Notes under the pieces: generated by a model
Told to the model about the DNA's origin: nothing
Database searches by the model: none
The model's input: the letters and a program-made list of their open reading frames with translations, nothing else
Virus record (IMG/VR): IMGVR_UViG_3300031227_000051
Coordinates: 1 to 56,376 of that record
Reading direction: 5' to 3' (one strand)
DNA from: a virus
Lineage: Duplodnaviria > Caudoviricetes
DNA length: 56,376 nucleotides
Program-made: the position numbers and the translations under genes
Shown: piece by piece, positions 1 through 56,376 of the stretch
Numbering within the stretch: the first letter of the stretch is position 1
How the letters are laid out: every line of letters begins with the position of its first letter

Positions 1-74
1 TAAAGAATCTTGAAAAGAAGTATGGTATTAAATTTGAAGCAGCCGGCGGTAATTTCACAAAGACTAATTACACA

Positions 75-329
75 ATGAAGTTATCAGCAAGCATTGTTGA
101 AAGTGGAAAAGTTCTTACAAGAGAATCAGAAGCATTTAAAAAGAATGCTCACCTTTATGGATTTAAATCTACTGATTTAGGGAGACAATTTCTCAAAAAT
201 AACACTATTTATAAGATTACTGGATTAAATACAAGAGGTCGTAAATTTAAAATTCTTGGAGAGAGAATGTTAGATGGTGTCGCTATGAAGTTTACCGTAG
301 ATAGTGTTCTTTCTGCTCTTAAGGGATAG
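75..329 (+). CDS. hypothetical protein (frame open to window start, probably 5'-truncated)
   Basis: ORF track; frame stays open upstream. Confidence 0.6.
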   Translation: MKLSASIVESGKVLTRESEAFKKNAHLYGFKSTDLGRQFLKNNTIYKITGLNTRGRKFKILGERMLDGVAMKFTVDSVLSALKG

Positions 330-335
330 AAGATT

Positions 336-548
336 ATGATTACGAAAAACTTTAACAAAGAAGAACTGCAACTTATTTCACGAGCAATTAATTGTTCTGG
401 GGATGGTGGACACCCATTCGCAGAACCATCTCAAAAATCAATACAGTATTTTAAAGAAGATTATATTAAGAAATGTTTAACGAGATCACTCTCAAAAATG
501 ACAGATGAAGGAAGATTGATTGCAAATAAAATTTTGCAAAAACAATAA
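336..548 (+). CDS. hypothetical protein
   Basis: ORF, tight packing. Confidence 0.6.
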   Translation: MITKNFNKEELQLISRAINCSGDGGHPFAEPSQKSIQYFKEDYIKKCLTRSLSKMTDEGRLIANKILQKQ

Positions 549-560
549 AAAAAGGAGTTT

Positions 561-947
561 ATGATGAAGAAAAGTTTAATTTTTATGCTAATTGTATTAA
601 TCGGTATGGTAATGTTAACTTCTGGATGTGCAAAGATGCGAAATGAAATGGCATCGGAAGGTGGGTTTTGGGGTTCCGTGACTGGAGGTGCGGAAGGTGA
701 CTATATAATTATATCACAATCAGGCGGATACATTATGGATGTGTGGAAGCTAAAGAATGTAATTGTTCAGAGTGCCTCTAGCTCTGATGGCTGGTTGTTT
801 CGTGATGATGATGGTAATGCAATTAATATTGGAGGAGATGTCAAAGTTATTAGAGTAAAAAATAAAGACTTTGAACAGTGGGACAAAATATATGAATATC
901 ATATGGAACTTGAATCTAAATCGTATCGAGATAAGTACTTTTATTAA
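561..947 (+). CDS. putative lipoprotein
   Basis: AGGAG RBS; basic N-terminus, hydrophobic stretch, lipobox-like LTSGC. Confidence 0.65.
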   Translation: MMKKSLIFMLIVLIGMVMLTSGCAKMRNEMASEGGFWGSVTGGAEGDYIIISQSGGYIMDVWKLKNVIVQSASSSDGWLFRDDDGNAINIGGDVKVIRVKNKDFEQWDKIYEYHMELESKSYRDKYFY

Positions 948-958
948 TACTTAAATTA

Positions 959-996
959 AAAAGAGCTAATAGAATTAATTTTTTATTAGCTCTTTT
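959..996 (+). terminator. intrinsic terminator-like hairpin
   Basis: AAGAGCTAATA...TATTAGCTCTT followed by T. Confidence 0.55.
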
Positions 997-1154
997 CCTG
1001 AAAAACATACTACTTTTTCAGCATTTTATTGAAAAAAATCGCCGCAAATCTATATGACAAAACAACTTACTTTGCGAAAAATTTATAATGGGATAAGATT
1101 TCTATCAAGCGGAACATTACAGAAATATAGCGAAAAATCCAAAAAATAAACTTC

Positions 1155-1205
1155 TTGACAAAATAAGATAAAAAGATATTATTGAATCATAAAGTGAAAG
1201 AGAGA
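1155..1205 (+). promoter_or_regulatory. sigma70-like early promoter module (type example of ~30 copies)
   Basis: TTGACA-AAATAAGATAAAAAGA-TATTAT-TGAATCATAAAGTGAAAG; near-identical copies at 36695, 37597 and 35269. Confidence 0.8.
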
Positions 1206-1236
1206 AAAAAGTAAAAAAACAAATAAAGGAGATAAA

Positions 1237-1623
1237 ATGATTGAGAAGAAATTTGACGAATATACGATTGAAGAATTAGAAAGCGAACTTGGGCGTCGTA
1301 GAGACATGGAAGAAATGGACAATGAGATTGAAAAATTAGAGAACGACAGACTTTCTCAAAATTTTGGGTTTACTGATGAACAGTGGCATATGTTGAATCA
1401 AGGTTATTCTGATATTAACTGGAGTGAGGCAAGTGTCAGACCTTGGTATATTATTTCCGAAAATGAGGACGAAGAGATATCGGGAATATCAGCAGTAACA
1501 ATAGAGGACGCCGAAGAAATGATAGACGAATTATATAGATCAAGTAAAAACATATTATTCATTCTGAAAGATGGGATGAAAGTTGATTTTTGCATAGAAT
1601 TAATTATTAATATAAGGAAGTAA
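1237..1623 (+). CDS. acidic hypothetical protein
   Basis: AAGGAG RBS after promoter. Confidence 0.7.
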   Translation: MIEKKFDEYTIEELESELGRRRDMEEMDNEIEKLENDRLSQNFGFTDEQWHMLNQGYSDINWSEASVRPWYIISENEDEEISGISAVTIEDAEEMIDELYRSSKNILFILKDGMKVDFCIELIINIRK

Positions 1624-1625
1624 TT

Positions 1626-1838
1626 ATGATCAATTCTAAAAGTAAAGAAATAAATTGGACGCCTTATTTAGCAACAGCTTATGCTGAGGGATTTTGTGAG
1701 GGAGCAGATGCGTCAAGAGAAGAGCAAATTCAGGCGTGGCAATATATTATTGATACAGGATTAGTATGGAAATTACAGGGTGGTTTCGGTAGAGCCGCTC
1801 AAGAGTTAATCAATTCAGGAATATGCGAGGAGAAATAA
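1626..1838 (+). CDS. hypothetical protein
   Basis: RBS; coupled to pncB. Confidence 0.65.
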   Translation: MINSKSKEINWTPYLATAYAEGFCEGADASREEQIQAWQYIIDTGLVWKLQGGFGRAAQELINSGICEEK

Positions 1839-1839
1839 A

Positions 1840-3027
1840 ATGAGTATAATTAAAAGTTTACTCGACACGGACGCTTATAAGTTCACGATGACGATGGCAG
1901 TTTTTCATACGCAATCAGAGGCAATAGTAAAATATGCGTTTAATTGTAGAAACAAAGGAATTAAATTAGGATTTTTAGAGTCAAAAGTAAATGTCGAACT
2001 GGATTCGTTATGCGAGCTAACATTTGCAAAGTCTGAACTTAAATCATTGCACAGCAAGATGCCTTATTTAAAGAGTGATTTTTTAGAGTTTTTACGATTA
2101 TTAAAGCTTAATCGTAAATATATTAATGTTCGTAATGTTGATGGAGATTTAAAGATATATATTGAAGGTCCCTGGATTTATACAATTTGGTTTGAAGTTC
2201 CTGTTTTGGCAATTGTTAATGAACTTTACTTTAAGTCATTAGGCTCGGACGCTAAGACTGTTGAACTGACTGGATTAGAAAGATTACACGAGAAATTAGA
2301 GAGAGCTATTTATGTTGATGATTTTACATTTGCCGATTTTGGAACACGTAGACGATATTCATTTGAATGGCACGACAAGGTGATTGCAGAGACATTAGAT
2401 TTTTTTAGAAATAATGGTAGAGCGGGAGAATTTTTCATCGGAACCTCAAATGTTTATATGGCAATTAAATATAACATCAAAGCAATTGGAACAATGGCAC
2501 ATGAATGGTTTCAGGGACATCAGCAGGCTCATGGAGTAAGTATATTTGATTTTCAAAAAGTAGCTCTTGAACGTTGGTCTCAAGAATATAGAGGACTACT
2601 TGGTATAGCATTGTCTGATATTATTGGATTTGATGCTTTTCTTAAAGATTTTGATTTACATTTTTCAAAACTATTTGATGGTTGTCGCCACGATAGTGGT
2701 GATCCGTTTGAGTGGTGTGAAAGATTAATTAATCACTATATATGCTTGAATATTGACCCTAAAACAAAAACTGCTATATTCTCAGATGGATTGGATTTTA
2801 CCAAAGCCATTAAACTATTTAGCGCATTCTATGGGAGAATCAAAGTGAGCTTTGGAATCGGAACCAATCTAACTAACGATCTTGGCTTACAACCATTACA
2901 AATTGTAATAAAAATGGTTGAGCAGAATGGAAGACCAACTGCTAAAATTTCAGACAGTCCTGGTAAGGGAATGTGTGAAAAGCCTTGGTTCGTAGATATG
3001 CTTAAAAATATATTTAAACTATATTAA
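1840..3027 (+). CDS. pncB: nicotinate phosphoribosyltransferase
   Basis: SLLDTDAYKFTM, DFGTRRR, GTMAHEW, RHDSGDP, FGIGTNLTND, AKISDSPGK motifs. Confidence 0.95.
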   Translation: MSIIKSLLDTDAYKFTMTMAVFHTQSEAIVKYAFNCRNKGIKLGFLESKVNVELDSLCELTFAKSELKSLHSKMPYLKSDFLEFLRLLKLNRKYINVRNVDGDLKIYIEGPWIYTIWFEVPVLAIVNELYFKSLGSDAKTVELTGLERLHEKLERAIYVDDFTFADFGTRRRYSFEWHDKVIAETLDFFRNNGRAGEFFIGTSNVYMAIKYNIKAIGTMAHEWFQGHQQAHGVSIFDFQKVALERWSQEYRGLLGIALSDIIGFDAFLKDFDLHFSKLFDGCRHDSGDPFEWCERLINHYICLNIDPKTKTAIFSDGLDFTKAIKLFSAFYGRIKVSFGIGTNLTNDLGLQPLQIVIKMVEQNGRPTAKISDSPGKGMCEKPWFVDMLKNIFKLY

Positions 3028-3069
3028 GAAGTTGATAATGAGATATGTAATTAGATATCGGGAGGAATT

Positions 3070-3435
3070 ATGAAAACTAATAAACAAGATTTTGTTGTAG
3101 CGGGAGAGAAAGATGACCAGTTTTATTTTTCGTTTGAGTTTCACGACAAGTATTTAAGTAGATTCTGCATGAGTGACTCAATTCATATACAGCAAGTTCT
3201 ATCAATTCTTATGAGAGATACCAAAATGAATCTACTTGTCAATTCTCTCAAGGATTTTGAAGTTATAGAATGGGATAGAGGGCAAGTCAGAGACGAAAGA
3301 GTCACATTCACCTGCAAGATTTGTGGCGTAAATCCTGTGATACATTGCGGAGTGTGTGTTGACCCAGAAGTCGGCACTGTTGATAAGATAATATTTATGA
3401 AATTTGAGGATGTTATAAATGATAATTTATTCTAA
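3070..3435 (+). CDS. hypothetical protein with CxxC pairs
   Basis: GGAGG RBS. Confidence 0.65.
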   Translation: MKTNKQDFVVAGEKDDQFYFSFEFHDKYLSRFCMSDSIHIQQVLSILMRDTKMNLLVNSLKDFEVIEWDRGQVRDERVTFTCKICGVNPVIHCGVCVDPEVGTVDKIIFMKFEDVINDNLF

Positions 3436-3564
3436 TTTGATATTAGTAAATTTAAAGTAATGAAAGCCTATAGTTATTTTAAACGTGACGATACTTACAT
3501 AGAATCAAAAGTACAAAAGAAGTAGTCATGAGACTGTATATTATCTCGAAGATAAGGAGAATAA

Positions 3565-3789
3565 ATGAGTGATAAATTAAAAATAATTTTAATGGAATAT
3601 ATCAATGCGTTAAATAAAATTCTTGAAGTGGAAAAGAAAACACAAAAAATTAAAATTACAAGAGAATGCAGAATATGTGGTGGACACGGAACGAACCCTG
3701 ACAAACCTCATGAGGTTTGTCGTACATGTAATGGTAAAGGAGAATTTACAGTTACAATAAATGTAAATAAAATAAAATTTATTAATTAA
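3565..3789 (+). CDS. DnaJ-type zinc-finger small protein
   Basis: CRICGGHG...CRTCNGKG (two CxxCxGxG). Confidence 0.7.
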   Translation: MSDKLKIILMEYINALNKILEVEKKTQKIKITRECRICGGHGTNPDKPHEVCRTCNGKGEFTVTINVNKIKFIN

Positions 3790-3799
3790 GGAATAAATT

Positions 3800-4258
3800 A
3801 TGAAAAAGAAAATAAGAGATATTACGGTTAATGATGTTGAATATAAATGGATGGTTAAAGATAAAGATGATAACTGAAGTCTTTATTTAACAGTATGGAT
3901 AGATAAGCAAAATAAGATCATTGATAATTTTCTACTTAAAGAGGGAGTAGCAACTCCAAGACTTGTTAAAGATATAATTGAATATTTTGTGCTCAATAAT
4001 GGTTCATTACCATTAATCAGCGAAAGTTATCAAAATTTAGCTGATATTAATCAGTATGCACAATTTAGTCATTTATCATATGGTGTAAAATTCAAGTATG
4101 ATTATTGTAGTTCAAAAATTTTTGTAAAAATTTCATCAAATACGATTGCTTTATGGGATAGTAACATGATTGATAAGACTTGGCTTGAGCAAGGTGTTTA
4201 TTCCTTTGATGATAATGATGATATAGAAAAATACGTTTGGATAGTAGAACAATGTTAA
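3800..4258 (+). CDS. hypothetical protein (one TGA read as Trp)
   Basis: AAGGA RBS + ATG 3800 in frame with track ORF 3989..4258 through one TGA. Confidence 0.7.
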
Positions 4259-4785
4259 AGTTAAATGAATTTAGAGATAGAGCACATAAAAATGGAGTCA
4301 AACTTGGTCATTGGGACGCTCTTTATAATGATAATGTAGAAGCATCATTTGTCTTAATGTTTCTGGAAGTAGATGCAATGTATATTCTCTTTAGTAAAGA
4401 ATCATTAGTTACGAGTGCCAGTAATAACATTCAAGATAATTTTAAACATAGACTTGCAGAGTTGATAATCAGAACATTAGATTTGTGTGGTGAATTAAAT
4501 ATAGATGTTGATAAAATAATGAAAAAATGCACAATTGAAATATTAACAACTGACCCGTTCGCCAATGCAAGAACAATGATGCAAAAGATACTCGTATTAC
4601 ATGATTTAATTACATTTGCAGTGACTGACGACACCGGTTCTCGCTCAGACAATGATAACTCAATGTATGACAGTGAGAGTATAGTTAGAATTTTAATTGC
4701 GACATTGGAACTAGCTAGATATTCAAATATTGATATGAAAAAATATTTAAAAAATGTGATTGAATATAAAGAAAAGGAAGAATAA
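4252..4785 (+). CDS. MazG/dUTPase-like all-alpha NTP pyrophosphatase-like protein (degenerate)
   Basis: LAELIIRTLDLCGELNID resembles the MazG-like helix motif; acidic catalytic residues poorly conserved. Confidence 0.4.
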   Translation: MLKLNEFRDRAHKNGVKLGHWDALYNDNVEASFVLMFLEVDAMYILFSKESLVTSASNNIQDNFKHRLAELIIRTLDLCGELNIDVDKIMKKCTIEILTTDPFANARTMMQKILVLHDLITFAVTDDTGSRSDNDNSMYDSESIVRILIATLELARYSNIDMKKYLKNVIEYKEKEE

Positions 4786-4786
4786 A

Positions 4787-5110
4787 ATGACAATACTTGA
4801 AAATTACAAAGAAGCTTTGCAAAATCTCTATGATCACGTTGGATTTGAAGAAAATTGGGTTGTATACCCAATAGATGATCTGACAGATATGTACTGATTT
4901 GTTAATAGAGAAGAGATATATTACTCAGAATGTATGGAAGATTTTAAAACAGGAAGATATTACTCAGGAACGATTTGCACACAAAGATTATACGAAAAAC
5001 ACATATATGAAGGCGAAGATTATACAATGATATTTCTTGATTATCATGTTGATGGAATGAAATATTTTGCTTTCTTTAGAAATAATAAAAAAATTGATGA
5101 TCCAAGATAA
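4787..5110 (+). CDS. hypothetical protein (one TGA=Trp; absent from ORF track)
   Basis: MTILENYKEA...DMY-TGA-FVNREE...DDPR*, 107 aa, fills gap between neighbours. Confidence 0.7.
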
Positions 5111-5128
5111 GATAAGGTAAAATAAAAT

Positions 5129-5419
5129 ATGATAAAACTTAAAATATCTGATTACTATACAATATATGGTAAATCATATAATGTGCGTACAAAATACACA
5201 TGGAATGTTAATTACGAGCATAACAATTTATTCATACCAGAAGAGTTCAATCAACTCTCACGAGTAGGTAGTGTAATTTTCGATATAGATGAAGAAATTT
5301 TATCAATTAAAGAACCTGGATTTGCAATGGATGATCATGCTTATGTTGAATTTAAATGTAAATCATTTAAAGAGGCAGAAGAGTTGATGAATAAATTTAT
5401 TATTATTAAAACAATTTAG
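5129..5419 (+). CDS. hypothetical protein with YTIYG motif
   Basis: ORF track. Confidence 0.65.
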   Translation: MIKLKISDYYTIYGKSYNVRTKYTWNVNYEHNNLFIPEEFNQLSRVGSVIFDIDEEILSIKEPGFAMDDHAYVEFKCKSFKEAEELMNKFIIIKTI

Positions 5420-5432
5420 AGTAAATTATATA

Positions 5433-5747
5433 ATGTATGTAAAAATTAAAACTTGGAAACAAATGGAAAAAGAATTTGGACTTGATCTGGATGGTGATAT
5501 TTGCTGTCGCTTCTCATTTACAAATGCGATGGAGAAGCTTGTGCCCAAAAATAGAACAATAGAAGTGGGAAAACGTAAAAATGATGGTCCTGAACTATAT
5601 TTTGAATGACATAATGGATTATATTATATAACAGAAAATATGATAGAATTTAAAGTGTATACAATATATATGGAGAATTATATAATGCTTGTTAAAATTA
5701 AAACTTGAGAACAAATAAAAGACAAATATATTGACAAAAAAGAATAA
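5433..5747 (+). CDS. MYVKIKTW-family small protein (paralog A; two TGA=Trp)
   Basis: MYVKIKTWKQMEKEFGLD..., paralogous to 6211. Confidence 0.7.
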
Positions 5748-5785
5748 AAAGATAATATTGAATTATAAAAAGAAAGGAGATTATT

Positions 5786-6202
5786 ATGAGAAATGACAAT
5801 TTAGCTTCTATTCCTATTCCTCCAGGAAATACTATTATTGAACAATTTGAAATGGATAGTATGAGCAAAGAAGAATCGGCTTTTGAACTTAATATTTCAT
5901 TAGAACATTTAAATGATATTATAGAAGGTAATTCGCCAATTACAGTTAAAATTGCTAAGAAATTAGAAACTTTATTGGGACTTCCAGCAATTTTTTGGTT
6001 AGGACTTGAAGAAAGTTATCAAAAAGCAATTAATGAGCAGAGTAATTATAATTTTACAATTCGTTGTGGTTGTGGATGTACTATCAGAAGTAATCATTTG
6101 TCCATTTTTTGCCCAGATTGCGGGGCAAATTATAATACAGTGGTAAATTTTTGTCCATCAAAGCAAGAAGATATAAAAAAGCAAAGATTAAATGATAAAT
6201 AG
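5786..6202 (+). CDS. HigA-like HTH protein with C-terminal Zn ribbon
   Basis: PPG start, HTH, ITVKIAKKLETLLG..FWLGLE; CGCG...CPDCG. Confidence 0.7.
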   Translation: MRNDNLASIPIPPGNTIIEQFEMDSMSKEESAFELNISLEHLNDIIEGNSPITVKIAKKLETLLGLPAIFWLGLEESYQKAINEQSNYNFTIRCGCGCTIRSNHLSIFCPDCGANYNTVVNFCPSKQEDIKKQRLNDK

Positions 6203-6210
6203 GCGATATA

Positions 6211-6507
6211 ATGTATGTTAAAATTAAAACTTGAAAACGAATGGAAAGAGAATTTGGTCTTGACAAAGACGGCGAAATTACATGTAAGGGAATATTTTTA
6301 AAAAAAATGGAAAAAGTTATGCCCGAAGATAGAATGATAGATATTCATAAGTATGGTAAACCTTATGATTTTGGATGACAGTCCGCTTCTGGATGTTGAG
6401 AAATATCTCGTGATATGATAGATTATGAAGTATTCAAAATTTACACAATATATGGAGAGCGATACAATATTGGTAAAAAATCTTGACAAAATAATGAAAA
6501 AAAATAA
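6211..6507 (+). CDS. MYVKIKTW-family small protein (paralog B; four TGA=Trp)
   Basis: MYVKIKT-TGA-KRMEREFGLD aligns with TGG in paralog A. Confidence 0.75.
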
Positions 6508-6540
6508 TAATGTGAATAAGATAAATAAAGGGAGAAAATA

Positions 6541-7143
6541 ATGAAAACATACTTCACCTCTGATTGTCATTTTCAGCATGCCAATATTATTCTGTATGCT
6601 AACAGAAATCGTTGGATTAAAAATGGTGATTTAAATAAAGCAGGAAAATGGATTAGTAGAGATATTGCTGATCAACGTGTCACTAAGATGGACTCCGCTC
6701 TTATAAAGGCTTTCAATCATAAGGCAAAAGAAGATGATATAGTTTATCATATTGGTGACTTTATTTTTAAGGGCGGAAGAGAAGCGAACGGTAAAACTAA
6801 TGCTCAAACATACGAAAATAAAATTAACGCAAAAGTTATTCATATTCTTGGCAATCATGATCGTAATAATTCTGTTAAGGGTGGCCTTGAAAATGGAATA
6901 ATAAAGTTTGCTAATAAGTTATTTTACTTAATTCATCGTCCACCAATAAGCATTGAAGAAATTCCCTACAATGTTAATGCAGTTCTTTGCGGACATGTTC
7001 ATAATAATTGGAAATATAAATTCATTAATGACATACCTATTATTAATATTGGAGTTGATGTGTGGAATTATAATTTAGTTTCTACTCAACAAATAGCAGT
7101 ATTTTATGACAAAATAATGAAAGAAAAAAAATCGCAAAAATAA
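6541..7143 (+). CDS. calcineurin-like metallophosphoesterase
   Basis: SDCH, HIGD, GNHD, H, GHVH, INIGVD motifs. Confidence 0.9.
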   Translation: MKTYFTSDCHFQHANIILYANRNRWIKNGDLNKAGKWISRDIADQRVTKMDSALIKAFNHKAKEDDIVYHIGDFIFKGGREANGKTNAQTYENKINAKVIHILGNHDRNNSVKGGLENGIIKFANKLFYLIHRPPISIEEIPYNVNAVLCGHVHNNWKYKFINDIPIINIGVDVWNYNLVSTQQIAVFYDKIMKEKKSQK

Positions 7144-7147
7144 TATT

Positions 7148-7346
7148 ATGAAAATCAAATATAAAATAGACGGTAGTGCAGGTTGTCTAACAGAATGTCC
7201 ATTTTTTCCTGGCGTGATGATTGGAAGTCTCACTTGTAAGGACTGTAAAATACAATCATCATTGTCACAATGATGATGATGATAAACAAGGATATGTTGA
7301 TTGTGTGCGTAAAACGTATAATATATATGGTGAAGAAATTAATTAA
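7148..7346 (+). pseudogene. Cys-rich small ORF with an apparent +1 frameshift, ending YNIYGEEIN
   Basis: Removing one A near 7250 gives a continuous Cys-rich protein; may be a sequencing error. Confidence 0.45.
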
Positions 7347-7360
7347 AAAGAGGAGAGAAT

Positions 7361-7666
7361 ATGAATAAAACACAAGAAGTTAGCATCCCATTATCAGAGT
7401 ATTTAGAATTAAAAGAGATTCAAGAGCATGCAAAAGAGGTAAAGATTACAGAGAAATACGAGACCAAAACTCCTGATGGCGAAGATGACTTTCTTGGAAC
7501 AAGTGTCTCTTGGAAATCCGACGGCAAATGTTGGCTACATCTTGCCAACAAACTCAGAAATGCTGGGTTAAAATATAAGGAATTACAACAAAAATATGAC
7601 AAATTAAGAAGCATGAGCGTAAAAGAATTTAAGATGTTCAGAAAAGAACTTGACAAGAAATGATAA
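7361..7666 (+). CDS. hypothetical protein
   Basis: GAGGAG RBS; ends TGA-TAA. Confidence 0.65.
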
Positions 7667-7777
7667 AAAAGAATTGTATTAGTAATACATTGACAGAGTA
7701 GATATCGAAATTTTTGATAAGTACTTCCGATCTCAAAACAAAATTCTACTCTATCAATTAAAAAATTTGGAGGTAAT

Positions 7778-8233
7778 ATGAATATTAAAGATTTAGAACA
7801 AGTATTTTTAATAGCTAGTTTTTCTAATAGAGAAGATAAAGGCCCACTTCGTGCTTGGATAGAAAAAGAAGATATAGAAAATAAAATTTACATTTTATAT
7901 ACAGAACAAGGCGAACATCTTGAGTTTACAGGATTTTCAGAACATATATTTAGAATGATGATAGTAAGAATGAAAGAATATGAGAGAATTGGTCAAGAAG
8001 GATTGATAAAAAAATGGGGTCATGCTTATGACGAACTTGAAAGATTACGTATAGAACGTGAATATTTAAGAAAAGATGAAATAGAAACTATAAAGTATTC
8101 ACATGATGATATAATTGATGATATTAGAAAACGCATTGAAGAAGTAAAAGATAATCCAGATAAGGCTCGTGAAGTTATTATGAATTGTGGTTTATATGAT
8201 AAGAATGGTAATCTAAAAGATCAGTACAAATAG
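7778..8233 (+). CDS. hypothetical protein
   Basis: GGAGG RBS. Confidence 0.7.
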   Translation: MNIKDLEQVFLIASFSNREDKGPLRAWIEKEDIENKIYILYTEQGEHLEFTGFSEHIFRMMIVRMKEYERIGQEGLIKKWGHAYDELERLRIEREYLRKDEIETIKYSHDDIIDDIRKRIEEVKDNPDKAREVIMNCGLYDKNGNLKDQYK

Positions 8234-8244
8234 AGGAGAGTAAT

Positions 8245-8523
8245 ATGATGATAGGATATCAAGTGAGCAAAAGATATGAAGATTTATGGCAAATAATTGG
8301 TGCTGGCGCTGAGGTAATCGCTTACATTAAATGTAACGAAGATAAAAGAAGTCATACGGGCGAAGTTTGCACTATGAAAATGGAAGGAAATTTTATGCAA
8401 GCACGTTCAGAAGAAACAATGTATTTCATGTATAATATGCAAGAAGGCAAGGAAAAATTTATAAATAAATGTCACGATTACAAAGTGGAATTTTTACCAC
8501 CAAGTATGGGCATTAATAAGTAA
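8245..8523 (+). CDS. hypothetical protein
   Basis: GAGGAG RBS. Confidence 0.7.
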   Translation: MMIGYQVSKRYEDLWQIIGAGAEVIAYIKCNEDKRSHTGEVCTMKMEGNFMQARSEETMYFMYNMQEGKEKFINKCHDYKVEFLPPSMGINK

Positions 8524-8726
8524 AAGTTCTTGACAAATTATCAGCAATAATTATAGTAGTTATATAGAGTGATAAAGAGATTTTGTAATGAATATTTAGC
8601 TCAATAAGTCGAGAGCCGTACTCAAGAAGAATTCAAAGATGTGGGTTGCAATCCCACGATATTCATTATTAACTATAAAGTTCTTGACAAATTATCAGCA
8701 ATAATTATAGTAGTTATATAGAGTGA
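8523..8726 (+). repeat. ~50-bp exact direct repeat containing the TTGACA promoter (8523-8571 and 8677-8725)
   Basis: AAAGTTCTTGACAAATTATCAGCAATAATTATAGTAGTTATATAGAGTGA twice, each upstream of a tRNA-like gene. Confidence 0.9.
8590..8665 (+). ncRNA. tRNA-like RNA without a paired anticodon arm
   Basis: GAATATT/GATATTC acceptor, GCTC/GAGC D arm, GTGGG/CCCAC T arm. Confidence 0.6.
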
Positions 8727-8735
8727 AATTAGTGA

Positions 8736-8829
8736 GCGAGAATGGCGAAATGGTTACGCATCCCTAAAAGGGGATAGATAGATTATAGACGTATAACTGA
8801 TGCAGGTTCGAATCCTGCTTCTCGCACCA
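8736..8829 (+). ncRNA. aberrant tRNA (Leu-like body, 6-nt anticodon loop, long extra arm)
   Basis: GCGAGAA/TTCTCGC-ACCA, canonical T arm, ATCCC-TAAAAG-GGGAT. Confidence 0.65.
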
Positions 8830-8836
8830 TAAGTAT

Positions 8837-8940
8837 AACGAGAAAGCTGTAATTAGAACAGTAATACATAATGTTAATCATAGTGCACAATGAGTTATGT
8901 ATTTCAGTGAAAGCTGATGGATGCAACGTCCTCTCTCGTT
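8837..8940 (+). ncRNA. enlarged cloverleaf RNA
   Basis: AACGAGA/TCTCGTT closing stem; GCTGT/ACAGT, AATACATAA/TTATGTATT, TCAG/CTGA and GGA/TCC arms. Confidence 0.5.
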
Positions 8941-9041
8941 ATATTTTAATTAATGAGTACACAAAACGAAATCAATGTATAGTCAAGTAGTTGCCGGCGA
9001 CGAAAAAGGCATGACATTAATCGTTTTATTCGACTCGTTAT

Positions 9042-9110
9042 AGAGAGGTATTGTAATGATAACATGAGGCAATCCCCTCGATGCAGGTTCGAATCCTACC
9101 CTCTCGCCCA
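9042..9110 (+). ncRNA. compact tRNA-like RNA
   Basis: GAGAGG/CCTCTC, GAGG-CAATCC-CCTC, GGTTCGAATCC. Confidence 0.55.
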
Positions 9111-9118
9111 AAATTAAG

Positions 9119-9275
9119 TAAGATAGAACAGGTATTCATTATCAAAATTTGTGCTCTGACGTGTAAGCGTACGATGAGAGAAGGTTTATCTATATCATGT
9201 ATGTCCTAACATAGACTTGGGTCTATCACGTGGAACTGAAGGACGAAAAAATAAATACAAGTCAGTTCTATCTTA
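9119..9275 (+). ncRNA. structured ncRNA candidate
   Basis: TAAGATAGAAC...GTTCTATCTTA 11-bp terminal stem; no ORF. Confidence 0.45.
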
Positions 9276-9276
9276 T

Positions 9277-9368
9277 AGCATTCATTGGGCACTTAGTTCA
9301 AGACGGTAGAACAATCTCTGATTAGAGATTAAATACGAGTTCGAGTCTCGTAGTGTCCTTTGAATGCT
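9277..9368 (+). ncRNA. tRNA-like RNA (GAT/GATT loop) with an extended acceptor helix
   Basis: GGGCACT/AGTGTCC core 9287-9358; AGCATTCA/TGAATGCT extra helix; no CCA. Confidence 0.65.
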
Positions 9369-9483
9369 TAAATTATTAAAAAAATGCTTAAAAAATGAAA
9401 AAAAAATGATTTTTATTTACCAAGCATATACTTATTAGAAAGAAACGGAAAGTCTCGAAAGAGAAGAAATAAGGAAAATTAGA

Positions 9484-9624
9484 ATGCGAAGAAATAAACA
9501 AAAATTTAGCGAACTCGAATCATTATCAATGTGTATGAATCCCTGTGGACCGATGGTCTATTTGAATCATAAACAAAAGATAGATGCGATTACAGGGACA
9601 AATGGGCTAATGGGATATATGTAA
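9484..9624 (+). CDS. Met-rich 46-aa putative leader peptide
   Basis: AAGGA RBS; 6 Met; 3' end complementary to the 5' arm of the downstream terminator. Confidence 0.45.
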   Translation: MRRNKQKFSELESLSMCMNPCGPMVYLNHKQKIDAITGTNGLMGYM

Positions 9625-9651
9625 GTTATATACAACAAAACTTCTCCATTA

Positions 9652-9685
9652 GACCCAAGAAATAAACCGCTTGGGTTTTTTATTT
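9652..9685 (+). terminator. intrinsic terminator
   Basis: ACCCAAG...CTTGGGT-TTTTTATTT. Confidence 0.7.
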
Positions 9686-9830
9686 AGCCGAAAGTTCTTG
9701 ACAGATTTTTGATAAGAATTATAGTAGTTTTCTAAGATGAAAAGTAAGGGTCTTTATAAGAGAAATGAGACATTAATGATGTTTTGTTTTATAGAAGTGG
9801 CAATTGTGAAAGAAGAAAAAAATTTAGTGT

Positions 9831-9906
9831 GCCGTTATAGCTCAATTGGCAGAGCAATCGTTTCATGTGCGAAAGGTTACAGGTTCGATTCCCGTTAACG
9901 GCACCA
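9831..9906 (+). tRNA. tRNA-Met/Ile2 (CAT)
   Basis: cloverleaf, loop TTCATGT, CCA. Confidence 0.8.
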
Positions 9907-9917
9907 TTTATATATTA

Positions 9918-9970
9918 AGGACATATACAGCAAATCAAAAAATACTATGGTTAAGTAAAAATGTGTCCTG
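9918..9970 (+). ncRNA. CAGCAAA-element copy 1 (stem-loop TACT-ATGGTTA-AGTA)
   Basis: GGACAT..ACAGCAAA...GTGTCCTG. Confidence 0.7.
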
Positions 9971-9978
9971 TATTTAAT

Positions 9979-10045
9979 CAGGTAGTGGTCTAGTCCGGCT
10001 AAGACACAAGCATTGGAAGCGGAGGTTCGAATCCTCTCTACCTGA
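9979..10045 (+). tRNA. tRNA-Pro (TGG) lacking the 3' anticodon stem and variable loop
   Basis: CAGGTAG/CTACCTG, D and T arms intact; CAAGC-ATTGGAA-GC runs straight into the T stem. Confidence 0.7.
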
Positions 10046-10046
10046 C

Positions 10047-10112
10047 ACTTAACAATTGAACAACCTCCACGTGGTGTTAGGTGGAAGCGGGTAATGTCGA
10101 CAAATAGTTCAA
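10047..10112 (+). ncRNA. theta (HDV-like) ribozyme
   Basis: P1 ACTTAAC/GTTAGGT at tRNA 3' end, P2 TTGAAC/GTTCAA, P3 ACC-TCCACGT-GGT, P1.1 CC/GG, J4/2 CAAATA. Confidence 0.85.
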
Positions 10113-10151
10113 AGATAGATTTTTTATATATTTATAATAAGCAAAATACGA

Positions 10152-10228
10152 TGCGAGGTAGAGCAGTCTGGTAGCTTTTTGGACTCATAATCCAAAGGTC
10201 GGAGGTTCGAATCCTCTCCTCGCTACCA
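10152..10228 (+). tRNA. tRNA-Met (CAT), initiator-like
   Basis: 1:72 mismatch, GAGC D stem, loop CTCATAA, CCA. Confidence 0.9.
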
Positions 10229-10237
10229 AAATTATAA

Positions 10238-10298
10238 AGGACACATTCAGCAAATCAAAAATAAAAAAACACTGTTAATGTTAATAAAACGTGTCCTG
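10238..10298 (+). ncRNA. CAGCAAA-element copy 2 (Asn-like anticodon stem-loop AACA-CTGTTAA-TGTT)
   Basis: GGACAC..TCAGCAAA...GTGTCCTG. Confidence 0.75.
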
Positions 10299-10306
10299 AT
10301 TTTTAT

Positions 10307-10381
10307 GCGAGTGTAGCTCAGAGGCAGAGCACTAGGTTTCCAACCTAGGTGTCGAGATTTCAAAATTCTCCACTCGCTCCA
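10307..10381 (+). tRNA. tRNA-Gly (TCC)
   Basis: cloverleaf, CCA. Confidence 0.92.
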
Positions 10382-10393
10382 TTTTTGTAACAT

Positions 10394-10470
10394 TGTCTCG
10401 TGGCCTAATTGGCTAAGGCACCGGAATTTGACTCCGGCTATTGCAAGTTCGAGTCTTGCCGAGACAACCA
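10394..10470 (+). tRNA. tRNA-Gln (TTG)
   Basis: cloverleaf, CCA. Confidence 0.92.
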
Positions 10471-10704
10471 TTTATTAATTCAATAAAAGAAACTAACAAT
10501 AGTAATTGTCTCGTGTCTGTCCGTGATATATGATACAACAATTATTTACGTTACGGAGTACGTATAGAAATATCAGGTATCAAAGACAGCCTGACGGGCT
10601 CTAACCGTGTAAGGACGTAAATAATAGACATAAAAAATATAGTTGTGATATGCGTCATATATATTTCTCTTGTTTATATAATAAAAAGTACTAAGGAGCC
10701 AGAA

Positions 10705-10908
10705 ATGCATGATCACGTAGTGATAAAAATTAGAGAAGATTTGCCGAGAGAGAATATGATATACTGTAAATCAGATGATATGGTCACTTTTACAGATTCT
10801 TTAAACAATAAATATAACGTAACAATTCCAATGGAGGGACTTCTTCCTGAATGGGATGAGTGTGAACGACAATGGTATTGGGTTGAAACACCTGGAATAC
10901 AAAGATAA
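10705..10908 (+). CDS. hypothetical protein
   Basis: AAGGAG RBS before ATG 10705. Confidence 0.6.
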   Translation: MHDHVVIKIREDLPRENMIYCKSDDMVTFTDSLNNKYNVTIPMEGLLPEWDECERQWYWVETPGIQR

Positions 10909-10915
10909 TTATAAT

Positions 10916-10995
10916 GGGGTTGTTAAGGTAATGATTAATGTAAACCAACAAACGGAACATTAGTTATAAGAGTTCGACTCTCTTCGGCTCCACCA
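10916..10995 (+). ncRNA. mini-tmRNA-like RNA (tRNA-like domain only)
   Basis: Ala acceptor with G3-U70, A73, CCA; unpaired D loop; one long helix; canonical T arm. Confidence 0.65.
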
Positions 10996-11179
10996 AAATT
11001 TAAAAAGAATCCAAGATTAGACAGTAATAGACAAATAGTGTCTAATCTTGAATTGAATAAGAGAGTTGAGATTAAAATTCATAATACATATTCTCAGTCA
11101 GATAAAATAATAAAAAAAGTTCTTGACAAATTATCAGAAAGAATTATATTAGTAATATAGAGTGAAATTAGTGATAAAA

Positions 11180-11390
11180 AGAAATGAATTAGTTTTTACA
11201 TAGGACGGATTAGCGCCGTTGAAAGAAACTTCACCTTTCTAAATTGTTAGCTACTAAACTGAAAGAAATCATGTCGTGAAGTGAAATGTAGGAGACCCTG
11301 CTCTTTGGTGCATCAAAACAGGTAACGAGGAACAAATCGTTTATAAAATCTTGCTCATGTTAAACCGCATGAACTAATTAATTTATTTCT
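11180..11390 (+). ncRNA. structured ncRNA candidate
   Basis: follows TTGACA promoter; complementary ends; no ORF. Confidence 0.4.
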
Positions 11391-11410
11391 TTTTTGACAA
11401 ATATTAAATT

Positions 11411-11498
11411 GGGTAGGTAAATGCTAATCGGATAGGCAAGCAGGCTGTAACCCTGTCCTCGAAAGGGGCTGGAAGTTCGAGTCTTCCCCTGCCCACCA
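11411..11498 (+). tRNA. tRNA-Tyr (GTA)
   Basis: class II cloverleaf, CCA. Confidence 0.9.
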
Positions 11499-11600
11499 AA
11501 TTAAATGTCGAGAATGTAGTGTAATTGACTGGTTCGATAATTTTAATTTATTTTACAAAAATTCTCGAACTTATATACTTATAAATAGAGGTAAAAAATT

Positions 11601-12125
11601 ATGAAAAAGTCAGCACGAACAAATCTTAGAAAAAGAAGAAAGGCATTATTTGTGGAAAGAATGGGAGGCAAATGTTCTATTTGCGGATATAATAAGTGTA
11701 TTAATTCATTAGTATTTCATCATATTAATAAAAATGATAAGAATTATGAACCAGCACAACTAATGAATTTTTCTATCAAAAAGATAGAAAATGAATTAAA
11801 AAAGTGTATTTTAATTTGTGCAAATTGTCATGGAGAATTGCATTCAGAAAAATATGATTATAAAATTAATGTTCAAAAATATATTAGAGAATGAGTTGAA
11901 ATTGAATGTAAATTTTGTCATACAAACTTTTCAACAATGAATAAGAATAGAGTATATTGTTCACAAAAATGTAGTGATTTGGCATTACTAAAAGTTCCAA
12001 ATAGACCTACAAAAGATGAATTAAAAGAACTAATTTCCAACAATACATGAGTTGATATTGGAAGAATGTTTAGTGTATCAGATAACGCAGTAAGAAAGTG
12101 AGCAAAAAAATACAAATTAATATAA
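11601..12125 (+). CDS. HNH homing endonuclease with C-terminal Zn finger and HTH (3 TGA=Trp)
   Basis: CSICG..FHH..CILICANCHGELH; C-terminal IGRMFSVSDNAVRK-W after TGA read-through. Confidence 0.85.
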
Positions 12126-12130
12126 AATAT

Positions 12131-12204
12131 GAGGCTGTATCCATCTGGGAAGGAGCTACCCTGTCACGGTAGTAAGGCGGGTTCAATTCCCGTCAGCCTC
12201 GCCA
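12131..12204 (+). tRNA. tRNA-Asp (GTC)
   Basis: cloverleaf, G73, CCA. Confidence 0.92.
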
Positions 12205-12219
12205 TTTTTAATTAAATTA

Positions 12220-12293
12220 GGAGAGGTGGTGTATTGGTCGCACATATGGTTGAAGCCCATAGAGTATCAGTTCAATTCTGGTCCTCTCCACCA
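12220..12293 (+). tRNA. tRNA-Phe (GAA)
   Basis: cloverleaf, loop TTGAAGC, CCA. Confidence 0.88.
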
Positions 12294-12330
12294 AATTAAA
12301 ATCTTGACAAAAATGATAAAAGAGGATTAT

Positions 12331-12561
12331 ATGATAACAGTTACTATAACAGAAAAAGATATGTCAAAACAAAATCGTATTGAACTACAGTATGAATGTA
12401 AAGATTGTCGTTTCAAGAAAAAATGTATAAAAGACCTTGGTGAAAATTATCAATCATTTATGGGATCTTATAATTGCAGAAGAACTTGGGCATGTAATTG
12501 TCAAGATAAAAAAAGAAGTTTTCTAAAAAGTTTTCTAAAAATATTTAGAAAAATAATGTAG
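12331..12561 (+). CDS. Cys-rich small protein
   Basis: GAGGA RBS before ATG 12331. Confidence 0.55.
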   Translation: MITVTITEKDMSKQNRIELQYECKDCRFKKKCIKDLGENYQSFMGSYNCRRTWACNCQDKKRSFLKSFLKIFRKIM

Positions 12562-12643
12562 GGGTATAGCCAAATTGGTAAGGCTCTAGTCTGATACGCT
12601 GGGAAAACACCGTCTCTGAGTTCGATCCTCAGTGCCCCTACCA
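12560..12643 (+). tRNA. tRNA-Ile (GAT) with a 13-nt variable region
   Basis: cloverleaf, loop CTGATAC, CCA. Confidence 0.85.
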
Positions 12644-12654
12644 AAAAATTTAAG

Positions 12655-13140
12655 AATAGGCTATCGGGCTGAGGCGTTGGTTTACGAAAGAAGACCGAAA
12701 GTTTTAGTCCGTTCGTCATCATATTAAAAGAAGAAAAGTAGTGATTAATGAAAGTCACCAATAAATATTCGGCTGAAAAAGATAGTCACTTTTAGTCCAA
12801 TAAGTTATATAGTGATTGAACAATGGTAATACTATCTTATCTATACTGCTTTTTATTAAAAACAAAGAAGATATCGTTATAGAGGTAAGAAAGGTTCGCC
12901 AGCTATTTAATTTTACAAACCGGAAATTGTACGATTGAATATACCGTGGTAATGGTTTTGCAAACCGTCAAAGCTGGACGAGTTTTCTTTGTTTGCTTTT
13001 TTTTACAAAAAATTATGCTAACTAGATGGTGAGAAAGTCATAAAGTAGATGTTACTAATTAGTGGCGGTAACCATATCTAATTTAACAGACTATAGTGAT
13101 GAAAAATGGCGAGTTACCCGTCTATTCTGTTTAGTTAGTC
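12655..13140 (+). ncRNA. run of structured ncRNA candidates
   Basis: no ORF; closing stems AAACAAAGAA/TTCTTTGTTT (~12860-12995) and GCTAACTAGA/TTTAGTTAGT (~13017-13139). Confidence 0.4.
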
Positions 13141-13144
13141 TTTT

Positions 13145-13221
13145 GCTTCCTTAGCTCAATTTGGCAGAGTACCGGATTTGTAACCCGGAGGTTGTAGGTT
13201 CGAGGCCTACAGGAAGCACCA
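13145..13221 (+). tRNA. tRNA-Thr (TGT)
   Basis: cloverleaf, CCA. Confidence 0.9.
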
Positions 13222-13223
13222 TT

Positions 13224-13300
13224 GCCTCTTTAGCTCAATTTGGCAGAGCATCGGTTTCGTAAACCGGAGGTTATAAGTTCAATGCTTATAGGAGGCACCA
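13224..13300 (+). tRNA. tRNA-Thr (CGT)
   Basis: cloverleaf, CCA. Confidence 0.9.
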
Positions 13301-13309
13301 AAAATTGAT

Positions 13310-13388
13310 AGGGAGATGAACGGCAGGTTGAATAGTAGAGATGCATACTGAATTTCAGAAATAAAGTGGGTTCGAATCCGCTCTCCCT
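13310..13388 (+). ncRNA. degenerate tRNA-like sequence
   Basis: AGGGAGA/TCTCCCT and GGTTCGAATCC. Confidence 0.4.
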
Positions 13389-13774
13389 TCCCTAAAATTA
13401 TGGCGAGGCAACAAGATTGACTTTTAGTTTGAGTGATGCACTTAGAATCATTTCAGCTATTAGTGACGACATTGTAATCTTCACACTCATAAGTTCTTGT
13501 TCAGTGTGATCCTTGCGACCAAAGTTAAAGGTTCTGGGAGCGTGCCTAAAGAGAATGAATATCTCAGCTCTCTTCATTAAAATCTTGACAAGAAAATGAA
13601 AATAATTATTATAGTTTTTACATAGAGTGAAAAGAAACGAAAAAGTGTTGTAGTATACCTAGGATATGTTAAAGACTGACAGTACATATCGATCTATCTA
13701 ATTAGATAGATTTAACTACACTTAAAAAAGACCGTAACTAGTTTACGTCTCTGTCCACCATTTATTTAAATTAT

Positions 13775-13848
13775 GACTCTCTAGTGAAATGGTATCACGA
13801 ATGACTGTTAATCATTGATTTCAAGTTCAAATCTTGAGGGAGTCGCCA
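13775..13848 (+). tRNA. tRNA-Asn (GTT)
   Basis: cloverleaf, G73, CCA. Confidence 0.92.
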
Positions 13849-14270
13849 TAAATTAATCGAATAATAATGCTATATATAGTTTGTACGGTCGAGAATCTTT
13901 ATAACGTTATAGTGCCGTACCTTATGTACTTGTTTGCGTACGTCTTAAGCTCCGATACCAAATAAGTTGTAATAATGTAAATTATTGTGTATAAAGCATA
14001 GTCAACTATGTATAGTATTATTTTTAATTAAAGTTCTTGACAAAATATCGAGAATGATTATATTAGTAATATAGAGTGAAAGAAGAGAGTGAGAAAGTAA
14101 TAGTAAGTAAAAGCTATCGTACGTAAGCAGATAAAAAATCGCAGAGAAACTCAGGGTAGTCAATGTCTGCGTTGACATCTGGAAAGACAGACGTAAACCG
14201 GCACTTCTGCAGAGTGGGGCGATGTACCGGAAGCTTAACATTGAAGCCCGAAGTTAAGCACTTTATTATA

Positions 14271-14406
14271 AGGATAATAACAGCAAAAACAAAAATTCAG
14301 AAATCCGATGGCTTTATGTCGTGTAGGTTCGAGTCTTACTTGTTGATTCTATTTCAACAATGGTGGAATTGGTAGACACGTCGGAAACAATTTTAACATT
14401 ATCCTG
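14271..14406 (+). ncRNA. CAGCAAA-element copy 3 containing a circularly permuted tRNA-Leu-like domain
   Basis: order: TTCAGAAA-TCCGA, variable arm, T arm, TTGTTGA-loop-TCAACAA, Leu-type D arm, TCGGA; closed by GGATAAT/ATTATCC-TG. Confidence 0.85.
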
Positions 14407-14412
14407 TTTTAT

Positions 14413-14488
14413 ACGGGTGTAGCTCAATTGGAAGAGTCCCGGTCTTATATGCCGGTGGTCATGGGTTCGAGCCCCGTCACCCGTACCA
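14413..14488 (+). tRNA. tRNA-Ile (TAT)
   Basis: cloverleaf, loop CTTATAT, A73, CCA. Confidence 0.88.
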
Positions 14489-14509
14489 ATTTTATAAAAG
14501 GAAGTATTT

Positions 14510-14740
14510 ATGACAAAAGATGAATATATCAAAAAGGTAGAAGATTACTGCGAGGCATACGCTAATGCTAAATTATTTGTAAAAGAAGTAAATGATTATA
14601 ATGACGAAAGAGACGAAGAAGGAAGTTATCATGATTATATTCTTTCAATGTCAGCGAAAGATGAAATGACAGAACGTAAAGAAGATTTAATATCATTTTT
14701 ATATTCAAGTACGTATGAAGATGTAGAGATAAAAAAGTAA
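14510..14740 (+). CDS. acidic hypothetical protein
   Basis: AAGGA RBS. Confidence 0.65.
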   Translation: MTKDEYIKKVEDYCEAYANAKLFVKEVNDYNDERDEEGSYHDYILSMSAKDEMTERKEDLISFLYSSTYEDVEIKK

Positions 14741-14759
14741 TAAGAATAATGAGCATATA

Positions 14760-14810
14760 AGAACACATACAGCAAATTAAAATAGTCATGAAAACTAAAA
14801 ACGTGTTCTG
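14760..14810 (+). ncRNA. CAGCAAA-element copy 4 (stem-loop TAGT-CATGAAA-ACTA)
   Basis: AGAACAC-ATACAGCAAA...GTGTTCTG. Confidence 0.75.
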
Positions 14811-14818
14811 ACTTATAT

Positions 14819-14895
14819 GGCGTCGGTAGCTTAACTGGTAAAGCACAAGATTGTGGCTCTTGAAGATACAAGTTCGATTCTTGCTCGTCGCCCCA
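14819..14895 (+). tRNA. tRNA-His (GTG)
   Basis: encoded G-1:C73, CCA. Confidence 0.9.
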
Positions 14896-14911
14896 TTTTA
14901 TAAATATATAT

Positions 14912-14987
14912 GCCTCTATAGTGTAACTGAACAGCACATTAGACTTCTAATCTTATAGTGAGGGTTTGAATCCTTCTAGAGGCGCCA
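14912..14987 (+). tRNA. tRNA-Arg (TCT)
   Basis: cloverleaf, CCA. Confidence 0.9.
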
Positions 14988-14993
14988 AAATTA

Positions 14994-15130
14994 AGAACAT
15001 TTACAGCAAACCAAAAAGTTCGGAAAAACAGATTGAGTAACATCAATTATTTGCAGGTTATAGTCCTGTCGTCATAGTCTGGGGCGAAGTTAATACAGAC
15101 TTTAAACTAATAAACAAACAAAGTGTTCTG
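14994..15130 (+). ncRNA. CAGCAAA-element copy 5 with a degenerate permuted class II (Ser-like) tRNA domain
   Basis: TCGGAAA loop, GATTGA/TCAATT arm, GCAGG/CCTGT T arm, closed acceptor, D-like arm; AGAACATTT/AAAGTGTTCT-G. Confidence 0.65.
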
Positions 15131-15141
15131 TTATTTTATAA

Positions 15142-15224
15142 TGCGGGATGATGAAATGGTATCATGGGTCTGGCTTTAGTAGAGTCGGGCTAGTTTGGAG
15201 ATTCAATTTCTCTTCCCGCATCCA
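15142..15224 (+). ncRNA. tRNA-like RNA with an ~11-bp anticodon arm and 3-nt loop
   Basis: TGCGGGA/TCCCGCA-T-CCA, D and T arms; GGTCTGGCTTT-AGT-AGAGTCGGGCT. Confidence 0.7.
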
Positions 15225-15310
15225 CTTTTATTAAAGAATTCCTTGACAAATTACTGAGAATAATTATAGTAGTTTTATAGAGTGAAATTTAGTGAAAAAG
15301 AAATTTATAT

Positions 15311-15383
15311 GCTCTCATCGTCTAAATGGTTAGGATATAAGACCTTCAATCTTATGATGCGAATTCGAGTTTCGCTGAGAACA
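15311..15383 (+). tRNA. tRNA-Glu (TTC), C33, no CCA
   Basis: Glu-type D arm; TAAGA-CCTTCAA-TCTTA. Confidence 0.8.
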
Positions 15384-15468
15384 CTTCCCAAACAAAATGA
15401 ATAATTAATCTTGAACTTTTTTTATTTCTAATATATATTAATATAGAGAAGAATAAGGAGAATACATA

Positions 15469-16347
15469 ATGAAAGTTCATTTTGTCTATAAGATTACAAA
15501 CACTATAAATAATAAAATTTATATTGGCAAACATTCAACAAATAATATTGAAGATAATTATATGGGCTCTGGTAAAATATTAATAAGAGCAATTAAAAAA
15601 TATGGTATTGACAAATTCAAAAAAGAAATTTTATATGAGTTTGACACACCTGATAAAGCATTTTCAATGGAAGCTAAAATCGTTAATAAAGAATTTATTA
15701 AAAGAAAAGATACGTATAATATTAAACTTGGTGGCGAAGGCGGATGAGATTATTTTAAAGGTACAGTTACAGTTAAAGACAAAAATGGAAATACATCCAG
15801 GGTATCCAAAAATGATTCCAGATATTTATCTGGTGAGTTATTTTCAATTGCAAAAGGCACTGTATCAGTCAAGGACAAGAACAACAAACACTATCGAATT
15901 GCATTAAATAATCATAAATACCTATCTGGAGAATTAGTTCATAACAAAACTGATTTAGTAACTGTTAGAGATAACGATAATAATACATTTAGCGTATCAG
16001 TAAATGACCCAAGATATTTGTCGGGAGAATTAGTTTTTCATTTAACTAATATTGCTACGGTTAAGGATAAAGATGATAATATATTTTGTGTGCCAGTAAA
16101 TGACCCAAGATATTTGTCGGGAGAGTTGGTTGGTATTTCAAAGGGAAAACATCACAGCGAAAAAACAAAGAAAAAAATATCAAAATCAGCAATGGGCAAA
16201 CATGTTGGCGAACTTAATTCTCAATATGGAACGTATTGAATTTACAATGAAAAATTAAAAGAAAGTAAAAAAATAACAAAAAAAGAACTGCAAAATTGAA
16301 TTGACAGAGGTTGAATTAAAGGCAGAAAAATAAATTGAGTTTTATAG
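15469..16347 (+). CDS. GIY-YIG homing endonuclease with four ~31-aa repeats and NUMOD3 (5 TGA=Trp)
   Basis: [28 protein letters not shown]; repeats VKD..ND.RYLSGEL; [10 protein letters not shown]; ends G-W-IKGR. Confidence 0.9.
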
Positions 16348-16414
16348 CTCATATAATTAAAGATATGAGCGACAAACATATTAGTTGTTCATACGTGAGC
16401 GACAAACTTTTTAT

Positions 16415-16504
16415 GGGCATGTACGCAAATTGGCAAAGCGGCTGGACTTAAAATCCAGTGTGGGTTTACCCCTAATAAGAGTTCGATTCTCTTCATGCCT
16501 ACCA
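16415..16504 (+). tRNA. tRNA-Leu (TAA)
   Basis: class II cloverleaf, CCA. Confidence 0.9.
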
Positions 16505-16644
16505 TAAATCTATCCCTCTTTATGGTTTTCGGTTCGACACCAAATAGGGACATCAAAAAAAATAAACATTGGGGATAACAATGATGAAAGCATATGAATT
16601 TGAAAATGGCATGACAATTAAAGAATTAAAAGAAATATTTACTT

Positions 16645-16718
16645 GCGGCATTAGGTTAGTGGTAGACCATCGGATTTTCTCTCCGATAGCAACAGTTCAA
16701 TTCTGTTATGCCGTACCA
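16645..16718 (+). tRNA. tRNA-Glu (TTC), loop TTTTCTC
   Basis: cloverleaf, CCA. Confidence 0.82.
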
Positions 16719-16759
16719 AAAATAAGTACACTTCGACTGGTACCTATAAGTAAGTGTAT

Positions 16760-16899
16760 AGCAAGTGGTCTGGGTTTGACCAAGTTGCAAAGTAAATGTA
16801 TGTTTTGCAAGACGTATCATTTAACATTTGTGGAAACTAAAATCCTGACAGGTGATATCAGCCTGTACTAAAGCGGTTGGATTCCGTAGCTTGCGACCA
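16760..16899 (+). ncRNA. ~140-nt giant tRNA-like RNA
   Basis: GCAAGT/GCTTGC-GACCA, GGTC/GACC D arm, very long central arm with TTGCAA apex, extra arm, GCGG/CCGT T arm. Confidence 0.6.
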
Positions 16900-16921
16900 A
16901 AATAATAAGTGAGGTTTTAAA

Positions 16922-17473
16922 ATGAAAAAGATTATATTTGAAGAAAAAGAATGTTATATTGCGTATAAAGTATTGCATGAAGATTTATCTAATTTTAAAG
17001 AAAATTATACTTACGAAACTGAAAATTGGTACTCAACTTTAGAAGTTGATATGACCGACGAATCCTGTTCTTATGGTTGTAATTTATTCAAAACAATTGA
17101 AGCAAGTTTTATTTTCATGAATCATGGTAAAATCTTTAAATGTTATGTTCCAATAAAAAACAATAAAATAAAATTTATTAATAATGAAAGTAAATTTAGA
17201 TGTCTTAAATTTTATTTAACTAATGAAGAAGTATTTTTAGATTATATTAAAAATTATGAAAAGTATTGGAATGAATTAACTGAAGACCAGAAAGAACGTA
17301 TTTGCATACATAATATCAATTTCAATTATGAAAAGTATTGGAATGAATTAACAGAATATCAGAAAGATTGTGTTTGTTCAAATAATATCAATTTCAATTA
17401 TGAAAAGTATTGGAATGAATTAACTGAATATCAGAAGAATTATGCTTGTAGAAGTACAGTAATAAAAGGTTAA
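16922..17473 (+). CDS. hypothetical protein with three 23-aa tandem repeats (NYEKYWNELTE.QK)
   Basis: 69-nt repeats ~17252-17445. Confidence 0.75.
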   Translation: MKKIIFEEKECYIAYKVLHEDLSNFKENYTYETENWYSTLEVDMTDESCSYGCNLFKTIEASFIFMNHGKIFKCYVPIKNNKIKFINNESKFRCLKFYLTNEEVFLDYIKNYEKYWNELTEDQKERICIHNINFNYEKYWNELTEYQKDCVCSNNINFNYEKYWNELTEYQKNYACRSTVIKG

Positions 17474-17541
17474 TAACTTGACAAAATTATAGAAAACGTA
17501 TAAGAAAGTTGCCATTTTTAAAAATTTAAAAAGGAGATATT

Positions 17542-17757
17542 ATGAAAAACTTTACATTAACAATGAAAGAAGTTGAAAAACAAATTGAAGATATTAAAAA
17601 AATGAAATATGATACTGAAGGTGTTCATGTATTTGAGGACGATTTACATCATGATTTTATTTTACATATTGCAAATAACGGTACGAAAGAACAGAGAGAA
17701 ATGGCAAAAAGAATATTAACTACAGATGATATTATATCTGAAAGATGGTATTCATAA
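17542..17757 (+). CDS. hypothetical protein
   Basis: AAGGAG RBS. Confidence 0.65.
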   Translation: MKNFTLTMKEVEKQIEDIKKMKYDTEGVHVFEDDLHHDFILHIANNGTKEQREMAKRILTTDDIISERWYS

Positions 17758-17794
17758 CAGCATACAACTGAAAGTATTAAAAATAAATTTATAT

Positions 17795-17889
17795 GAGTGA
17801 GTATGCGAATTGGAATAGCAGGTGGACTTAAAATCCATTGGAGGATGAACCTCGTTAAATTAAGAGTTCGAATCTCTTCTCACCTACCA
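17795..17889 (+). tRNA. tRNA-Leu (TAA)
   Basis: class II cloverleaf, imperfect acceptor, CCA. Confidence 0.82.
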
Positions 17890-17895
17890 TTTTAT

Positions 17896-17928
17896 GCCCG
17901 ATTAGCTCAATTTGGGAGAGCGTCATTG
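17896..17928 (+). pseudogene. 5' fragment of a tRNA (Val-like), truncated upstream of the endonuclease
   Basis: GCCCGAT-TA-GCTC-AATTTGGGA-GAGC-G with no 3' half. Confidence 0.6.
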
Positions 17929-18039
17929 ATAATATATAACTAAAATTCGTGTTAATTAAAAATGCAAAACTCATATAGAAATATACTAAATTTTTTAAGT
18001 TCGACTATATTTATTACTAAATAAGGAGAATGTAAAAAA

Positions 18040-18732
18040 ATGAAATGTAAATATTGCGGTAAAGAAATAATCAATCCAAAATTTTGTAACAATAGTTGTG
18101 CGGCAAAGTATAATAATAAGAAACGTGGCAAAAGAAGTGATATAACAAAAAAGAAAATTAGTGAAAGTTTAACTGGAAGAATTTCAGGGAAGAAAAAAGA
18201 ATATGTAGAGAAAATATGCCCAGTATGTAAGATAAAATTTTATGTCAATAAGAATAATAAACAAAAAATGAAAAGAATATATTGCTCAAAAAATTGCAAA
18301 AATAAATGCCCCATACTTAAAGAGAAATATTCAGAAATGGCAAAAAAAAGATGTAGTACGTTAGAAGAAAAAAATAGAATGAGAGAAATTGGGAGAAAAG
18401 GTGGCTTTGGTACAAAAGGATATTTAAAATCAGGCATAAGATATGAGTCACTATTTGAAAAAAAATGCTTCATTTGATTAGAAGAAAACAATATTAAATT
18501 TATTCCACACAAAAGATTGCCAAATAGTGCAAAAGTTACTGACATATACATTTCTAATAAAAATTTGTGAATTGAACTGGATGGAATAGATAGACGTAAA
18601 AAGCAAAAATTTCTAAAAGATAATATCAAAAGATGAGAAGAAAAAATTAAATTATATGAACAAAATGAACTTAATTATAAAATATTTTATAATACAAACG
18701 AATTAATAGATTTTATTGGGGAATTATTTTAA
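18040..18732 (+). CDS. Zn-finger/NUMOD + Vsr/PD-(D/E)xK-like homing endonuclease (3 TGA=Trp)
   Basis: CKYCG, CPVC, CSKNC; TDIYISNKNL-W-IELDG after read-through; stop overlaps tRNA-Val. Confidence 0.8.
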
Positions 18733-18788
18733 CGGTAGAATAATTGGCTTACATCCAATTGGCAAAAGTTCGATTCTTTTATTCCCTA
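18718..18788 (+). tRNA. tRNA-Val (TAC), no CCA
   Basis: ATTGG-CTTACAT-CCAAT, T arm; followed by theta ribozyme. Confidence 0.8.
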
Positions 18789-18854
18789 ACTTAACGATTG
18801 AGCAACCTCTACGTGGTGTTAAGTAGAAACAGATAATGCTGGCAAATAGTTCAA
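18789..18854 (+). ncRNA. theta (HDV-like) ribozyme
   Basis: P1 ACTTAAC/GTTAAGT starts right after N73; P1.1 CT/AG covaries with CC/GG of the 10047 copy. Confidence 0.85.
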
Positions 18855-18877
18855 AATAAAAACAATAAGGTACTAAC

Positions 18878-19258
18878 ATGTCAAAAAAATTAGGAAGAAT
18901 TTATCGAGAAGAAGATGAAACAATGAATCATGATGTTCAACGACAATATTATGATATTTTAAAGCTTTGCAAATTTATTTCTAAAGAAGATACATGATTT
19001 ATCGAAGGAACAGAGGTTAAATTTGTTGGTAATGATATATTTATTTTATGAGGTGAATATAATAATGAAGATGTATTATTTAATGACAATCTATCATTAT
19101 TTGAGGGACTTACAAATTTTAATTGTAAAGAAAACGAATCGGCTCATATAGACCAAGAAAGCTGTTCATTTGAGGAATTTAAAATTATGTATAAAGATAT
19201 GAATATATCAGAAATGTCATTAAAAGATTTTAAATCCTTGACAAAATATCAGAAGTAA
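18878..19258 (+). CDS. hypothetical protein (2 TGA=Trp)
   Basis: AAGGT RBS; 126 aa open under code 4. Confidence 0.7.
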
Positions 19259-19297
19259 TTATTATAGTTTTATAGAGTGAAAAAAGAATTTAATGTA

Positions 19298-19450
19298 AAG
19301 ACTTACATCTTTAATGTTATTCGTAATGACCTTATGTGAAAGCATTCCGATGAATGAGTTATTAGAAACCCGGAGCATTAAAGAGGTTATTGAGTGGGTG
19401 GAGCTTTATAAGCGTAGAAGCTCGCAAGTGTAATTCCGGTCTGTAAGTCT
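19298..19450 (+). ncRNA. structured ncRNA candidate
   Basis: AGACTTACA/TGTAAGTCT closing stem after a promoter. Confidence 0.45.
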
Positions 19451-19460
19451 CTATTTATAT

Positions 19461-19538
19461 GCAGGTGTAGCAAATTATTGGTTTTTGCAACGGACTTTTA
19501 ATCCGCCAATGCAGGTTCGATTCCTGTCACCTGCACCA
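19461..19538 (+). tRNA. tRNA-Lys (TTT)
   Basis: cloverleaf, CCA. Confidence 0.85.
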
Positions 19539-19668
19539 AAAAATTATATGAGATCATCAGGAACGATGTTATATACGAGATATTAGTAAATTTATGAACG
19601 TAAGCATAAATGAAAACATCTCTAATAAGGAGGATTCAATTCCCTTCGTCTCGTCAAAATTCATATAA

Positions 19669-19814
19669 GTGTGAGGTAAGTTAAACTGGTAAAAAGCACT
19701 CTTACGAGAGTCGAAGTCCGATGGTCGGTATGGTATCTCAAGTACCAATAACGCCGAAACAGGTTCCTGACAGCAGGAGTAAAGCTAATTGATCGGATTT
19801 AACTTACCTCACAC
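19669..19814 (+). ncRNA. multibranch ncRNA closed by a perfect 17-bp helix
   Basis: GTGTGAGGTAAGTTAAA/TTTAACTTACCTCACAC; inner TCCGAT/ATCGGA, TGGTA/TACCA, TCCTG/CAGGA. Confidence 0.65.
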
Positions 19815-19843
19815 AATAAAATAAAAAATAATAGAGGTATAAT

Positions 19844-20086
19844 ATGTCAAAAAAAGTTTATCGTTACGTTTTTTACAAACTTCAGCCGGTTTTCGCAATT
19901 TCTTCTGCAGAATCTAAAAATGATTTATCGATGAATTTCAGTAAAAATGGTTTTGATAAGGGCGGTCATTTTGTTGAATTAAATGATGAAAGAGAGTGTA
20001 TAAGAAATAAAATTCCTATCGAAACAATTGATAGACTAAATGAATGTCATAGTATATCATTTATTGAAGAAATTAAAGATGATTAA
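19844..20086 (+). CDS. hypothetical protein
   Basis: GAGGT RBS. Confidence 0.6.
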   Translation: MSKKVYRYVFYKLQPVFAISSAESKNDLSMNFSKNGFDKGGHFVELNDERECIRNKIPIETIDRLNECHSISFIEEIKDD

Positions 20087-20097
20087 AGAATTATATT

Positions 20098-20174
20098 GAC
20101 TCAGTGACCGAATGGTTTAAGGTAACGGATTGCAAACCCGTTTATTGAGAGTTCGAATCTCTCCTGAGTCTCCA
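20098..20174 (+). tRNA. tRNA-Cys (GCA)
   Basis: cloverleaf, U73, CCA. Confidence 0.92.
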
Positions 20175-20470
20175 TTTTATAAAAGTAATTAAAAATGATT
20201 TTAATTGTTACATGGCTCAACTACAGCACACGAACAATGTTCGTGGTACATTATAGACACTGTTGTAAGGTTAGAAACTTACTGTAATAATTAATGATCG
20301 AACCACTGATCAATACGTTGACCAAGTATGAAATTCATAGAAACTATAAGAGACTCGATCAGTCATTATTTTTAAATTATATTGACAGAAAAGCAATAAA
20401 GAAGTATATTGTCTTTATAAGTGATAGAGAGTTATTAAATTAAAAATAATAAAAGACAATAGGAGAAGAT

Positions 20471-22360
20471 ATGAGTTTAAGCTTTAAAGAAAGGGAATAT
20501 TTAAGACACAAGAAGTTATATTATTCAGGTACACCAGAAATTAGTGACTCAGAATTTGATGCATTAGAAGATGATATTAAATTAACAATTCCAAATAGTT
20601 TCGTATTGTTACAGGTTGGGTCAGAATTAGAAAAAAGTTCTGAATATTTAGTTAAGCACAACAAAGAAATGTTATCATTGAATAAGACAAGAGAAACTAA
20701 AGATATATATTCTTGGGCAAAAGGTGAGGAATTAGTTATAAGCATTAAAGAGGATGGTACAGCAACTAGTTTAATTTATGATGATACTAATAACTTCGTA
20801 ATAGCAAAAACAAGAGGTGACGGTATTTTTGGTAAGAATATAACTAATAACTTTCAACATGTAGTTTTCCCAAGACATATATCTCATTCTGAGAAATCAA
20901 TCGAAGTTCGAGGCGAATCAGTGATTACACAAGACAGTTTTGATATGCTTACTAAAGAATGTAAGAAAAGAGGGATAGCCGAACCTAAGTCTATCAGAAA
21001 TATAGTTGCAGGATTATTAAGTCCAACAAGAGAACACGATATGGATTTAGCTAAATATGTAGATTTTGTAGCTTATGAAGTTATTGGTGTTGATGTAGAA
21101 ACCGAAATGGAAATGTTTAGACTATTGGACTCCTGGGGATTCCAAATTCCATTAACGATCAAAGTAACAGATACAGTAGAAGATGAAGTTAGAAGATACG
21201 CAGATTACAAAGATACACTTCCTCACTTGTCAGATGGATTGGTTTTTACGATTAATAACAGAAAAGCTCAGATTGGTCGTGGGAGTACAGGTCATCACTT
21301 CAAGGGTAAGATGGCTTTTAAATTAGAAAGTGAAACAGGAATTACTACAGTAATAGATATTATAGAAAAAACGAATAGAACTGGAAAAGTTAGTTTTGTT
21401 GCAATTGTAGAACCTATATTTTTATCTGGTGGAAATATTACAAAAGTTACTCTTCACAATGCTTCTCAGGTAAAAGCTCATCAGTTAGCAGTTGGAGATA
21501 AAATTAGAGTAACTCGCTCAGGAGAAGTTATTCCAAAGTTATTGAATGTAGTTGAACATAATGGTCAATTTAGTTTACCAACACACTGTAATAGTTGCGG
21601 AAGCAAATTGAAATGGTCAGACACTAATGCAGATTTAATGTGTAACAATAGTGATTGTGACAGTAGTAATATTACAAAAATTATTCACTGGATTAAAGCA
21701 GTAGGTATCGAAAATGTTGGTGCGAAAACAGTTCAAAGATTATTCGATGAAAATTTGATCGAAAACATTTTGGACTTATACTTATTAAAATATGGTGACA
21801 TTAGTTGCTTAAGAGGATTTGGTTCTCGCAAAGAAGAAATCATAATTGAGAATATCAATAAGAGTAAAAATATCACGATAGACAAAGTAATAATTGGCAT
21901 GGGATTTCACGGTATTGGCAAAACATTTACCAAAGAATTGACAAAGATATTTCCCAATATCGAAGCAATGAGAATGGCAACTGTAAATGATTTGTTAAAC
22001 ATTAAAGGTATTGGTGATGTAACAGCAAATGATTTTTTCAATAATTTCCCAAAAATTAATAAAATGTATTCTGATTTAATAAAGTTAGGATTTAATATTA
22101 CAGAAGGAGAAAAACAAATGATAACCTCTCTTAACATTGAAGATTTAAACTTTGTAATTACTGGTAAACTATCGCAAAGTAGAGCAGTAATCAAAAAGTT
22201 AATAGAAGAAAATGGTGGTAAGGTATCAGGTAGTATTTCAAAGTCCACTGACTATCTTGTTGCGGGAGAAAAGTGCGGAGCAAAACTGCAAAAAGCTAAA
22301 GATAATGATGTTACAATTATTACTGAAACTGAATTGTTAGATATGCTAAATGTAAACTAA
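20471..22360 (+). CDS. ligA: NAD-dependent DNA ligase
   Basis: YY..ISDSEFD, MLSL, KEDG, TRGDG, EVRGE, DGLV, OB fold, C4 Zn finger, HhH, BRCT. Confidence 0.95.
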   Translation: MSLSFKEREYLRHKKLYYSGTPEISDSEFDALEDDIKLTIPNSFVLLQVGSELEKSSEYLVKHNKEMLSLNKTRETKDIYSWAKGEELVISIKEDGTATSLIYDDTNNFVIAKTRGDGIFGKNITNNFQHVVFPRHISHSEKSIEVRGESVITQDSFDMLTKECKKRGIAEPKSIRNIVAGLLSPTREHDMDLAKYVDFVAYEVIGVDVETEMEMFRLLDSWGFQIPLTIKVTDTVEDEVRRYADYKDTLPHLSDGLVFTINNRKAQIGRGSTGHHFKGKMAFKLESETGITTVIDIIEKTNRTGKVSFVAIVEPIFLSGGNITKVTLHNASQVKAHQLAVGDKIRVTRSGEVIPKLLNVVEHNGQFSLPTHCNSCGSKLKWSDTNADLMCNNSDCDSSNITKIIHWIKAVGIENVGAKTVQRLFDENLIENILDLYLLKYGDISCLRGFGSRKEEIIIENINKSKNITIDKVIIGMGFHGIGKTFTKELTKIFPNIEAMRMATVNDLLNIKGIGDVTANDFFNNFPKINKMYSDLIKLGFNITEGEKQMITSLNIEDLNFVITGKLSQSRAVIKKLIEENGGKVSGSISKSTDYLVAGEKCGAKLQKAKDNDVTIITETELLDMLNVN

Positions 22361-22599
22361 GGAGATAAAATGAGTAAACATATAAATCTTTATAAACTCT
22401 ATCACGAAATAACGGGAGAAATGATTCTTGATTGGTCAACTAAAGAAGAAATACTGTTAAAATACGAAAACAAGAGGATTAATTGAAGAAGATTTATCAA
22501 TGAATACTTTTGACCCTCATGATTTTTGAGATGGAATTCATGAAATAGAAGAAGCTCCACATAATAAAAAAGAAAAGAAAAGAAATAATAGATAATAAA

Positions 22600-22719
22600 A
22601 GGATACATACAGCAAATCAAATTAGGACTTGTAATCCCCATTTGTTGGTTCGAATCCAGCTCTTAATGTGTTAAAGCGTTAGGATTGCTTAATTGGTAAA
22701 GCAGGTAAAACGTATCCTG
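22600..22719 (+). ncRNA. CAGCAAA-element copy 6 containing a circularly permuted tRNA (loop CTTGTAA, Thr-like)
   Basis: GGA-CTTGTAA-TCC, T arm GTTGG-TTCGAAT-CCAGC, closed acceptor TCTTAATG/CGTTAGGA, D arm GCTT-AATTGGTA-AAGC; GGATAC/GTATCC-TG. Confidence 0.85.
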
Positions 22720-22733
22720 TATTATCTATACTT

Positions 22734-22819
22734 GGCTCTCTAGGAGAATTGGAATATCCAGCGTCCTTAGAAGTCGTGCCTTAACAGGTGTCTCGGTTCG
22801 AGTCCGAGGAGAGCTACCA
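22734..22819 (+). tRNA. tRNA-Leu (TAG)
   Basis: class II cloverleaf, CCA. Confidence 0.88.
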
Positions 22820-22851
22820 AATATATAATCAATAAAAGTTTTAGTTTATAA

Positions 22852-22928
22852 GGTCGTCTAGCCCAACTGGAAGAGGCGCCAGCTTCAAACACTGTACAGT
22901 CTGAGTTCGAATCTCAGGATGACTACCA
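22852..22928 (+). tRNA. tRNA-Leu (CAA) with short variable loop (anticodon register somewhat ambiguous)
   Basis: CCAGC-TTCAAAC-ACTGT, A73, CCA. Confidence 0.7.
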
Positions 22929-23007
22929 AAAACAGAATCTCGTTTTATCAATGAATTCTCGGCTCGACATCGAGCAGAAACGTCAAATTAATGCAAAAGG
23001 AGTTGTG

Positions 23008-23802
23008 ATGAAGTTTACGGAAATAAATGATTTAAATTTAAAAGAATGAAAAGAAATTCGAGAAGAGCTATATATAACAACAAACGCTCTTTGATATACT
23101 GGACACGATGATTACAACTTGTTTAAGATACCAAAAAGAGATTTCTTACCTGAAAATTCAAAAACCTTTCATGGATTATTTATTCCAGAAATACCATATC
23201 AATTCATATCAAGATTTACAAAAGCCGGTGAAACAGTATGAGACCCGTTTTCAGGAAGCGGAACAACGCACAAGGTTGCTAAAATACTTGATAGAGAGTG
23301 CATTTCAACTGATTTAACGCCAACGGAAGATTTTATTGAATATGGTGACGCATTAACATATAAACCTCAAAAAAACGTACAAATGATATTTTTACATCCT
23401 CCTTATCATGATATCGTAAAGTACTCTGACAAAAGAGACGACATATCTAATTGCAAAGATGTTAAAAATTTTTTAATTAACTTTAAAAAGATAGTTGACA
23501 ATGTTACTCAGTATCTAGATGATTCAAGAATTTTAATATTAGTCTGTGGTAATATATACAAAAATAGTGAAGAAGTTTCTCTTGGTATATATTGCAAAGA
23601 AATTGTTAGAAATGCAGGATTTAGACTGAAGAGTCATATCATTAAAGATTATGGATGAACAAAAGGAGCCAAGAATAATAATTTAATGTATTACAGAAGA
23701 TTAAAGGGTGGATATAATAATTTTTATGGAGATAATATTTTTATATTACAAAAGAAAAAGTCATTCAATATTATTGATTTAAATGATATTTATAATAGTT
23801 AA
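23008..23802 (+). CDS. N4/N6 DNA methyltransferase (4 TGA=Trp)
   Basis: V-W-DPFSGSGTT SAM motif and HPPY catalytic motif join in one frame only under code 4. Confidence 0.88.
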
Positions 23803-23809
23803 AATACAT

Positions 23810-23895
23810 GCCTCTGTTGGCAAAGTGGTGAAGCTAGCAGGCTAAGAACCTGCCCCTTTTTAGGGTTGAGAGTTCGACACTCTCCAGAGGCACCA
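23810..23895 (+). tRNA. tRNA-Leu (AAG)
   Basis: class II cloverleaf, loop CTAAGAA, CCA. Confidence 0.88.
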
Positions 23896-23919
23896 TTTTT
23901 AATTAAAGGAAGTTAATAA

Positions 23920-24156
23920 ATGATTAAAATAACAGTAGAATTAATACCATTTGGAATTGGCAAACCGAGAAAAATTGGTGAGGCCAAAATCTGAAATGAT
24001 GCAACTGGGTCTCAAACAACAGGAAATTATGGGTATAAGTTGTTTGGTAAAAAGAATAAATTAATGAAAGAAGGAACAGTAAAAAATTTTAAAAGAAAAC
24101 AAAAACATGTCTGAGAATTATTATATTTATCACTAAAAGATAAGTATGAGAGATAA
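23920..24156 (+). CDS. hypothetical protein (2 TGA=Trp)
   Basis: AAGGA RBS; MIKITVELIPFG...HV-W-ELL. Confidence 0.7.
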
Positions 24157-24208
24157 AAATCTTGACAAAATAAGTTAGATAAACATTATTGATTATGTAA
24201 TGCAACTT

Positions 24209-24298
24209 GCTCCGATGGCGGAATCAGGCAGACGCTGCGGCCTTAAAAGCCGCTTGGGTAATATCCCAGTATGAGTTCAAGTCTCATTCGGAGCACCA
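24209..24298 (+). tRNA. tRNA-Leu (TAA)
   Basis: class II cloverleaf, CCA. Confidence 0.92.
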
Positions 24299-24379
24299 AA
24301 TATTTAAAAATAAAAAATAGGAGAATGAAGATGAAAAGAGAAAATTTCATTACTAAGTGGAACGAAAGACGAGAACGTT

Positions 24380-24583
24380 ATGACAAAAGAGGAGCATAAA
24401 GTGAAAATTAAAATAATGATTAATTTGGAAATTTTGATTTTAGCATATTTGTTGATATTTCATGTTTTTGATGTGTCAGCATTTATTTCAACAATAGTAG
24501 TAATTGGTTTGTGTCTCATTTTTGAAAATGCAGAAAAAATTTACAATAAATTACTTAATTCGCAAAAGAAAGTGACAAAATAA
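24380..24583 (+). CDS. small membrane protein
   Basis: two hydrophobic segments; true start may be GTG 24401. Confidence 0.55.
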   Translation: MTKEEHKVKIKIMINLEILILAYLLIFHVFDVSAFISTIVVIGLCLIFENAEKIYNKLLNSQKKVTK

Positions 24584-24588
24584 CATAT

Positions 24589-24662
24589 AGGTCTGTGGTG
24601 TAATGGTAGCATGTGGGTCTCCAAAACCTTTGGTGAGGGTTCAAGTCCTTTCAGACCTGCCA
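24589..24662 (+). tRNA. tRNA-Trp (CCA) with unpaired 27:43
   Basis: AGGTCTG/CAGACCT, G73, TGGGT-CTCCAAA-ACCTT. Confidence 0.92.
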
Positions 24663-24682
24663 AAATTATAAGTGAGAAAATT

Positions 24683-24832
24683 ATGAAAACGATAGAAGTT
24701 TTGTATAAAAAGTTAAAAGTAAATACTTATCAGTGTAGTTATTGTGGTTGGGTTTTCAGCGAAAGCAAATATCATAGATTAAATGATTACAGTCTTTGTT
24801 CTGGTTGTTTTCGTAAAATTACTACAAAATAA
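24683..24832 (+). CDS. small Zn-finger protein
   Basis: CSYCG...CSGC. Confidence 0.55.
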   Translation: MKTIEVLYKKLKVNTYQCSYCGWVFSESKYHRLNDYSLCSGCFRKITTK

Positions 24833-24849
24833 TAAAATATGAACTAACT

Positions 24850-24923
24850 GGGGATGTGATGTAACGGTAACATAATACACCTGCAATGTATTTCTAAGAG
24901 TTCGATTCTCTTCATCTCCACCA
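24850..24923 (+). tRNA. tRNA-Ala (TGC), C33
   Basis: G3-U70, loop CCTGCAA, CCA. Confidence 0.9.
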
Positions 24924-24931
24924 TTTAATTT

Positions 24932-25007
24932 GCCCTCGTAATTCAACTGAATAGAATATTCGGCTACGAACCGAACGATACGGGTTTGACTCCTGTCGAG
25001 GGTACCA
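24932..25007 (+). tRNA. tRNA-Arg (ACG)
   Basis: cloverleaf, CCA. Confidence 0.9.
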
Positions 25008-25030
25008 AATAAATTAGAAACTTAAATTAT

Positions 25031-25112
25031 GGAGAGTACCGACAAGGTGTCAAACTGGATTCGAAATTCAGGGACGTTACGGCGTAAGTTTCGATTACTT
25101 TACTCTCCTCCA
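25031..25112 (+). tRNA. tRNA-Ser (CGA)
   Basis: class II, CTGGA-TTCGAAA-TTCAG, CCA. Confidence 0.8.
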
Positions 25113-25156
25113 GAATTTTATAAAAAAGCATACAATAAAAGAAAAGGAGAATTATT

Positions 25157-25318
25157 ATGCCAAGAAGAGACGGAACTGGACCTGATGGACAGGGATCAAA
25201 AACAGGTAGAAAATTAGGAAATTGCGAAAAAAAAGAAAATCCACAATCAAATAGACTTAAAAGAGGACTTCGAGATATGGGTATAGGTCGCTGGAAAATT
25301 GTAAATAAACCAAAATAA
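25157..25318 (+). CDS. DUF5320-like small basic protein
   Basis: AAGGAG RBS; MPRRDGTGPDGQGSKTGRKLGNC. Confidence 0.7.
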   Translation: MPRRDGTGPDGQGSKTGRKLGNCEKKENPQSNRLKRGLRDMGIGRWKIVNKPK

Positions 25319-25373
25319 ATTATTTCATTCTTGACAATTTCAGATATATTTACTTTAATTGATTTAAATCAGT

Positions 25374-25458
25374 GGAAGAGTCGACAGTGGGGCAGTCAAG
25401 CAGTTTTGAAAACTGTGGCGTTACGGCGTTGGGGGTTCGAGTCCCTCCTCTTCCGCCA
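25374..25458 (+). tRNA. tRNA-Ser (TGA)
   Basis: class II, G73, CCA. Confidence 0.9.
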
Positions 25459-25498
25459 TTTATATTGTATTAAATTAAACGAAGTCAAGGAGACAGAA

Positions 25499-25651
25499 AT
25501 GAAAGAACAGATTTCGGATTTGAAGAAGATAAGAACTATTAGCGAAATACTTGGCGAAATTTTAAGTCTTTCAAGTAATGAGACTAGAACAGTTATTGCG
25601 AGAATTGGTACACAGCGATATGAAGAAATGTTATATTTATTACTTATTTAA
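25499..25651 (+). CDS. hypothetical protein
   Basis: AAGGAG RBS. Confidence 0.55.
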   Translation: MKEQISDLKKIRTISEILGEILSLSSNETRTVIARIGTQRYEEMLYLLLI

Positions 25652-25658
25652 TAAAAAT

Positions 25659-25740
25659 GGAGAAATACGTTAACTGGTAAACGGCTCGGTTGCTAACCGT
25701 GTGGCCTACGGGCTTCAGAGTTCGAGTCTCTGTTTCTCCG
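25659..25740 (+). tRNA. tRNA-Ser (GCT), no CCA
   Basis: class II cloverleaf, G73. Confidence 0.88.
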
Positions 25741-25824
25741 ATTTTTGAATAAAACAAACAATTAGTCTCGAACTTTTTTATTTTTCATATATACTAATAT
25801 AAAGAATGATTAAGGAGAATAATT

Positions 25825-26697
25825 ATGAAGTTTAATTTTGTTTATAAAATTACAAATATAGTTAATAATAAAATTTATATTGGCAAACATTCAACTGATA
25901 ATATTAAAGATGGATATATGGGTTCTGGATTATGTTTAGGTAGAGCTATTAAAAAATATGGCATTGATAAATTTAAAAGAGAAATATTATATGAATTTGA
26001 TACAAAAAAAGAGGCTTACTTAATGGAAGCAAAAATAGTTAATAAAGAATTTATTAAAAGAAAAGATACCTATAATATTAAACTTGGCGGAGAAGGTGGT
26101 TGAGACCACACAAGAAAAATGGTTACAATTAAAGATTCTACTGGAAATTGCTTTAATATTCCCATTAATGATCCTAGATATTTATCTGGAGAGTTAATCG
26201 GTGTAACAAAGGGGTTTATCCCAGTTAAAGATGAAAATGGCAATACTAGTCAAGTATCAGTAAACGACCATAGATATTTGTCAGGAGAACTAGTTGGCAT
26301 AGCAAAAGGTTTGGTTATGGTTAAAGATGAAAATGGCAATACTAGTCAAGTATCAGTAAATGATCATAGATATTTGTCAGGAGAACTAGTTCATATAGCA
26401 AAAGGTTTGGTTATGGTTAAAGATGAAAATAATAACATTTATAAGGTATCAAAAAATGATTCAAGATATTTGTCAGGTGAATTAGTTGGAATTTGAAAAG
26501 GCAGAAATCATTCAGAAGAAACAAAAAGAAAAATATCAAAATCTAACAAAAACAATCATATTGGAAAGTTAAATTCTCAATATGGAACATGTTGAATTAT
26601 GAATGAAAAATTACAAAAAAGTAAAAAAATAAAAAAAGAAGACTTACAATATTGACTAAATATAGGCTGAAGTAGAGGAAGAAAAATGTCAATATAA
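25825..26697 (+). CDS. GIY-YIG homing endonuclease, paralog of 15469 (5 TGA=Trp)
   Basis: same catalytic domain, four RYLSGEL repeats, NUMOD3, G-W-SRGR. Confidence 0.9.
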
Positions 26698-27133
26698 ATG
26701 TAATGATGATGAAATTGAGACATCCGAAGTGGTAGTAGAGTATCGTGGGGCGGAATGCAAATAACCAAGCAGAGGGGTTCGACTCCCTGATGCGTAGGAC
26801 CAAGCGATAATGCAAGTATCAAATCTTGCTCATTATATTTAATACAAGGAGTAACAAATGACAAATCGTAAAGTAATGATTCAAACACAAAATAACAATT
26901 TTTTAGCAGTCAATCAATATCTATCTCATGTCGAAATAGATGAATTTATGAAAAAGATTTACAATAATTAAAAAATATGGGATAGTTCATGTTAGTATTT
27001 ATCATCATTATACTGCTTTTACTCACTTAATGTTAGTAAAAATCGTCATACACTTTTTTGTTAATAAAATATTAACTTGACAGATTTGAGTATAACTGAT
27101 AAGTTACATATAAGAATAAAAAAGGAGTTAATA

Positions 27134-27412
27134 ATGAAATTAAAAATATCTAGTGTGAAAAGCTCTTACAGTAAGTTAACCATAACTGCTGACGAAGTAC
27201 GATTGAAACTTATGAATCAAATATCAGAAGCAAGTAAAATTAGAACTATCGATTTAACAAAGACAATTATGAATACAATAGATAAAAATTTACTAACAAT
27301 GACATTGCGTGGCAACTTTATTTTTGATAAATTTGATAATGACAATCTGTATATAGCACTAAAATATAATACCAAACCCAGAAAATGTGAAGCGTATTTT
27401 AGCGAAAAATAA
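27134..27412 (+). CDS. hypothetical protein
   Basis: AAGGAG RBS before ATG 27134. Confidence 0.6.
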   Translation: MKLKISSVKSSYSKLTITADEVRLKLMNQISEASKIRTIDLTKTIMNTIDKNLLTMTLRGNFIFDKFDNDNLYIALKYNTKPRKCEAYFSEK

Positions 27413-27418
27413 CGATAG

Positions 27419-27578
27419 AGAGCATCAGATATAAGAAATTATATGGGCATACGAAGGAAAGAAATAGGGAATAGTTTTTTGAGAAATGCTATTAGCACTT
27501 AGAACGCCACACTACCCTTGTGGAACCTGTTCGGTCGGAGAACAAAAGGTATAGATCTATTCGCCTCTGGGTGCTCTT
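27419..27578 (+). ncRNA. structured ncRNA candidate
   Basis: AGAGCATCAGA/TCTGGGTGCTCT closing stem; GC-richer than flanks. Confidence 0.45.
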
Positions 27579-27599
27579 TATTAATAAAGAAAGGAGTCT

Positions 27600-27947
27600 T
27601 TGTTTATGAAAAAAAATATGAGATTAACATTTAAAGAAAAAGGGTTTCCAATGGGAAGATTAATATCTGGAAGTAAATTCATGTATCGTGATATTCACCC
27701 AAATAATTTAGTAATATTTAATGCTAATATTATTGATGTTAAGACAAGAGATAATGTTTGGTGTGGAGATTTAGATATTACATTTGACGCCGAGAAATTA
27801 ATAGAATTATCAGATGAAGTTGATACAGAATATTTAATACTAACTGAACATGATTCTATTGATAATTATGTTTGGTCAACAAAAACTGGAGTTAGTGAAA
27901 AATACAAAGAATATTTCAATGATAATTTACTGAAGAAAACTAAGTAG
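27600..27947 (+). CDS. hypothetical protein
   Basis: AAGGAG RBS. Confidence 0.65.
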   Translation: MFMKKNMRLTFKEKGFPMGRLISGSKFMYRDIHPNNLVIFNANIIDVKTRDNVWCGDLDITFDAEKLIELSDEVDTEYLILTEHDSIDNYVWSTKTGVSEKYKEYFNDNLLKKTK

Positions 27948-27955
27948 AGGAAAGT

Positions 27956-28156
27956 ATGGCGAAGAAAAGAGAAATTTCAGCATTTATGTGTATGATATAT
28001 TATATAATATTATCAGTTAGTCTTATAATATTGAAGTTTGCGAATATAATAAAGACAGATTGGTTAATGGTTCTTATACCCATTTATGTTCCTATTGTGA
28101 CAATAATTATAATTATACTTTTTTTGGTATTTTTGAGATTTCTCTGTAATGATTAA
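27956..28156 (+). CDS. small 2-TM membrane protein (paralog 1)
   Basis: LKF..I...W..VL.P motif. Confidence 0.65.
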   Translation: MAKKREISAFMCMIYYIILSVSLIILKFANIIKTDWLMVLIPIYVPIVTIIIIILFLVFLRFLCND

Positions 28157-28203
28157 ATAAGAAAAATTTATAACACAAAACAAATAAAAAAGGAAGATAG
28201 AAA

Positions 28204-28395
28204 ATGGAAAAGGAAACAGTTGCAAATGGAGGAGTCGGATTTTTTGGATGGTTAGCTCTTATTTTTATAGTATTAAAATTAACTAAAGTTATAACTTGGA
28301 GTTGGTGGTTGGTTACGTTACCTCTTTGGGGGCCTATTGCAATAATTATACTTATTGTAATAATAATAGGAACGGTTAGTCTATCAAGCAAATAA
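28204..28395 (+). CDS. small 2-TM membrane protein (paralog 2)
   Basis: FIVLKLTKVITWSWWLVTLPLW. Confidence 0.75.
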   Translation: MEKETVANGGVGFFGWLALIFIVLKLTKVITWSWWLVTLPLWGPIAIIILIVIIIGTVSLSSK

Positions 28396-28431
28396 CATAT
28401 TCAAATAAAGCAGATTGAATTACAATACAAA

Positions 28432-28668
28432 ATGAGGAGTATGAGAATGAATAAGAATAATGGAATGGGATTTGGAGGATGGTTAACGCTTACCTTTATT
28501 GTATTAAAATTAACGAAGGTTATAACTTGGAGTTGGTTATGGGTTTTGTCACCAGTTTGGATAGCCTTAGCTTTATTACTATCTCTTTATATAATTCTTT
28601 ATTTTGTCGAAGGAATATCAGTAAATAAACGAGTCAGACGATTTAAATGGTATGAAAGAAATAAATAA
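28432..28668 (+). CDS. small 2-TM membrane protein (paralog 3)
   Basis: FIVLKLTKVITWSWLWVLSPVW. Confidence 0.75.
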   Translation: MRSMRMNKNNGMGFGGWLTLTFIVLKLTKVITWSWLWVLSPVWIALALLLSLYIILYFVEGISVNKRVRRFKWYERNK

Positions 28669-28707
28669 AACGAGCAGATAACTACTCAATAATATCTGCT
28701 CGTTTTT
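28667..28707 (+). terminator. intrinsic terminator
   Basis: AAACGAGCAGATA...TATCTGCTCGTTTTT. Confidence 0.7.
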
Positions 28708-28785
28708 GTATAAATATACAAAAAATGATTGACAGAATTTGATGACTATTATATTGTAATGTAAAAGATAATAAAGGAGACTTTA

Positions 28786-30102
28786 ATGATAAAAGACAAG
28801 AGTCGTAAATGTTCTTTCTGCGGACGTACCGAAGATGAGGTTGAATTTCTCATAGCGGGAATTGATGGTAATGCTTGTAATGATTGTATCGAGATAATTC
28901 AAACTGTATTTGAGAATATTCAAAAAAGAAAAGATGATGTAGAGAACGGGTTTGAAATTCCTAAACCAAAAGAAATTCACAAATTTTTAGATGAATATGT
29001 AATTGGGCAAGAAAGTGCAAAAAAGACAATATGTGTCGCCGTTTATAATCATTATAAACGAATACTTCAGCAAATCGAAGATGATGACGTTGAAATAGAG
29101 AAAAGTAATATTTTAATGGTAGGACCAACAGGTTCGGGCAAAACATTTATTGCCAAAACATTAGCAAAATTTTTAAAAGTGCCTTTCGCAATTGCCGATG
29201 CTACCACTCTAACAGAAGCAGGATATGTAGGCGATGATGTCGAGAATATTTTAGTTCGTTTACTACAAAATGCAGATTATGATGTAAAGAAAGCAGAGAG
29301 GGGAATTGTATATATTGACGAGATTGATAAAATAGCTCGTACATCCGAAGCTCGCTCTATAACTCGTGACGTTTCAGGGGAAGGTGTTCAGCAAGCTATA
29401 TTAAAGATGTTAGAAGGTGCAAAAGTAAATATACCACCAAAAGGTGGACGAAAACATCCACAACAGGAAATGATTGAAATAGATACGAAAAATATTTTAT
29501 TTATCTCTGGCGGAGCATTTACTGGGTTGAAAACTATAATTAAGGGTCCTGATAAAGAAAAAACTATTGGATTTAATAGTGTACTCAGAGTCGAGAATGA
29601 TTCTACTGATGATGTCGATATGCTCTCAAAATGTACTTCTGATGATTTAGTTAAATATGGACTTATTCCAGAATTGGTGGGTCGCATTCCTATTGTTTCA
29701 TTTTTGGAAGAATTAAATAAAAAGGCATTAATAGAAATACTTACCGAACCTAAGAATGCAATTTGCAAACAATTTAAAAAACTTTTTGAGATGGAAGGGG
29801 TTGAATTAAAATTTAATTCAGCAGCCTTAAACGAAATTGCAGAAATTGCCTCTAATCAAAAAACGGGCGCCCGCAGCTTAAGAGCTATTATGGAAAAATT
29901 TATGCTTGATATAATGTATGATATACCAGATATGAATGCAAAGGAATGTAAGATTACCAAAGGTGTAGTGTCCGGAAAAACAAAACCAAAATATATCTTA
30001 AATGAAGATGAAAAATATGTATGTTCTCAGTCTACGCCGAAGTTGAAGTATGAAATTTCTGAATCCCCGATTGAGTTTGAAATTAAAGTTTGTCAAAAAT
30101 AG
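28786..30102 (+). CDS. clpX: ATP-dependent Clp protease ATP-binding subunit
   Basis: C4 Zn finger, [21 protein letters not shown] loop, IGF loop, GARSL. Confidence 0.97.
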
Positions 30103-30111
30103 GAGATAATT

Positions 30112-30879
30112 ATGTCAACAAACTATACACGAATGATTGAAGAAGAGAAAGAGACTAGTTTTGAAAGGTTTATATTAACTTGTGCAAAAGCTTTTGGTGC
30201 ATGTATTGATATGAGAGATGAACCATTAGACAAAAAAATTCCAATTTTTACTCCAGATAACTACTATACCGAAAAATTAGTAAGGAATATAAAGAGATTA
30301 AAAGAATTTAATTCTTTTACAGAAACTGATTTTAAGAGAATGACTGTCGAAAAATTCAATAACAGAATGAAAATTCACAAAGAATATATTAAAGAGGCAT
30401 TAGAATTAAAAAATAAATATGACAATATGTTAAAAAAAGTTGAAGAATGGACACCGCCTACAGAAGATCATGTTGACTTAAAGCAGTTTATGATTGAACA
30501 AATAAAAATGTCTGTCTCAGCAATTTATGAGTCATCACATTATCCAGTTTTATTAACTGTTAATGAATTTAAATCGAATGAATTAACTAAAATTTCACGT
30601 AATATTAAATATTGCATAGAAGAAAATGAAAAAGAAATTAAAAGAGCAAATGAAAGAAATTTATGGATCAAACAATTACGAGAAAGTTTGCTCCCAACAG
30701 AAAATATCGTAAAATTAGATCGTAGTGATTTGATTAAAGGCAAACACGACACTCCAGTTGAAAAAATCGATATATCTCACTTCAAAAACAAGTCAGTAAA
30801 TTTGCACGATATTATGAGAGCAGATAAGATTTTTTTCATTGACGGTAATATAACAAAAACACTTAAAGATAGGTTTTAA
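30112..30879 (+). CDS. conserved-looking phage hypothetical protein
   Basis: GGAG RBS, 255 aa. Confidence 0.7.
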   Translation: MSTNYTRMIEEEKETSFERFILTCAKAFGACIDMRDEPLDKKIPIFTPDNYYTEKLVRNIKRLKEFNSFTETDFKRMTVEKFNNRMKIHKEYIKEALELKNKYDNMLKKVEEWTPPTEDHVDLKQFMIEQIKMSVSAIYESSHYPVLLTVNEFKSNELTKISRNIKYCIEENEKEIKRANERNLWIKQLRESLLPTENIVKLDRSDLIKGKHDTPVEKIDISHFKNKSVNLHDIMRADKIFFIDGNITKTLKDRF

Positions 30880-30892
30880 AAAGAGGCAAATT

Positions 30893-31516
30893 ATGAGAGA
30901 AGTATGGAAAGAGTTTTTTAGATTAAAGAGTAATGAAATTAAACTTTGGATTAAGTATGATTTCAGACAAACTATTTTACCGGCAATATTTATACTTTTG
31001 GGTGTTACTCACTTAATCACATCACTTTTGTTCTTGGGAGTAATTATGCTTGAACAAGAAAATATAAATATGTTTTTTGGTTATTATAGTATATCATTTT
31101 TAATTTGGCCATGTGTCGGTCTTATTTGGATAACAAATAAAGTTATGAACTGGCTAATAGATGATTGGGAATTATCAAAATTAAGGAAAAATAATGTTAC
31201 AAGAAAAGAATTACTGAAGTATTATTTAAAATTAAAATATACGGAAATCAGTCATTGGTTTACCAATGAATTTATTAAACCATTTGCTACGGCAATTGCT
31301 ATTTTATATTTTATATGGTCATTTGCCTGTATGTTTCTTTGGATAGTTTTTCCTCGTGATATGAATCAGTATTTATTCTTTATGGCGGTATCATTTTTAA
31401 TTTGGGTGTGTATTTTTCTTATTATTATGGCAAATAAAACTATGTCTTGGCTATCAGATAACTGGAAACTGGCAAGGAAAAATATTAATTATGAGGAAAG
31501 AAGAAATGAAAAGTAA
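30893..31516 (+). CDS. membrane protein with an internal duplication
   Basis: two copies of SFLIW..NK.M.WL.D.W.L. Confidence 0.7.
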   Translation: MREVWKEFFRLKSNEIKLWIKYDFRQTILPAIFILLGVTHLITSLLFLGVIMLEQENINMFFGYYSISFLIWPCVGLIWITNKVMNWLIDDWELSKLRKNNVTRKELLKYYLKLKYTEISHWFTNEFIKPFATAIAILYFIWSFACMFLWIVFPRDMNQYLFFMAVSFLIWVCIFLIIMANKTMSWLSDNWKLARKNINYEERRNEK

Positions 31517-32231
31517 TAACACTTTAAGCGGACGTATGAAGTTATACGAGAGTGTCAATAGAGATTATCTAGTACCTAATATGTCAACAATTATTAGACT
31601 ATACGGCAAGGCATTTCATAGTTTTACGAAGGGAATGAAAAGACCATTCGATGTAAAACTTATGGATGCAATGAGTGATACTGCAAAATATTTATGCAAA
31701 AACATCATGGGATGTAAAATTGCCTATATTCAGTCAGATGAGATTACACTGTTATTGACAGATTTTGATACTATCAATACAGAACCTTGGTTTAATGGGA
31801 ATATTCAGAAGATGGTATCTATTGCGGCTAGTATGGCAACTGCAAAATTCAATGAGTTAATTGATTCTCAAAAACTTGCAATGTTTGATGCGAGAGTGTT
31901 TCAATTACCAATATGCGAGGTAGTAAACAATTTTATTTGGCGACAACAAGATGCAGTAAGAAATAGTGTTCAATCAGTTGGACAAGCTTATTTTTCACAC
32001 AAGGATTTACACAGGAAGTCTTGTTCTGATATTCAAGATATGTTAATGACAACATATAATGTAAATTGGAATGATTATCCAACTTCTCAGAGAAGAGGTC
32101 GTTGCGTTATTAAAGAAAAATTTCAACATAATGGAGTTGAAAGAACTCACTGGATTACGGATAATGAAATTCCAATTTTTACAAAAGATAGAAATTATAT
32201 TGACAAATTAATGAAGTTTAATAAAATGTAA
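31506..32231 (+). CDS. tRNA(His) guanylyltransferase Thg1-like protein
   Basis: RMK.YE, GKAFHSF, QSDEI, FDAR, WRQQDA.RNS; first catalytic Asp appears as Tyr. Confidence 0.92.
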   Translation: MKSNNTLSGRMKLYESVNRDYLVPNMSTIIRLYGKAFHSFTKGMKRPFDVKLMDAMSDTAKYLCKNIMGCKIAYIQSDEITLLLTDFDTINTEPWFNGNIQKMVSIAASMATAKFNELIDSQKLAMFDARVFQLPICEVVNNFIWRQQDAVRNSVQSVGQAYFSHKDLHRKSCSDIQDMLMTTYNVNWNDYPTSQRRGRCVIKEKFQHNGVERTHWITDNEIPIFTKDRNYIDKLMKFNKM

Positions 32232-32252
32232 TTAAATAAAAAAGGAAAGAGA

Positions 32253-32615
32253 ATGATAAAAGAACAGATGATAGAGATAGTTAAATCCGGATTGTCTTGG
32301 ACGGCTCAGCAAGCACCCGAAATTATGGGACAGTTAATATTATGGAGAACATGTGATTATATTCTCGGAATTATTTTCAGTTTAATAATATTAATAATTG
32401 TATATCGTATTTTTTTAAATACAGAACATAAGATTGAAAGTGATGAATTCGCAGATTGGGGAGATTATATCGTTACGGCCGTTATACTAGCAATGGTGGG
32501 ATTATTTTTTGTAATAGTTTTGATATGTAATATTTACTTTTTGTTGCAGATATCAATAGCTCCCAAGGTATGGCTGATTGAATATATTTCTGATGCGATG
32601 CGTTGTATTAATTAA
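32253..32615 (+). CDS. membrane protein
   Basis: 2 TM segments; APKVWL. Confidence 0.65.
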   Translation: MIKEQMIEIVKSGLSWTAQQAPEIMGQLILWRTCDYILGIIFSLIILIIVYRIFLNTEHKIESDEFADWGDYIVTAVILAMVGLFFVIVLICNIYFLLQISIAPKVWLIEYISDAMRCIN

Positions 32616-32635
32616 GATTAAAAATTGGAGACTAA

Positions 32636-33007
32636 ATGATAAAAAAAAGTTTATTACCCTGTATAATATGTGGTAGACACTATGACGAATTTGACCCGAA
32701 GAGAGCAGAAATGCCTTTCGATGCTGATAATTTTTGTTCGCAAAATTGTTATAATAAATACAAAACTATACAGGAAGAATATTATAATCGGCAAAGAGCT
32801 AATAAGGAGAATCTTAATTCCAAACTAAAACGATGTCCTTGTTGTGGCTCAAATGCAGAGATACTCAATCACGAGCGTGATGACCCAGAAATTGGTATGG
32901 ACTTTGGCGTATATAATATTAAATGTATTAATTGCAATATACAGACAGAGAAGGTAGAAAAAAATGAAATTGAAAAGGCTATAAAACAATGGAATACAAG
33001 AACTTAA
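32636..33007 (+). CDS. Lar-like (restriction alleviation) Zn-finger protein
   Basis: LKRCPCCG...IKCINC...AIKQWNTR. Confidence 0.65.
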   Translation: MIKKSLLPCIICGRHYDEFDPKRAEMPFDADNFCSQNCYNKYKTIQEEYYNRQRANKENLNSKLKRCPCCGSNAEILNHERDDPEIGMDFGVYNIKCINCNIQTEKVEKNEIEKAIKQWNTRT

Positions 33008-33008
33008 T

Positions 33009-33299
33009 GTGGGACATATGCTATTAATCAAACCTAGAAATCTAATCAAGGCATTAAAGCAACAAGGACCTTTAAAACGAGCTTTTAGAAACTTCTTTGT
33101 GACAGGCAATGCTTGGGGTATGTTCCACAAACGAAGTCATATTAGAGATTCTGGTAAGGAAAAAATTATGTATAATACAGAAGCGTCCGCCACAAAAGGT
33201 GCGAACGCTATGAAAAGAAAATATAACAAACACTTTAGTGTGTATAAATGTATATTTTGTAATGGTTATCATATAGGAAAGAACAGAGAAAATAAATAA
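33009..33299 (+). CDS. basic protein with YKCIFCNGYHIG Zn motif
   Basis: ORF track. Confidence 0.65.
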   Translation: MGHMLLIKPRNLIKALKQQGPLKRAFRNFFVTGNAWGMFHKRSHIRDSGKEKIMYNTEASATKGANAMKRKYNKHFSVYKCIFCNGYHIGKNRENK

Positions 33300-33365
33300 T
33301 AGGTACAAGTATGAGAAAAGATGAATTGATGAAGATTATTGACTAGTGTTTCTAAGGAGTATACC

Positions 33366-33536
33366 ATGAAAAAAAGCGAATTAAAGCGTATAATAAAAGA
33401 AGAGATGGAAAAGGAAGAACGTCAATTCGCTCAAAACCGATCTATGAATGAAAACCTGAGATATAATATTTATGGAGAAGTTGTAGTGTCTATAAAAGTC
33501 GTAACCGAAAGTATAGATAGTATACTTGAATTTTAA
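33366..33536 (+). CDS. small protein with YNIYGE motif
   Basis: AAGGAG RBS. Confidence 0.6.
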   Translation: MKKSELKRIIKEEMEKEERQFAQNRSMNENLRYNIYGEVVVSIKVVTESIDSILEF

Positions 33537-33571
33537 AAACATTTCGAAGACAACATTTTTAAAGGAGAATA

Positions 33572-33781
33572 ATGATGAATAACTTTGCCGAAATGAATAG
33601 AGTTGGGTGCAGAAGAAGAACAGGCGCACAAATGTTTACACCAAAGTTTACATCAAAACAAAGATATGATATTTACGGAAATATTATAATGTCATCTAGT
33701 AAAAGTTCGTGGGAAGAATATGTCAAAAATTACAAAATCTCTTTAAAAAATTGGATAGAAAATTGGAAATCAGATATGTAA
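33572..33781 (+). CDS. small protein with YDIYGN motif
   Basis: AAGGAG RBS. Confidence 0.6.
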   Translation: MMNNFAEMNRVGCRRRTGAQMFTPKFTSKQRYDIYGNIIMSSSKSSWEEYVKNYKISLKNWIENWKSDM

Positions 33782-33861
33782 AAAATAAAAAATCTTGATA
33801 GTTTTTCGTCATATATATACTAAAGCATAGAGGTGTAAGCGTCACTTACATTTTCTTATAT

Positions 33862-33935
33862 GTCTCTGTAGCATAACTGGATAATGCTTTGGTTTTCTAA
33901 ACCAAGAATCGCAGATTCGAGTCCTGTCAGAGATA
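33862..33935 (+). tRNA. tRNA-Arg (TCT)
   Basis: TTGGT-TTTCTAA-ACCAA; ends TCA rather than CCA. Confidence 0.82.
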
Positions 33936-33960
33936 TCAAAAATTTAATATTGGAGTAATA

Positions 33961-34809
33961 ATGATTAAAGAAGGAAATATCAGATTTCTAAAGACCGCCG
34001 GAAATAAATTTAAGTATATAGATGTAATTAGAAAAGAGATCGACAAGATCGAAAAGCCTTACGTATATGTGGAGCCATTTTTAGGTTCTGGCTCTATATT
34101 AATTAACTGTATTGATGATGATATTATATCTTATGGATTTGATTCTAACGAAAATATAATTAATATATTTAAACATTTCAAAGATATTAATTACGAGGAA
34201 TTAGAACATTTTTACAATACTTACGTTTTAAAATTTGGCAACATAGGAAAAGAAAAGGAAGCATATTATTCATATAGAAATGAAATATATAACAAATTAT
34301 ACTACAAAAATAATAACAAATATTCATCTATGGCATTATATTATTTAATACGAAGTTGCATAAATTCAATGATAAGATTTGGTCCTAATGGTTTCAATCA
34401 GTCATTTGGAAATCGTGGGAGAGATATATATTTAACAAAAGAAAGTCTTGATTTCTATAAAGAAAAAACAAAAAGTGCAAAATTTAGCTGTATTAATTTC
34501 TTTGATATACCAACAAAGCTGTTCGATAATAAAAATATATTATGGTTTCTGGATCCTCCATATGTGGGAATGGGTCATGTTTCTTATCAAGATAACTTTT
34601 CAAAAGATAATTTTGAAAAATTTATTGACATAATCACAAATAAAATAAAGGGAAAGATTTTATATACAGATACCTGGAATGAGATTCATGATATAAAATT
34701 AAAGAATTGGAGAAGAATAGTTTTAAATAAAAGACTATTAACAATATCCCCTCAATTGAAAAAAAAGAATGTAGCTGGTAAAGTAGAATATTTATACTGT
34801 AATTTTTAA
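33961..34809 (+). CDS. Dam-like (D12 class) adenine methyltransferase
   Basis: AGNK, YVEPFLGSG, RF...GFNQSFG, DPPY. Confidence 0.9.
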   Translation: MIKEGNIRFLKTAGNKFKYIDVIRKEIDKIEKPYVYVEPFLGSGSILINCIDDDIISYGFDSNENIINIFKHFKDINYEELEHFYNTYVLKFGNIGKEKEAYYSYRNEIYNKLYYKNNNKYSSMALYYLIRSCINSMIRFGPNGFNQSFGNRGRDIYLTKESLDFYKEKTKSAKFSCINFFDIPTKLFDNKNILWFLDPPYVGMGHVSYQDNFSKDNFEKFIDIITNKIKGKILYTDTWNEIHDIKLKNWRRIVLNKRLLTISPQLKKKNVAGKVEYLYCNF

Positions 34810-34937
34810 TAAGTTGACAAAATAAGACAAAAGAATAGAGTTGTATCATAAAGAAACAAGCTCGATGTGATTAACATAAAACTTGCATAGTAATATAGAG
34901 CTTGTTACTATGCAAATAAAAAGTTAAGGAGAATGAT

Positions 34938-35183
34938 ATGAGTAGAAGTTTTAAGAAAACAGCAGGATTTACCTATGAAAGTTCAACCCACATTAATTTT
35001 GAAAAAAGACAAGCAAATAAGAAAGTAAGAAGAGCAAATGAAGTTCCGAGTGGAAGAGCATACAAAAAATTATTTGATACGTGGAATATTAGAGATACGA
35101 ATCATCGCTACTACTCTGAAGCTCAGGTCAGAGAATACGTTGAAAAGTATAATGGCAAAAAATACAAAATGCTTATAAAATAA
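34938..35183 (+). CDS. basic hypothetical protein
   Basis: AAGGAG RBS; MSRSFKK..KRQANKKVRR. Confidence 0.65.
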   Translation: MSRSFKKTAGFTYESSTHINFEKRQANKKVRRANEVPSGRAYKKLFDTWNIRDTNHRYYSEAQVREYVEKYNGKKYKMLIK

Positions 35184-35332
35184 TTTGATAATAAATACAA
35201 AGGTTTTTTATCATTTTTAGCGAAAGACACATTAGAAATAATGTGTCTTTTTTTGTATTTAAATAATCTTGACAAAATAAGATAAAAGAATATTGTTGAA
35301 TTATAGAGTGAAAAAGAAAAGGAGAGATAAAG

Positions 35333-35593
35333 ATGGAAAAGGGAAAAGTTATTTATTTTTCGGATGTGTCTGATAGTGGTGCTTATCAGGTAATAGCGGA
35401 GAAAATCGTAGTTGAAGATAGATATGAAAAGAAGACAGTTTATTCCGGTAGAGAGTGCCATTGTTTTGAAGATTCGAGAGGTCATTATCGAGAACTTCCG
35501 ACTTATTTATGTTTTGAGAATTTAAATGATTTATTTAAAGAGATAGAAAATTCGTTTAATGGAAATTTGACTACATCTCCCTATATGTGGTAA
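35333..35593 (+). CDS. hypothetical protein
   Basis: promoter + RBS. Confidence 0.6.
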   Translation: MEKGKVIYFSDVSDSGAYQVIAEKIVVEDRYEKKTVYSGRECHCFEDSRGHYRELPTYLCFENLNDLFKEIENSFNGNLTTSPYMW

Positions 35594-35598
35594 TTAAA

Positions 35599-36048
35599 AT
35601 GCAAACATTTTTAATTAGTGAAAATCCAGAAGAAACGGCAAAAATATTAGATTATCGTAGATTAGGGAAACAGAGAGTTGAGACAATTCAAATATTAAAT
35701 TCATTACTTAATCTTAATGAAAACAAGAAAGGTTGGAAAAATCACCCAGCAGTTAAAATGTGGAAAGGTTACGAATCTTATTTACTCAAAGTGTATTTAA
35801 AGGCCATTATTAATGAATGGATTAGCCGTGGCTATAAAAACGATAAATGTGCCATTAGATACAAACAATTATATAAAATATTAAAAGATAAAAAAATAAT
35901 TAAGCCTAAATGGTTTAGTGAAGATTTTTTTAATTCGCACAAATCAAATTTGATTAGAAAGAAGCCAGAATATTACAGACAATATTGGTCAGATATACCG
36001 GATAATATAGAGTATATTTGGCCAACAAAGCAATCCGAGGTGTTATAA
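35599..36048 (+). CDS. pyrimidine-dimer DNA glycosylase-like (MSMEG_6728 family)
   Basis: MQTF..LDYRRLGKQRVE..HPAVKMW..SHKSNL.RK.P..Y. Confidence 0.85.
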   Translation: MQTFLISENPEETAKILDYRRLGKQRVETIQILNSLLNLNENKKGWKNHPAVKMWKGYESYLLKVYLKAIINEWISRGYKNDKCAIRYKQLYKILKDKKIIKPKWFSEDFFNSHKSNLIRKKPEYYRQYWSDIPDNIEYIWPTKQSEVL

Positions 36049-36705
36049 ATGACAAAAAAAGAGCAAATTACTTTATTAGAAGAGAAGTATAAACAGATTA
36101 GAATTAATGATGAAGCTGGTAATTATGATACGTTACAAGACATCAATCCAATAATATATGGAGGCAATATTAATGCTGATATAATGGTAATAGCCAGAGA
36201 TTTGGGTGCTGATGAAGTTAAGCAAAATCAACCTCTTATAGGTAGAGCTGGACAGTTGTTTAGAACTGTCGCTAAATATTATAATATATTTGATGATATG
36301 TATCTAACAAATTTAATTCCATACAAACCATTTAAAAATGTAGTATTTGAAAAAGAAATTAGAGAAAAATATTTAGATTTGTTGAGAGAACAAATAAGAA
36401 TAATACAACCAAAAATAATAATGACACTTGGAAAGGAATCATTAGAAACGATAAGAAATGAAAATATTAGTTCTGTTTTGAACAGAATTAAATATCTTTA
36501 CTCAAATAGATTAATTTGTGTAGATAATGTTTTGAATACTGGAATAGATGTTAAATGTTTACCTATGGCTCATCCATCATTTTTGATAAGAAAGGGTATA
36601 ACTTCTTCAAATGTGATAAGTAATAATTCTGAATATTCTCAGTTATATTTAAAACTACCCATGCGTATGGGAAGAGCGATATTAAATAAAAAGTTGACAA
36701 AATAA
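36049..36705 (+). CDS. uracil-DNA glycosylase family 4-like protein
   Basis: G..E.....PLIGRAGQ, Y.TN, PKII.TLG, HPS. Confidence 0.8.
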   Translation: MTKKEQITLLEEKYKQIRINDEAGNYDTLQDINPIIYGGNINADIMVIARDLGADEVKQNQPLIGRAGQLFRTVAKYYNIFDDMYLTNLIPYKPFKNVVFEKEIREKYLDLLREQIRIIQPKIIMTLGKESLETIRNENISSVLNRIKYLYSNRLICVDNVLNTGIDVKCLPMAHPSFLIRKGITSSNVISNNSEYSQLYLKLPMRMGRAILNKKLTK

Positions 36706-36759
36706 GATAAAAAGATATTATTGAATCATAAAGTGAAAAGGAGATAAAGATGAAGAGTA

Positions 36760-37131
36760 ATGCAAGAGTTTATACACGAAAAAGACCGGCACACTCTGAT
36801 GATGCACATACGAAAAATAAGCGTTGGTTCAAGCAGAAGGGAAGAAAAAGTGCGAGACGTTTTTTTAAGACAGAAATGCAAAAACAGGAGATATAAGATG
36901 ATTAAGATTAGACTTGATAAAAATATAGAATCAGTAATTTACAGTAAAAGCGGAAATGAAAAAATAATCAAAGATAGAGATTTTAAACTGGTTGGAGATA
37001 TTTTTAGTGTTATTAATCAATTTGTCGGAATGGCTACGGCAATAGAATTTATAAACGGAGAGATTATTCTTATTAGCAAAGGTATGTTTGATAATGTAAT
37101 CTCTAATACATTATTCATACACGAATTATAA
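36760..37131 (+). CDS. hypothetical protein (start uncertain)
   Basis: alternative RBS+ATG at 36898. Confidence 0.5.
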   Translation: MQEFIHEKDRHTLMMHIRKISVGSSRREEKVRDVFLRQKCKNRRYKMIKIRLDKNIESVIYSKSGNEKIIKDRDFKLVGDIFSVINQFVGMATAIEFINGEIILISKGMFDNVISNTLFIHEL

Positions 37132-37148
37132 AAATAGGAGTTCCAAAG

Positions 37149-37595
37149 GTGAATAAAAAGTCAAAAAAATGGGTCAAATTTATTGGCAGTTACAAAGATT
37201 TAACTCAAAAATATGGATATGTATTTCAGAAACTTTGCGCCGAAAACTATGAAACGTATAGTAAAGAAGCGTCAAGACATTCCACTAATACTGTATGGAT
37301 TTGGTCTGCCGAAAATGAAGTTGAATGGAGCAGTTTTTTTGGTTTATCATACCTTGTCTTTGAAACAGCTAAGAACTTTGTTATGCCTATTGATAAAAGC
37401 TTTGTTAGATTTATAATTGATGAAAAAGAAGAAACAATTGATAGAGTTGATATGAACAATATTACACATAAATCAATAGATGTGTGGGGCACACTTTTAC
37501 CAGGATTTAAACTATTATTATTAGACGACAAGACAATTAAATTGATAAATGAACTCTGGGATAATAATCTTATCGAAATAATTTCAAATAAATAA
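37149..37595 (+). CDS. hypothetical protein
   Basis: GGAG RBS, GTG start. Confidence 0.65.
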   Translation: MNKKSKKWVKFIGSYKDLTQKYGYVFQKLCAENYETYSKEASRHSTNTVWIWSAENEVEWSSFFGLSYLVFETAKNFVMPIDKSFVRFIIDEKEETIDRVDMNNITHKSIDVWGTLLPGFKLLLLDDKTIKLINELWDNNLIEIISNK

Positions 37596-37664
37596 ATTGA
37601 CAAAATAAGATAAAAAGATATTATTGAATCATAAAGTGAAAGAGAAAAGAAGGAGATTTAAAAG

Positions 37665-38021
37665 ATGGCGTTTATAACAATAGAGACTCTTGATAGTGAA
37701 GAAACTTACAATGGTGTTAGTGTAGAGACATATAATCACAAAAAGAAAACCTGGAATAGTGGTGATTTTACAAAAGATTGGTATAGACTTAATCGACATA
37801 TTTATCAAAAAACTGATATATGGAAAGAGGGAGTAATGCTGTCTTCCTCTGTCGACCATTTTATTATGGATTCAGAAGACTATGAATCGAGATGGTTAAA
37901 AACAGAAAATGATGTTGCTGTTTTCGCAGAAAATTACGATTATAATGACCCAGGATTACAATTTTTTATTCCAAAAGGAACAAATCCAACCTGGGATGAA
38001 CATTGCAATAGATGCCGGTAA
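37665..38021 (+). CDS. hypothetical protein
   Basis: promoter + RBS. Confidence 0.7.
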   Translation: MAFITIETLDSEETYNGVSVETYNHKKKTWNSGDFTKDWYRLNRHIYQKTDIWKEGVMLSSSVDHFIMDSEDYESRWLKTENDVAVFAENYDYNDPGLQFFIPKGTNPTWDEHCNRCR

Positions 38022-38037
38022 GTATAAAGGAGGGTAA

Positions 38038-38448
38038 ATGATTTTAGCACATTTTGATGCACAAGATTATGATATTGACAGAAGAATGTTTCAGGCATTA
38101 ATGAATGATTATCAAATTACTGCCTATTCCGTAAGAAAGGAACTCCCAGCGGTTATCACTGCTTTTGATATTATTTTTCTTGATTTTGGTGGTACACCAC
38201 ACGATGAGTATCCAAATTGGATAAATAAAATGTCGGAAGATTACCCAAACATTAAGTTCGTAATTATTACATCTTATAACAAAGAAGATTGGGAATGTGA
38301 AAGAGCATTTTATTCAATAGTGGAAAGACATAATGTAAAAATAATGAATAGAGCTAGCGAGAATATTATACGAGAACTTGAATATGCTGGATACAATCCA
38401 AAAGAGAAAAAATTAAACGTTACAATAAAAGATCCGAGAAGAGGATAA
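38038..38448 (+). CDS. receiver-fold-like protein
   Basis: FDIIFLD...FVIITS. Confidence 0.45.
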   Translation: MILAHFDAQDYDIDRRMFQALMNDYQITAYSVRKELPAVITAFDIIFLDFGGTPHDEYPNWINKMSEDYPNIKFVIITSYNKEDWECERAFYSIVERHNVKIMNRASENIIRELEYAGYNPKEKKLNVTIKDPRRG

Positions 38449-38453
38449 TAAAA

Positions 38454-38666
38454 ATGAAAAACTTCAAAATGTTTTACGATGCATTAGAAGGACTAATGTG
38501 GAGTTGGGGCGGAAACCCGCCACCAGAAGCGGTCTGGGCATTCAATGACTTTATTGATTGGTACGAAAAGGAAACTGGAAATATTATTGGAATACGTATT
38601 GAAGATGAAGAAGAAATTCTTGAATATAAAGAAATCATGAATAGACTTTGTGATTTTGAAAAATAA
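38454..38666 (+). CDS. hypothetical protein
   Basis: GAGG RBS. Confidence 0.6.
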   Translation: MKNFKMFYDALEGLMWSWGGNPPPEAVWAFNDFIDWYEKETGNIIGIRIEDEEEILEYKEIMNRLCDFEK

Positions 38667-38761
38667 ATTAACAGTGATTCTTTGGTAAGAATAATATTGA
38701 CAAAAAACGATGAATTATTATAGTAGTAATATAAAGTGAATAAAAAAAGAAGGAGCGAGTA

Positions 38762-39376
38762 ATGAGTTGTTTTTGTGCTAGCACGATATCAATTGATAAA
38801 TATGCCAAAACATTTAGATTGAAAGGCGACGATAATAATGTAACTCCTCGCTCCAATGGTTGGACAGAGTGTGAAGATATTTCTCTGTTAATTCCACTTA
38901 TTGATGGTGGTATGATAAAATTTACAAGAAGAAGTGACAAAAATATTACAGTCGAAAATATTATTAAGGAATATGCAAGAAAAATAAAAGAATTTTGCGA
39001 TCTAGAGGCTTTTCATTCCAGTAATTTAACAAAAAATTCGAAAAAGAAAATTGAAATGTATGCCGAGATAAACGAACTTCAATATGCATATCCACTTGCT
39101 CAGAATAAATTGCGTATTTTAACAAATCAATCTCTTTTAATGGGAATTAAAAAATTACAAGATGAATTTGTTGAAAAAATTATTTCTTTTAAAATCGACA
39201 ACACGATTGTTGTAATTGTGTTATTATCTACACACACTTATGTTCGTAAAAACTTAAAGTATCGCTTGTTTACCACAGTAAATATTAACGATGCAAAAAG
39301 ATATACCAGAGTTAGAGCAAACGACATAATGAAGGGTTACAGAAAAAGTTCGTGGGATATTATTATTGATACATAA
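38762..39376 (+). CDS. hypothetical protein
   Basis: promoter + AGGAG RBS. Confidence 0.7.
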   Translation: MSCFCASTISIDKYAKTFRLKGDDNNVTPRSNGWTECEDISLLIPLIDGGMIKFTRRSDKNITVENIIKEYARKIKEFCDLEAFHSSNLTKNSKKKIEMYAEINELQYAYPLAQNKLRILTNQSLLMGIKKLQDEFVEKIISFKIDNTIVVIVLLSTHTYVRKNLKYRLFTTVNINDAKRYTRVRANDIMKGYRKSSWDIIIDT

Positions 39377-39464
39377 TACTGAAAGAATAATTTGTGCGAC
39401 TACTATTGTCTTTAATGCTGATCAAACAAGAGCGAATGTTTATATTAAAAACTAAGGAGATATT

Positions 39465-39788
39465 ATGGGAAATTCGGTTTCTTTTTGCACGAGAAAGGAG
39501 GAGAAGTGTTCTCATTGTGGTGAAATAATAAATACGATATTGGAAGACGAAATTGCTTTCTGAAATAAATATAATGATTTAACAATTTATATTTTTGATA
39601 ATTATTATTCTAGCGATGATAACGCATGGCAAGAATGTTTTGAAATTACAGAGGAAATAATACTTGATATAATAGACAAAGTTGAGAAAGGATTAATACC
39701 AAATGAATACGGAAGTTCATTAGAGAAATTAAATAAGGCAAAAGATATTATACTTGATGGCGAAAAAGTTTATATATATATAAGATAA
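39465..39788 (+). CDS. hypothetical protein (one TGA=Trp)
   Basis: AAGGAG RBS; 107 aa under code 4. Confidence 0.7.
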
Positions 39789-39960
39789 AGGAGTATTTTA
39801 TGGAAGACAAGAAAGTTGTAATTAAGTTGACGCTCGAAATTAAGGCAAAAGATTATATTAAGGGATTTGCCTGTGATTTATTTGATAATTTAAATGAAAT
39901 TGGTAATGTAACACTTAACGATATTAAGTTAGTAACTAACGAAACTGACAAGAAGTAATA

Positions 39961-40185
39961 ATGGAAAAGACACTCAATAGAGACGACCCAGTCCTTGTAG
40001 AATTTAGTACTCGATTAATATCCGGCGAACCAATGAGAAAACTGTTTGAGTTTGGATATTACAATAAGGATTGGTGTATTGTTTATAAACGTGGCGAAAG
40101 AAATATGCAAGATGCTCTTGCCTTTGATCACAAAAGAGTCAGACTTGCAACAAAAGAAGATTTGGAAGAATATTGGTGGGGATAA
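39961..40185 (+). CDS. hypothetical protein
   Basis: ORF track. Confidence 0.6.
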   Translation: MEKTLNRDDPVLVEFSTRLISGEPMRKLFEFGYYNKDWCIVYKRGERNMQDALAFDHKRVRLATKEDLEEYWWG

Positions 40186-40481
40186 GAAATAAAAAGATAA
40201 ATAATTTGACAAAATCATCAGAAAAACTATAGTAGTTTTATAAGAGAGAGAGAGAGATAATATGATGAGTTAGAGATAAAACTAAAAGGAGATGATGATG
40301 AAAAAGATTCTTGTTAGCTGTTGTAAGGACTGCCCGTATTACAGATGGAATAGTGGAATGGGTTTTGATGAGGATTGGGATTCTTGTGCTAATACTGGCA
40401 AGGATATATCTGATTATCTTAACACGATACCTCCTTTCTGTAAATTGAATGATAGTGATGAAAGATAATAAGGAGTAAATT

Positions 40482-41516
40482 ATGAAATTTGTAAAATACA
40501 GAAGTATGGAAAACTCTTATCGAGAAGGGTTTATGAATAAGATTGCTGAACAGGGATATACACGTTCTGCAATAGTATGGGTGGGTACCGAAAAGGTTCA
40601 TGGTGCTAATGGTGGATTATGGACGGACGGCGTTGAAGTAAAAATTTCAAAGAAGTCTCAATTTATAAGTGAATCAGAAAATTTTTATAAAGCTAATGAA
40701 ATACGTGCAAGATATGAAAGTGACATTTTATTCATACGTAACACGCTTAAAGCATGTGACCAGAATATTGTATCTATATGTGTTTGTGGTGAGATATTTG
40801 GCGGGATGTATCCCCATCCAGATGTCGAAAGAATTCCTAATGCAAGTAAAATTCAGAAAGGTATATATTACATACCTCATAATGACTTTATAGTATTTGA
40901 TATAATCACAACTGATGCTGACGGAAATGAAAAATTTCTTACCTGGAATGAAGTCAAGGAAGTTATTGCACTCACTGGATTAAAAACCGTACCTGAACTT
41001 ATTGTTGGAACATTTGACGAAGTTATGGGTTACACCAACGAGGGTCAGAGCGAAGTTCACAAGCTGTATGGTCTTCCAACAATAGAAGATAACATAATGG
41101 AAGGCGTTGTAGCAAAGCCAATTAAGACTGAATTTCTTAGAGATGATTCGAGAGTTATTGTAAAAAACAAAAACGATAAGTGGACAGAGAAAGCTCATGC
41201 ACCAAAGCGAATACGTGAAGAAGAAGAAGTAAACGAAGCAATCGGTCCTATTATCGAGGAAATTAGTACCTATGTTACTGAAAATAGATTGCGTAATGTT
41301 TTATCTCATATTGGGGAGGTTACTAGTAAAGATTTCGGAATAATAAATAAAGAATTTGTCGGTGACATTATGAAGGATTATATCATCGAAAACGGAAGCG
41401 AAGATTTGAACTCTCTTGAAAAAAGTGACAAGAAACTTATTAGTAAAAGTCTAAATAGACAAACAACTACTATGATTAGAAGTAACTTTCTAAATATCAT
41501 AGACAATGAGTTTTAA
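40482..41516 (+). CDS. RNA ligase, Rnl2 family
   Basis: F.KY.S.EN, EKVHGAN, GE.FGG, FDI, EGVV.KP, KNKN, YVTENRL.NV.S. Confidence 0.93.
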   Translation: MKFVKYRSMENSYREGFMNKIAEQGYTRSAIVWVGTEKVHGANGGLWTDGVEVKISKKSQFISESENFYKANEIRARYESDILFIRNTLKACDQNIVSICVCGEIFGGMYPHPDVERIPNASKIQKGIYYIPHNDFIVFDIITTDADGNEKFLTWNEVKEVIALTGLKTVPELIVGTFDEVMGYTNEGQSEVHKLYGLPTIEDNIMEGVVAKPIKTEFLRDDSRVIVKNKNDKWTEKAHAPKRIREEEEVNEAIGPIIEEISTYVTENRLRNVLSHIGEVTSKDFGIINKEFVGDIMKDYIIENGSEDLNSLEKSDKKLISKSLNRQTTTMIRSNFLNIIDNEF

Positions 41517-41545
41517 TGAAAAAAATCAATGTTTGAGCAATTATA

Positions 41546-41893
41546 ATGCCTGAAAATTATGAACTTCGTGAAAAGGTGATTATTGCATTACTAACTGGGG
41601 GAGTAGATTGGTGTGATGGAGATAGTAATTGGGACTATTTTACTGGTACTGATTGTACGATTATTTATGTGAACTATGACGACAAAAATCAAATATGCAC
41701 CGATGGTAGTGAGAAACTTAGCGAAATAGTTGCAGTAAATAGTAGAATGAGAAAGAGAACTTTTGAGTATATAAAATATCAAAAGTTCTTAGACAATCCT
41801 TCAATCATAAAGGCGTGCAAACCTAATACGAGAAAATACAAAATAGTCTCAAACAAATCGTACATTGGTAAAAGTTTAGTTTTAGATAATTAA
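41546..41893 (+). CDS. hypothetical protein
   Basis: ORF track. Confidence 0.5.
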   Translation: MPENYELREKVIIALLTGGVDWCDGDSNWDYFTGTDCTIIYVNYDDKNQICTDGSEKLSEIVAVNSRMRKRTFEYIKYQKFLDNPSIIKACKPNTRKYKIVSNKSYIGKSLVLDN

Positions 41894-41897
41894 AAAA

Positions 41898-42308
41898 TGA
41901 GCGATATATATGTGTAGTTGCGGATGTAGTGAAAACGGTAATATCATAAGAATATTAAAAATAAATGGAAACAACTCTGAGAGGTTGTAAAGAGCGATTA
42001 CAACCTTGAGAGGTTGTAAAATATGTTTATCAAGAAGAAACACCCTATTTCAGTAGGGTGTTATCTTTGAGTAGTCACTTCAAATTTGAACAAATTACGT
42101 TTGCAACCGCATTGTTCGACTAATTCCCGTCTTGTTTGAGCTTGCATCAGAGGCTTACCGGGTCTTTGCCAACATCGTCTGAACGAGGTCCGAACTCCTT
42201 CTACACTTGGCAGATGAGTCATTAAAAAAGCCATTCTCATCGTAATGAGAATTTAACTCTTTGTACATCTTGGTACATGAGCTTTATATATATATGAGTG
42301 AGTTCACT
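41898..42308. mobile_element. possible degenerate IS200/IS605 remnants / structured non-coding region
   Basis: broken C..CG...NI fragment; hairpins CACCCTA/TAGGGTG and ATTCTCAT/ATGAGAAT each followed by a TCAC end; CAAC..TGAGAGGTTG repeated. Confidence 0.3.
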
Positions 42309-42369
42309 TTTGTATTGACAAATTTTTGATTAATAATATTGTTGAAACATAAAAGAAATAGGAGACAAT

Positions 42370-42702
42370 ATGACGGATTATAATGATAACAAAGAGTTTT
42401 GAACGCAAGTTTACAATTGGGTGGCAGAGTGGTTTTATGTGTATGAAAACGCCGCATTTACTACGGAATCAATATACGAAGCTCTTATAAGGGCCGAGAT
42501 GATAGCCGAAGATTTTGAAATACCAACTTTTGAACAATTTGAGAATAACTTTCATGACTGGATAGGAAATTATAGAGATTATGACTTTGCAGACAAGTAT
42601 TTTGTTGAAACGAGTATTGGTTGGGTATATACTTCAAAGTCTCATTTATTAATGGAAAGTATAAAATTTCTTGAAGATAAATTAACAGAAATGGTATATT
42701 AA
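42370..42702 (+). CDS. hypothetical protein (one TGA=Trp)
   Basis: GGAG RBS + ATG 42370 in frame with the track ORF. Confidence 0.7.
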
Positions 42703-42728
42703 GAGAAGGAATATAAATAGGAGTTATA

Positions 42729-43067
42729 ATGATAGTTTATGGAATCGTTGAAGGTTGTGAATGGGAGGGAGAAGAGATTGGAAACGAACTTTATGTTTGT
42801 AAAAGTGATGCTATTGATGTAATAAAATCGAACACCTCGATAAACGAATGTTATGGTGGTAACGAAGATTATTGGAAAAAAGGTGGAGGTTATATTGGTG
42901 TCAGAGAATTTGAAATTCAAGACAAAACAATTAAAAATTTTGCAAAAGATAAGATTAAGGAAATTTTAACTAAGATGGGCGAATTGCAAATTAATCTTCA
43001 GAGTAAATCTGCAATTGAGTTTTATGCTAACGAAATAAATCAAAAGATAAATCAAAAGGAGAAGTAA
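42729..43067 (+). CDS. hypothetical protein
   Basis: GGAG RBS. Confidence 0.65.
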   Translation: MIVYGIVEGCEWEGEEIGNELYVCKSDAIDVIKSNTSINECYGGNEDYWKKGGGYIGVREFEIQDKTIKNFAKDKIKEILTKMGELQINLQSKSAIEFYANEINQKINQKEK

Positions 43068-43069
43068 GA

Positions 43070-43306
43070 ATGACAGTAGGAGATTTAAAGATTGACGAAC
43101 ATTACAAGCTAACTTATCCGAATGGCGCTGAATGTGTGGCAATTTTTAGAAGAATAATTACTTATCCCGCAGCCTGTTTACCGAGTGATTATGTATTTGA
43201 ATGGATATCGGGAGAAGATACTCTTCCTAAAACCTCAGGCATTCCAGGAATGTTTTTTCCACTAACGGCCGGAATTTTAAATTATGTAACTATAACAAAG
43301 GTTTAA
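43070..43306 (+). CDS. hypothetical protein
   Basis: GGAG RBS. Confidence 0.6.
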   Translation: MTVGDLKIDEHYKLTYPNGAECVAIFRRIITYPAACLPSDYVFEWISGEDTLPKTSGIPGMFFPLTAGILNYVTITKV

Positions 43307-43312
43307 TTAAAA

Positions 43313-43672
43313 ATGATTAAAATATTTATATTAGAGGATGATGATAATAGAATAAGACAGTTTCGTAAGAATTTTACAAATGCTGAACTTACTATTACAA
43401 AAAATAGCAAAGATGCTATAAAAATATTACGGAAACAACTTCCGTATGACTATTTATTCTTAGATCACGACTTGGGTGATAAACGGATGACTCGAAGTGA
43501 TGAAAATACGGGATATGAAGTGGCTCAATGGTTAAGCAAAAACGCATTGAAAAAACCGAAATTAGGATTATACATTCATTCTTTAAACACGCCTGGTGCC
43601 AAAAACATGCGTGGAGTACTTGGGTATGGATCACTTGTTCCATTTGTTTGGCAAAAAGTTATAAGATTTTAA
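43313..43672 (+). CDS. cyclic-phosphate-processing receiver domain protein
   Basis: IFILEDD, LFLDHDLG, TGYEVA, IHS.N..G. Confidence 0.75.
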   Translation: MIKIFILEDDDNRIRQFRKNFTNAELTITKNSKDAIKILRKQLPYDYLFLDHDLGDKRMTRSDENTGYEVAQWLSKNALKKPKLGLYIHSLNTPGAKNMRGVLGYGSLVPFVWQKVIRF

Positions 43673-43682
43673 AAATTAATTT

Positions 43683-44042
43683 GGGAGTGAAAAGGTATCG
43701 ACAGTGAGTCTTTCCTTAAACAATTCACATCATGTCTGCAACAAACATGTAAAACTATGTTGTAATTTTTCAAATGGCGAAAGTCTATTAATGGCGGCGT
43801 AAGCCTCTCCTAATGTAATGGCTATTCTTTCTCTATTATAAATTAGGTCAGTATGAAGGATAATCCGTAATCACTTAATGGATGACAAGATAAAGCGTGA
43901 GAACGTAATGCAATCGACTAGGATGCTGTGTTTTGTTTGTATGTTTATTTATCACATGATATAATAAAATATACTAAGTGTGTAAAAAAGATTGTGGTAG
44001 GTTACTTGTTGGACGTGGGTTCGACTCCCACCACTTCCACCA
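43683..44042 (+). ncRNA. ssrA: tmRNA
   Basis: GGGAGTG/CACTTCC-ACCA with G3-U70; tag ORF ~43770-43802 SNGESLLMAA*. Confidence 0.93.
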
Positions 44043-44071
44043 AATTAAAAAAACAAGAAAATGAGAGAAGA

Positions 44072-44218
44072 ATGGAAACCAAACCTAACAAATGACTGTA
44101 TAGGCCTTATTATGATATTTATGGTAATATTATAAGATATGCTTATACTGGTTCAAATATTATAAGATATGCTTATACTGGTTCAAATTTTGAAACATTC
44201 ATCATTCAAGTAAGTTAA
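44072..44218 (+). CDS. small YDIYGN protein with a 30-nt tandem duplication (1 TGA)
   Basis: METKPNK-W-LYRPYYDIYGNIIRYAYTGSNIIRYAYTGSN. Confidence 0.55.
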
Positions 44219-44226
44219 GAGGTATC

Positions 44227-44388
44227 ATGGGACATAAAAAATCAAACATAACTTTTGATTTAGACAAAATAAAGAAAAGACTTTACGAAATGAGAAATGA
44301 AAAGTCTTTAAAATCGAGACCTTACTATGATATTTATGGCAATGTTATTAGAAAAGGGATTCACTCACAATGACTAAAACAAAAGTAA
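44227..44388 (+). CDS. small YDIYGN protein
   Basis: GAGGT RBS; RPYYDIYGNVIRK; TGA at 44371 overlaps the next ATG. Confidence 0.6.
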
Positions 44389-44561
44389 CATATATTTACT
44401 CATCTCTTCGTGACTATACTACGATTGAACATTTATTGCATTGCTATGATATTTATGGTAATAATATAATTACAATATTTAAAAATATTCCAACGAGTTA
44501 TTGTGCTCAAATAGATTTGAACGAATGAACTATATCAGATAAAGACGAAAGTGATATGTAA
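44370..44561 (+). CDS. small YDIYGN protein (1 TGA)
   Basis: HCYDIYGNNI. Confidence 0.55.
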
Positions 44562-44597
44562 ACGACATTATTTTAAAAGAGAAGGAGAAAAATAAAT

Positions 44598-44771
44598 ATG
44601 GGTACAGGCTGGCAATACGATGAAAGAAGAAAGCTATTAAAAAAAGATCACATATTTAAACATAAATATCCTAGCCATCCTAGCTATGATATTTATGACA
44701 ATGTTATGAACATTTATCGTGAGAGAGACATTTATTGTAAGGTGGAATATCTTAATGATAAATGTCAATAA
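44598..44771 (+). CDS. small protein with YDIYDN variant
   Basis: AAGGAG RBS. Confidence 0.55.
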   Translation: MGTGWQYDERRKLLKKDHIFKHKYPSHPSYDIYDNVMNIYRERDIYCKVEYLNDKCQ

Positions 44772-45121
44772 TTATCACAAAGAAAATGAAAAATTGTAAT
44801 GATTGTGCAATAGACATTCGTGATGAAATATTCACAAAAAATTTATACAAAAAAGGAGATATAAATATGGTTACACAGTCAAGAAGTCTTGCTGATTATT
44901 GCATATGTCAGCCAACTACACCCACAACAATTATACAGAAGTTTCGATTACTTTTCAAAAAGAAACAATCAATAGATACAGTGGTATATAAAAATGAATT
45001 GACAGAAACAACTCATCACATTAATTATAAGATGTTAAATAACAAGAAATTTATACTTATGGATTACTATGGCGAAACAATTACATTACCTGATATTCAA
45101 ATCATATGTAAGAAGAAATAA
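44762..45121 (+). CDS. hypothetical protein (start uncertain)
   Basis: alternative RBS+ATG at 44867. Confidence 0.5.
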   Translation: MSIIITKKMKNCNDCAIDIRDEIFTKNLYKKGDINMVTQSRSLADYCICQPTTPTTIIQKFRLLFKKKQSIDTVVYKNELTETTHHINYKMLNNKKFILMDYYGETITLPDIQIICKKK

Positions 45122-45574
45122 ATGAAAACAATTTTTTAGATTTTGATGGTGTACTAAATAATGGGAAGTTTTTGGCGACTAATTTTTATAATTTCCCAGA
45201 TTTGATTATGAGAGAAAAGGTTGAGATATTGAATTATATCATAGACAAAACAAACGCTAACATTGTATTTTCAACATCCTGAAGGGAAGAGTTTTCTCAG
45301 CATGAACTGATTGCAATACTAGAGAGTAGGATTTAAGTATGAAGACAAATGTGTTGGAGTTACACCCATAACCTTTAATAACGAAAGAAGCTCAGAAATA
45401 AGACAATATATTGCTGAGAACTCTATTGACTACTATGTTATCTTAGATGATAATGGTGAAGAGTTATTAGAGCTTGGTGACGAAAATCAGAAGCTTTTAG
45501 TCAATTCAAACAGCGGACTCACCATGATAGATGCAGAAAATGTAATTAAAATGTTTAAAAAACAAGCTGAGTAA
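45122..45574 (+). pseudogene. HAD-family (RNA-repair 'Swiss army knife' type) phosphatase with two frameshifts
   Basis: MKTIF/LDFDGVLN, IVFSTS-TGA-R, GVTP, R..EI, YVILDD, GLT; shifts near 45137 and 45330. Confidence 0.75.
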
Positions 45575-45645
45575 GAAATAAAAAATATTGACAAAAATAC
45601 AGAAAATACTACTATAGTAATATGAATAACAAAGGGAGATAAGAA

Positions 45646-46410
45646 ATGAAAAATTATAAAGTTATAGCAGATTTTGATGAAGTAAAGAAAATGATAGATT
45701 TATTCCCAGAATTACTTCCTAGCGAAGTGTTTTTCCTTTCATTATCTGCAAGAAAGAAGTATTTAACTGAATCTGAGAGAGAAATATATAATGTTAATCG
45801 TGCCGAAATGTTTGATCGAGTTATTGTTAGAGAAAAATCCTACGAGAAATTTCATAAGATTATGAGCAGAATGGAAACAAATGTTGAAGGTTTTACAACC
45901 AAATCTGGAATGAGTTATCCAGAGTCCTGCGTTGTTACTTATATTAATATAAATCCATCAAGTATGTTAAAGGCTAATGCTGAATATATGGCTAAGATTA
46001 ATCACTATACATTTGAAATGACTCAGGCTCTTTTGAATGGGAAACGATGTGATTCAATAATGAAAAAATTCAGCAAATTAGATGTTGAGTTAATGAATTG
46101 TATTCAAAGATGTCGTGGACAAAAAAAGTTTATTGATATTGATTTTGATATTGATAAGACAAAAGAATTTGAAGTTCTCGAAAATTTTATAAATTTTATG
46201 AAAGAAAATGACATTACCTATCATGTTATAGAAACAAAAAGTGGTTATCATGTATTAATGGAACGTTCAACAATTAATTGCAATTTTTACAAGAAAGTTG
46301 CAGAATTACATGAACTTGTAAATGATGAAGTTATTGTCAACAAGAATGAAATGATACCTTGTCCAGGAACATTACAGGGTGGACATTTAGTTCGTTTCTT
46401 GGATATGTAA
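45646..46410 (+). CDS. AEP primase-polymerase-like protein
   Basis: IDIDFD and ETKSGYH motifs. Confidence 0.5.
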   Translation: MKNYKVIADFDEVKKMIDLFPELLPSEVFFLSLSARKKYLTESEREIYNVNRAEMFDRVIVREKSYEKFHKIMSRMETNVEGFTTKSGMSYPESCVVTYININPSSMLKANAEYMAKINHYTFEMTQALLNGKRCDSIMKKFSKLDVELMNCIQRCRGQKKFIDIDFDIDKTKEFEVLENFINFMKENDITYHVIETKSGYHVLMERSTINCNFYKKVAELHELVNDEVIVNKNEMIPCPGTLQGGHLVRFLDM

Positions 46411-46418
46411 AAAGTAAC

Positions 46419-46670
46419 ATGAATGATTTGAAAATTGGCGATGTTGTTTATATTAAACAATCCAAAGGTCATAGCAACTGGGTTAAAGATTTATATAACA
46501 AGAGATTAACTATTAAAGAAATAACTCAAGACAATACTGAACGATATTCATTGTATGAGGACGTGATACCGCCGGCTTATTTGCCCATTACCTGGAGACG
46601 TGATGAATTAATTGCTAAAGCAGAAATCCCGTTCGCATACAATATCTGGGGAGAATTATGCATAAAGTAA
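46419..46670 (+). CDS. small protein ending YNIWGE
   Basis: LKIGDVV start. Confidence 0.6.
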   Translation: MNDLKIGDVVYIKQSKGHSNWVKDLYNKRLTIKEITQDNTERYSLYEDVIPPAYLPITWRRDELIAKAEIPFAYNIWGELCIK

Positions 46671-46945
46671 TATTAAATCACGGAGAAGATTGGACAAAAT
46701 ATATAGGAACAAAAGTTCGTATCATTAGTGGAGGTATGGGAGCGTTGGGATCAAACGATAAGATTGGATATTTAGTAAGTTCAAACAGTATAGTAAGATC
46801 AGGCTCTGGACGAAACATGGATTACCCAAGAGTAAAAGTTAAAGGTGTTGTTTGGGGTTTATGTCACGGATGGAAAATAGAAATTCAAAAAAGAGAAAAG
46901 ATATATGACATTTATGGAAATGTCGCAATAACAAAGAGGAAGTAA
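46658..46945 (+). CDS. small protein ending YDIYGN
   Basis: GGAG RBS. Confidence 0.65.
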   Translation: MHKVILNHGEDWTKYIGTKVRIISGGMGALGSNDKIGYLVSSNSIVRSGSGRNMDYPRVKVKGVVWGLCHGWKIEIQKREKIYDIYGNVAITKRK

Positions 46946-46947
46946 AA

Positions 46948-47388
46948 ATGAGAGAAGAGTTACAAAATAAATTATACGAAAAATGGCCAAAGTTATTGTC
47001 AAATCTTAAAAAAAATAGAAAAGCGAATGGCTCACCATTATCTTGGGATGGAATTGACGTTGGTGATGGTTGGTATGATATTGTTGATACATTATGTAAA
47101 AATATAGTATTATATTCACGTGAATATAATAGATCAAACGTTGATAAGTTTGACTGTAAAGTTCAGCAAATTAAAGAAAAGTTTGGCGGATTAAGATTTT
47201 ACATAGATGGCGGAGACAATCACATTCATGATTTAATTAGTAAGGCAGAAAATACTTCTGAAATAGTCTGTGAATTATGTGGTACATTCGATGATGTCGG
47301 TAAAACAGATGGTTGGATAACTACAATATGTCAAGAGTGTCATAGCAGAATAAATGACAATAGACATTGGAGAAAAATAGGAGATTAA
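46948..47388 (+). CDS. conserved phage protein (QIKEKFGGLRFY family)
   Basis: GDGW, KEKFGGLRFY, CELCG, GWITTIC. Confidence 0.75.
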   Translation: MREELQNKLYEKWPKLLSNLKKNRKANGSPLSWDGIDVGDGWYDIVDTLCKNIVLYSREYNRSNVDKFDCKVQQIKEKFGGLRFYIDGGDNHIHDLISKAENTSEIVCELCGTFDDVGKTDGWITTICQECHSRINDNRHWRKIGD

Positions 47389-47392
47389 TAAA

Positions 47393-47620
47393 ATGATTAT
47401 AGAAAAAGTAGAATCAACAATTATTACAAAATGTTTTAAATGACAAACAGATGATTTTATTGAATGACTCGAAAAAATATCTAAAAGACTAAATATTGAT
47501 ACGACATATTTTATTAAAAAGAAATGGTTTAGTAATCAAATAAGAATTGTAATGATTGGTCTTGATAAAGATGTTGAGAAATTAGAGCATAAAATTAAAG
47601 TTAAATTATTGTATGGGTAA
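47393..47620 (+). CDS. hypothetical protein (2 TGA=Trp)
   Basis: GGAG RBS; 75 aa under code 4. Confidence 0.65.
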
Positions 47621-47715
47621 AAATAGCTTGGCAAGAATTCTAACATAATTAAATTTAGATTTAATGAAAGCATGTTAGAGATACGAAGTGAAAAAGAAAA
47701 ACAAAGGAGATTGTA

Positions 47716-47781
47716 ATGAGATATGGTTAGGTTTATATCCCAGAACGAACTAGGGAAAGAGATCCGCCCCTTATTTTGTAA
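47716..47781 (+). promoter_or_regulatory. leader peptide MRYG*VYIPERTRERDPPLIL with in-frame TAG and RDPP motif
   Basis: AAGGAG RBS; TAG at 47728; hairpin immediately after. Confidence 0.7.
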
Positions 47782-47841
47782 TTGTTTCGATACAGTTACG
47801 AAAAGAAAGAATAACTAAAAAACAAAATAAGGAGATTCAAA

Positions 47842-48186
47842 ATGAATCATGCATATCAGAAAATTAAGGAAGAGTTAAAGACGTTAGGACTAAAGATTAG
47901 AAAGCAGAAATTAGAAAGAAAGGAAATGTGCAGAAAATATCAGGATACTTGGAAAATAGATATGGATATTGTCCATAACAAATTTGAATTTAGACATAAA
48001 CATATTGCTCGTTGTTTACTAAGTGGTCGTAGTTATGAGCAAATTGAACAACCTCGTGAGAGCAGAAAACCTAGTTGGAGAAGCATTAATGAATACAAAA
48101 GGCAATTTATCGAAAAATACGAAGCCTATACCGCAGCACAACTCTCAAAAGCAGAAGCGGAAATTCTAACTGTTTTAGGATACTAA
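47842..48186 (+). CDS. hypothetical protein (RHKHIA..LL.GRSYEQIE)
   Basis: AAGGAG RBS. Confidence 0.8.
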   Translation: MNHAYQKIKEELKTLGLKIRKQKLERKEMCRKYQDTWKIDMDIVHNKFEFRHKHIARCLLSGRSYEQIEQPRESRKPSWRSINEYKRQFIEKYEAYTAAQLSKAEAEILTVLGY

Positions 48187-48196
48187 TATTACACAA

Positions 48197-48228
48197 AAAT
48201 GCCGGGCACTTTGATGTCCGGCATTTAC
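48197..48228 (+). terminator. hairpin between the unknown gene and the pth2-like gene
   Basis: AAATGCCGGGCA..TGTCCGGCATTT. Confidence 0.6.
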
Positions 48229-48253
48229 TTAAAAATACAAAAAAGGAGAGGAT

Positions 48254-48568
48254 ATGCATGAACTAACAATGTATGTAATGGTTCGTAATGATTTACCAAA
48301 ATCATATCAGGCTGTACAAGCTGGACATTCAGTTGCCCAATTTATGCTTGAGCACAATGATACAGCAAAAGCCTGGAACAATCAAAGACTTATCTATTTA
48401 AATGTTGATACCTAGAGTGATATAGATAAAATGATTTATAAGATAAAAAAGTTAAATATTGAATATTCATATTTTAAAGAGTCTGATATTAATAATGAAA
48501 TAACTGCGATAGCAGTTATTGTTGACGAAAGCAAAAGACGCTACTTTAAAAAACTAAGATTAATATAG
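48254..48568 (+). CDS. Pth2-like peptidyl-tRNA hydrolase with in-frame TAG at codon 54
   Basis: MYVMVRNDL..QAVQAGHS..W..LIYL; after TAG 48413: F.ESD...EITAIA..FKKLRLI*. Confidence 0.85.
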
Positions 48569-48578
48569 AATAATCTTT

Positions 48579-48653
48579 CGCAGTATAGTTCAGTGGTAGA
48601 ACAATGAATTCTAAACTCATGTGTCGTAGGTTCGATTCCTACTACTGCGACCA
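48579..48653 (+). tRNA. amber suppressor tRNA (CTA)
   Basis: CGCAGTA/TACTGCG, A73, CCA; ATGAA-TTCTAAA-CTCAT. Confidence 0.9.
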
Positions 48654-48775
48654 TTTTATTTTTGTATAAAAGTATCTTTTTATAAACGATGTTAAAGTTA
48701 TAGAACTCGATATTTATATAAGAATGTCATTGACGAAATAAGGTTACGAAAATAATCAAAAAGGTAGGAACACAA

Positions 48776-49072
48776 ATGAATCAAAATACTTTCGGTTCAA
48801 CAAAGGCCGCAAATGATTTGGTATTACATTTAGAAACAGAGAAGATAGAAAAAAAAACAATTGCAAAAATCAGTCGAAAAATTACAGATTACAATCGAGG
48901 ACTGAATGTTATTAGTAGAATTGAGGATGGCAAAATCAAAGCGTCATTATTAAAACTATGAGCAGAAATGAATTTAAATGCCGTAGATAATATGAATGTT
49001 TCAGAGAATATTATCAGTCATTTAAAAAATGTACAATTAGCATATTTAAAAAGAAAAACTTATAAGAAATAA
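48776..49072 (+). CDS. hypothetical protein (one TGA=Trp)
   Basis: frame continues to TAA 49070. Confidence 0.65.
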
Positions 49073-49093
49073 ATTTATTATATAGGAGGTTAC

Positions 49094-49381
49094 GTGCTAT
49101 TTCTAGTTAAAAAAGGCACTAATGTAATTGTTGCAAAAGATATTAGCGACAAAAGTTTTCAACAAGATAGTTTAAAAAAGACAAAAGCGAAATCAGATAT
49201 GGCCTTTTCAAGAGACCTTATCGTGTTGGATCCTTTTGGGCTAAAAGAAGGTGCAATAAATCAACTAACATCCAGTAACGATGACATTAACGAGTTATTA
49301 GCAAAAGGATATTATGGCTTTAAAAACAAAAATACTGACCACATTTTTCTAATTCGTTCAGAAAATCTCAAACTATTTTAA
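49094..49381 (+). CDS. hypothetical protein
   Basis: GGAGG RBS, GTG start. Confidence 0.65.
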   Translation: MLFLVKKGTNVIVAKDISDKSFQQDSLKKTKAKSDMAFSRDLIVLDPFGLKEGAINQLTSSNDDINELLAKGYYGFKNKNTDHIFLIRSENLKLF

Positions 49382-49441
49382 AAAATATTGACAAAAAAGA
49401 CAAAAGAATTATAATAGTATTATAAATAAAGGGGAGATTTT

Positions 49442-49783
49442 ATGAGAGATTTGGTTCAAAAGATTTTAAATAGTAAGTATGGTAGATTAGTAATACTTTT
49501 CGATATGCTTTTGCAACTATCAATGCTTTTGGGAGCTGAATATTTAATTGATACTAAGCAGTATATACTACTGTCGATGATAGTTGTCATATTTGCGGTA
49601 AAATGTTATTATATTTCATATGTAATTATTAATGATTATAATATAAGACTTATCAAAGCAATAAATAATGAATCTCTAACGTGGCCACAGTGTCATAAAG
49701 AAACGTTAGAGTTTCACGATTATAATGAGTATGGCTGCGAAATTGTTTGTACAAATTGTAATTATTCAAAAGAGAGACAATAA
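49442..49783 (+). CDS. membrane protein
   Basis: promoter, RBS, 2 TM segments. Confidence 0.6.
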   Translation: MRDLVQKILNSKYGRLVILFDMLLQLSMLLGAEYLIDTKQYILLSMIVVIFAVKCYYISYVIINDYNIRLIKAINNESLTWPQCHKETLEFHDYNEYGCEIVCTNCNYSKERQ

Positions 49784-49784
49784 A

Positions 49785-50177
49785 ATGAAGATAGCATTTG
49801 ATGTTCACGGTGTTATTGCTGATAGATCAGATTTATTTAAACCCTTATTAAAGATGCTTAAAGAAAACGACATTAATGTTGTAATTATGTCAGGACCAAC
49901 AAAGAAAAGAATTATTGCTGAACTAGACAAGCTCGGTTATACAAAAGAGCATTATGATGATATTCTCTCTGTCGTTGATTACTTAAAAGGCAAAGATGTG
50001 AAGATGTGGCTTGATTACAAAAATGACTGGTGGGCTAGTGATGTAGATTGGTGGAAATCCAAGGGCGAAATGTGCAAACAAAACAAAGTTGACGTGTTGT
50101 TTGATGATAGTGAACAGTATAAATCTGGAATGCCTCCCGAAACCTTGTTTATTTTATTCAAAGATAAAATAAAATAA
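49785..50177 (+). CDS. HAD-superfamily protein
   Basis: IAFDVHGVI, IMSG, K, LFDD. Confidence 0.75.
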   Translation: MKIAFDVHGVIADRSDLFKPLLKMLKENDINVVIMSGPTKKRIIAELDKLGYTKEHYDDILSVVDYLKGKDVKMWLDYKNDWWASDVDWWKSKGEMCKQNKVDVLFDDSEQYKSGMPPETLFILFKDKIK

Positions 50178-50277
50178 ATTGACAAAATTGGTTACTCATT
50201 ATAAATTGTCTTTGTTGTATGAGAAGTTTCATTAGTGGTATGGATGAATTAGATTAAATAAAAAGTAATAATAAATT

Positions 50278-51006
50278 ATGGAGGACATAGTGGACAAGAA
50301 ACAAAAAATTAAATTTGTTGATGAATTATTGGTCGAGGTTGTTGAGCAGATAGAAAAACGTAGTGACGTTTATATTTCGTCAAACTTTGATTTAAAGACA
50401 GGCATTTTAGAGAACGAATGTCTGAATGAACATATTGAGAAATCAATAAATAAAATGCTTCAAAAACGTAACGAAAACGCAATTGCTAACTCTGTTATAG
50501 ATGACGAGTTATACAAAAGATTAATGAAGGGTAGGACCATTGTTTGGTCAGATGTTACGGGTTCTGTTATGGAGTCTGGATTTGATGTAGCTCTTAGTGT
50601 AATTAAAGATAAAGAAGGGAAAATTGTTTGCAAAATGAATGACGAAATTGTTGAGCTAATTATGAGTAAACTCGCAGTAAAAAATGATATTATTAATGGT
50701 TACTTAATTTCATCCGCCGGAGAGCGTCAAATCTTACTTCCATCTGAAATTAAAAATCTAAAATTTTATGAGGCGGAAGATGTGTATGATTATATGGGTA
50801 TTGAAATTATCGATCGTATTAAAAATTTATTCGTTTGTATTTCAAATGAAGGTGCGAAAGTAATATCAGACACCCATAATAAAAAATATATTGGAACATT
50901 GATCGATGCTAACAACAAAGATTTGATTGGTATTATAGAATCAAATCGAGATCGGAAAGAATTTCAAGCCGAATTACTAATACAAGAGAGTCAAATCGGA
51001 AAATAG
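50278..51006 (+). CDS. hypothetical protein
   Basis: 242-aa ORF. Confidence 0.7.
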   Translation: MEDIVDKKQKIKFVDELLVEVVEQIEKRSDVYISSNFDLKTGILENECLNEHIEKSINKMLQKRNENAIANSVIDDELYKRLMKGRTIVWSDVTGSVMESGFDVALSVIKDKEGKIVCKMNDEIVELIMSKLAVKNDIINGYLISSAGERQILLPSEIKNLKFYEAEDVYDYMGIEIIDRIKNLFVCISNEGAKVISDTHNKKYIGTLIDANNKDLIGIIESNRDRKEFQAELLIQESQIGK

Positions 51007-51070
51007 ATAATGAATTAAATTTAAAACGGTATCGCCCAAAAGCCTTACCGTTTTTTTTGTAGGAGAGATT

Positions 51071-52105
51071 ATGATGAAAACTGGTAAAAAAATTTATTTA
51101 AAACAATTAGCGGCAATATTTAATGATATGCCAGAAGCGGTATACGTAGTTGAACTTTCCAGTTATAAAATTTTATATTTAAACAAATTTCTTTTAAAAG
51201 CACTAAATATTGATGAGTGCAATTATAAGGGAAAGCAATGTTATGAGTTGTTGCAAGGTCTGTTAAAGCCATGCTCATTTTGTACAAACAAATCTTTGGA
51301 CAATCAAACAATTACATGGTCACACAGAAATTGCATTAATAACAATATATATCGTTGTATTGACAGAAAGGTATATATTGGCGATGCAGCAACGCCAGCG
51401 AAATTAGAGATTGCAATTGATATTACTGATGTTATTGGATATCAGGATGAAATTTTAAAAAATCAAAAAACATTAAAGAATAAATTAAAAGAAAAGGAAA
51501 TTTTAATAAAAGAAATACATCATCGTGTAAAAAATAATACTCAATTATTAGTTAGCTTATTACATCTACAAAGTATGAAAACAAGATCAAAGCCAATCAA
51601 AAATGTATTACTTAAAATAATAGAAAGAGTAAAGGCCATTTCTGCAACATATAACTCTTTATACTTAAATGATGATTTGGGTAAGATTAACTTGTCAAAA
51701 CATATTGAAGAAATTATCTCAAGTATTTCATTATCAATACTTGAGCCATATAACATTATAATTGAAAAGAATATTGAAAAAGATATAATAGTGGAAAACA
51801 TAAATAAAGTAACTCCATTAGGCATAATCATAAACGAATTGTTATCCAACTCTGTAAAGCATGCTTTCGTTGAAATTTCAAACAAAGAAACAAAAAATAT
51901 AATAATTAGTTTGACAAAAAATGAGGATACAATTCTACTTACAGTAGAAGATAACGGACTAGGGTTACCACCTGATTACAGTCTAAAACGGCAAATGACA
52001 ATGGGCTCACTTTTAGTTAGTACTTTAGCATCACAATTAGGTGCAAGAATAAAATATAATTCGGAAAACGGTACAAAGGTTACGTTAAGTTTTAAAATAA
52101 AATAG
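51071..52105 (+). CDS. soluble PAS-domain histidine kinase (HisKA_2 type)
   Basis: GKQCY..C.FC PAS; EIHHRVKNN; NELLSNSVKHAF; VEDNGLG; GTKV. Confidence 0.9.
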   Translation: MMKTGKKIYLKQLAAIFNDMPEAVYVVELSSYKILYLNKFLLKALNIDECNYKGKQCYELLQGLLKPCSFCTNKSLDNQTITWSHRNCINNNIYRCIDRKVYIGDAATPAKLEIAIDITDVIGYQDEILKNQKTLKNKLKEKEILIKEIHHRVKNNTQLLVSLLHLQSMKTRSKPIKNVLLKIIERVKAISATYNSLYLNDDLGKINLSKHIEEIISSISLSILEPYNIIIEKNIEKDIIVENINKVTPLGIIINELLSNSVKHAFVEISNKETKNIIISLTKNEDTILLTVEDNGLGLPPDYSLKRQMTMGSLLVSTLASQLGARIKYNSENGTKVTLSFKIK

Positions 52106-52113
52106 GAGAATCA

Positions 52114-52608
52114 ATGTTAGATAAAATCAGAAAAGATTTAGTGAAAGCTATCAAGAACAAAGAGAATGCAAAACGAGACGCTTTGAGATTGATAATAAAC
52201 GCCATTAATATCTACAAAAAAGATAATAACAAAACAGACAAAGATATTAAAGATGCATTAATTCATTCTTTAATACGAACAGAAATTAAACAAATTAGAG
52301 ATTTACTCATACATGCTTTAAATGAGAGACGAATTGAAATGTTAGAAGAGTTAAACGAAAGATTAAATATTTTTGATAGTTATATGCCTTCACAAATGCA
52401 TGACGATGATATAGAACGAGCATTACTTGTTATCGCAAATGACTTTAATATAAAATCAATAACAAACAGAGATAGAGGCACTATAATAAAGAAGGCAATT
52501 AGTGTATTTCAGGGAAGAGCAGATGGTCCTAGAATTAATCGAATATTGACGCAAATCATTAAAAGAAATGAGGAGGAGCAAAGTGAGCAAGAGATACACT
52601 TTATATAA
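52114..52608 (+). CDS. GatB/YqeY domain protein
   Basis: KAIK.K...RDALR..; Y.P.Q; GRADG. Confidence 0.75.
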   Translation: MLDKIRKDLVKAIKNKENAKRDALRLIINAINIYKKDNNKTDKDIKDALIHSLIRTEIKQIRDLLIHALNERRIEMLEELNERLNIFDSYMPSQMHDDDIERALLVIANDFNIKSITNRDRGTIIKKAISVFQGRADGPRINRILTQIIKRNEEEQSEQEIHFI

Positions 52609-52804
52609 CTTATCAGAAGAAGATATGGAGCAGTTATTAACGACAATTACTACCGAAAGATCATACAGTAGAACTGCCGAACAAACAGAGCTGATTTCTG
52701 TTGATTTCGCTGATGAATCATTTTTAGATGGTACACCAAAGTATAAAATTGAAATAAGCTCAGACAATGACGAATTAAAAAAACGTTTTGGGCACAAAAA
52801 ATAG
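52568..52804 (+). CDS. hypothetical protein (start probably GTG 52583)
   Basis: GAGGAG RBS. Confidence 0.6.
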   Translation: MRRSKVSKRYTLYNLSEEDMEQLLTTITTERSYSRTAEQTELISVDFADESFLDGTPKYKIEISSDNDELKKRFGHKK

Positions 52805-52813
52805 GAGGTTTAG

Positions 52814-53179
52814 TTGATTTATATTGTAATTATATTACACTTTTTGTCAGACTGGGTTTTTCAGCCTAGAAATGTTGCGAAACGAAAATCAAGCTCATTA
52901 AAGTGAATGGCAAAGCATTTAATTGTAGTACATCTCATGTTTACTGTATTGGCTATGTACTTACATATTTCTCACTATTGAGTTATTTTAAATACGATTT
53001 CTCATTTTATCATTGACAAAAATATATGGACTTTATATAAGAAGATAAGAGTTGGTGATGATTATCCGAAAGAGTATCTTGAAAAAAATAAGTATGCAGA
53101 GGATTATTGATATTTTTTCACAATAGCAATTGACCAGATGATACATTTATCAATATTAATGTTCATTTTTGTAAGGTAG
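52814..53179 (+). CDS. DUF3307-like membrane protein (3 TGA=Trp)
   Basis: GGAGG RBS, TTG start; HFLSDW.FQ, HFIID, DQMIH. Confidence 0.8.
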
Positions 53180-53185
53180 AAGATT

Positions 53186-53452
53186 ATGAGCTACAATATA
53201 TATGGCGAGCATTTAGAATTTGAGAGAGAGATTATTCGATCTGACGACATCGTAAGTGTAGTTTCAGTACTTCACATGAAGCTTAAAGAGAGGGATACGA
53301 ACTGGTTAACGGCGGAGAATTTGGGAATATCTCTTGGTGATAAATTCACAGTAAGCAAGGTTAGTAAGGACTACAGAGGACTTTGGTTGCATTTAAATAA
53401 TTTACGTTACGCTCGCCCAATAGAAAAATTTTCAAAAGTAGATAAGAAATAA
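53186..53452 (+). CDS. small protein starting MSYNIYGE
   Basis: ORF track. Confidence 0.65.
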   Translation: MSYNIYGEHLEFEREIIRSDDIVSVVSVLHMKLKERDTNWLTAENLGISLGDKFTVSKVSKDYRGLWLHLNNLRYARPIEKFSKVDKK

Positions 53453-53548
53453 TGAACGCCCGTACAACCATGGTGAAAAACTAGAAGGTAAAATATGGAT
53501 AAGGTTTATGTTGGAGTTAAATGCTTTAATACAAAAAAGGAGTAAGAA

Positions 53549-53884
53549 ATGAAAAAGGTTGTGATAATTACATTAATGTTTTTAATGTTTGGTATGATGT
53601 ATGCAGAAGGCGGAATGGAAATGAAAAAAAGTGATTGGATTCACATGCTTGCACCAGGAATCGGTGATGTTGTAGGCGAGCAAGCGTTACTAACTTTGGG
53701 TGTTAACAAAGATGTTGCTGAGTTTGGAACTCTTGCATTGGGATGTACATGCGTTATATTGCATGAATATTATATCGGCGTTGGAACGAAAGAAGATATT
53801 GAATTAGGACTTATGTCATTGGCTACTGGTTGGATTTTTAATAGAGCCATAAATGCAATATTTAGAAAAGATAATAAGAAATAA
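53549..53884 (+). CDS. exported or membrane protein
   Basis: signal-peptide-like N-terminus. Confidence 0.65.
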   Translation: MKKVVIITLMFLMFGMMYAEGGMEMKKSDWIHMLAPGIGDVVGEQALLTLGVNKDVAEFGTLALGCTCVILHEYYIGVGTKEDIELGLMSLATGWIFNRAINAIFRKDNKK

Positions 53885-53939
53885 TTTGACAAAATTATCT
53901 ATCAACAATACACTGACAAGGTAAATTAAAAAAGGAGGT

Positions 53940-54215
53940 ATGCATTTAGTTGTAAAGGCAGATGTTAATGATGGAGATTATATTAACGAAACAACCCCAA
54001 TAAGCGATCAGAAAGAGCTTGATGAAATAATTGAGATAATCAAAGAGATACCGAAAACTGATCATAATTATGAAGATTGGGAATGGTCCGAACTTAAAGA
54101 AAATTTCGAGGAGTATATGCCTTCTCTGAATAATGAGAAGATTCATACAATAACGTCAATAGATATTAATGTTATAGATATTAATGTTATTGAGCATATA
54201 AAAAGTTTACTTTAG
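53940..54215 (+). CDS. acidic hypothetical protein
   Basis: GGAGG RBS; 15-nt tandem duplication (IDINV x2). Confidence 0.65.
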   Translation: MHLVVKADVNDGDYINETTPISDQKELDEIIEIIKEIPKTDHNYEDWEWSELKENFEEYMPSLNNEKIHTITSIDINVIDINVIEHIKSLL

Positions 54216-54291
54216 CAAAAAATACTTGACAAAATATCACAACAAGAATATATTAACAAAGTAATTTAATAAACAAAGTAAGGAGGAAATA

Positions 54292-54555
54292 ATGAAATGG
54301 AATAAAGAATCAGAAACAAATTGGACAAAAGAGTTTAGTTTTGGTGATGAATTTATTGAAATTAAAATTAATCATTACAAGACAATGAAGAATGGTTTTT
54401 ATTTATCGCTCTCTTATGAGGGCAAGAGAAAACAATATCTTTCGACATCTAAAGGTTTGAAATCATTTGATGAGGCCGAAAGTTTAGTGATACCTTCTAT
54501 TAAAAGTCTTATTTCTGAATTGCAAGTGATATTGAATGATTTAAAAAACGAGTAG
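54292..54555 (+). CDS. hypothetical protein
   Basis: GGAGG RBS. Confidence 0.65.
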   Translation: MKWNKESETNWTKEFSFGDEFIEIKINHYKTMKNGFYLSLSYEGKRKQYLSTSKGLKSFDEAESLVIPSIKSLISELQVILNDLKNE

Positions 54556-54565
54556 GAATATTACA

Positions 54566-54900
54566 CTGTCTTGATGATCTAACGCTCATAATTTTCAAGA
54601 TATAAGTTACAGGTTGTAACGCTATTAAAAACGATGATGGGCTATTTGTAGGGCATCAAAACCTTGGTGAATGACTTGGCCAATGGGGTTAATAATAAAA
54701 TTAAAATTAAGATCAAATCCTAAGACAAGTCAATTAGGTAGTAAATAGAGCAAGATAACTGAAGCATTACACAATGCTGGTTTGTAAGACTGAGGGTTTA
54801 TTAACTCATGTGTATCATCTTTAAATTATATGAGAAAAAAGATGATGAAATTAGGGTTTGAGAGTGCGGGAACCTCAATCAGTTTTTTTGCTCTATTTAT
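54566..54900. ncRNA. two tandem structured ncRNA candidates upstream of rtcB
   Basis: TGTCTT.ATGATCT/AGATCA..AAGACA (54567-54728); TAAATAGAGCAA/TTGCTCTATTTA (54742-54899). Confidence 0.45.
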
Positions 54901-54973
54901 TTTTTTATATAAAGTATTTGACAAAATCAGAGAAAATAATATTATAGTAACATAAATAGAAAAGGGAGAGAAA

Positions 54974-55564
54974 ATGTTTAAAATTAAAGGCAAGTATACT
55001 ACGGCAACAGTACATATAGATAATATTGACGAAACTGCAATAGCGCAAATAACTAAAATGGTCAATAACTCATATTTTACGAATCCAATACACATTATGC
55101 CTGATACACATGCGGGGAAGGGCAGTGTTATTGGTTTTACTATGCCATTAAAAGGATTAGAAATAATACCTAACATAATTGGCGTTGATGTAAATTGCGG
55201 TATGGTTTCCATAAGATTAGGTAATATGTCAGATAAGAAAAAAGATAAATTCAATGCAAAAAACGAAAAGTTTATGGCAAAATTAGATACAAGAATAAGA
55301 GAGTTAATTCCTATGGGATTTAACATACACGAAGCTAACGACTTAAACTCAAAAATAGAACCTGAAAAGATTTTAAAGAAGATAGCTTGTGATGCTCAAC
55401 TCGAAGCGATTAAGTTCGCACATAAATTTTATAATGAATTTGGAACAAAAATAATCGACAAAATGCCTGACTATTCATCTGATGAATATTTCAAGACAAT
55501 TATGAAACGTACAGAAATAGATAACTCACGTTTTTTCAATAGCCTAGGAAGTCTTGGCGGTGGT
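54974..55564 (+). CDS. rtcB: RtcB RNA ligase, exon 1
   Basis: MPDTHAG.G.VIG, IGVDVNCG, SLGSLGGG; homology stops just before NH. Confidence 0.92.
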
Positions 55565-56376
55565 AGAATGATTGCTTCCGGGCCAAGACAATAATATAAA
55601 TATACCGAAATTTCTTCTGATTGACTTGGAATCCCAATTACTGGGAGACAGGGCGCAAGGGTAATGCTAGCGTGAGAGACTAAGTGAAGAAACATCCAAA
55701 AGATGAAGCGATAGTCCGAACTTAGGTATAAGTAATTTTAAAAACCTAAGAGATAAGCAGAAATGACTTATCCTGCTCTTTATAATCGAATAGTTAGTGG
55801 TAATTGTGGGAACTTTAGGAGAAGAAAATCACTATATTTTTTAGATTTCTAATACTTATATATAAAAGTTAGGAGATTAAAAAATAATGGAATGTTTAAT
55901 TTGTGGGCGTAAATGTAAAACACAGAGGGGTTTAAGTAATCACGTCAGTTCAAAACATGGCATGAATAGAAAAGAATATAGCGATAAATTTAATCTTAAT
56001 TTAGTAAGATATTGTAAAACTTGTGGCAAAATTCTTTCAAAAACATGTTTAGGAGATTATTGTAATGTTCACAGAAAACGAAGTGGGAAAGATAACCCTT
56101 TTTTCGGAAAATCTCATTCGAGAAAGACAAAATTGCTTATAAAAGAAAAATGTGCAATTGCATCAAAAAAACTATGAGAACAAGAATCTTATCGTAAAAG
56201 TGTTATAGATGGTGCAACTGGGAAAAAAAGAAGTCAAAAATTTAAAGATACCCAAAGGCTCAATGCGCTCAAACAATTTGAAAACAAAGCACAAAGAAAA
56301 CTCCGAAGTGATATTATGAAAGAAAACTGAAGAAATGGCAAAGTTGCTTGTCAACCTCATGTTTCTTTTAATAAAT
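55565..56376 (+). mobile_element. group I intron in rtcB (3' end outside window)
   Basis: 5' exon ends in U; GAGACTA..ATAGTCC P7 signature; P3 TTTCTTC/GAAGAAA; P9-type hairpins. Confidence 0.85.
55887..56376 (+). CDS. intron-encoded putative homing endonuclease (C2H2 finger, NUMOD3; 2 TGA=Trp; runs off window)
   Basis: CLICG..HVSSKH, NPFFGKSHS.KTK; open to window end under code 4. Confidence 0.75.

Follow-up and report, generated by a model that had tools for sequence, protein, structure and literature searches.

The window, meaning the whole 56,376-nt stretch of DNA that was analysed, is a fragment of a large salt-lake phage. Thirteen sites in it encode a short peptide motif, the full form of which is the eight-residue Y-[DNTS]-I-[YWH]-G-[NEKD]-x-hydrophobic. 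Strict copies (Y[DNT]IYG) number 11, and the extended count of 13 adds the variants YDIYDN and YNIWGE (Table 1). All 11 strict and all 13 extended sites lie on the + strand, with none on the - strand. The carrier genes form tandem clusters at 5.1-7.3 kb, 33.4-33.8 kb, 44.07-44.77 kb and 46.4-46.9 kb, and each carrier protein contains one copy.

Table 1. Genes and sites carrying the motif, with the window's tmRNA.
Feature	Strand	Product	Motif and site	Count	Location of motif
ORF 5129-5419	+	96 aa	YTIYGK, 5156-5173	strict	residues 10-15, near N-terminus
5433-5747	+	KIKTW-family paralogue	YTIYME at 5658 in own frame; YNIYGE, 5660-5677, in +2 frame	strict (5660)	
6211-6507	+	KIKTW family, 98 aa	YTIYGE, 6442-6459	strict	residues 78-83, after folded domain
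ORF 7221-7346	+	41 codons, TTG start	YNIYGE, 7317-7334	strict	3 residues before stop
33366-33536	+	56 aa, strong Shine-Dalgarno site	YNIYGE, 33462-33479	strict	
33572-33781	+	69 aa, strong Shine-Dalgarno site	YDIYGN, 33665-33682	strict	internal
43683-44042		tmRNA (Rfam match, 96 bits)			
44072-44218	+	48 aa, 30 nt after tmRNA	YDIYGN, 44111-44128	strict	
44227-44373	+	48 aa	YDIYGN, 44326-44343	strict	
44370-44528	+	52 aa	YDIYGN, 44445-44462	strict	internal
44598-44771	+	57 aa	YDIYDN, 44685-44702	extended only	
46419-46670	+	83 aa (103 aa from TTG 46359)	YNIWGE, 46638-46655	extended only	4 residues before stop
46658-46945	+	95 aa	YDIYGN, 46904-46921	strict	7 residues before stop
53186-53452	+	88 aa	YNIYGE, 53192-53209	strict	residues 3-8, N-terminal

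All 13 site coordinates given in a first-pass annotation of this DNA were confirmed, as was its placement of four tandem carriers directly after the tmRNA, the tag of which ends in LLMAA. For its frameshifted site at 5658, the exact motif was located at 5660, out of frame and within no ORF. The tail of the 5433 gene is displaced by two extra bases in an (AT)n run, and a third, truncated KIKTW start (MLVKIKTW) is found at 5687. ORF 7221-7346 possibly represents the 3′ portion of a gene that begins at 7148 and is broken by a frameshift. In the 44072 carrier the motif is followed by a direct repeat encoding NIIRYAYTGS twice, and in the 46419 carrier GGGGAGAA doubles as the ribosome-binding site for the next gene.

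The same annotation had assumed genetic code 4, which is correct for part of the window. The subset in which TGA encodes Trp consists of homing endonucleases, a methylase and the 6211 carrier, the last of which has four TGA codons read in this way and no TGG. The same reading probably applies to the 44072 carrier, where an ATG start requires that the TGA at 44093 be read as Trp, and sites 6442 and 44111 fall in ATG-started ORFs only under it. In 69 other ORFs there are 143 TGG codons and no TGA.

Enrichment of the motif and selection on the peptide

In 300 dinucleotide-preserving shuffles, counting both strands, the mean expectation was 0.06 and 0.037 copies with a maximum of 1, and the amino acid composition of the 13,992 ORF residues predicts 0.025 copies. 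The 11 or 13 copies observed thus compare with approximately 0.03-0.06 expected. The motif is also sharp. A scan allowing one mismatch recovered only three extra matches on the + strand, namely YTIWFE at 2179, YTIYME at 5658 (the other frame of the 5660 site) and the variant at 44685, and one on the - strand. Twelve exact + strand sites stand against three with one mismatch there, in surroundings that cannot be aligned. Information in the six core columns is 2.5-4.4 bits each, compared with about 1 bit in the flanks. Positions 2 and 6 are perfectly coupled, D occurring with N at 7 of 7 sites and N with E at 5 of 5. The enrichment appears to be specific to this phage lineage. Among the matches listed in a full-text literature search, YDIYGN and YNIYGE occurred in no paper, and the few for YTIYGE concern Helicobacter HtrA.

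Placement of the motif varies. Two of the 13 sites are N-terminal, several are near the C-terminus, and five are internal. The five internal sites are in proteins of 48-69 residues, for which the expression "outside the fold" has little meaning. An ssrA-like ClpX degron, which places non-polar residues of the LAA-COOH type at the extreme C-terminus, was considered and rejected, as between 3 and 82 residues follow the motif in the window carriers, which have it in an N-terminal or internal position at 7 of the 13 sites.

The conserved DNA spans only 18 nt, within which the signal falls off at third codon positions to give a 3-periodic pattern, and nothing is conserved in the DNA flanking the sites. 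Codons for Tyr, Ile and Gly within the motif match the usage of the window, and one reading frame is used at 12 of the 13 sites, though its +1 frame contains no stops either. Foreign homologues retain the peptide with T/S/N and E/K/D/G substitutions. Because conservation is 3-periodic and synonymous codons occur at the frequencies of the window, selection is seen to maintain the peptide and not a DNA site. The first-pass annotation had made the same claim from codon variation, and both the frame comparison and the codon usage bear it out. A sigma-70-type promoter or ribosome-binding DNA element was rejected on the 3-periodic variation, the window-like codon usage, the unconserved flanks and the use of one frame. 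Sites 7317, 44326 and 46904 each precede the following ATG (7361, 44370 and 46948, respectively) by exactly 44 nt, and this shared spacing hints at an additional constraint at the nucleic acid level.

Relationships among the carriers and the KIKTW tail

In all-against-all BLASTp of the 341 ORFs, carriers are linked only via the motif or as obvious paralogues. The N-terminal 22 residues of the ORF 5129-5419 product resemble the tail of the 6211 protein (E 0.002). The paralogues are the pairs 5433/6211 and 44072/44227, the latter adjacent and sharing RPYYDIYGN. Comparison of the KIKTW family with the 46658 and 46419 carriers using hhalign gave probabilities of <1%. The conserved core therefore occurs without other homology, as is expected of a short linear motif, and an earlier description of the carriers as mostly unrelated stands outside the two paralogous pairs. 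The sole homologue found for the 46658 carrier is 67% identical overall and identical over the last 15 residues.

Known domains were considered and rejected. The GIY-YIG nuclease domain is about 80 residues long, and some 10 residues separate its GIY and YIG elements; 10 carriers were scanned without a Pfam match to it, while the true GIY-YIG genes of the window, at 15469 and 25825, do match. An RHS/YD or WG repeat gave no Pfam match at E ≤ 1 in the 10 carriers scanned, and the motif is single in each protein.

The 6211 and 5433 products belong to an unnamed family of small phage proteins of the KIKTW type, which has no Pfam model and an invariant W8. The family is widespread, with members of about 75 residues, and through it the motif is linked to other metagenomes; at E ≤ 1e-3, 294 relatives of the 6211 protein were detected. 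The KIKTW domain ends at about residue 72, and the folded domain of the 6211 carrier covers residues 1-74. Among the 149 best foreign homologues, 14 end in [YF][TSN]I[YH]G[EKDG], located 3-8 residues before the C-terminus, approximately 10 have the tail D[YH]P[EQ]Y[YF][ILV] in its place, and most are tailless. The 14 tails are of types T/S or N with E/K/D/G, and none is of the DN type. The motif is thus present or absent among homologues with the same domain and, on these comparisons, is an optional C-terminal tail in the KIKTW family, to which the other carriers of the window, among them those at 46658 and 46419, do not belong.

The foreign homologues bearing the tail are all on contigs of ≤3157 bp. 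Repeated gain and loss of the tail would take six changes on the best tree of the KIKTW domain, but that tree is poorly supported; its well-supported branches force only one change, and an equally good score came from 53 of 500 label shuffles. In an AlphaFold2 model of the 6211 carrier built from 91 sequences, residues 1-70 have average pLDDT values of 86-96 per block of ten, the domain scoring above 90, and the tail containing the motif falls to 76, 59 and 53 with no regular structure. The model of the 46658 carrier is weak overall (pLDDT 58.6) with its lowest value, 34, on the tail. The low values on the tails may come from a thin alignment there rather than flexibility.

Interpretation and comparison with known systems

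The best explanation, which we hold tentatively and consider quite possible, is that the motif acts as a portable tag for docking to a putative common partner. It is favoured because selection acts on the peptide, the carriers lack homology outside the motif and, in one family, the motif is an optional tail that the model places outside the folded domain. The docking role proposed in the first-pass annotation is partly supported on these three points, and the partner stays putative, as do the packaging, modification and decoy roles that it also proposed. The eight-residue module, which at least 12 small genes of the phage fragment encode in frame, would probably form a small β-strand or hairpin with an Ile/Tyr face, and this would bind a groove on one partner specific to the phage lineage or its host. 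Docking would link numerous small accessory proteins to a single machine, with recruitment, delivery, packaging and turnover as candidate outcomes. Against the tag count the coupling of positions 2 and 6 and the tandem clusters, both of which fit local duplication of a few ancestral cassettes better than independent recruitment.

The same coupling, in suggesting descent from few subtypes, could instead indicate that the motif is the conserved structural hairpin of small paralogues whose family is old and diverges fast, the one part still recognisable after tandem duplications, and that it lacks a common partner. The tandem arrangement agrees with this, and neighbours share further residues, RPYYDIYGN[IV]IR at 44111 and 44326 and YTIYG[EK]xYN at 5156 and 6442, with YNIYGELYN at 5660. 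Furthermore, [DNT] at turn position i with Gly (once Asp) at i+3 is the pattern of a tight β turn. We consider it unlikely, as BLASTp and hhalign detected no similarity outside the motif, which occurs at either terminus or internally and in the KIKTW family is added after a complete domain and missing from most homologues; the very few degenerate copies are also unexpected for an old family that is drifting. Pairing of the hairpins of different carriers into homo- or hetero-oligomers, possibly the NE type with the DN type, is improbable. Both adjacent two-gene pairs have YNI[YW]GE in the first gene and YDIYGN in the second (33462/33665 and 46638/46904), the Tyr/Ile pattern is amphipathic, and the coupled D..N and N..E residues could be complementary contacts. 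However, all four carriers after the tmRNA are of the DN type, which is lacking from the 14 foreign KIKTW tails.

Two further explanations have only a slim chance of being correct. A signal near gene ends, which might be a cassette providing the next gene with a promoter or ribosome-binding site, or a nascent-peptide element modulating termination and coupling to the downstream gene, would account for the 44-nt spacing, which is kept despite C-terminal tails of differing length, for a GGAGAA within the motif that supplies the starts at 46658 and 5687 with a Shine-Dalgarno site, and for the location of several sites and all 14 foreign tails 3-15 codons before the stop. Against it are the 3-periodic conservation with unconstrained codon use, the choice of one of two open frames at 12 of 13 sites, the unconserved flanking DNA, the changes at position 6 (E, K, D, N) that destroy GGAG and the two N-terminal and five internal sites far from any start; the spacing itself was spotted post hoc at 3 of about 10 sites. 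It is equally doubtful that the motif is recognized by an enzyme, whether a maturation protease or one that modifies Tyr or Gly, or that it is a tag for degradation by an AAA+ protease, with phage ClpX and host ClpP as one candidate. A complete ClpX, with its zinc finger and its GYVG, RKH and IGF elements, is encoded in the window, as is a tmRNA with four carriers behind it, and a small β domain with a flexible tail recalls SspB adaptors (weak fold matches, Z 2.5-2.7). However, the motif is unlike the LAA-COOH, MuA-like C-terminal and lambda O-like N-terminal classes of ClpX signal and is internal in five carriers, and the window contains no protease or modifying enzyme of matching specificity.

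A more elaborate form of the docking tag, possible though somewhat unlikely, is a peptide address system belonging to the lineage itself. A hairpin moved between genes by recombination at gene ends would plug at least a dozen unrelated small accessory proteins into one hub, which could be an unfoldase, the machinery of translation or tRNA repair, or a site of import into the virion or a compartment, and would come in two matched flavours, YNIYGE and YDIYGN, in adjacent gene pairs. Most small genes of large phages are without known function or relatives, and a shared tag, if true, would provide one experimental handle on a dozen of them, as whatever binds the peptide would reveal the destination of the carriers. 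It would also be a rare case in a bacterial virus of a lineage-specific short linear motif distributed across unrelated proteins.

Among known systems, the D-x-x-G β-hairpin turns of YD/RHS repeats, WG repeats and AbrB-type swapped hairpins share the pattern hydrophobic-D-x-x-G-[NRK]-hydrophobic-x-hydrophobic. Those turns occur in repeats or defined domains and their two turn residues vary, whereas the phage motif is single in each protein with invariant turn residues (Ile, Tyr) and has no such Pfam match at E ≤ 1. The capsid targeting sequence of T4 is likewise a short peptide common to several unrelated small phage proteins, which it sends to one destination. It is confined to the N-terminus, where the prohead protease cuts it off at L/I-x-E, whereas only 2 of the 13 sites here are N-terminal and the window contains no protease or structural genes. 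SspB adaptors and ssrA tags are comparable in combining a small β domain with a flexible tail that bears a short conserved peptide, and this phage encodes ClpX and a tmRNA, but the motif is unlike LRVVK or LAA and is not always terminal, and binding in the phage is putative. Clamp-binding motifs (the bacterial QL[SD]LF type and PIP boxes) dock onto a single hub protein, inserting as a strand or into a pocket. The phage motif differs from these in lacking Gln and having a Tyr/Ile/Tyr/Gly core, in the absence of a clamp gene from the window and in that its binding is putative, and resembles them in being a peptide of 5-8 residues that is found on many unrelated proteins in N-terminal, C-terminal or internal positions.

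Occurrence and shape of the motif

Six-frame translation of the window confirmed the positions proposed for 13 motif sites in the first-pass annotation, all 13 on the plus strand and none on the minus strand. The strict form Y[DNT]IYG accounts for 11 sites, and the others are the variants YDIYDN (44685) and YNIWGE (46638). Dinucleotide-preserving shuffles (300, both strands) gave a mean of 0.06 strict and 0.037 extended matches with a maximum of 1, and amino-acid composition (13,992 ORF residues) predicts 0.025 sites. The enrichment over shuffled and composition-matched background that the annotation implied is therefore real, with 11-13 sites against a mean of at most 0.06.

The motif is unusually sharp, and a scan allowing one mismatch added only 3 plus-strand matches, one of which is the alternate frame at the 5660 site and one YDIYDN. 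When the 13 sites are aligned, the six core columns carry 2.5-4.4 bits and the flanks approximately 1 bit. As information is confined to the core and a hydrophobic residue two positions past it, the full motif is Y-[DNTS]-I-[YWH]-G-[NEKD]-x-hydrophobic, where the S, H and D alternatives are taken from homologues outside the window. Positions 2 and 6 are coupled, D2 occurring with N6 in 7/7 sites and N2 with E6 in 5/5 (Fisher's exact p ~0.001, hand calculation).

The motif had been attributed to selection on a peptide and not on a DNA site, and comparison of in-frame and out-of-frame use favours the peptide. The Y-x-I-Y-G frame is that of a plausible ORF in 12 of the 13 sites, though the motif's +1 frame is also free of stops. 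The exception, at 5660, belongs to the tail of a 6211 paralogue whose frame is shifted by a two-base excess in an (AT)n run, and the gene's own frame at this site reads YTIYME. Nucleotide conservation is restricted to 18 bases with minima at positions 3, 6, 9, 15 and 18, and no conserved nucleotides were found in the 50 nt on either side. The synonymous codons track the window's own usage, with Tyr encoded by TAT in 9/13 and 11/12 sites (81% window-wide), Ile by ATT, ATA and ATC in 7, 5 and 1 sites (52, 40 and 9%), and Gly by GGA, GGT and GGC in 6, 4 and 2 sites (42, 35 and 16%). Selection thus acts on the motif at the peptide level.

At three sites, the motif start lies exactly 44 nt 5′ of the next ATG (7317/7361, 44326/44370 and 46904/46948), with 3, 9 and 7 residues, respectively, between the motif and the stop. 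Two downstream starts have their ribosome-binding site in a GGAGAA within the motif. The recurrent spacing and the GGAGAA leave room for a possible secondary role of the motif in gene coupling.

Carrier proteins and the KIKTW family

Small genes that encode the motif (carriers) are named by their start position and listed in the table with other features of the window. The 7221 ORF is possibly the last part of a gene that starts at 7148 and is frameshifted. Clear Shine-Dalgarno sites, comparable to those of reference genes, precede six carriers.

Motif carriers and other features of the window
Feature	Position	Description
Carrier 5129	5129	96-aa protein, motif at residues 10-15
Carrier 5433	5433	motif on frameshifted tail
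Carrier 6211	6211-6507	98-aa protein, motif at residues 78-83; 4 TGA, 0 TGG
Carrier 7221	7221	41-codon ORF, motif 3 residues ahead of stop
Carrier 33366	33366	56 residues, motif internal
Carrier 33572	33572	69 residues, motif internal
Carrier 44072	44072	48 residues, motif internal
Carrier 44227	44227	48 residues, motif internal
Carrier 44370	44370	52 residues, motif internal
Carrier 44598	44598	57 residues, motif internal
Carrier 46419	46419	83-aa protein, motif 4 residues ahead of stop
Carrier 46658	46658	95-aa protein, motif 7 residues ahead of stop
Carrier 53186	53186	88-aa protein, motif at residues 3-8
Direct repeat	44129-44194	~33 nt, immediately past the 44111 motif; encodes NIIRYAYTGS twice
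HNH gene	11601-12125	TGA only for Trp
GIY-YIG endonuclease	15469-16347	5 TGA, 0 TGG; paralogue of 25825
DNA methylase	22951-23802	TGA only for Trp
GIY-YIG endonuclease	25825-26697	5 TGA, 0 TGG; paralogue of 15469
ORFs 27956, 28204, 28432	27956-28668	adjacent mutual paralogues (blastp E 4e-7 to 2e-18); second tandem family of small genes, without the motif
ClpX	28786-30102	zinc finger and GYVG, RKH and IGF elements (complete functional loop set)
tmRNA	43683-44042	Rfam 96 bits
Weak additional tRNA	8590-8665	Rfam 33.5 bits
tRNA-like gene	8736-8829	94 nt, odd anticodon arm
tRNA	9287-9359	anticodon loop of 8 nt (gatt)
tRNA, CTA anticodon	48579-48653	amber suppressor type, despite TAG ending several long genes
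RtcB-matching ORF	54974-55594	matches the profile only over N-terminal 153/426 positions
I-TevI-like gene	55887-56375	zinc finger/NUMOD3, in-frame TGA; downstream of RtcB-matching ORF

An all-against-all blastp of 341 ORFs joined carriers only by the motif segment or by evident paralogy, the paralogous pairs being 5433 with 6241 (E 2e-11) and the 5129 N-terminus with the 6211 tail. A profile of the KIKTW family, the widespread small-protein family that includes 6211 and its paralogue 5433, gave a probability below 1% against the 46658 and 46419 carriers. Both comparisons agree with the first-pass view that the carriers are mostly unrelated, and most show no homology to one another. Neither Pfam nor PHROGs gave a significant match when 10 carriers were scanned. 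A word-indexed homologue search retrieved only itself for 6211, only one 99%-identical protein for 53186, and itself and one homologue for 46658. The 46658 homologue is 67% identical overall and identical in the last 15 residues, which include the motif.

With the 6211 protein as query, exhaustive HMMER searching recovered 294 proteins at E ≤1e-3, including 22 at E ≤1e-10. Members of the family are mostly 70-90 residues long with the consensus MxVKIKTWxxMExEFGLDxxGxIxCxxxFTxxMExxMPxDRII...W....WxISxDMIE, and no Pfam model matches them, including 12 tail-bearing homologues. The KIKTW domain ends near residue 72 of the 6211 query, right ahead of the motif. Among the 149 best foreign matches (of the 294 proteins), a [YF][TSN]I[YH]G[EKDG] tail is present in 14, in each case 3-8 residues from the C-terminus, and 5 of these stop exactly at G-x-x-I. 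The majority of the 149 terminate soon after the DMIE helix. The motif is thus also present outside the window, as an optional C-terminal appendage on a complete domain. The metagenome contigs that hold the tail-bearing homologues are all at most 3157 bp long.

At least two other recurrent tails were seen in the same 149 matches, an aromatic D[YH]P[EQ]Y[YF][ILV] that terminates approximately 10 of them and ...[SY]-[IT]-Y-G-I-A-K-P-L-G in 2 (P0010, P0019, P0022, P0098, P0106, P0109, P0114, P0144-P0146; P0046, P0064), and neither occurs in the window. Tails may be interchangeable across the KIKTW family in general. A maximum-likelihood tree of the KIKTW domain with tails mapped was poorly resolved and fits either single or repeated gain of the tail.

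The AlphaFold2 model of the 6211 protein (91-sequence alignment, mean pLDDT 84) combines a small beta barrel and two short helices. Ten-residue blocks score 86-96 to residue 70, and the tail, at 76, 59 and 53, is without regular secondary structure. Foldseek found no match to this model at E ≤0.001, and the best VIA-align hits (Z 4.5, weak) were the Mib repeat and small barrels of SH3-like type, so the predicted fold is only loosely SH3-like. The 46658 model is weak (pLDDT 58.6, one homologue only) and its tail is the least confident part, at 34. The motif is thus placed on a low-confidence tail in two predicted structures, one of them weak.

Genetic code and gene content

Overlap-free ORFs fall into 69 with 143 TGG and no TGA, and 24 others with 57 TGA and 27 TGG (Fisher p ~3e-33). 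Downstream of ORFs ending in TGA, the median stretch without TAA or TAG is 45 codons, compared with 10-13 codons after TAG or TAA. When the 6211 protein is aligned with 30 foreign homologues, its first TGA falls at an invariant Trp and the next two at mostly-Trp columns. In the 15469 and 25825 GIY-YIG genes, the Pfam GIY-YIG domain precedes the first TGA and the NUMOD3 motif lies past several TGA. The TGG/TGA split, the open frames past TGA and the Trp columns of the 6211 homologues show that some of the genes read TGA as Trp. Code 4, assumed in the first-pass annotation, accordingly holds for only part of the genes. None of the tRNAs found in the window has a UCA anticodon. Reading TGA as Trp gives the 6211 carrier 98 residues and the 44111 site an ATG start at 44072; the remaining carriers read identically under both codes.

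Genes using TGA only for Trp include homing endonucleases (GIY-YIG, HNH and I-TevI-like), one DNA methylase and some small genes. The regions cited for the two Trp classes are those of the GIY-YIG pair, the HNH, DNA methylase and I-TevI-like genes and carrier 6211, together with 18040-18732. The GIY-YIG pair shares 83% identity over the first 92 residues, and each gene has four ~30-residue repeats (V-K-D-x-N-G-N... type) between the nuclease domain and NUMOD3.

The window, a complete record of 56,376 bp with 30% G+C, is a fragment of a phage, and every convincing gene is on the plus strand. It contains 35 tRNA genes and a tmRNA, the tag frame of which, judged by eye, seems to end ...GESLLMAA. 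Pfam matches (NAPRTase, a MazG-like protein, a metallophosphatase, NAD-dependent DNA ligase, ClpX, Thg1, Lar, a Dam-type methylase, DenV, UDG, a TIR-like protein, RNA ligase 2, a cREC receiver domain, a histidine kinase, YqeY, the N-terminal part of RtcB and several homing endonucleases) show an accessory region that is predicted to centre on nucleic-acid repair and tRNA functions. A mobile element may interrupt RtcB, and the window stops at the I-TevI-like gene. Bacillus phage G and the Lak phages are the only named phages with DNA matches, all of them distant. Identical DNA is present in salt-lake metagenome runs from 2017-2019, among which no RNA run was listed, and the salt-lake runs include contigs of 62-179 kb.

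Distribution and possible role of the motif

Five phage records (25-548 kb) with KIKTW members contain 0-3 Y.IYG[DENK] sites each (controls 0-1), and none is enriched for the motif. In IMG/VR, a KIKTW alignment query found 7 loci with no strict motif, and 34 loci matched the DNA pattern for YDIYGN[VI]I, each at a single site that fell in an unrelated protein or a non-open frame. A gapped pattern matched at least 115 loci, and among the matches listed none had two or more motifs or a convincing KIKTW-family gene. As neither the other KIKTW phages nor the IMG/VR loci are enriched, 13 sites in 56 kb appears to be a property of the present phage lineage and not of large phages generally. No relative was found in IMG/VR with a ligase query or in a genome-contig scan. 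Among 50,697 phage records, tblastn matched one of two carriers once, at E 0.8, and the other not at all. The ESM Atlas gave no usable lead, and a metagenome scan anchored on the 45646 gene yielded three carrier-free loci, each 1.1-1.3 kb long.

Four other runs yield contigs that match the window exactly. The contigs also reveal a diverged relative that skips 46287-47062, and at least the two carriers in this stretch therefore occupy a variable slot. Contig joints fall in a few cases at 44109, 46880 and 46887, just 5′ of motif sites, and are unreliable due to their short sides. Among the contig variants listed from other runs none lies inside a motif site, which is uninformative on selection.

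The motif would serve as a docking peptide for a common partner. Alternating Tyr and Ile, a Gly (once Asp), a small polar position 2 and a hydrophobic residue at Gly+3 suggest, on the basis of turn preferences, a strand or hairpin that is short and amphipathic and could join a partner's sheet or groove. The D2/N6 and N2/E6 coupling, the tandem clusters and the extra residues common to neighbours pull toward common descent from a few cassettes. Descent and docking are compatible, and the tag could spread via duplication and end-recombination, after which selection would keep it.

With tmRNA adjacent and a complete functional loop set, the phage ClpX is an obvious candidate for the partner of such a docking peptide, and could work with host ClpP. 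Nothing in the analysis links ClpX to the motif. Co-folding of two copies of its zinc-finger domain (residues 1-60) and the 44227 carrier reached a score of 0.18, where the mark is 0.34, which speaks neither for nor against binding. A GIY-YIG remnant, a YD repeat, a clamp-binding motif and a T4-type capsid targeting sequence were rejected as identities of the motif by inspection.

A full-text literature search listed no paper with YDIYGN or YNIYGE, and its matches to YTIYGE were papers on Helicobacter HtrA. Shared short docking or targeting peptides are of a known kind, which includes clamp-binding motifs, the T4 capsid targeting sequence and protease adaptor tails. As far as the searches show, the motif is new in its sequence, in how often it occurs in one phage and in having two coupled flavours.

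What the first reader, a model, noticed from the sequence alone, without database searches (positions are those of the whole stretch)
10916..10995. 80-nt tmRNA tRNA-like domain without an mRNA part, alongside a full tmRNA
Seen: G1-C72, G2-C71, G3-U70, A73, CCA; an unpaired D region (TTAAGGTAATGA) resembling the start of the tmRNA at 43683 (AAAAGGTATCGA); one 9-bp helix capped by a 15-nt loop; canonical T arm. Known: some mitochondrial tmRNAs lack the tag reading frame. Inference: an SmpB/AlaRS-binding RNA that rescues ribosomes without tagging, or titrates SmpB.
Basis: partly seen in the sequence, partly recalled or inferred. Interest (0 to 1): 0.7.

Follow-up and report, generated by a model that had tools for sequence, protein, structure and literature searches.

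The report
Tagless mini-tmRNA gene in a phage
This 80-base gene in a phage's tRNA cluster is a stripped-down ribosome-rescue RNA (tmRNA) that keeps the alanine-accepting tRNA-like part but has no tag message, a type previously described in print for one phage and here found to be common in uncultured phages.

Summary
Window 10916-10995 (+) folds into a 7-bp acceptor stem with G3-U70, A73 and CCA. It has a canonical T arm, no D stem, and an 11-bp helix capped by 15 nt.

ARAGORN does not call it. Rfam's tmRNA model gives only 19.3 bits. I built a covariance model from 55 short tRNA-like-domain-only (TLD-only) tmRNA elements of other viral contigs, without the window. That model scores the element 57.9 bits (E 4e-11). 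The phage's own tRNA-Ala scores 37.7, and 1.47 Mb of unrelated viral DNA scores at most 33.2.

The 16-nt cap UAAACCAACAAACGGA recurs in 10 other distinct elements, exactly or with one C/U change. All have G3-U70, A73 and different, compensating helices.

It is therefore a divergent member of the CDS-less tmRNA kind known from mycobacteriophage DS6A. Two papers report that the DS6A form inhibits E. coli tmRNA.

The unusual point is context. A full tmRNA (43683-44042) and a ClpX gene lie in the same record. Ten of 10 other TLD-only-bearing viral records had no full tmRNA.

Alanylation, SmpB binding and expression remain untested.

The parts
10916..10995 (+). TLD-only (CDS-less) mini-tmRNA gene, 80 nt, with encoded CCA
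   Evidence: Sequence and fold. Model R1 gives 57.9 bits, E 4e-11, full length. Not called by ARAGORN. Rfam tmRNA gives only 19.3 bits, truncated.
10916..10922 (+). Acceptor stem 5' strand GGGGUUG. It pairs with 10985-10991 (CGGCUCC) and includes G3-U70.
   Evidence: Pairing is 7/7. G1-C72, G2-C71 and G3-U70 are invariant in 11 of 11 members of the cap subfamily.
10923..10934 (+). D-loop analogue UUAAGGUAAUGA with no D stem. It keeps the GG and the GA of the tmRNA motif GGnnUCGAC but has AAUGAU in place of UUCGAC. In the minimum-energy fold, bases 10931-10934 also belong to the long helix.
   Evidence: Alignment to the model consensus.
10931..10941 (+). 5' strand of the helix-2-like stem. It pairs with 10957-10967.
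   Evidence: 11 pairs. 5 of 5000 shuffles reach this length. The family helix co-varies.
10941..10956 (+). Conserved cap motif UAAACCAACAAACGGA
   Evidence: Among the 10 other distinct elements, 4 carry it exactly (L207, L208, L221, L225) and 6 carry a C-to-U change.
10957..10967 (+). 3' strand of the helix-2-like stem
10968..10984 (+). T arm AAGAG-UUCGACU-CUCUU
   Evidence: Pairing is 5/5. It matches the T arm of the phage's own tRNA-Ala at 16 of 17 positions (read). This T-arm type is shared by several tRNAs of the array (family D5).
10985..10995 (+). Acceptor stem 3' strand, discriminator A and CCA
11011..11051 (.). Near-perfect 13-bp inverted repeat 15 nt downstream of the element. It may be the end of the transcription unit (inference). 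There is no T run.
   Evidence: In metagenome contigs it shows a depth spike and loose ends on both sides, as a repeated element would.
9690..9756 (+). Nearest upstream copy of the repeated promoter-like element (TTGACA ... TATAGT type). The next copy lies at 11115-11181, after the element.
   Evidence: family D2, 7 copies; 11 of 12 consensus match at 11123-11150. The unit promoter - 4 tRNAs - 87-aa ORF - mini-tmRNA - hairpin is my inference.
43683..44042 (+). Full-length one-piece tmRNA of the same phage
   Evidence: Rfam RF00023, 96.4 bits, model positions 1-374. ARAGORN misses it. A candidate tag frame at 43776-43802 reads GESLLMAA-stop. The resume codon is not established.
28786..30102 (+). 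ClpX-like unfoldase gene. ClpX is the enzyme that recognises tmRNA tags in bacteria (general knowledge). Any link to the RNAs here is inference.
   Evidence: Pfam AAA_2 (8e-33), zf-C4_ClpX (5e-12) and ClpB_D2-small.
24850..24923 (+). The phage's ordinary tRNA-Ala(UGC), used as comparator
   Evidence: R1 gives 37.7 bits. Its 3' part is 86% identical to that of the element.

Best explanation
The element is a gene for a CDS-less, TLD-only tmRNA. It is a tRNA-shaped RNA with alanine identity marks (G3-U70, A73). It has a tmRNA-type D-loop analogue instead of a D arm, a helix-2-like stem in place of the anticodon arm, and no reading frame.

Shown here:
- the anatomy;
- membership of a co-varying family that is common in viral contigs;
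- a sequence-invariant cap shared with 10 other distinct elements.

Inferred:
- It is co-transcribed with the neighbouring tRNAs and cut out by the tRNA-processing enzymes.
- It is charged with alanine by host AlaRS and bound by host SmpB and EF-Tu.
- It enters ribosomes stalled on broken mRNAs, as tmRNA does.
- Having no message, it cannot add a degradation tag, so it competes with full-length tmRNA for SmpB and for stalled ribosomes. It thereby lowers tagging by trans-translation. This is the effect reported for the DS6A form expressed in E. coli.

Why a phage that also carries a complete tmRNA and ClpX would do this is open.
For: Anatomy.

Family evidence:
- With three elements from loci fetched earlier, that gave 104 distinct sequences. 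Of these, 58 carry a tmRNA-type D-loop motif and 55 (76-85 nt) were aligned.
- The alignment gives 19 consensus pairs, 13 with compensatory changes.
- Model R1, built without the window, scores the element 57.9 bits (E 4e-11), full length, as the top hit of the window. The phage's tRNA-Ala scores 37.7 and all other tRNAs 25.3 or less.
- The best hit in 1,468,440 bases of unrelated viral loci is 33.2 bits.

Cap subfamily:
- The search pattern set only the cap and the T loop.
- All 10 of 10 other distinct elements nevertheless have 7/7 acceptor pairs, G3-U70, A73, 5/5 T-stem pairs and helices of different sequence.
- 99% of cells are paired, 15 of 19 pairs change on both sides, 0 of 500 shuffles reach this, and slid controls pair at 51.5% or less.

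tmRNA rather than tRNA origin:
- Typical family members match Rfam tmRNA globally at 51-75 bits.
- In one printed alignment (L209) the cap hairpin aligns to the second segment of tmRNA helix 2.

Context:
- 6 of 55 family members abut a tRNA gene within 6 nt on the same strand.
- L208 lies between two tRNAs.

Function by homology: DS6A carries a 'TLD only' tmRNA (found at JN698994 28478-28560, 43.2 bits). The literature says it inhibits endogenous tmRNA in E. coli, perhaps by titrating SmpB (PMC4131195 passages; PMC11915505 passages).

SmpB: no SmpB gene was found in the window or in 5 TLD-only phage records, 3 of them at least 98% complete. A host partner is therefore implied.
Against: - Rfam's tmRNA model does not recognise this element: 19.3 bits, truncated, against a cut-off of 47.
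- The near-invariant UUCGAC of the D-loop analogue is AAUGAU here, and that region contacts SmpB in tmRNA (general knowledge). SmpB binding is therefore less certain than for typical members.
- Its T arm and acceptor stem look like those of the phage's own tRNAs rather than its tmRNA.
- The family was ascertained with patterns derived from this element (GG at 12-13, T loop, UCCA). Those columns match by construction.
- The alignment was fitted to the model.
- No evidence of transcription, processing, charging or SmpB binding exists for this element.
- An inhibitor of trans-translation next to the phage's own full tmRNA is not an obvious design.
- The primary paper (Mao et al. 2009) was not available. 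I rely on two citing papers.
Confidence: 0.6

Rival explanations
1. Tagless rescue factor. The same RNA, charged and delivered by SmpB and EF-Tu, accepts the stalled peptide. The peptidyl-RNA then leaves the ribosome and is hydrolysed, which frees ribosomes without tagging. The phage would gain ribosomes when host mRNAs are destroyed. This shares every upstream step with the best explanation and differs only in the net effect: rescue rather than blockade.
For: CDS-less tmRNAs are conserved in some mitochondria together with imported SmpB, and are thought to help with incomplete mRNAs (PMC11915505 passage). The element sits in a large tRNA array of a phage that also carries tmRNA, ClpX, an Rnl2-type RNA ligase and a Thg1-like enzyme. 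That is a translation-maintenance gene set.
Against: The only functional report on a phage form, as cited, is inhibition of tmRNA. No release step after peptidyl transfer is known for an RNA without a stop codon (general knowledge).
Confidence: 0.22
2. Decoy for host factors other than SmpB. Candidates are defence nucleases or sensors that recognise tRNA-like or tmRNA-like RNAs, or RNase R. The invariant cap would be the bait.
For: The 16-nt cap is sequence-invariant across phages of 29-52% G+C whose helices all differ. That argues for a specific partner. Defence systems with SmpB-like domains predicted to bind tmRNA have been described (PMC11090510 passages). The phage carries tRNA-repair-type genes.
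Against: Other family members carry different caps, often a 3-bp hairpin with a tetraloop. The cap is therefore not one universal bait. No conserved neighbouring protein was found: the largest neighbour cluster covers 12 of 65 loci and looks like one phage lineage.
Confidence: 0.1
3. Decayed or remodelled paralogue of the phage's tRNA-Ala with no function of its own.
For: Its 3' part is 86% identical to tRNA-Ala(UGC) at 24850-24923. T arms match at 16 of 17 positions. ARAGORN and Rfam do not call it.
Against: It scores 20 bits above the real tRNA-Ala on a model of TLD-only tmRNAs. It carries a cap motif found, exactly or with one C/U change, in 10 unrelated loci. It has a perfect 11-bp helix that decay would not create. 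Contigs of three other salt-lake runs are identical over it. The same T-arm type occurs in several tRNAs of this phage, so the likeness is not specific to tRNA-Ala.
Confidence: 0.05
4. Leftover of integration into a host tmRNA gene (an attP-type fragment), or an unusual decoding tRNA that uses the 7-nt AACAAAC loop.
For: Phages often integrate into tmRNA genes and carry 3' fragments of them (PMC4131195 and PMC9004378 passages). The cap can close with two C-G pairs into a 7-nt loop.
Against: Both halves of the acceptor stem are present and co-vary, which an att fragment would not need. The loop has A where tRNAs have U33. Other family members have tetraloops, which cannot decode.
Confidence: 0.03

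Closest known systems
CDS-less 'TLD only' tmRNA of mycobacteriophage DS6A. It is listed as 'Standard, no CDS' in the 2025 tmRNA database, which holds 9 such sequences in all.
   Same: About 80 nt. Acceptor stem with G3-U70 and A73, T arm, no D stem, one helix closed by a short cap, no reading frame, and phage-encoded.
   Different: DS6A keeps the GGnnUCGAC motif and scores 43.2 bits globally on Rfam tmRNA. The window element has AAUGAU, an A+U-rich longer helix that reaches the T stem, a different cap, and 19.3 bits. DS6A ends ACUA, whereas the window element encodes CCA. The window record also holds a full tmRNA.
Bacterial and phage full-length one-piece tmRNA (Rfam RF00023), including the one at 43683-44042
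   Same: TRNA-like domain architecture and alanine identity marks. The D-loop analogue matches at 8 of 12 positions, and the T loop UUCGACU is identical.
   Different: No pseudoknots, no tag reading frame, and 80 nt against 360 nt.
Mitochondrial tmRNAs without a tag frame (Rfam RF02544)
   Same: Both are tmRNA derivatives reduced to the tRNA-like part (PMC11915505).
   Different: Those genes are usually circularly permuted. The model does not hit the element: its only match in the window is 22 bits on the 3' end of the full tmRNA.
tRNA-Ala
   Same: Acceptor stem, discriminator and T arm. All are probably read by the same AlaRS, CCA and RNase P machinery (inference).
   Different: No D stem, no anticodon loop, and no call by ARAGORN.

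Membership tests
CDS-less (TLD-only) standard-form tmRNA, DS6A type | 7-bp acceptor stem with G3-U70 and discriminator A | tested here: met
CDS-less (TLD-only) standard-form tmRNA, DS6A type | Canonical T arm (5 bp, loop UUCGAnU) | tested here: met
CDS-less (TLD-only) standard-form tmRNA, DS6A type | D-loop analogue without a D stem, GG at positions 12-13 | tested here: met
CDS-less (TLD-only) standard-form tmRNA, DS6A type | The UUCGAC (or UUUGAC / UUCGAU) motif before helix 2, and GGAC before the T stem | tested here: not met
   AAUGAU and GUUAU here. Only G18, A19 and A51 are kept (alignment). One other subfamily member, L218, also lacks the motif.
CDS-less (TLD-only) standard-form tmRNA, DS6A type | One helix-2-like stem closed by a cap of about 20 nt or less, with no reading frame | tested here: met
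   The cap is 15 nt.
CDS-less (TLD-only) standard-form tmRNA, DS6A type | Significant score on a family covariance model trained without it | tested here: met
   R1 gives 57.9 bits, E 4e-11. Background is at most 33.2 bits in 1.47 Mb. E-values from this model are rough.
CDS-less (TLD-only) standard-form tmRNA, DS6A type | Alanylation by AlaRS and binding of SmpB | not testable with these tools
   Needs biochemistry.
tmRNA as curated in Rfam (RF00023) | Score at or above the gathering cut-off of 47 bits | tested here: not met
   19.3 bits, 5'-truncated local match. Fifteen typical TLD-only elements tested reach 51-75 bits, and two atypical ones 40.7 and 45.3.
Full-length tmRNA | Message-like region with resume codon, tag frame and stop, plus pseudoknots | tested here: not met
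   80 nt in all. The 15-nt cap has no frame.
tRNA (RF00005 / ARAGORN cloverleaf) | D stem and a 7-nt anticodon loop with U33 | tested here: not met
   No ARAGORN call. No Rfam tRNA hit at the gathering score. No D stem in the fold.
Mitochondrial tmRNA (RF02544) | Match to the family model | tested here: not met
   No match on the element at E up to 10.

The most novel reading that the evidence does not exclude
TLD-only tmRNAs are not a DS6A oddity. They are a widespread class of phage genes that annotation largely misses, usually standing alone in complete phage genomes. Their caps, such as the invariant UAAACCAACAAAYGGAR, would be specific docking sites for a conserved host partner beyond SmpB.

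In this salt-lake phage the mini-tmRNA, a full tmRNA with its own tag (candidate GESLLMAA) and a phage ClpX would form a three-part system. It would take over ribosome rescue: the mini form shuts out the host tmRNA while the phage's own tmRNA and ClpX redirect tagging and degradation.
Probability: 0.15. Interest if true: 0.75.

Novelty: new member of a known kind. Interest (0 to 1): 0.5.

Why it matters
What tmRNAs without a message do is an open question for mitochondria, plastids and phages.

- The 2025 tmRNA database lists only 9 'standard, no CDS' sequences.
- A second scan gave a subfamily with an invariant cap.
- This yields concrete mutants to test: G3-U70, the GA/A pairs at the base of the helix, and the cap.
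- It also yields a natural case in which the mini form and a full tmRNA coexist in one phage.
- The element shows as well that ARAGORN and the Rfam tmRNA model can both miss such genes.

Tried and rejected
- Relatives of the phage:
  - The 87-aa ORF just upstream has no relative in IMG/VR and no PHROG.
  - The ClpX gene finds only matches of 56% identity or less, so no close phage relative was found for synteny.
  - BLAST of 9800-12300 against isolated phages hits only tRNAs.
- BLAST of the element against isolated phages gave marginal hits (Klebsiella phage RaK2, a marine virus). The family model does not confirm them. Synechococcus phage S-CRM01 has only a weak 25.6-bit half-match.
- BLAST of the G+C-rich element L004 found nothing.
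- No RNA holder is listed for the window DNA, so expression could not be examined.
- Contigs laid on the region:
  - Three salt-lake runs are identical over the element.
  - One marine run holds a 370-nt contig 88% identical across 10694-11027.
  - The table did not list which differences fall inside the element, so no variant analysis was possible.
- Conserved neighbour genes: ORFs within 2.5 kb of 65 elements were clustered. The largest cluster covers 12 loci, apparently one phage lineage. No universal partner emerged.
- A zero-codon message (the cap's UAA read as a stop) is rejected as a general idea. Only 29 of 55 family members have a stop triplet there.
- ARAGORN's long tmRNA calls over two family members (L097, L105) are not backed by Rfam, which matches only the 78-81-nt form.
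- Mao et al. 2009 is not held.
- Supplementary tables of the 2025 database paper, which may list further phage CDS-less forms, could not be seen.
- Literature searches for a described class of phage TLD-only tmRNAs found only the DS6A mentions.

Full report
WHAT IS THERE

The window is an IMG/VR virus record of 56,376 bases, estimated about 25% complete, with 30.6% G+C. ARAGORN tRNA genes in it, all on the + strand. Rfam finds a full one-piece tmRNA at 43683-44042 (96.4 bits, cut-off 47).

The finding lies between tRNA-Gln (10394-10470) and tRNA-Tyr (11411-11498), 8 nt after the stop of an 87-aa ORF.

Read directly, the 80 nt are:
- GGGGUUG, the acceptor 5' strand;
- UUAAGGUAAUGA, with no D stem;
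- an 11-bp A+U-rich helix (positions 16-26 with 42-52);
- a 15-nt cap;
- the T arm AAGAG-UUCGACU-CUCUU;
- CGGCUCC, the acceptor 3' strand;
- ACCA.

G3-U70 and A73, the alanine identity marks (general knowledge), are present.

Chance is an unlikely explanation:
- 5 of 5000 shuffles of the central 45 nt give a helix that long.
- The whole 80-mer has z = -2.17.

STANDARD DETECTORS FAIL

ARAGORN does not call the element. No Rfam family reaches its gathering score there. With permissive thresholds, the tmRNA model gives a 5'-truncated 19.3-bit match that rests on the T arm and the acceptor 3' strand. The mitochondrial tmRNA model does not hit it.

The element's 3' part is 86% identical to the phage's own tRNA-Ala(UGC) (alignment). 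That T-arm type is shared by several tRNAs of the array (family D5).

A FAMILY EMERGES

A pattern holding only the acceptor Gs, GG at positions 12-13, the T loop and UCCA was scanned over IMG/VR.

- Together with three elements from loci fetched earlier, 121 matches gave 104 distinct sequences.
- After dropping those that ARAGORN calls tRNA, or that carry a UUGCA anticodon loop, 86 remained.
- 58 of these carry a tmRNA-type D-loop motif such as GGUUUCGAC.
- 55 of them, 76-85 nt long, were aligned.
- RNAalifold gives acceptor stem, helix and T stem: 19 pairs, 13 with compensatory changes.

Features that the pattern did not impose are conserved: UUCGAC, a purine-rich bulge followed by CC...GG, and GGAC before the T stem.

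Mycobacteriophage DS6A's published 'TLD only' tmRNA is one of them. I located it at JN698994 28478-28560, with 43.2 bits on Rfam tmRNA aligned end to end and 312 model positions skipped.

Typical members reach 51-75 bits on the Rfam tmRNA model as about 80-nt global matches. In one printed alignment (L209) the cap hairpin aligns to the second segment of tmRNA helix 2. These are therefore tmRNAs cut back to the tRNA-like domain plus the base of helix 2.

THE WINDOW ELEMENT BELONGS TO THE FAMILY

Model R1 was built from the 55 sequences without the window. With filters off:

| Target | R1 score |
|---|---|
| Window element, full length, best hit of the window | 57.9 bits (E 4e-11) |
| Phage tRNA-Ala | 37.7 bits |
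| Next best tRNA | 25.3 bits |
| 3' end of the full tmRNA | 21 bits |
| Best hit in 1,468,440 bases of unrelated viral loci | 33.2 bits |

 The E-values are rough. The columns used in my search pattern match by construction. The 20-bit gap to tRNA-Ala comes from columns that were not imposed.

A SUBFAMILY WITH THE SAME CAP

A pattern made only of the cap and the T loop found 3 viral and 11 metagenome stretches.

- One (L217) is not a tRNA-like element.
- After merging identical copies there are 10 distinct elements besides the window's.
- Four carry UAAACCAACAAACGGA exactly and six have one C-to-U change.
- Their loci span 29-52% G+C.
- Nothing in the pattern required it, yet all 10 have 7/7 acceptor pairs, G1-C72, G2-C71, G3-U70 and A73.
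- All 10 also have 5/5 T-stem pairs and a helix of different sequence in each.

On the model-fitted alignment 99% of cells pair, and 15 of 19 pairs change on both sides. 0 of 500 shuffles reach this, and slid controls pair at 51.5% or less. One member (L218) resembles the window element: it lacks UCGAC and has a helix that runs up to the T stem.

CONTEXT

Family members often sit in tRNA clusters:
- 6 of 55 abut a tRNA within 6 nt on the same strand.
- L208 lies between tRNA-Met and tRNA-Leu of a complete 145-kb genome.
- L152 lies in a 12-tRNA array beside a ROOL RNA.

In the window, a repeated promoter-like element (7 copies) lies at 9690-9756 and again at 11115-11181, and a 13-bp inverted repeat follows the element at 11011-11051. 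I infer a unit of promoter, four tRNAs, small ORF, mini-tmRNA and hairpin.

No conserved neighbouring protein exists across 65 loci. No SmpB gene was found in the window or in 5 other records.

The stricter pattern found only 15 stretches in 596 billion bases of prokaryote genomes, all in MAG contigs. By comparison, 29 loci match it among the truncated viral scan. The class is thus mainly viral.

WHAT IS UNUSUAL HERE

In 10 of 10 other viral records that carry a short element (7 of them at least 90% complete), that element is the only tmRNA-model match. The window record has both a mini form and a full tmRNA. The full tmRNA has a candidate tag frame reading GESLLMAA-stop. The record also carries ClpX, an Rnl2-type RNA ligase and a Thg1-like enzyme.

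HOW IT LIKELY WORKS

Shown: anatomy, family membership, alanine identity marks and tRNA-cluster context.

Inferred:
- processing like a tRNA;
- charging by host AlaRS;
- binding by host SmpB and EF-Tu;
- entry into stalled ribosomes;
- competition with full tmRNA, because no tag can be added.

The basis is homology to DS6A's form. Two papers from the tmRNA database group say that form inhibits endogenous tmRNA in E. coli, perhaps by titrating SmpB (passages read in PMC4131195, and PMC11915505). The primary paper was not available.

The divergent D-loop analogue weakens the SmpB inference for this particular member. Tagless rescue, as suggested for mitochondria, is the main rival. A decoy role for the invariant cap is a bolder one (for defence proteins with SmpB-like domains).

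NOVELTY

The kind is known: DS6A, listed among 9 'standard, no CDS' sequences in the 2025 database. Five literature searches found no description of a broad phage class. A 2022 survey of phage tmRNAs based on ARAGORN does not mention such forms in the passages read.

The element is a new, divergent member. The family-level picture and the coexistence with a full tmRNA are the added value.

LIMITS

- The family was ascertained by patterns taken from the element.
- One scan was truncated.
- The model E-values are rough.
- There are no expression data.
- The phage genome is incomplete and its host unknown.
- Supplementary tables of the database paper could not be seen.

Noticed in passing
window 48579-48653 (+): tRNA with anticodon CUA (ARAGORN labels it Pyl; Rfam tRNA 67.1 bits). 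It is an amber-suppressor-type tRNA, so the phage may read TAG as a residue in some genes.
   Followed up: no
window 8736-8829 and 9287-9359 (+): ARAGORN calls two odd tRNAs, one with a 2-nt ('aa') and one with a 4-nt ('gatt') anticodon. The first also scores 46.7 bits on Rfam tRNA.
   Followed up: no
window 24850-24923 (+): The phage tRNA-Ala(UGC) has the anticodon loop CCUGCAA, with C where tRNAs almost always have U33.
   Followed up: no
window 8590-8665, 9042-9110, 9979-10048 (+): Further tRNA-like stretches that ARAGORN does not call. Rfam tRNA gives 33.5 bits at 8590-8665. There are weak R1 hits (16.5 and 19.1 bits) at the other two.
   Followed up: no
window 43683-44042 (+): ARAGORN misses the full tmRNA that Rfam finds at 96.4 bits. 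A candidate tag frame at 43776-43802 reads GESLLMAA-stop.
   Followed up: partly
window 8522-19296 (7 copies, e.g. 8676-8742 and 11115-11181): A repeated 67-nt promoter-like element (TTGACA ... TATAGT) punctuates the tRNA array. Related copies lie at 13577 and 24154.
   Followed up: partly
window 11011-11051: A 13-bp inverted repeat. In metagenome contigs of four runs it shows raised depth and loose ends on both sides, as if the hairpin were a dispersed repeat in this or related phages.
   Followed up: partly
window 15418-16331 and 25774-26687: A segment of about 900 nt is duplicated 10,356 nt apart at about 79% identity. Each copy contains three 96-nt tandem repeats.
   Followed up: no
window 1840-3027, 20471-22360, 31491-32231, 40482-41516, 51071-52105: Genes for NAPRTase, NAD-dependent DNA ligase, a Thg1-like enzyme, an Rnl2-type RNA ligase and a histidine kinase. 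This is an RNA-repair and NAD-salvage set in a phage with a large tRNA array.
   Followed up: partly
L152 3239-3835 (-): A ROOL RNA (285.9 bits) lies 25 nt from a TLD-only tmRNA inside a 12-tRNA array of another viral contig.
   Followed up: no
L105 974-1038 (-): A type II hammerhead ribozyme (44.1 bits) lies about 1.2 kb from a TLD-only tmRNA.
   Followed up: no
L117, L123, L181, L188 and L089, L092, L106, L200: Further groups of about 80-nt G3-U70 elements lack the UCGAC motif and have other caps (for example CUUAUCCAAAUACU and UAAGGCCCCACGAGGGAAA). Those of L123 and L135 score 45.3 and 40.7 bits on Rfam tmRNA, just under the cut-off.
   Followed up: partly

Follow-up and report, generated by a model that had tools for sequence, protein, structure and literature searches.

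The window analysed here, the whole 56,376-nucleotide (nt) stretch IMGVR_UViG_3300031227_000051:1-56376, is a partial phage contig from a salt-lake metagenome with a GC content of 30%. A tRNA array on the plus strand (8590–25741; 35 genes by ARAGORN, also matched by Rfam) includes a tRNA-Trp(CCA) gene (24589–24662) and is interleaved with protein-coding genes in which every tryptophan codon is TGA. Approximately 21 copies of a sigma70-like promoter occur in the window, including a plus-strand copy at 15243–15301 (TTGACA-N16/17-TATAGT plus ATAGAGTGAAA). Searches with Pfam and PHROG profiles recognized no structural or lysis genes in the window, and database searches detected no relative genome of the phage; the relatives of its ClpX protein, at 51–58% identity, are scattered over many phyla.

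Five plus-strand genes form a homing endonuclease gene (HEG)-like set, in which all 18 Trp codons are TGA. The HNH homing endonuclease gene (11601–12125; 3 TGA and 0 TGG) lies downstream of a tRNA-Tyr gene and a promoter copy at 11123. Nine of the 11 PHROG families matched by its product are HNH families (best E = 1.6e-20), the invariant Cys and His columns of the HNH alignment are present, and a Pfam profile search gave no match. Two copies of a GIY-YIG/NUMOD3 homing endonuclease gene, each with 5 TGA and 0 TGG, lie at 15469–16347 (copy 1, downstream of the promoter at 15243 and a tRNA-Glu gene) and 25825–26697 (copy 2). Both match Pfam PF01541, PF19835 and PF07460 (SegE_GIY-YIG, GIY-YIG and NUMOD3 in copy 1), with some scores near or under the curated cut-offs, and 4,897 homologues were retrieved at E ≤ 1e-5. 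The two copies are 64% identical, with a dN/dS of 0.25 over 290 codons and a dS of ~1. The fourth gene, a NUMOD3/I-TevI zinc-finger ORF (55887–56375; 2 TGA and 0 TGG; Pfam NUMOD3 and I-TevI_ZnF), lies in an insertion in an RtcB gene and continues past the window end. The first part of RtcB (54974–55594, plus strand), which matches only positions 1–153 of the 426-position Pfam profile, is broken after the GGG motif and ends in GGGRMIASGPRQ followed by a stop codon; no Rfam group I intron model matched the insertion at E ≤ 5, its 3′ part lying beyond the window. The fifth, unverified member (18040–18732; 3 TGA and 0 TGG; 230 codons open under code 4) is a zinc-finger ORF encoding a putative nuclease, termed Vsr-like in the initial annotation. 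It has no Pfam family and no PDB relative, a weak PHROG match and a predicted fold with a pLDDT of 43, and contains a D...ELDG-like stretch that we take to resemble the Vsr-like/PD-(D/E)XK family.

The other TGA-bearing genes on the plus strand include an N6/N4 DNA methyltransferase (MTase) gene (23008–23802; 4 TGA and 0 TGG; Pfam N6_N4_Mtase, E = 4.7e-16), for which the alignments support a probable start at 23008 rather than at the alternative 22951, because homologues begin at query residues 20–28. An ORF without a family match in Pfam or PHROG (18878–19258) and a gene for a small phrog_8231 protein (23920–24156; PHROG E = 2.7e-8) each contain 2 TGA and 0 TGG, and a DUF3307 membrane protein gene (52814–53179; Pfam DUF3307, phrog_2470) is mixed, with 3 TGA and 2 TGG. 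Single TGA codons occur in the genes at 3800, 39465, 41516 and 42370. Besides every recognizable homing endonuclease and the one DNA methyltransferase, the TGA-bearing remainder of the gene set consists of the membrane protein gene and a dozen small ORFs. Some of its members are upstream of 11601, where the region covered by the initial annotation began.

By contrast, Pfam-identified genes for pncB (1840–3027, also upstream of 11601; 0 TGA and 7 TGG), the NAD-dependent DNA ligase LigA (20471–22360, plus strand; 0 and 4), ClpX (28786–30102), Thg1 (31491–32231; 0 and 4), Dam (33961–34809; 0 and 3), the pyrimidine-dimer glycosylase DenV (35587–36048; 0 and 6), UDG (36049–36705) and Rnl2 (40482–41516; 0 and 4) contain no in-frame TGA. 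Our per-gene recount reproduced the TGA-only counts of the initial annotation for the HNH, both GIY-YIG, 18040, RtcB-insertion and MTase ORFs, which sum to 22 TGA and 0 TGG, as well as the absence of TGA from pncB, LigA, Thg1, Rnl2, Dam and DenV.

Alignments show UGA to be a Trp sense codon in this phage, because TGA sites coincide with invariant or dominant Trp residues in four families (GIY-YIG, HNH, DUF3307 and MTase), with TGG in IMG/VR loci and with TGG in a paralogue within the window. In the HNH family, TGA occupies W98 and W150, where at least 90% of sequences have Trp, and W167, where all 21 do. In GIY-YIG copy 2, W257 is Trp in 28 of 28 sequences, and in a codon alignment that took in 19 of the 80 IMG/VR homologue loci, all 80 of which contain TGG, the TGA codon at site 257 stands opposite TGG in 18 of 19 loci and that at site 282 in all 19. 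The TGA site W99 of the DUF3307 protein and its TGG sites W14 and W72 are all invariant (7 of 7 sequences), and Trp is common among MTase homologues at three of the four TGA sites. At the equivalent Trp codon of the MYVKIKTW paralogues (5430–6507, plus strand; repeat copies at 5424, 5676 and 6202), one copy has TGG and the other two have TGA.

The use of stop codons is consistent with this reading. Of 93 ORFs of at least 60 amino acids, ten close with TGA. Eight of these are fragments of genes that read through, one (7361–7666, plus strand) ends in a TGA-TAA tandem at 7661 and so terminates under either code, and one (ORF 48776) reads on. The window thus contains no clear TGA stop, the small ORF at 22370–22564 being ambiguous; for comparison, TGA terminates 16% of the ORFs in a set of 31 low-GC phage loci. 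The TGA-laden ORFs, which break into pieces under code 11, are open under code 4 for up to 292 codons without TAA or TAG, and contigs from four other runs, with no differences from the window, span most of the HNH, 18040 and MTase genes and parts of the GIY-YIG genes. The TGA-bearing genes are live, judging by the dN/dS of 0.25, the long open ORFs and the identical contigs in four other runs.

The TGA/TGG split between genes is far beyond chance. The 56 curated genes with at least two Trp codons comprise 9 that use TGA throughout, 38 that use TGG throughout and 9 that mix the two, whereas shuffling the codon labels 20,000 times gave a mean of 31 mixed genes and a minimum of 22, with nine or fewer reached in 0 of 20,000 shuffles. 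Furthermore, 73 of the 94 curated genes lack any TGA and are hence compatible with the standard code; they contain 154 TGG and 0 TGA, at an A-ending share of 77% among comparable A/G-ending codons. In the TGA-bearing genes taken together, 49 of 70 Trp codons are TGA, against an expected share of 0.82. The strong signal is the complete avoidance of TGA in these 73 genes. Two coding regimes exist in this window, and the two gene classes are interleaved one by one within common promoter units. The initial annotation had proposed that TGA is segregated by gene class, with DNA-cutting genes on one side; the segregation stands, whereas DNA cutting is not the dividing line, as DenV, UDG, LigA and Dam are TGA-free, and TGA is found in the membrane protein gene and in small ORFs. 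Its companion proposal, that early functions stay readable by the host, holds to the extent that the majority of genes can be read under either code. Promoter class, against which it suggested comparing TGA use, gave no separation: a single sigma70-like type is seen upstream of both TGA-only and TGA-free genes, and the units bounded by its copies mix both classes.

We lean towards a phage that reads UGA as Trp in a standard-code host, retaining TGG in genes needed early and drifting to TGA elsewhere. Phage translation follows a code-4-type, TGA-recoded scheme, in which about four-fifths of the genes, among them genes for repair, a ligase, tRNA repair and further functions of early type, are bilingual, with TGA as neither Trp nor stop, and yield an identical protein under the standard code and code 4. 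In the remaining genes, TGA occurs with roughly the freedom of any A-ending codon, and in the endonucleases it is the sole Trp codon. We infer that the host uses the standard code, that decoding switches during infection and that expression is timed accordingly: selection would keep TGG in genes required before UGA is decoded, and selfish or accessory genes, free of this constraint, would have had their Trp codons carried to TGA by AT-biased mutation. The endonucleases and the methylase could not be made until UGA is decoded, despite the sigma70-type units that they have in common with bilingual genes. A bilingual majority together with the lack of TGA stops is the pattern to be predicted if the host reads the standard code and the phage drives the switch.

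In these respects, the phage is a further example of a known TGA-recoded kind, for which Borges et al. (bioRxiv 10.1101/2021.08.26.457843) had already put forward this model. Their code-4 phages of standard-code hosts are described as partially recoded, with a proposed order of standard code first and alternative code later, and share with the present phage in-frame TGA opposite Trp, recoding of part of the genes and a standard-code-compatible set. Their source is gut microbiomes, whereas the present phage was recovered from salt-lake metagenomes and no relative of it was detected, and most of their recoding is reported in late genes, which are absent from this window. Two coding regimes in one phage genome are likewise described for crAss-like phages (Mgcod preprint 10.1101/2022.06.29.495998), where they form contiguous blocks rather than alternating gene by gene within common promoter units.

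It is possible, if doubtful, that TGA was instead selected in the nuclease genes as an adaptive lock, blocking DNA-cutting proteins until the code switch, so that the code acts as a timer or safety catch, as the initial annotation had it. All five HEG-like genes (18 codons) are all-TGA, compared with 6 of 71 remaining genes (p = 2.5e-5), and the endonucleases share sigma70-type units with bilingual genes, such that a block would need to be translational. The idea is not new, because Borges et al. (10.1101/2021.08.26.457843) proposed that in-frame stops hold back production of the group I intron endonuclease of the code-4 Agate phages until late; that gene prefers TGA over TGG (p = 1.3e-3), in gut phages unrelated to this one. 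In both cases an early gene is interrupted by a homing endonuclease written in TGA, whereas the preference here is absolute (18 of 18), extends to every recognizable endonuclease, including the HNH gene, the two GIY-YIG genes, which are free-standing, the RtcB-insertion ORF and the unverified ORF, and concerns one genome rather than a clade. Delayed expression also has a precedent in phage T4, in which the I-TevI/II/III genes lie within early or middle transcripts and are untranslated until late, hidden ribosome binding sites on the early transcripts holding them back, and the free-standing seg and mob genes use neighbouring promoters, with segB among tRNA genes (Edgell et al. 2010, PMC2988022); the means listed in that account are RNA hairpins that cover the site of ribosome binding, together with late promoters and autorepression, and not the genetic code.

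The all-TGA state of the endonucleases is, however, explicable by the general A-ending bias and needs no special selection, because the probability of 18 of 18 TGA at their own A-ending share of 0.864 is 0.07. At the same bias, simple arithmetic gives a chance of ~30% that the four Trp sites shared by the GIY-YIG genes are TGA in both copies. TGA also occurs in non-nuclease genes, and the DNA-acting DenV and UDG lack it. The nine all-TGA genes together exceed the expectation from their own A-bias (P = 0.007, for a set picked after the fact), which leaves room for selection for TGA.

It is distinctly unlikely that the host itself uses code 4, or that the phage moves back and forth between hosts with differing codes, its TGA genes working only in the code-4 host. 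On this view no switch takes place during infection, and the bilingual genes would point to a dual host range or to an adjustment to tRNA-Trp(CCA), which the phage itself encodes. UGA-decoding machinery was not found in the window, a result that counts against our preferred reading and in favour of this one, as does the tRNA-Trp(CCA) gene for the latter. No tRNA(UCA) was detected among at least 35 tRNAs by ARAGORN, Rfam or a hairpin scan that looked for an anticodon loop with UCA, and neither RF1 nor TrpRS matched any scanned ORF, the ORFs outside that scan being many small ones that we judge not long enough to encode either protein. The only suppressor found, a predicted amber suppressor tRNA(CUA) (48579–48653, plus strand; ARAGORN, Rfam tRNA 67 bits, fold), suppresses TAG, a stop codon in this window. 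This is a partial contig, and in published surveys only 15–35% of code-4 genomes had a tRNA(UCA) (Cook et al., 11 of 73; Borges et al., 10.1101/2021.08.26.457843, 35%). Among cultured phages, 22 of 27 code-4 calls are Mycoplasma or Spiroplasma viruses. The strong Shine–Dalgarno sites and TTGACA/TATAAT promoters in the window, the 35 tRNAs and the presumably large genome are, to our knowledge, unlike those of known mollicute phages. Moreover, at a GC content of 30%, the 73 genes have TGA at 0 of their 154 Trp codons, an absolute avoidance that goes far past codon tuning. TGA-free, code-11-compatible phages have been predicted for both recoded and standard-code bacteria, including phages of Gracilibacteria and Absconditabacteria without in-frame TGA (PMC10746230), in which a TGA gene end is closely backed by a second stop, comparable to the TGA-TAA at 7661. 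Those phages are described as TGA-free throughout, with UGA read as Gly in their hosts, whereas here one-fifth of the genes need UGA as Trp; recoded CPR lineages are likewise described as reading UGA as Gly, not Trp.

An origin of the endonucleases and their neighbours as recent imports from a code-4 donor pool, with the donor's codon habit as the sole cause, is very improbable. The TGA genes are slightly richer in AT (GC3 of 0.20 versus 0.24) and sit as cassettes between tRNA genes, and a 94%-identical relative differs in the sequence downstream of LigA; however, the two all-TGA GIY-YIG copies, at 64% identity and a dS of ~1, imply old residence under code 4, all 80 IMG/VR homologue loci have TGG, ordinary-looking genes carry single TGAs amid TGGs, and the avoidance of TGA stops spans the whole window. 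That TGA is a stop and the ORFs laden with it are dead, as their fragmentation under code 11 might suggest, is scarcely tenable, being contradicted by the open ORFs, the dN/dS of 0.25, the placement of TGA exactly at conserved Trp sites in four families and the identical contigs.

A bolder reading, which we consider unlikely, is that TGA-only writing is a selected catch on selfish nucleases that arose independently in unrelated code-4 phages, the gut Agate phages and this salt-lake lineage. Homing endonucleases would then be contained by means of the genetic code. In this phage, something other than a canonical tRNA(UCA) might also decode UGA, for example an altered or edited tRNA-Trp(CCA) or a non-canonical tRNA-like RNA.

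Reading the plus strand of the window with TAA and TAG as sole stops, we counted in-frame tryptophan codons (TGA/TGG) for each gene. The counts are 3/0 for the HNH endonuclease gene (11601-12125), 5/0 for each of the two GIY-YIG endonuclease genes (copy 1, 15469-16347; copy 2, 25825-26697), 3/0 for ORF 18040-18732, 4/0 for the methyltransferase (MTase) gene (23008-23802) and 2/0 for both the ORF inside the RtcB insertion and ORF 18878-19258. TGA is absent from pncB, LigA (20471-22360), Thg1, Rnl2, Dam and DenV, which contain 7, 4, 4, 4, 3 and 6 TGG codons, respectively. Each hand count of the initial annotation was thereby reproduced, and the MTase start at 23008 is supported by homologues that begin at its residues 20-28. 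ORF 18040, previously termed Vsr-like, is of unverified nuclease nature, and its single-sequence predicted fold (pLDDT 43) was too poor for a structure search.

To quantify the segregation, we drew a curated set of 94 genes, all on the plus strand, from the ORF list. Shadow ORFs and ORFs over tRNA or tmRNA genes were dropped (including 12226, 12816, 13417, 14163, 14308, 16569, 25331, 42023, 43928, 44370, 46278 and 52502), several of which would add TGAs if real, and six starts were shifted downstream; five shifts lose upstream TGAs (4754 to 4787, 5289 to 5430, 16877 to 16922, 33321 to 33366 and 46852 to 46948) and one loses none (27077 to 27134). The 73 TGA-free genes hold 154 TGG codons, and the 21 TGA-bearing genes, one of them counted only through a TGA-TAA tandem, hold 49 TGA and 21 TGG. 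Among the 56 genes with at least two Trp codons, 9 use only TGA, 38 only TGG and 9 both (mixed), as against a mean of 31 mixed genes in label shuffles, none of which (0 of 20,000) reached the observed value. Segregation of TGA by gene is therefore real and highly non-random. The all-TGA state occurs in 5/5 genes resembling homing endonuclease genes (HEGs), a set that includes the unverified ORF 18040, versus 6/71 others (p = 2.5e-5), and every recognisable homing endonuclease lies on the code-4-only side, that is, among the genes with TGA as Trp. The dividing line is nevertheless not DNA cutting, as had been proposed: DenV, UDG, LigA, Dam and a phosphoesterase lack TGA, and TGA occurs in non-nuclease genes, namely a DUF3307 membrane protein (3/2), phrog_8231 (2/0) and the MYVKIKTW family, as well as singly in genes 3800, 39465, 41516 and 42370. 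Some of these TGA-bearing genes lie upstream of the interval 11601-56376, to which the pattern had been assigned, as does pncB (1840-3027).

Alignments and repeat copies within the window establish TGA as a Trp codon. When 28 GIY-YIG proteins are aligned, the five TGAs of copy 2 correspond to W93, W224, W257 (invariant), W277 and W282; at W277 and W282 the alignment has W or Y. Because code-4 translations are present in the protein database, we also examined the DNA of homologues. In the 19 aligned loci, of 80 IMG/VR loci with GIY-YIG homologues, TGG stands opposite the TGA at site 257 in 18/19, at site 282 in 19/19 and at site 224 in 12/19, and site 277 has 5 TGG and 12 aromatic residues. Trp is encoded by TGG in all 80 loci (GC 24-50%), and the few TGAs met in frame in these ORFs (0-2 each) are probably genuine stops passed by ORF extension. 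Of the HNH TGA sites, W167 is invariant in 21/21 sequences, and at W150 at least 90% of sequences have W; in DUF3307, the TGA site W99 and the TGG sites W14 and W72 are all invariant in 7/7 sequences. W is common in MTase homologues at 3/4 TGA sites, and a 62%-identical database protein covers exactly the stretch between two of these sites, as expected if this relative has TGAs at those sites and its gene was called under code 11. Finally, the MYVKIKTW repeat (family D20) occurs in three copies, with Trp as TGG in one and TGA in two.

The TGA-bearing genes are alive, and TGA is not a stop in the window. Their frames are open for up to 292 codons, and the two GIY-YIG copies differ with pS 0.56, pN 0.22 and dN/dS 0.25 over 290 codons. 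Other sequencing runs are nearly identical to the window at the DNA level; contigs with no differences from four of them cover most of the HNH gene, ORF 18040 and the MTase gene and parts of the GIY-YIG genes. The 40 differences listed, beyond which 51 more exist, leave every TGA codon of the reported genes intact; one, at 14345, affects a TGA of shadow ORF 14308-14565, which had been dropped. The 93 plus-strand code-11 ORFs of at least 60 amino acids end in TAA (68), TAG (15) or TGA (10). Eight of the ten TGA-ended ORFs are pieces of read-through genes, one ends in TGA-TAA and one, 48776, reads on for 36 codons. TGA accounts for 59/361 stops (16%) in mechanically called ORFs of at least 120 amino acids from 31 low-GC IMG/VR loci, and zero TGA stops in 93 genes at a share of 0.2 has a probability of 9.7e-10. 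One small ORF (22370-22564) is ambiguous: four TGAs fall within its final 26 codons, and a related contig diverges there.

A sigma70-like element (TTGACA, 16-17 nt, TATAGT or TATTAT, then ATAGAGTGAAA) occurs in about 21 copies, and we saw no second promoter type in the window. We delimited units by promoter copies. The unit from 15243 contains the GIY-YIG gene (5/0), two TGG-only genes, ORF 18040 (3/0) and ORF 18878 (2/0), and that from 20382 contains LigA (0/4), the MTase gene (4/0), phrog_8231 (2/0), one TGG-only gene and the other GIY-YIG gene (5/0). Since such units mix both classes, segregation is by gene rather than by transcription unit, and any gate must act at translation. With only one promoter type seen, the window carries no independent information on timing.

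The window encodes 35 tRNA genes by ARAGORN, with a few more found using Rfam, and includes a tRNA-Trp(CCA). No tRNA(UCA) was found in it by ARAGORN, by Rfam at gathering and E-value thresholds or by a scan for UCA anticodon-loop hairpins, and the ORFs scanned yielded no match to RF1 or TrpRS. A UGA decoder is absent from the window, and the contig is partial. In the text consulted of Borges et al. (bioRxiv 10.1101/2021.08.26.457843), Sup-TCA is present in only 35% of code-4 phage genomes, and Cook et al. report it in 11 of 73. The best-scoring tRNA (67 bits) is a tRNA(CUA) amber suppressor (48579-48653), which coexists with TGA recoding. TAG ends at least 15 genes. We rejected TAG recoding: these TAGs often lie within the TAGGAG ribosome binding site of the next gene, and read-through merely enters neighbours that have their own starts. 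Four tRNA-like genes with aberrant anticodon arms head the tRNA array (8590-8665, 8736-8829, 9042-9107 and 9287-9359); one is stemless, three have six-base loops (UAAAAG, CAAUCC and UGAUUA), and a UCA anticodon is absent from all four. Identical copies of the strong promoter element, at 8530 and 8684, precede the first and the second of them.

The window is a single-contig assembly of 56.4 kb; its GC content is about 30%, and its GC skew is positive along the whole length. Pfam and PHROGs matches name pncB, a metallophosphatase, an NAD-ligase, ClpX, a Thg1-like enzyme, Dam, a pyrimidine-dimer glycosylase, UDG, Rnl2, a histidine kinase, YqeY and an interrupted RtcB, in addition to the HNH and GIY-YIG endonucleases, an N6/N4 methyltransferase and the DUF3307 protein. 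Its DNA is present in 22 runs from 22 studies, each labelled salt lake metagenome, with at least half of its words in 6 of them and 92-99% in three, and one of the runs may be its source; no RNA dataset is listed among the 22. LigA searches recovered no relative in IMG/VR and, among metagenome contigs, one of 1955 bp (L081; 94% identity). Among deposited phages, protein identity reached at most 32% for LigA and 35% for Rnl2, and neither the 80 GIY-YIG loci nor L081 shares more than four genes with the window. The IMG/VR match to DUF3307, a standard-code jumbo phage with 53% GC, was rejected as a relative. Directly 3′ of LigA, the sequence differs wholly between the window (22370-22564) and L081 (1750-1955), marking a variable insertion spot.

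The window also carries a phage-encoded tmRNA (43683-44042; Rfam 96 bits) and a short tRNA/tmRNA-like element with a CCA end (10916-10995; 31.8 bits, under the cut-off). An HDV-like ribozyme candidate (18789-18856; 36.5 bits against a gathering score of 44) abuts the 3′ end of a tRNA-Val, the position described for theta ribozymes adjoining phage tRNAs in the portion consulted of 10.1101/2023.06.13.544163. Between a promoter copy and a tRNA-Tyr there is a near-threshold match to the freshwater-1 RNA motif (11287-11348; 65.2 bits against a gathering score of 72). In the region 54974-56376, RtcB stops just past the GGG motif; some 290 non-coding nucleotides and an I-TevI-type ORF come next. This resembles an insertion of intron type, but no group I intron model matched it, and its 3′ part lies beyond the window end. 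Small proteins with a (Y)YDIYGN motif form a DNA-level repeat family (D18) at 33659, 44105, 44320, 44439 and 44679, with further sites at about 46.9 kb and 53.2 kb. Both GIY-YIG genes contain tandem 96-nt (32-residue) repeats (15811-16145 and 26167-26501), of which the relative P0002 has one unit fewer, and gene 16922-17473 has three internal 72-nt repeats (17252-17467). A tRNA and nucleic-acid repair set of Thg1-like, Rnl2, RtcB, LigA, DenV and UDG proteins (noted for 28786-41516 and 54974-55594) accompanies ClpX, a HisKA_2 histidine kinase, YqeY and pncB, a combination that suggests counter-measures against host tRNA-targeting defences.

We favour, with slightly better than even confidence, the reading that the phage recoded TGA to Trp and has a majority of bilingual genes, which lack TGA and encode the same protein under the standard code and code 4, and a code-4-only minority of selfish and accessory genes. 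An actively selected lock on the TGA genes is a possibility to which we give perhaps one chance in four, and the numbers do not require it. The A-ending share of AAR, GAR, CAR, TTR and AGR codons is 77% in TGA-free and 82% in TGA-bearing genes, and the latter are slightly more AT-rich (GC3 0.20 versus 0.24). TGA makes up 49/70 Trp codons of TGA-bearing genes, not above the A-bias prediction, and 18/18 in the five HEG-like genes (A share 0.864) has P = 0.07, so for most of the TGA-only class AT content is a sufficient explanation, provided that TGA was already a free Trp codon. The nine all-TGA genes pooled give P = 0.007 against A-bias, for a set picked after seeing the data. AT content as the sole cause fails for the TGG-only class, in which TGA is absent from 138-154 Trp codons despite the 77% share (0.23^138 = 8e-89). 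That the host itself reads code 4, or that the phage has dual hosts, appears improbable. ClpX gave no host hint: its matches among GTDB genomes, at 51-58% identity, include Clostridia, Proteobacteria and many other groups. Recent import of the TGA genes, positioned as cassettes directly 3′ of tRNA genes, does not suffice, because the two all-TGA GIY-YIG copies are dS ~1 apart, ordinary genes have occasional TGAs and TGA stops are avoided window-wide, indicating that UGA-Trp residence is old and genome-wide.

The idea of a lock was already put forward by Borges et al. (10.1101/2021.08.26.457843). As far as the consulted text goes, they describe phages of standard-code hosts in which TGA is read as Trp and recoding reaches only 26-71% of genes, and propose that translation begins with standard-code genes and turns to recoded genes after a phage-driven switch. 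For Agate phages with code 4, they report that TGA is preferred over TGG (p = 1.3e-3) in a group I intron endonuclease inserted into an early gene, and suggest that the in-frame stops block endonuclease production until late. T4 I-TevI/II/III reach the same end through a hidden ribosome binding site on early transcripts, and T4 segB sits among tRNA genes, much as the TGA cassettes here directly follow them (PMC2988022, in the sections seen). Phages predicted for Gracilibacteria, in the part seen of PMC10746230, are wholly TGA-avoiding and follow TGA stops with a second stop, which is similar to the bilingual class here. The literature searched, in the portions seen, describes no genome whose homing endonucleases all use TGA alone for Trp.

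The habitat and lineage are new and the kind of phage is already known: partial TGA-to-Trp recoding, described in gut phages, also occurs in an unrelated lineage from salt lakes. Code-11 annotation cuts code-4-only genes into fragments, and the reason is visible here. With bilingual and code-4-only genes interleaved gene by gene, this phage is an unusually clean natural case, and it opens to direct test whether the recoding of selfish nucleases is a selected lock or passive relaxed constraint under AT pressure.

Follow-up and report, generated by a model that had tools for sequence, protein, structure and literature searches.

Natural leader peptides sense amino acids, antibiotics, secretion and the level of release factors. 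Arrest and attenuation leaders include ErmCL, SecM, TnaC and the RAPP/RGPP-type ApdA and ApdP, and it is established that XPP and RAPP-type motifs stall ribosomes. The gene for release factor 2 (prfB) is autoregulated through an in-frame UGA near its start, which is escaped by a +1 frameshift and by which RF2 is sensed. Amber-codon leader switches have been engineered (Liu, Qi, Yanofsky and Arkin, 2011, as summarised in PMC6412442); these man-made devices use the tna and trp leaders, act on transcription termination, and tie downstream expression to a suppressor tRNA through a TAG in the leader. Our search of the openly accessible literature found such engineered versions only and no natural leader that senses suppressors.

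Phages that encode suppressor tRNAs have been described before. Recoded Lak and crAss-like phages carry a tRNA(CUA) and use TAG across their late genes (Borges preprint, 10.1101/2021.08.26.457843; PMC13037316), whereas the Xanthomonas phage XacN1 has two CUA tRNAs and is not recoded, and its authors, who sought extensions past 18 amber stops, found no target for them (PMC5852040). The PTH2 of jumbo phages has been proposed to rescue jammed ribosomes (Iyer et al., 2021; PMC7824862). In that article the word suppressor is absent, and the passages on PTH2 draw no link to suppressor tRNAs or in-frame stops; from the Borges preprint the words hydrolase, leader and Pth are likewise absent.

Here we describe a cassette from a Caudoviricetes phage that shares features with each of these systems. 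The stretch analysed, called the window below, comprises positions 1 to 56,376 of IMG/VR record IMGVR_UViG_3300031227_000051. Like the arrest-peptide leaders, the cassette has a short upstream ORF with a putative proline-rich pause site, at which a paused ribosome is predicted to open the next Shine-Dalgarno sequence (SD); those leaders respond to drugs, amino acids or secretion defects, whereas here the input would be read-through of an early in-frame stop. As in prfB, this early stop would gauge termination and set the amount of a protein, but the ribosome would escape with the help of a dedicated suppressor tRNA, and the protein made is hydrolase-like. The cassette resembles the engineered switches in its logic and differs from them in being natural and phage-encoded, in its predicted SD hairpin, and in its neighbours, a suppressor tRNA of its own and a hydrolase gene, the latter of the same family, and from the same kind of phage, as the PTH2 of Iyer et al. 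(PMC7824862). Unlike in the recoded phages, in-frame TAG is confined to the cassette in the window and in two larger relatives. Judging from comparative sequence analysis and folding models, we consider it reasonably probable that the cassette works by translational attenuation, with suppression as the signal sensed and a Pth2-like hydrolase as the product controlled.

Organization of the cassette

The sequence-only reading of this locus had described a leader ORF with a strong ribosome binding site, a Pth2-like gene split by TAG at codon 54 with homology continuing beyond it, and a complete tRNA with anticodon CTA starting 10 nt after the stop of that gene. All three were recovered, the tRNA by both ARAGORN and Rfam (Table 1). 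The leader ORF ends 60 nt before the start of a gene for a 114-aa protein.

Table 1. Features of the cassette, in window coordinates.
Feature	Position	Strand	Basis and remarks
SD of the leader, AAAGGAG	47703..47709	+	read directly; ATG 6 nt on; SD-like sequences also precede the leaders of relatives
Leader ORF, MRYG-TAG-VYIPERTRERDPPLIL-TAA	47716..47781	+	ATG at 47716, then AGA TAT GGT; TAA at 47779-47781
Leader gate codon, TAG at codon 5, next base G	47728..47730	+	read directly; unchanged in run X2 contig
Pro-Pro codons CCG CCC in R-D-P-P, proposed pause site	47764..47769	+	Pro-Pro conserved across leaders
Anti-SD CCTTATT (codons P-L-I-L), predicted partner of 47826-47832	47769..47775	+	minimum-energy and centroid folds
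AATAAGG (47826-47832), predicted to pair with the anti-SD; overlaps SD AAGGAG (47829-47834) of the 114-aa gene	47826..47834	+	folding
114-aa gene, product predicted all-helical	47842..48186	+	ORF; homologues; AlphaFold model
Predicted stable hairpin of 12 bp, in the gap separating the 114-aa and Pth2-like genes	48197..48226	+	folding compared with shuffles
Pth2-like putative hydrolase gene, 104 codons, own stop TAG (48566-48568)	48254..48568	+	Pfam PTH2; PHROG 1866 and 3668
In-frame TAG, codon 54 of the Pth2-like gene	48413..48415	+	read directly; profile match; runs X2, X3 and X4
tRNA(CUA), anticodon 48611-48613, short variable loop, discriminator A, encoded CCA	48579..48653	+	ARAGORN; Rfam

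The tRNA(CUA) is the sole CUA tRNA among the 35 tRNAs in the window, scores 67.1 bits against the Rfam tRNA model over model positions 1-71 of 71, and has a 7-bp acceptor stem. With a complete cloverleaf and an anticodon complementary to a stop codon, it appears by its sequence to be a nonsense suppressor; that it is charged and active at UAG would find indirect support in the in-frame TAGs retained by adjacent genes throughout the family. The window tRNAs closest to it (Gly, Met and Arg) are only 60-67% alike. Among 59 distinct suppressors of the related loci described below, the discriminator base is A in 31, G in 15, U in 12 and C in one. Naming the amino acid carried by the suppressor was set aside because the 59 suppressors are too diverse and the alignment column at codon 54 gives only a weak hint.

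A promoter and terminator scan of 47300-48900 returned promoter-like sites that did not rise above shuffled sequence and called no terminator on the + strand. In an Rfam scan of 47400-48800 at E <= 1 the tRNA alone reached its threshold, with no known cis-regulatory family. When 16 kb of the window were compared with GenBank phages for near-identity, no match was returned.

In-frame stop codons and genetic code

That both TAGs are real, as first read from the window, is borne out by contigs from other runs, which showed 0 differing letters over 47600-47969 and 48109-48700 (X2), 47752-48700 (X3) and 48390-48700 (X4). The leader TAG is thus carried by X2 and the codon-54 TAG by X2, X3 and X4, and the recurrence of the same TAGs in contigs of three other runs indicates that they are not sequencing errors. 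With X placed at the TAG of codon 54, the Pth2-like protein matches Pfam PTH2 (PF01981) with E 8.8e-7 and a score of 29.6 bits, above the cut-off of 23, residues 5-103 aligning to profile positions 2-114 of 115. Because this match covers nearly the whole profile, homology runs across the codon-54 TAG.

The position of that TAG is specific to the window phage, the corresponding alignment column holding E (7), L (4), A, S or Y in relatives, as might be expected if the gene were a decaying pseudogene or the TAGs were assembly errors. In the same direction, the contigs from run X5 are interrupted precisely at 48413, stopping at 48412 and restarting at 48414, which hints at a variant at this base. 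We nevertheless hold decay or misassembly to be a most improbable explanation, given the identical letters in the three other runs, the family-invariant residues kept in both halves of the gene, and the conservation of the leader TAG across the family. In addition, eight other members have internal TAGs elsewhere in the gene (L002, L020, L070, L080, L147, L151, L138 and L042), and the family translations examined showed no other type of stop and no frameshift.

Suppressor tRNAs are a hallmark of recoded phages (PMC13037316; Borges preprint, 10.1101/2021.08.26.457843), the Pth2-like gene is shared with Lak phages, which their abstracts describe as alternatively coded, and the contig is a fragment with early or tRNA-related gene types. 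The phage might therefore read TAG as sense, at least in part, as Lak and crAss-like phages do, in which case both TAGs would be ordinary codons. The evidence from the window makes this unlikely. TAG ends 14 of its 95 long + strand ORFs, including ClpX and a histidine-kinase-like gene, whose domains are complete. The gene that comes next to ClpX downstream belongs by its match to another PHROG family, to which it aligns starting at residue 1; the Pth2-like gene also has TAG as its own end, which agrees with the earlier view that TAG is an ordinary stop elsewhere in the window. Reading TAG as sense increased ORF coverage of the window less than reading TGA as sense. Since ORF coverage under different genetic codes did not discriminate on 8-kb loci, domain tests on TAG-joined frames were used instead. 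Among window frames joined across TAG, the Pth2-like gene is the only one with homology both before and after the stop, and no other gated gene in the window was convincing. In the 174-kb and 80-kb relatives (G001 and G005) all eight of the large TAG-joined frames tested are adjacent separate genes. Candidate gated genes in G001 were rejected as the cassette's own leader, a tRNA read as protein, or unsupported starts.

Recoding would also leave aside that gates, i.e. the in-frame stops of these cassettes, occur at codons 2-6 or in mini-ORFs far above chance and with a special following base (see below), and that XacN1 has an MK-TAG start, yet 18 amber stops only and no reported read-through products (PMC5852040). 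By their sequence, the window and its 174-kb and 80-kb relatives appear not to be TAG-recoded overall and do not conform to genetic code 15, so that the proposal of local suppression rather than recoding holds for these contigs. As the contig is a fragment and the late genes of the window phage lie outside it, these could still use TAG as sense.

Gates and suppressors at related loci

Co-occurrence of internal TAGs with a CUA tRNA at homologous loci had been put forward as a check, and the combination does recur. We compared 81 distinct Pth2-like genes on large phage contigs from IMG/VR and GenBank phage records. Within the sequence examined around them, 62 have a suppressor tRNA on their own strand (56 CUA, 5 UUA, 1 UCA), and in 21 it lies <= 45 nt downstream of the Pth2-like gene. 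A gate could be a short leader (start, 1-5 codons, TAG, Pro-Pro, stop), a TAG among codons 2-6 of the hydrolase gene, or, as in the window, an internal TAG. Automatic criteria identified an upstream leader ORF at 28 loci (relaxed pattern), a start with 1-5 codons and TAG directly before the conserved core at 21, and an internal TAG at eight; a gate of the second form also starts the HD-domain fusions found at 4 loci. Any gate was present at 54 of the 81 loci by these criteria and at 19 of the other 27 by eye, and was absent from L047, L139, L112 and L135 despite enough upstream sequence.

Control frames of the same loci have a gate-like start in only 18 of 1138 cases (Fisher p 3e-16). A purine after a stop codon is reported to favour suppression. 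Of 44 distinct gate TAGs, 40 are followed by a purine and none by T, compared with 54 purines and 36 T among 110 ordinary TAG stops (p 5e-7). Moreover, the gate codon tracks the anticodon. A TAG gate is always paired with CUA; in Lak phages, where a suppressor and a gated leader lie close to the Pth2-like gene, the pair is TAA and UUA, and in L159 it is TGA and UCA. In XacN1 the homologue, an HD domain fused to a Pth2-like domain, starts with ATG AAG TAG after an SD, upstream of the annotated start of ORF364, and is therefore a candidate target for the suppressors of that phage. These patterns, with gates in or before the gene in most relatives and a codon that follows the anticodon, suggest that the proposed dependence of the full-length hydrolase on a suppressor would be a trait of the family.

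Gates 2-6 codons after the start, with a peptidyl-tRNA-hydrolase-like gene as constant partner, also recall the bar minigenes of lambda, which have a known connection with Pth. If the mini-ORFs were bar-like, very short peptides held up at a stop codon would drop off as peptidyl-tRNA and tie up host tRNAs, the Pth2-like enzyme would recycle these, and the suppressor would be secondary. Such a role seems improbable to us, as it does not account for the conserved frame past the gate (whether a synonymously encoded Pro-Pro or the hydrolase body), the match of gate codon to anticodon, the suppression-favouring base after TAG, or internal TAGs such as codon 54.

The leader and its predicted RNA switch

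The first 10 loci in which the 114-aa gene was identified all have a short ORF with, in this order, an SD and start, 1-5 codons, TAG, a few codons, Pro-Pro and a stop. Across leaders Pro-Pro is spelled CCT CCA, CCT CCT, CCA CCA, CCA CCC, CCG CCA or CCG CCC, and the two Lak leaders use AGG or CGT for Arg and GGT or GGA for Gly. This synonymous variation points to translation and not to RNA alone. K-P-P is the commonest form; several others have RGPP (L017, L018, L079, L087 and L055), RSPP or, in the window, RDPP. The closest analogue of the window leader is that of L079, MT#VYSERGPPVFVYRELI*, and the window leader is off consensus in that Pro-Pro is followed by ~3-4 codons (L-I-L) and not directly by the stop.

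A strict leader pattern was searched in 109 kb upstream of Pth2-like genes and in 1.37 Mb of background, and occurred 28 times in the former and 4 times in the latter (0.257 per kb upstream as against 0.0029 per kb elsewhere), which upholds the earlier contention that TAGs beside a CUA tRNA are unlikely to be there by chance. Strict leaders are present at 22 of the 81 loci and end 333-456 nt before the Pth2 core in all of them save L122 (787 nt). The recurrence of the design with synonymously varying Pro codons is in keeping with the leader acting as a sensor of read-through, as had been suggested for the window. As far as its sequence tells, the leader has the makings of an attenuator: a short ORF with its own SD lies just upstream of the gene to be controlled and carries a pause motif conserved at the peptide level.

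The second part of that suggestion, namely that the leader controls the next gene, finds support in folding models. The region 47700-47860 folds more stably than shuffled sequence (z -3.05; 1 of 200 shuffles folds as well). In the window the SD of the 114-aa gene is only moderately sequestered in the model, with an unpaired probability of 0.23-0.27 when free, and this is predicted to change to 0.31 with a ribosome at the gate and to 0.77 with one at Pro-Pro, the footprint being modelled as an assumed ribosome window. Over 15 distinct leaders, the downstream SD has a median predicted unpaired probability of 0.01 (<= 0.1 in 10 leaders, 0.23-0.68 in the other 5), against 0.59 for the SDs of 108 control genes (Mann-Whitney p 1.9e-5). 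A modelled ribosome on the gate leaves this median at 0.01, while one on the last Pro-Pro raises it to 0.68, and in the three leaders with an earlier PP-TAG, taken at full length, the SD opens to 0.42-0.66. The models thus predict what an attenuator would need, an SD that is hidden and is opened by a ribosome paused at Pro-Pro, not by one at the gate.

With the SD predicted to be sequestered at most loci, the upstream element might instead be RNA only, an SD-sequestering hairpin or a processing site in which ATG, TAG and CCN-CCN are not meaningfully translated. In L016 and L048 the anti-SD is CCTCC itself, so that part of the Pro-Pro conservation could be at the RNA level. In L021, L024 and L087, by contrast, the anti-SD lies 3' of the leader stop and outside the Pro codons. 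A purely RNA-level element would also have to explain the SD and start (ATG or GTG) at a fixed frame distance from TAG, a first Pro codon that varies (CCT, CCA, CCG) without matching changes in the SD, and the covariation of gate codon and anticodon, and we regard it as very unlikely.

The Pth2-like protein

A profile built from 16 family members matches the archaeal Pth2 structure 2zv3 (E 2.2e-7) as well as 24bt, 1rlk, 1rzw/3erj and 1xty, and matches human Bit1 (1q7s) weakly (E 0.24). Two residues are taken as the active site of Pth2, a Lys in the G-K-G-K loop and an Asp in the D-A-G motif. In the HMMER alignment a family-invariant Glu (E76) falls under the Pth2 Asp, while the two-residue G-K loop is deleted in the phage family and the Lys column is not conserved, so that the phage proteins are without the Lys-rich loop of the solved Pth2 enzymes. 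The window protein is Pth2-like by profile, and may act as a hydrolase.

Proposed mechanism and implications

On the preferred reading of the cassette as an attenuator, ribosomes would initiate on the leader at its strong SD and meet TAG followed by a purine at codon 5, where release factor 1 and the phage tRNA(CUA) would compete. If termination wins, the ribosome would be released ~40 nt short of the anti-SD, 47769-47775 would stay paired with 47826-47832 in a closed hairpin, and the 114-aa gene would be poorly translated. If the tRNA reads the TAG, the ribosome would slow at R-D-P-P, where its footprint would cover the anti-SD and free the SD. The scheme would amount to classical translational attenuation with suppression as its input. 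Codon 54 would form a second gate, within the Pth2-like gene, at which the full-length protein again needs the suppressor. Since the tRNA begins only 10 nt after the Pth2-like stop, the two are probably co-transcribed and the tRNA cut from the same transcript. We infer that ribosomes stall at Pro-Pro, that the tRNA is charged and co-transcribed, and that the hydrolase-like protein is active.

For the hydrolase we favour two roles about equally. It may clear peptidyl-tRNA that arises from stop read-through or from drop-off of short peptides, or it may deacylate the suppressor itself, a negative feedback that would hold suppression at a set level. A feedback switch of the kind first envisaged may be one logic among others. 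The occurrence of the same design in many large phages makes it look like a natural sensor of stop-codon read-through. More tentatively, and in our opinion doubtfully, the loci might represent a hitherto unrecognised three-part controller of large phages, made up of a suppressor tRNA, a read-through sensor in which an early in-frame stop matches its anticodon and is often followed by a Pro-Pro arrest site, and a dedicated, sensor-gated Pth2-like esterase that deacylates the suppressor or its peptidyl form, by which read-through would be held at a set level or timed in the course of infection. If true, such a controller would account for the orphan suppressors found in jumbo phages that are not recoded, XacN1 among them, and could be a stepping stone to the full reassignment of TAG in Lak phages.

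If the attenuator reading is right, it would supply the first concrete target for suppressor tRNAs in non-recoded phages and connect the PTH2-like genes that are widespread in phages with read-through of stop codons. Natural switches that depend on amber suppression, with a variety of arrest motifs, would become available by the dozen for studies of termination, EF-P-type pausing and the evolution of the code, along with compact parts for synthetic biology. It would also mean that phage annotation misses such genes: the XacN1 start is annotated late, and the two halves of the window gene would be called as two small ORFs.

The 114-aa protein and the hairpin that follows its gene

The 114-aa and Pth2-like genes overlap in most relatives, whereas in the window they are separated by the strong hairpin at 48197-48226; a single operon is thus not assured here. 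The 96-nt stretch that contains it has a predicted energy of -22.4 kcal/mol (z -4.68; 0 of 200 shuffles as stable), and the hairpin was not called by the terminator scan because no T run follows it.

Searches with the 114-aa protein returned no Pfam family, no PDB fold match at E <= 0.001 and no tblastn match among GenBank phages. Its best Foldseek rows against the PDB (E ~1), either helical bundles of a generic kind or seryl-tRNA synthetase in its coiled-coil arm, were set aside, as were its Atlas scores, which at <= 0.87 were at chance level and gave no informative match. The AlphaFold model is all-helical with a pLDDT of 93.8. Homologues lie between the leader and the Pth2-like gene at 19 loci, and the motif (Y/F)-x-(F/Y)-R-H-x-H-I-A-Y-C, together with I-E, is conserved.

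Amber codons in the cassette and across the window

The window is a 56-kb fragment, which makes up its entire assembly, of ~30% G+C and clear phage character, with all genes on the plus strand, including 35 tRNA genes and genes for an RNA ligase, a tRNA-His guanylyltransferase-like protein, an NAD-dependent DNA ligase, a NAMPT-like protein and ClpX. The leader ORF, the TAG at codon 54 of the Pth2-like gene and the adjoining tRNA, which is well formed, has anticodon CUA and starts 10 nt past that gene, read exactly as described in the sequence-only reading (see table). With X placed at the TAG, the Pth2-like gene matches the Pfam PTH2 profile nearly end to end and above the curated cut-off, so that homology does extend across codon 54. 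Contigs assembled from three other sequencing runs have no differing letters across the cassette stretches they cover, indicating that the TAGs are real and not assembly errors. In run X5, contigs break off at 48412 and resume at 48414, and a contig of run X4 stops at 48413. A variant at the first base of codon 54 would be expected to give such breaks, suggesting that the population may contain both TAG and a sense codon here.

Features of the cassette and of the surrounding window (window positions)
Feature	Position	Strand	Description
Tandem ORFs	75-548		84-aa ORF ending in TAG, then in-frame 70-aa ORF with own ATG
tRNA-like gene	8736-8829		ARAGORN, 94 nt, anticodon not assigned
tRNA	9287-9359		ARAGORN, four-base anticodon (gatt)
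clpX and following gene	28786-30879		438-aa ClpX ending in TAG; 9 nt on, same-frame 255-aa gene, PHROG 8905
Leader ORF	47716-47781	+	AAAGGAG, 6 bases, ATG AGA TAT GGT TAG GTT ... GAT CCG CCC CTT ATT TTG TAA
CCTTATT (codons P-L-I-L)	47769-47775		predicted to pair with AATAAGG
AATAAGG	47826-47832		predicted to pair with CCTTATT
114-codon gene	47842-48186	+	sequence reading
Stable hairpin	48197-48226	+	between 114-codon gene and Pth2-like gene
Pth2-like gene	48254-48568	+	Pfam PTH2, with X at codon 54
In-frame TAG	48413-48415	+	codon 54 of Pth2-like gene
Anticodon stem and loop of suppressor tRNA	48604-48620		A31-C39 mismatch ends anticodon stem; adjoining loop UUCUAAA
Histidine-kinase-like gene	51071-52105		PAS, HisKA_2, HATPase_c

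General recoding of TAG would be an alternative to local suppression. TAG ends 14 of 95 non-overlapping plus-strand ORFs in the window (TAA 69, TGA 12), including ClpX and the histidine-kinase-like gene, both with complete domains. The same-frame gene after ClpX belongs to a different PHROG family, and its match to that family starts at residue 1. When all window frames lengthened by TAG read-through are considered, homology flanks the TAG in the Pth2-like gene alone, and no other convincing gated gene was found in the window. For two related larger phage contigs (174 and 80 kb), the ORF coverage gained by reading TAG as sense was below the TGA control on three of four strands and slightly above it on the plus strand of the 80-kb relative; all eight large TAG-joined frames tested in these contigs were two adjacent genes. 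As far as can be seen from the genes present in the window fragment (late genes lie outside the contig), general recoding is not the case, and the claim of local suppression is borne out for the fragment and both relatives.

An active suppressor would yield some ClpX fusion protein; same-frame ORF pairs occur across TAA at six other places in the window, suggesting that the ClpX arrangement may be due to chance. No family spanning the junction of the tandem ORFs near the window start was found.

Conservation in large phages

The first relative identified, L001 (protein 45% identical), has the same order of leader, 114-aa homologue, Pth2-like gene and tRNA(CUA). Alignment-based scans and a degenerate-pattern scan of IMG/VR, together with tblastn of GenBank phages, yielded 81 distinct Pth2-like genes, mostly on contigs of 80-550 kb and including Lak megaphages, the huge phages LR7565xx, Xanthomonas phage XacN1 and Stenotrophomonas phages CM1 and RAS14. 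Within the available stretch, 62 of the 81 loci have a same-strand suppressor tRNA (CUA 56, UUA 5, UCA 1), beginning no more than 45 nt past the Pth2-like gene in 21 of the 81; many of the 19 loci without one are short or reach the contig end. Automatic classification found gates (in-frame stops that the neighbouring suppressor would read) in 54/81 loci (leader 28, N-terminal 21, internal TAG 8, fusion 4); among 1138 control frames from these loci, 18 have a gate-like start (Fisher p 3e-16). Inspection by eye of the remaining 27 found a gate in 19; of the other eight, four have less than ~500 nt of upstream sequence and four are without a gate.

A tmRNA gene lies ~2 kb upstream of the cassette in L017 (1813-2139) and L018 (2114-2445), suggesting a clustering of functions in ribosome rescue and read-through. 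Some 900 nt past its Pth2-like gene, L018 has sequence similar to the L017 tRNA(CUA) at the same place, for which ARAGORN makes no call; this may be a suppressor that has degenerated or been interrupted. By reading of sequences, a mismatch at the same place of the anticodon stem as in the window tRNA is present in some other suppressors with UUCUAAAC sequence (e.g. L016, L068).

Gates in leaders and in the hydrolase gene

All ten loci first found with the 114-aa gene have an upstream mini-ORF of one kind, consisting of a Shine-Dalgarno sequence (SD), a start, one to five codons, TAG, a few codons that often include a further TAG, Pro-Pro and a stop, for example MT-TAG-VRNVLKPP-stop, MS-TAG-VYNKPP-stop, MFK-TAG-IKVPP-TAG-VRGPP-TAG and ML-TAG-SNFKPP-TAG-VFKPP-stop. 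Their Pro codons differ synonymously from locus to locus, a sign that selection acts on the translated message. The strict leader pattern is present in 22/81 loci; the distance from its end to the downstream Pth2 core is 333-456 nt in 21 of them and 787 nt in L122. It has 28 matches in 109 kb upstream of Pth2-like genes versus 4 in the remaining 1.37 Mb (both strands), supporting the view that the in-frame TAGs are not chance. By-eye gates include GTG-start leaders ending in K-P-P-stop (L008, L010, L155), a long leader in which another TAG precedes ARGPP (L055), and four loci (L053, L071, L107, L086) whose gate is the TAG that ends a normal upstream gene, after which come a brief read-through stretch containing another TAG and then RGPP; in three of these four the upstream gene ends E-W-T/D-D-D/E. 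In L041 (GenBank LR756500, 3331-3378) a second mini-ORF, MK-TAG-IKITIRGPTYLF-stop, sits immediately downstream of the Pth2-like gene with another gene behind it, suggesting that the gate design may control further genes in some phages.

Elsewhere the gate lies within the hydrolase gene itself (e.g. MK-TAG-INNHK-LIIITRED, MT-TAG-ITKQP, MCL-TAG-VKEGDK-LYVITR, MTH-TAG-VETPY-LYCFVRKD), with no other start between the N-terminal TAG and the conserved core. Fusions of an HD domain with the Pth2-like part, including those of XacN1 and CM1, begin MK-TAG-T; in XacN1 the SD stands before the first ATG, and the annotated ORF364 start is a later ATG without an SD. The ATG AAG TAG starts of these fusions lie at 2440-2460 of L046 (XacN1) and 2455 of L045 (CM1), and no ATG was seen in the stretch read after the CM1 TAG. 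Internal TAGs occur at differing positions in the window, L002, L020, L070, L080, L147, L151, L138 and L042.

Gate codons follow the anticodon of the neighbouring suppressor. In Lak phages the anticodon is UUA and the leader is interrupted by TAA (Lak-C1, ATG AAA CTT CAA TTT TGG TAA GTT ACA ... AGG GGT TCA CCT; Lak-B6, ATG GAA CTT CAA CAT TGG TAA GTT ACA ... CGT GGA CCT TAA), with Arg and Gly kept between the two despite synonymous changes. L159, the sole tRNA(UCA) locus, has the leader ATG AAA CGT ATA TGA ACA CGT AAC AAA GGT CCA .... Of 44 distinct gate TAGs, 40 are followed by a purine and none by T, whereas ordinary TAG stops of the same loci are followed by a purine in 54/110 and T in 36/110 (p 5e-7). 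In E. coli, amber codons are suppressed more readily when a purine follows, and a following U promotes termination.

A predicted RNA switch

We folded the leader-to-start region of 15 distinct leaders, modelling the ribosome by blocking the bases it covers. The SD after the leader is predicted to be paired (median probability unpaired 0.01; no more than 0.1 in 10/15), compared with a median of 0.59 for 108 control genes with an SD from these loci (Mann-Whitney p 1.9e-5), its partner being a pyrimidine-rich segment at or just past the leader 3' end. With a modelled ribosome at the gate the SD stays closed (median 0.01), and with one at the last Pro-Pro it opens (median 0.68); three leaders initially cut at an earlier PP-TAG open to 0.42-0.66 in full-length form. 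For the window (fold z -3.05) the values are 0.27 free, 0.31 at the gate and 0.77 at Pro-Pro.

The cassette probably works by translational attenuation: a ribosome waiting at the gate would leave the SD of the following gene closed, and one past the gate, at Pro-Pro, would free it. This is the logic of classical leaders, with stop-codon read-through as the input here. Comparative and thermodynamic results support the idea of a suppression-sensing leader that would control the operon. The 114-aa gene runs ~17-20 nt into the start of the Pth2-like gene in most relatives, suggesting that their translation would be coupled; in the window a hairpin separates them, and the hydrolase gene has its own SD and internal gate. 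Related background includes Pro-Pro-stop pausing, RAPP-type arrest peptides, EF-P motifs, prfB autoregulation and lambda bar minigenes. This class of mechanism has precedents; what appears new is the signal that is sensed and the conserved cassette.

Encoded proteins and previous reports

The Pth2-like family profile matches solved archaeal Pth2 structures (2zv3, E 2.2e-7). The family keeps the Q-x-x-H-A and T-A-I-A elements, has an invariant Glu aligned under the Asp of D-A-G and is missing the G-K-G-K loop. Membership is by fold and profile, and hydrolase activity is putative. The 114-aa protein is modelled as three long helices (pLDDT 93.8); searches for a Pfam family, a PDB fold match and an informative Atlas neighbour found none.

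PTH2 in jumbo phages is already known, with a proposed role in helping ribosome rescue (PMC7824862), XacN1 has two CUA tRNAs whose target was not identified (PMC5852040), Atu_ph07 carries both Pth genes and a UCA suppressor (PMC6102473), and switches with TAG in the leader exist as engineered devices (reviewed in PMC6412442). Recoded phages are well described; the words hydrolase, leader and Pth are absent from the Borges preprint (10.1101/2021.08.26.457843), as is hydrolase from PMC13037316. Full-text literature searches found no report of a natural amber-gated leader or of a Pth2-suppressor link.

Elsewhere in the window, the two unusual ARAGORN calls may represent a frameshift-suppressor-like tRNA, an intron-bearing tRNA or an artefact, and the histidine-kinase-like gene is unusual phage cargo.
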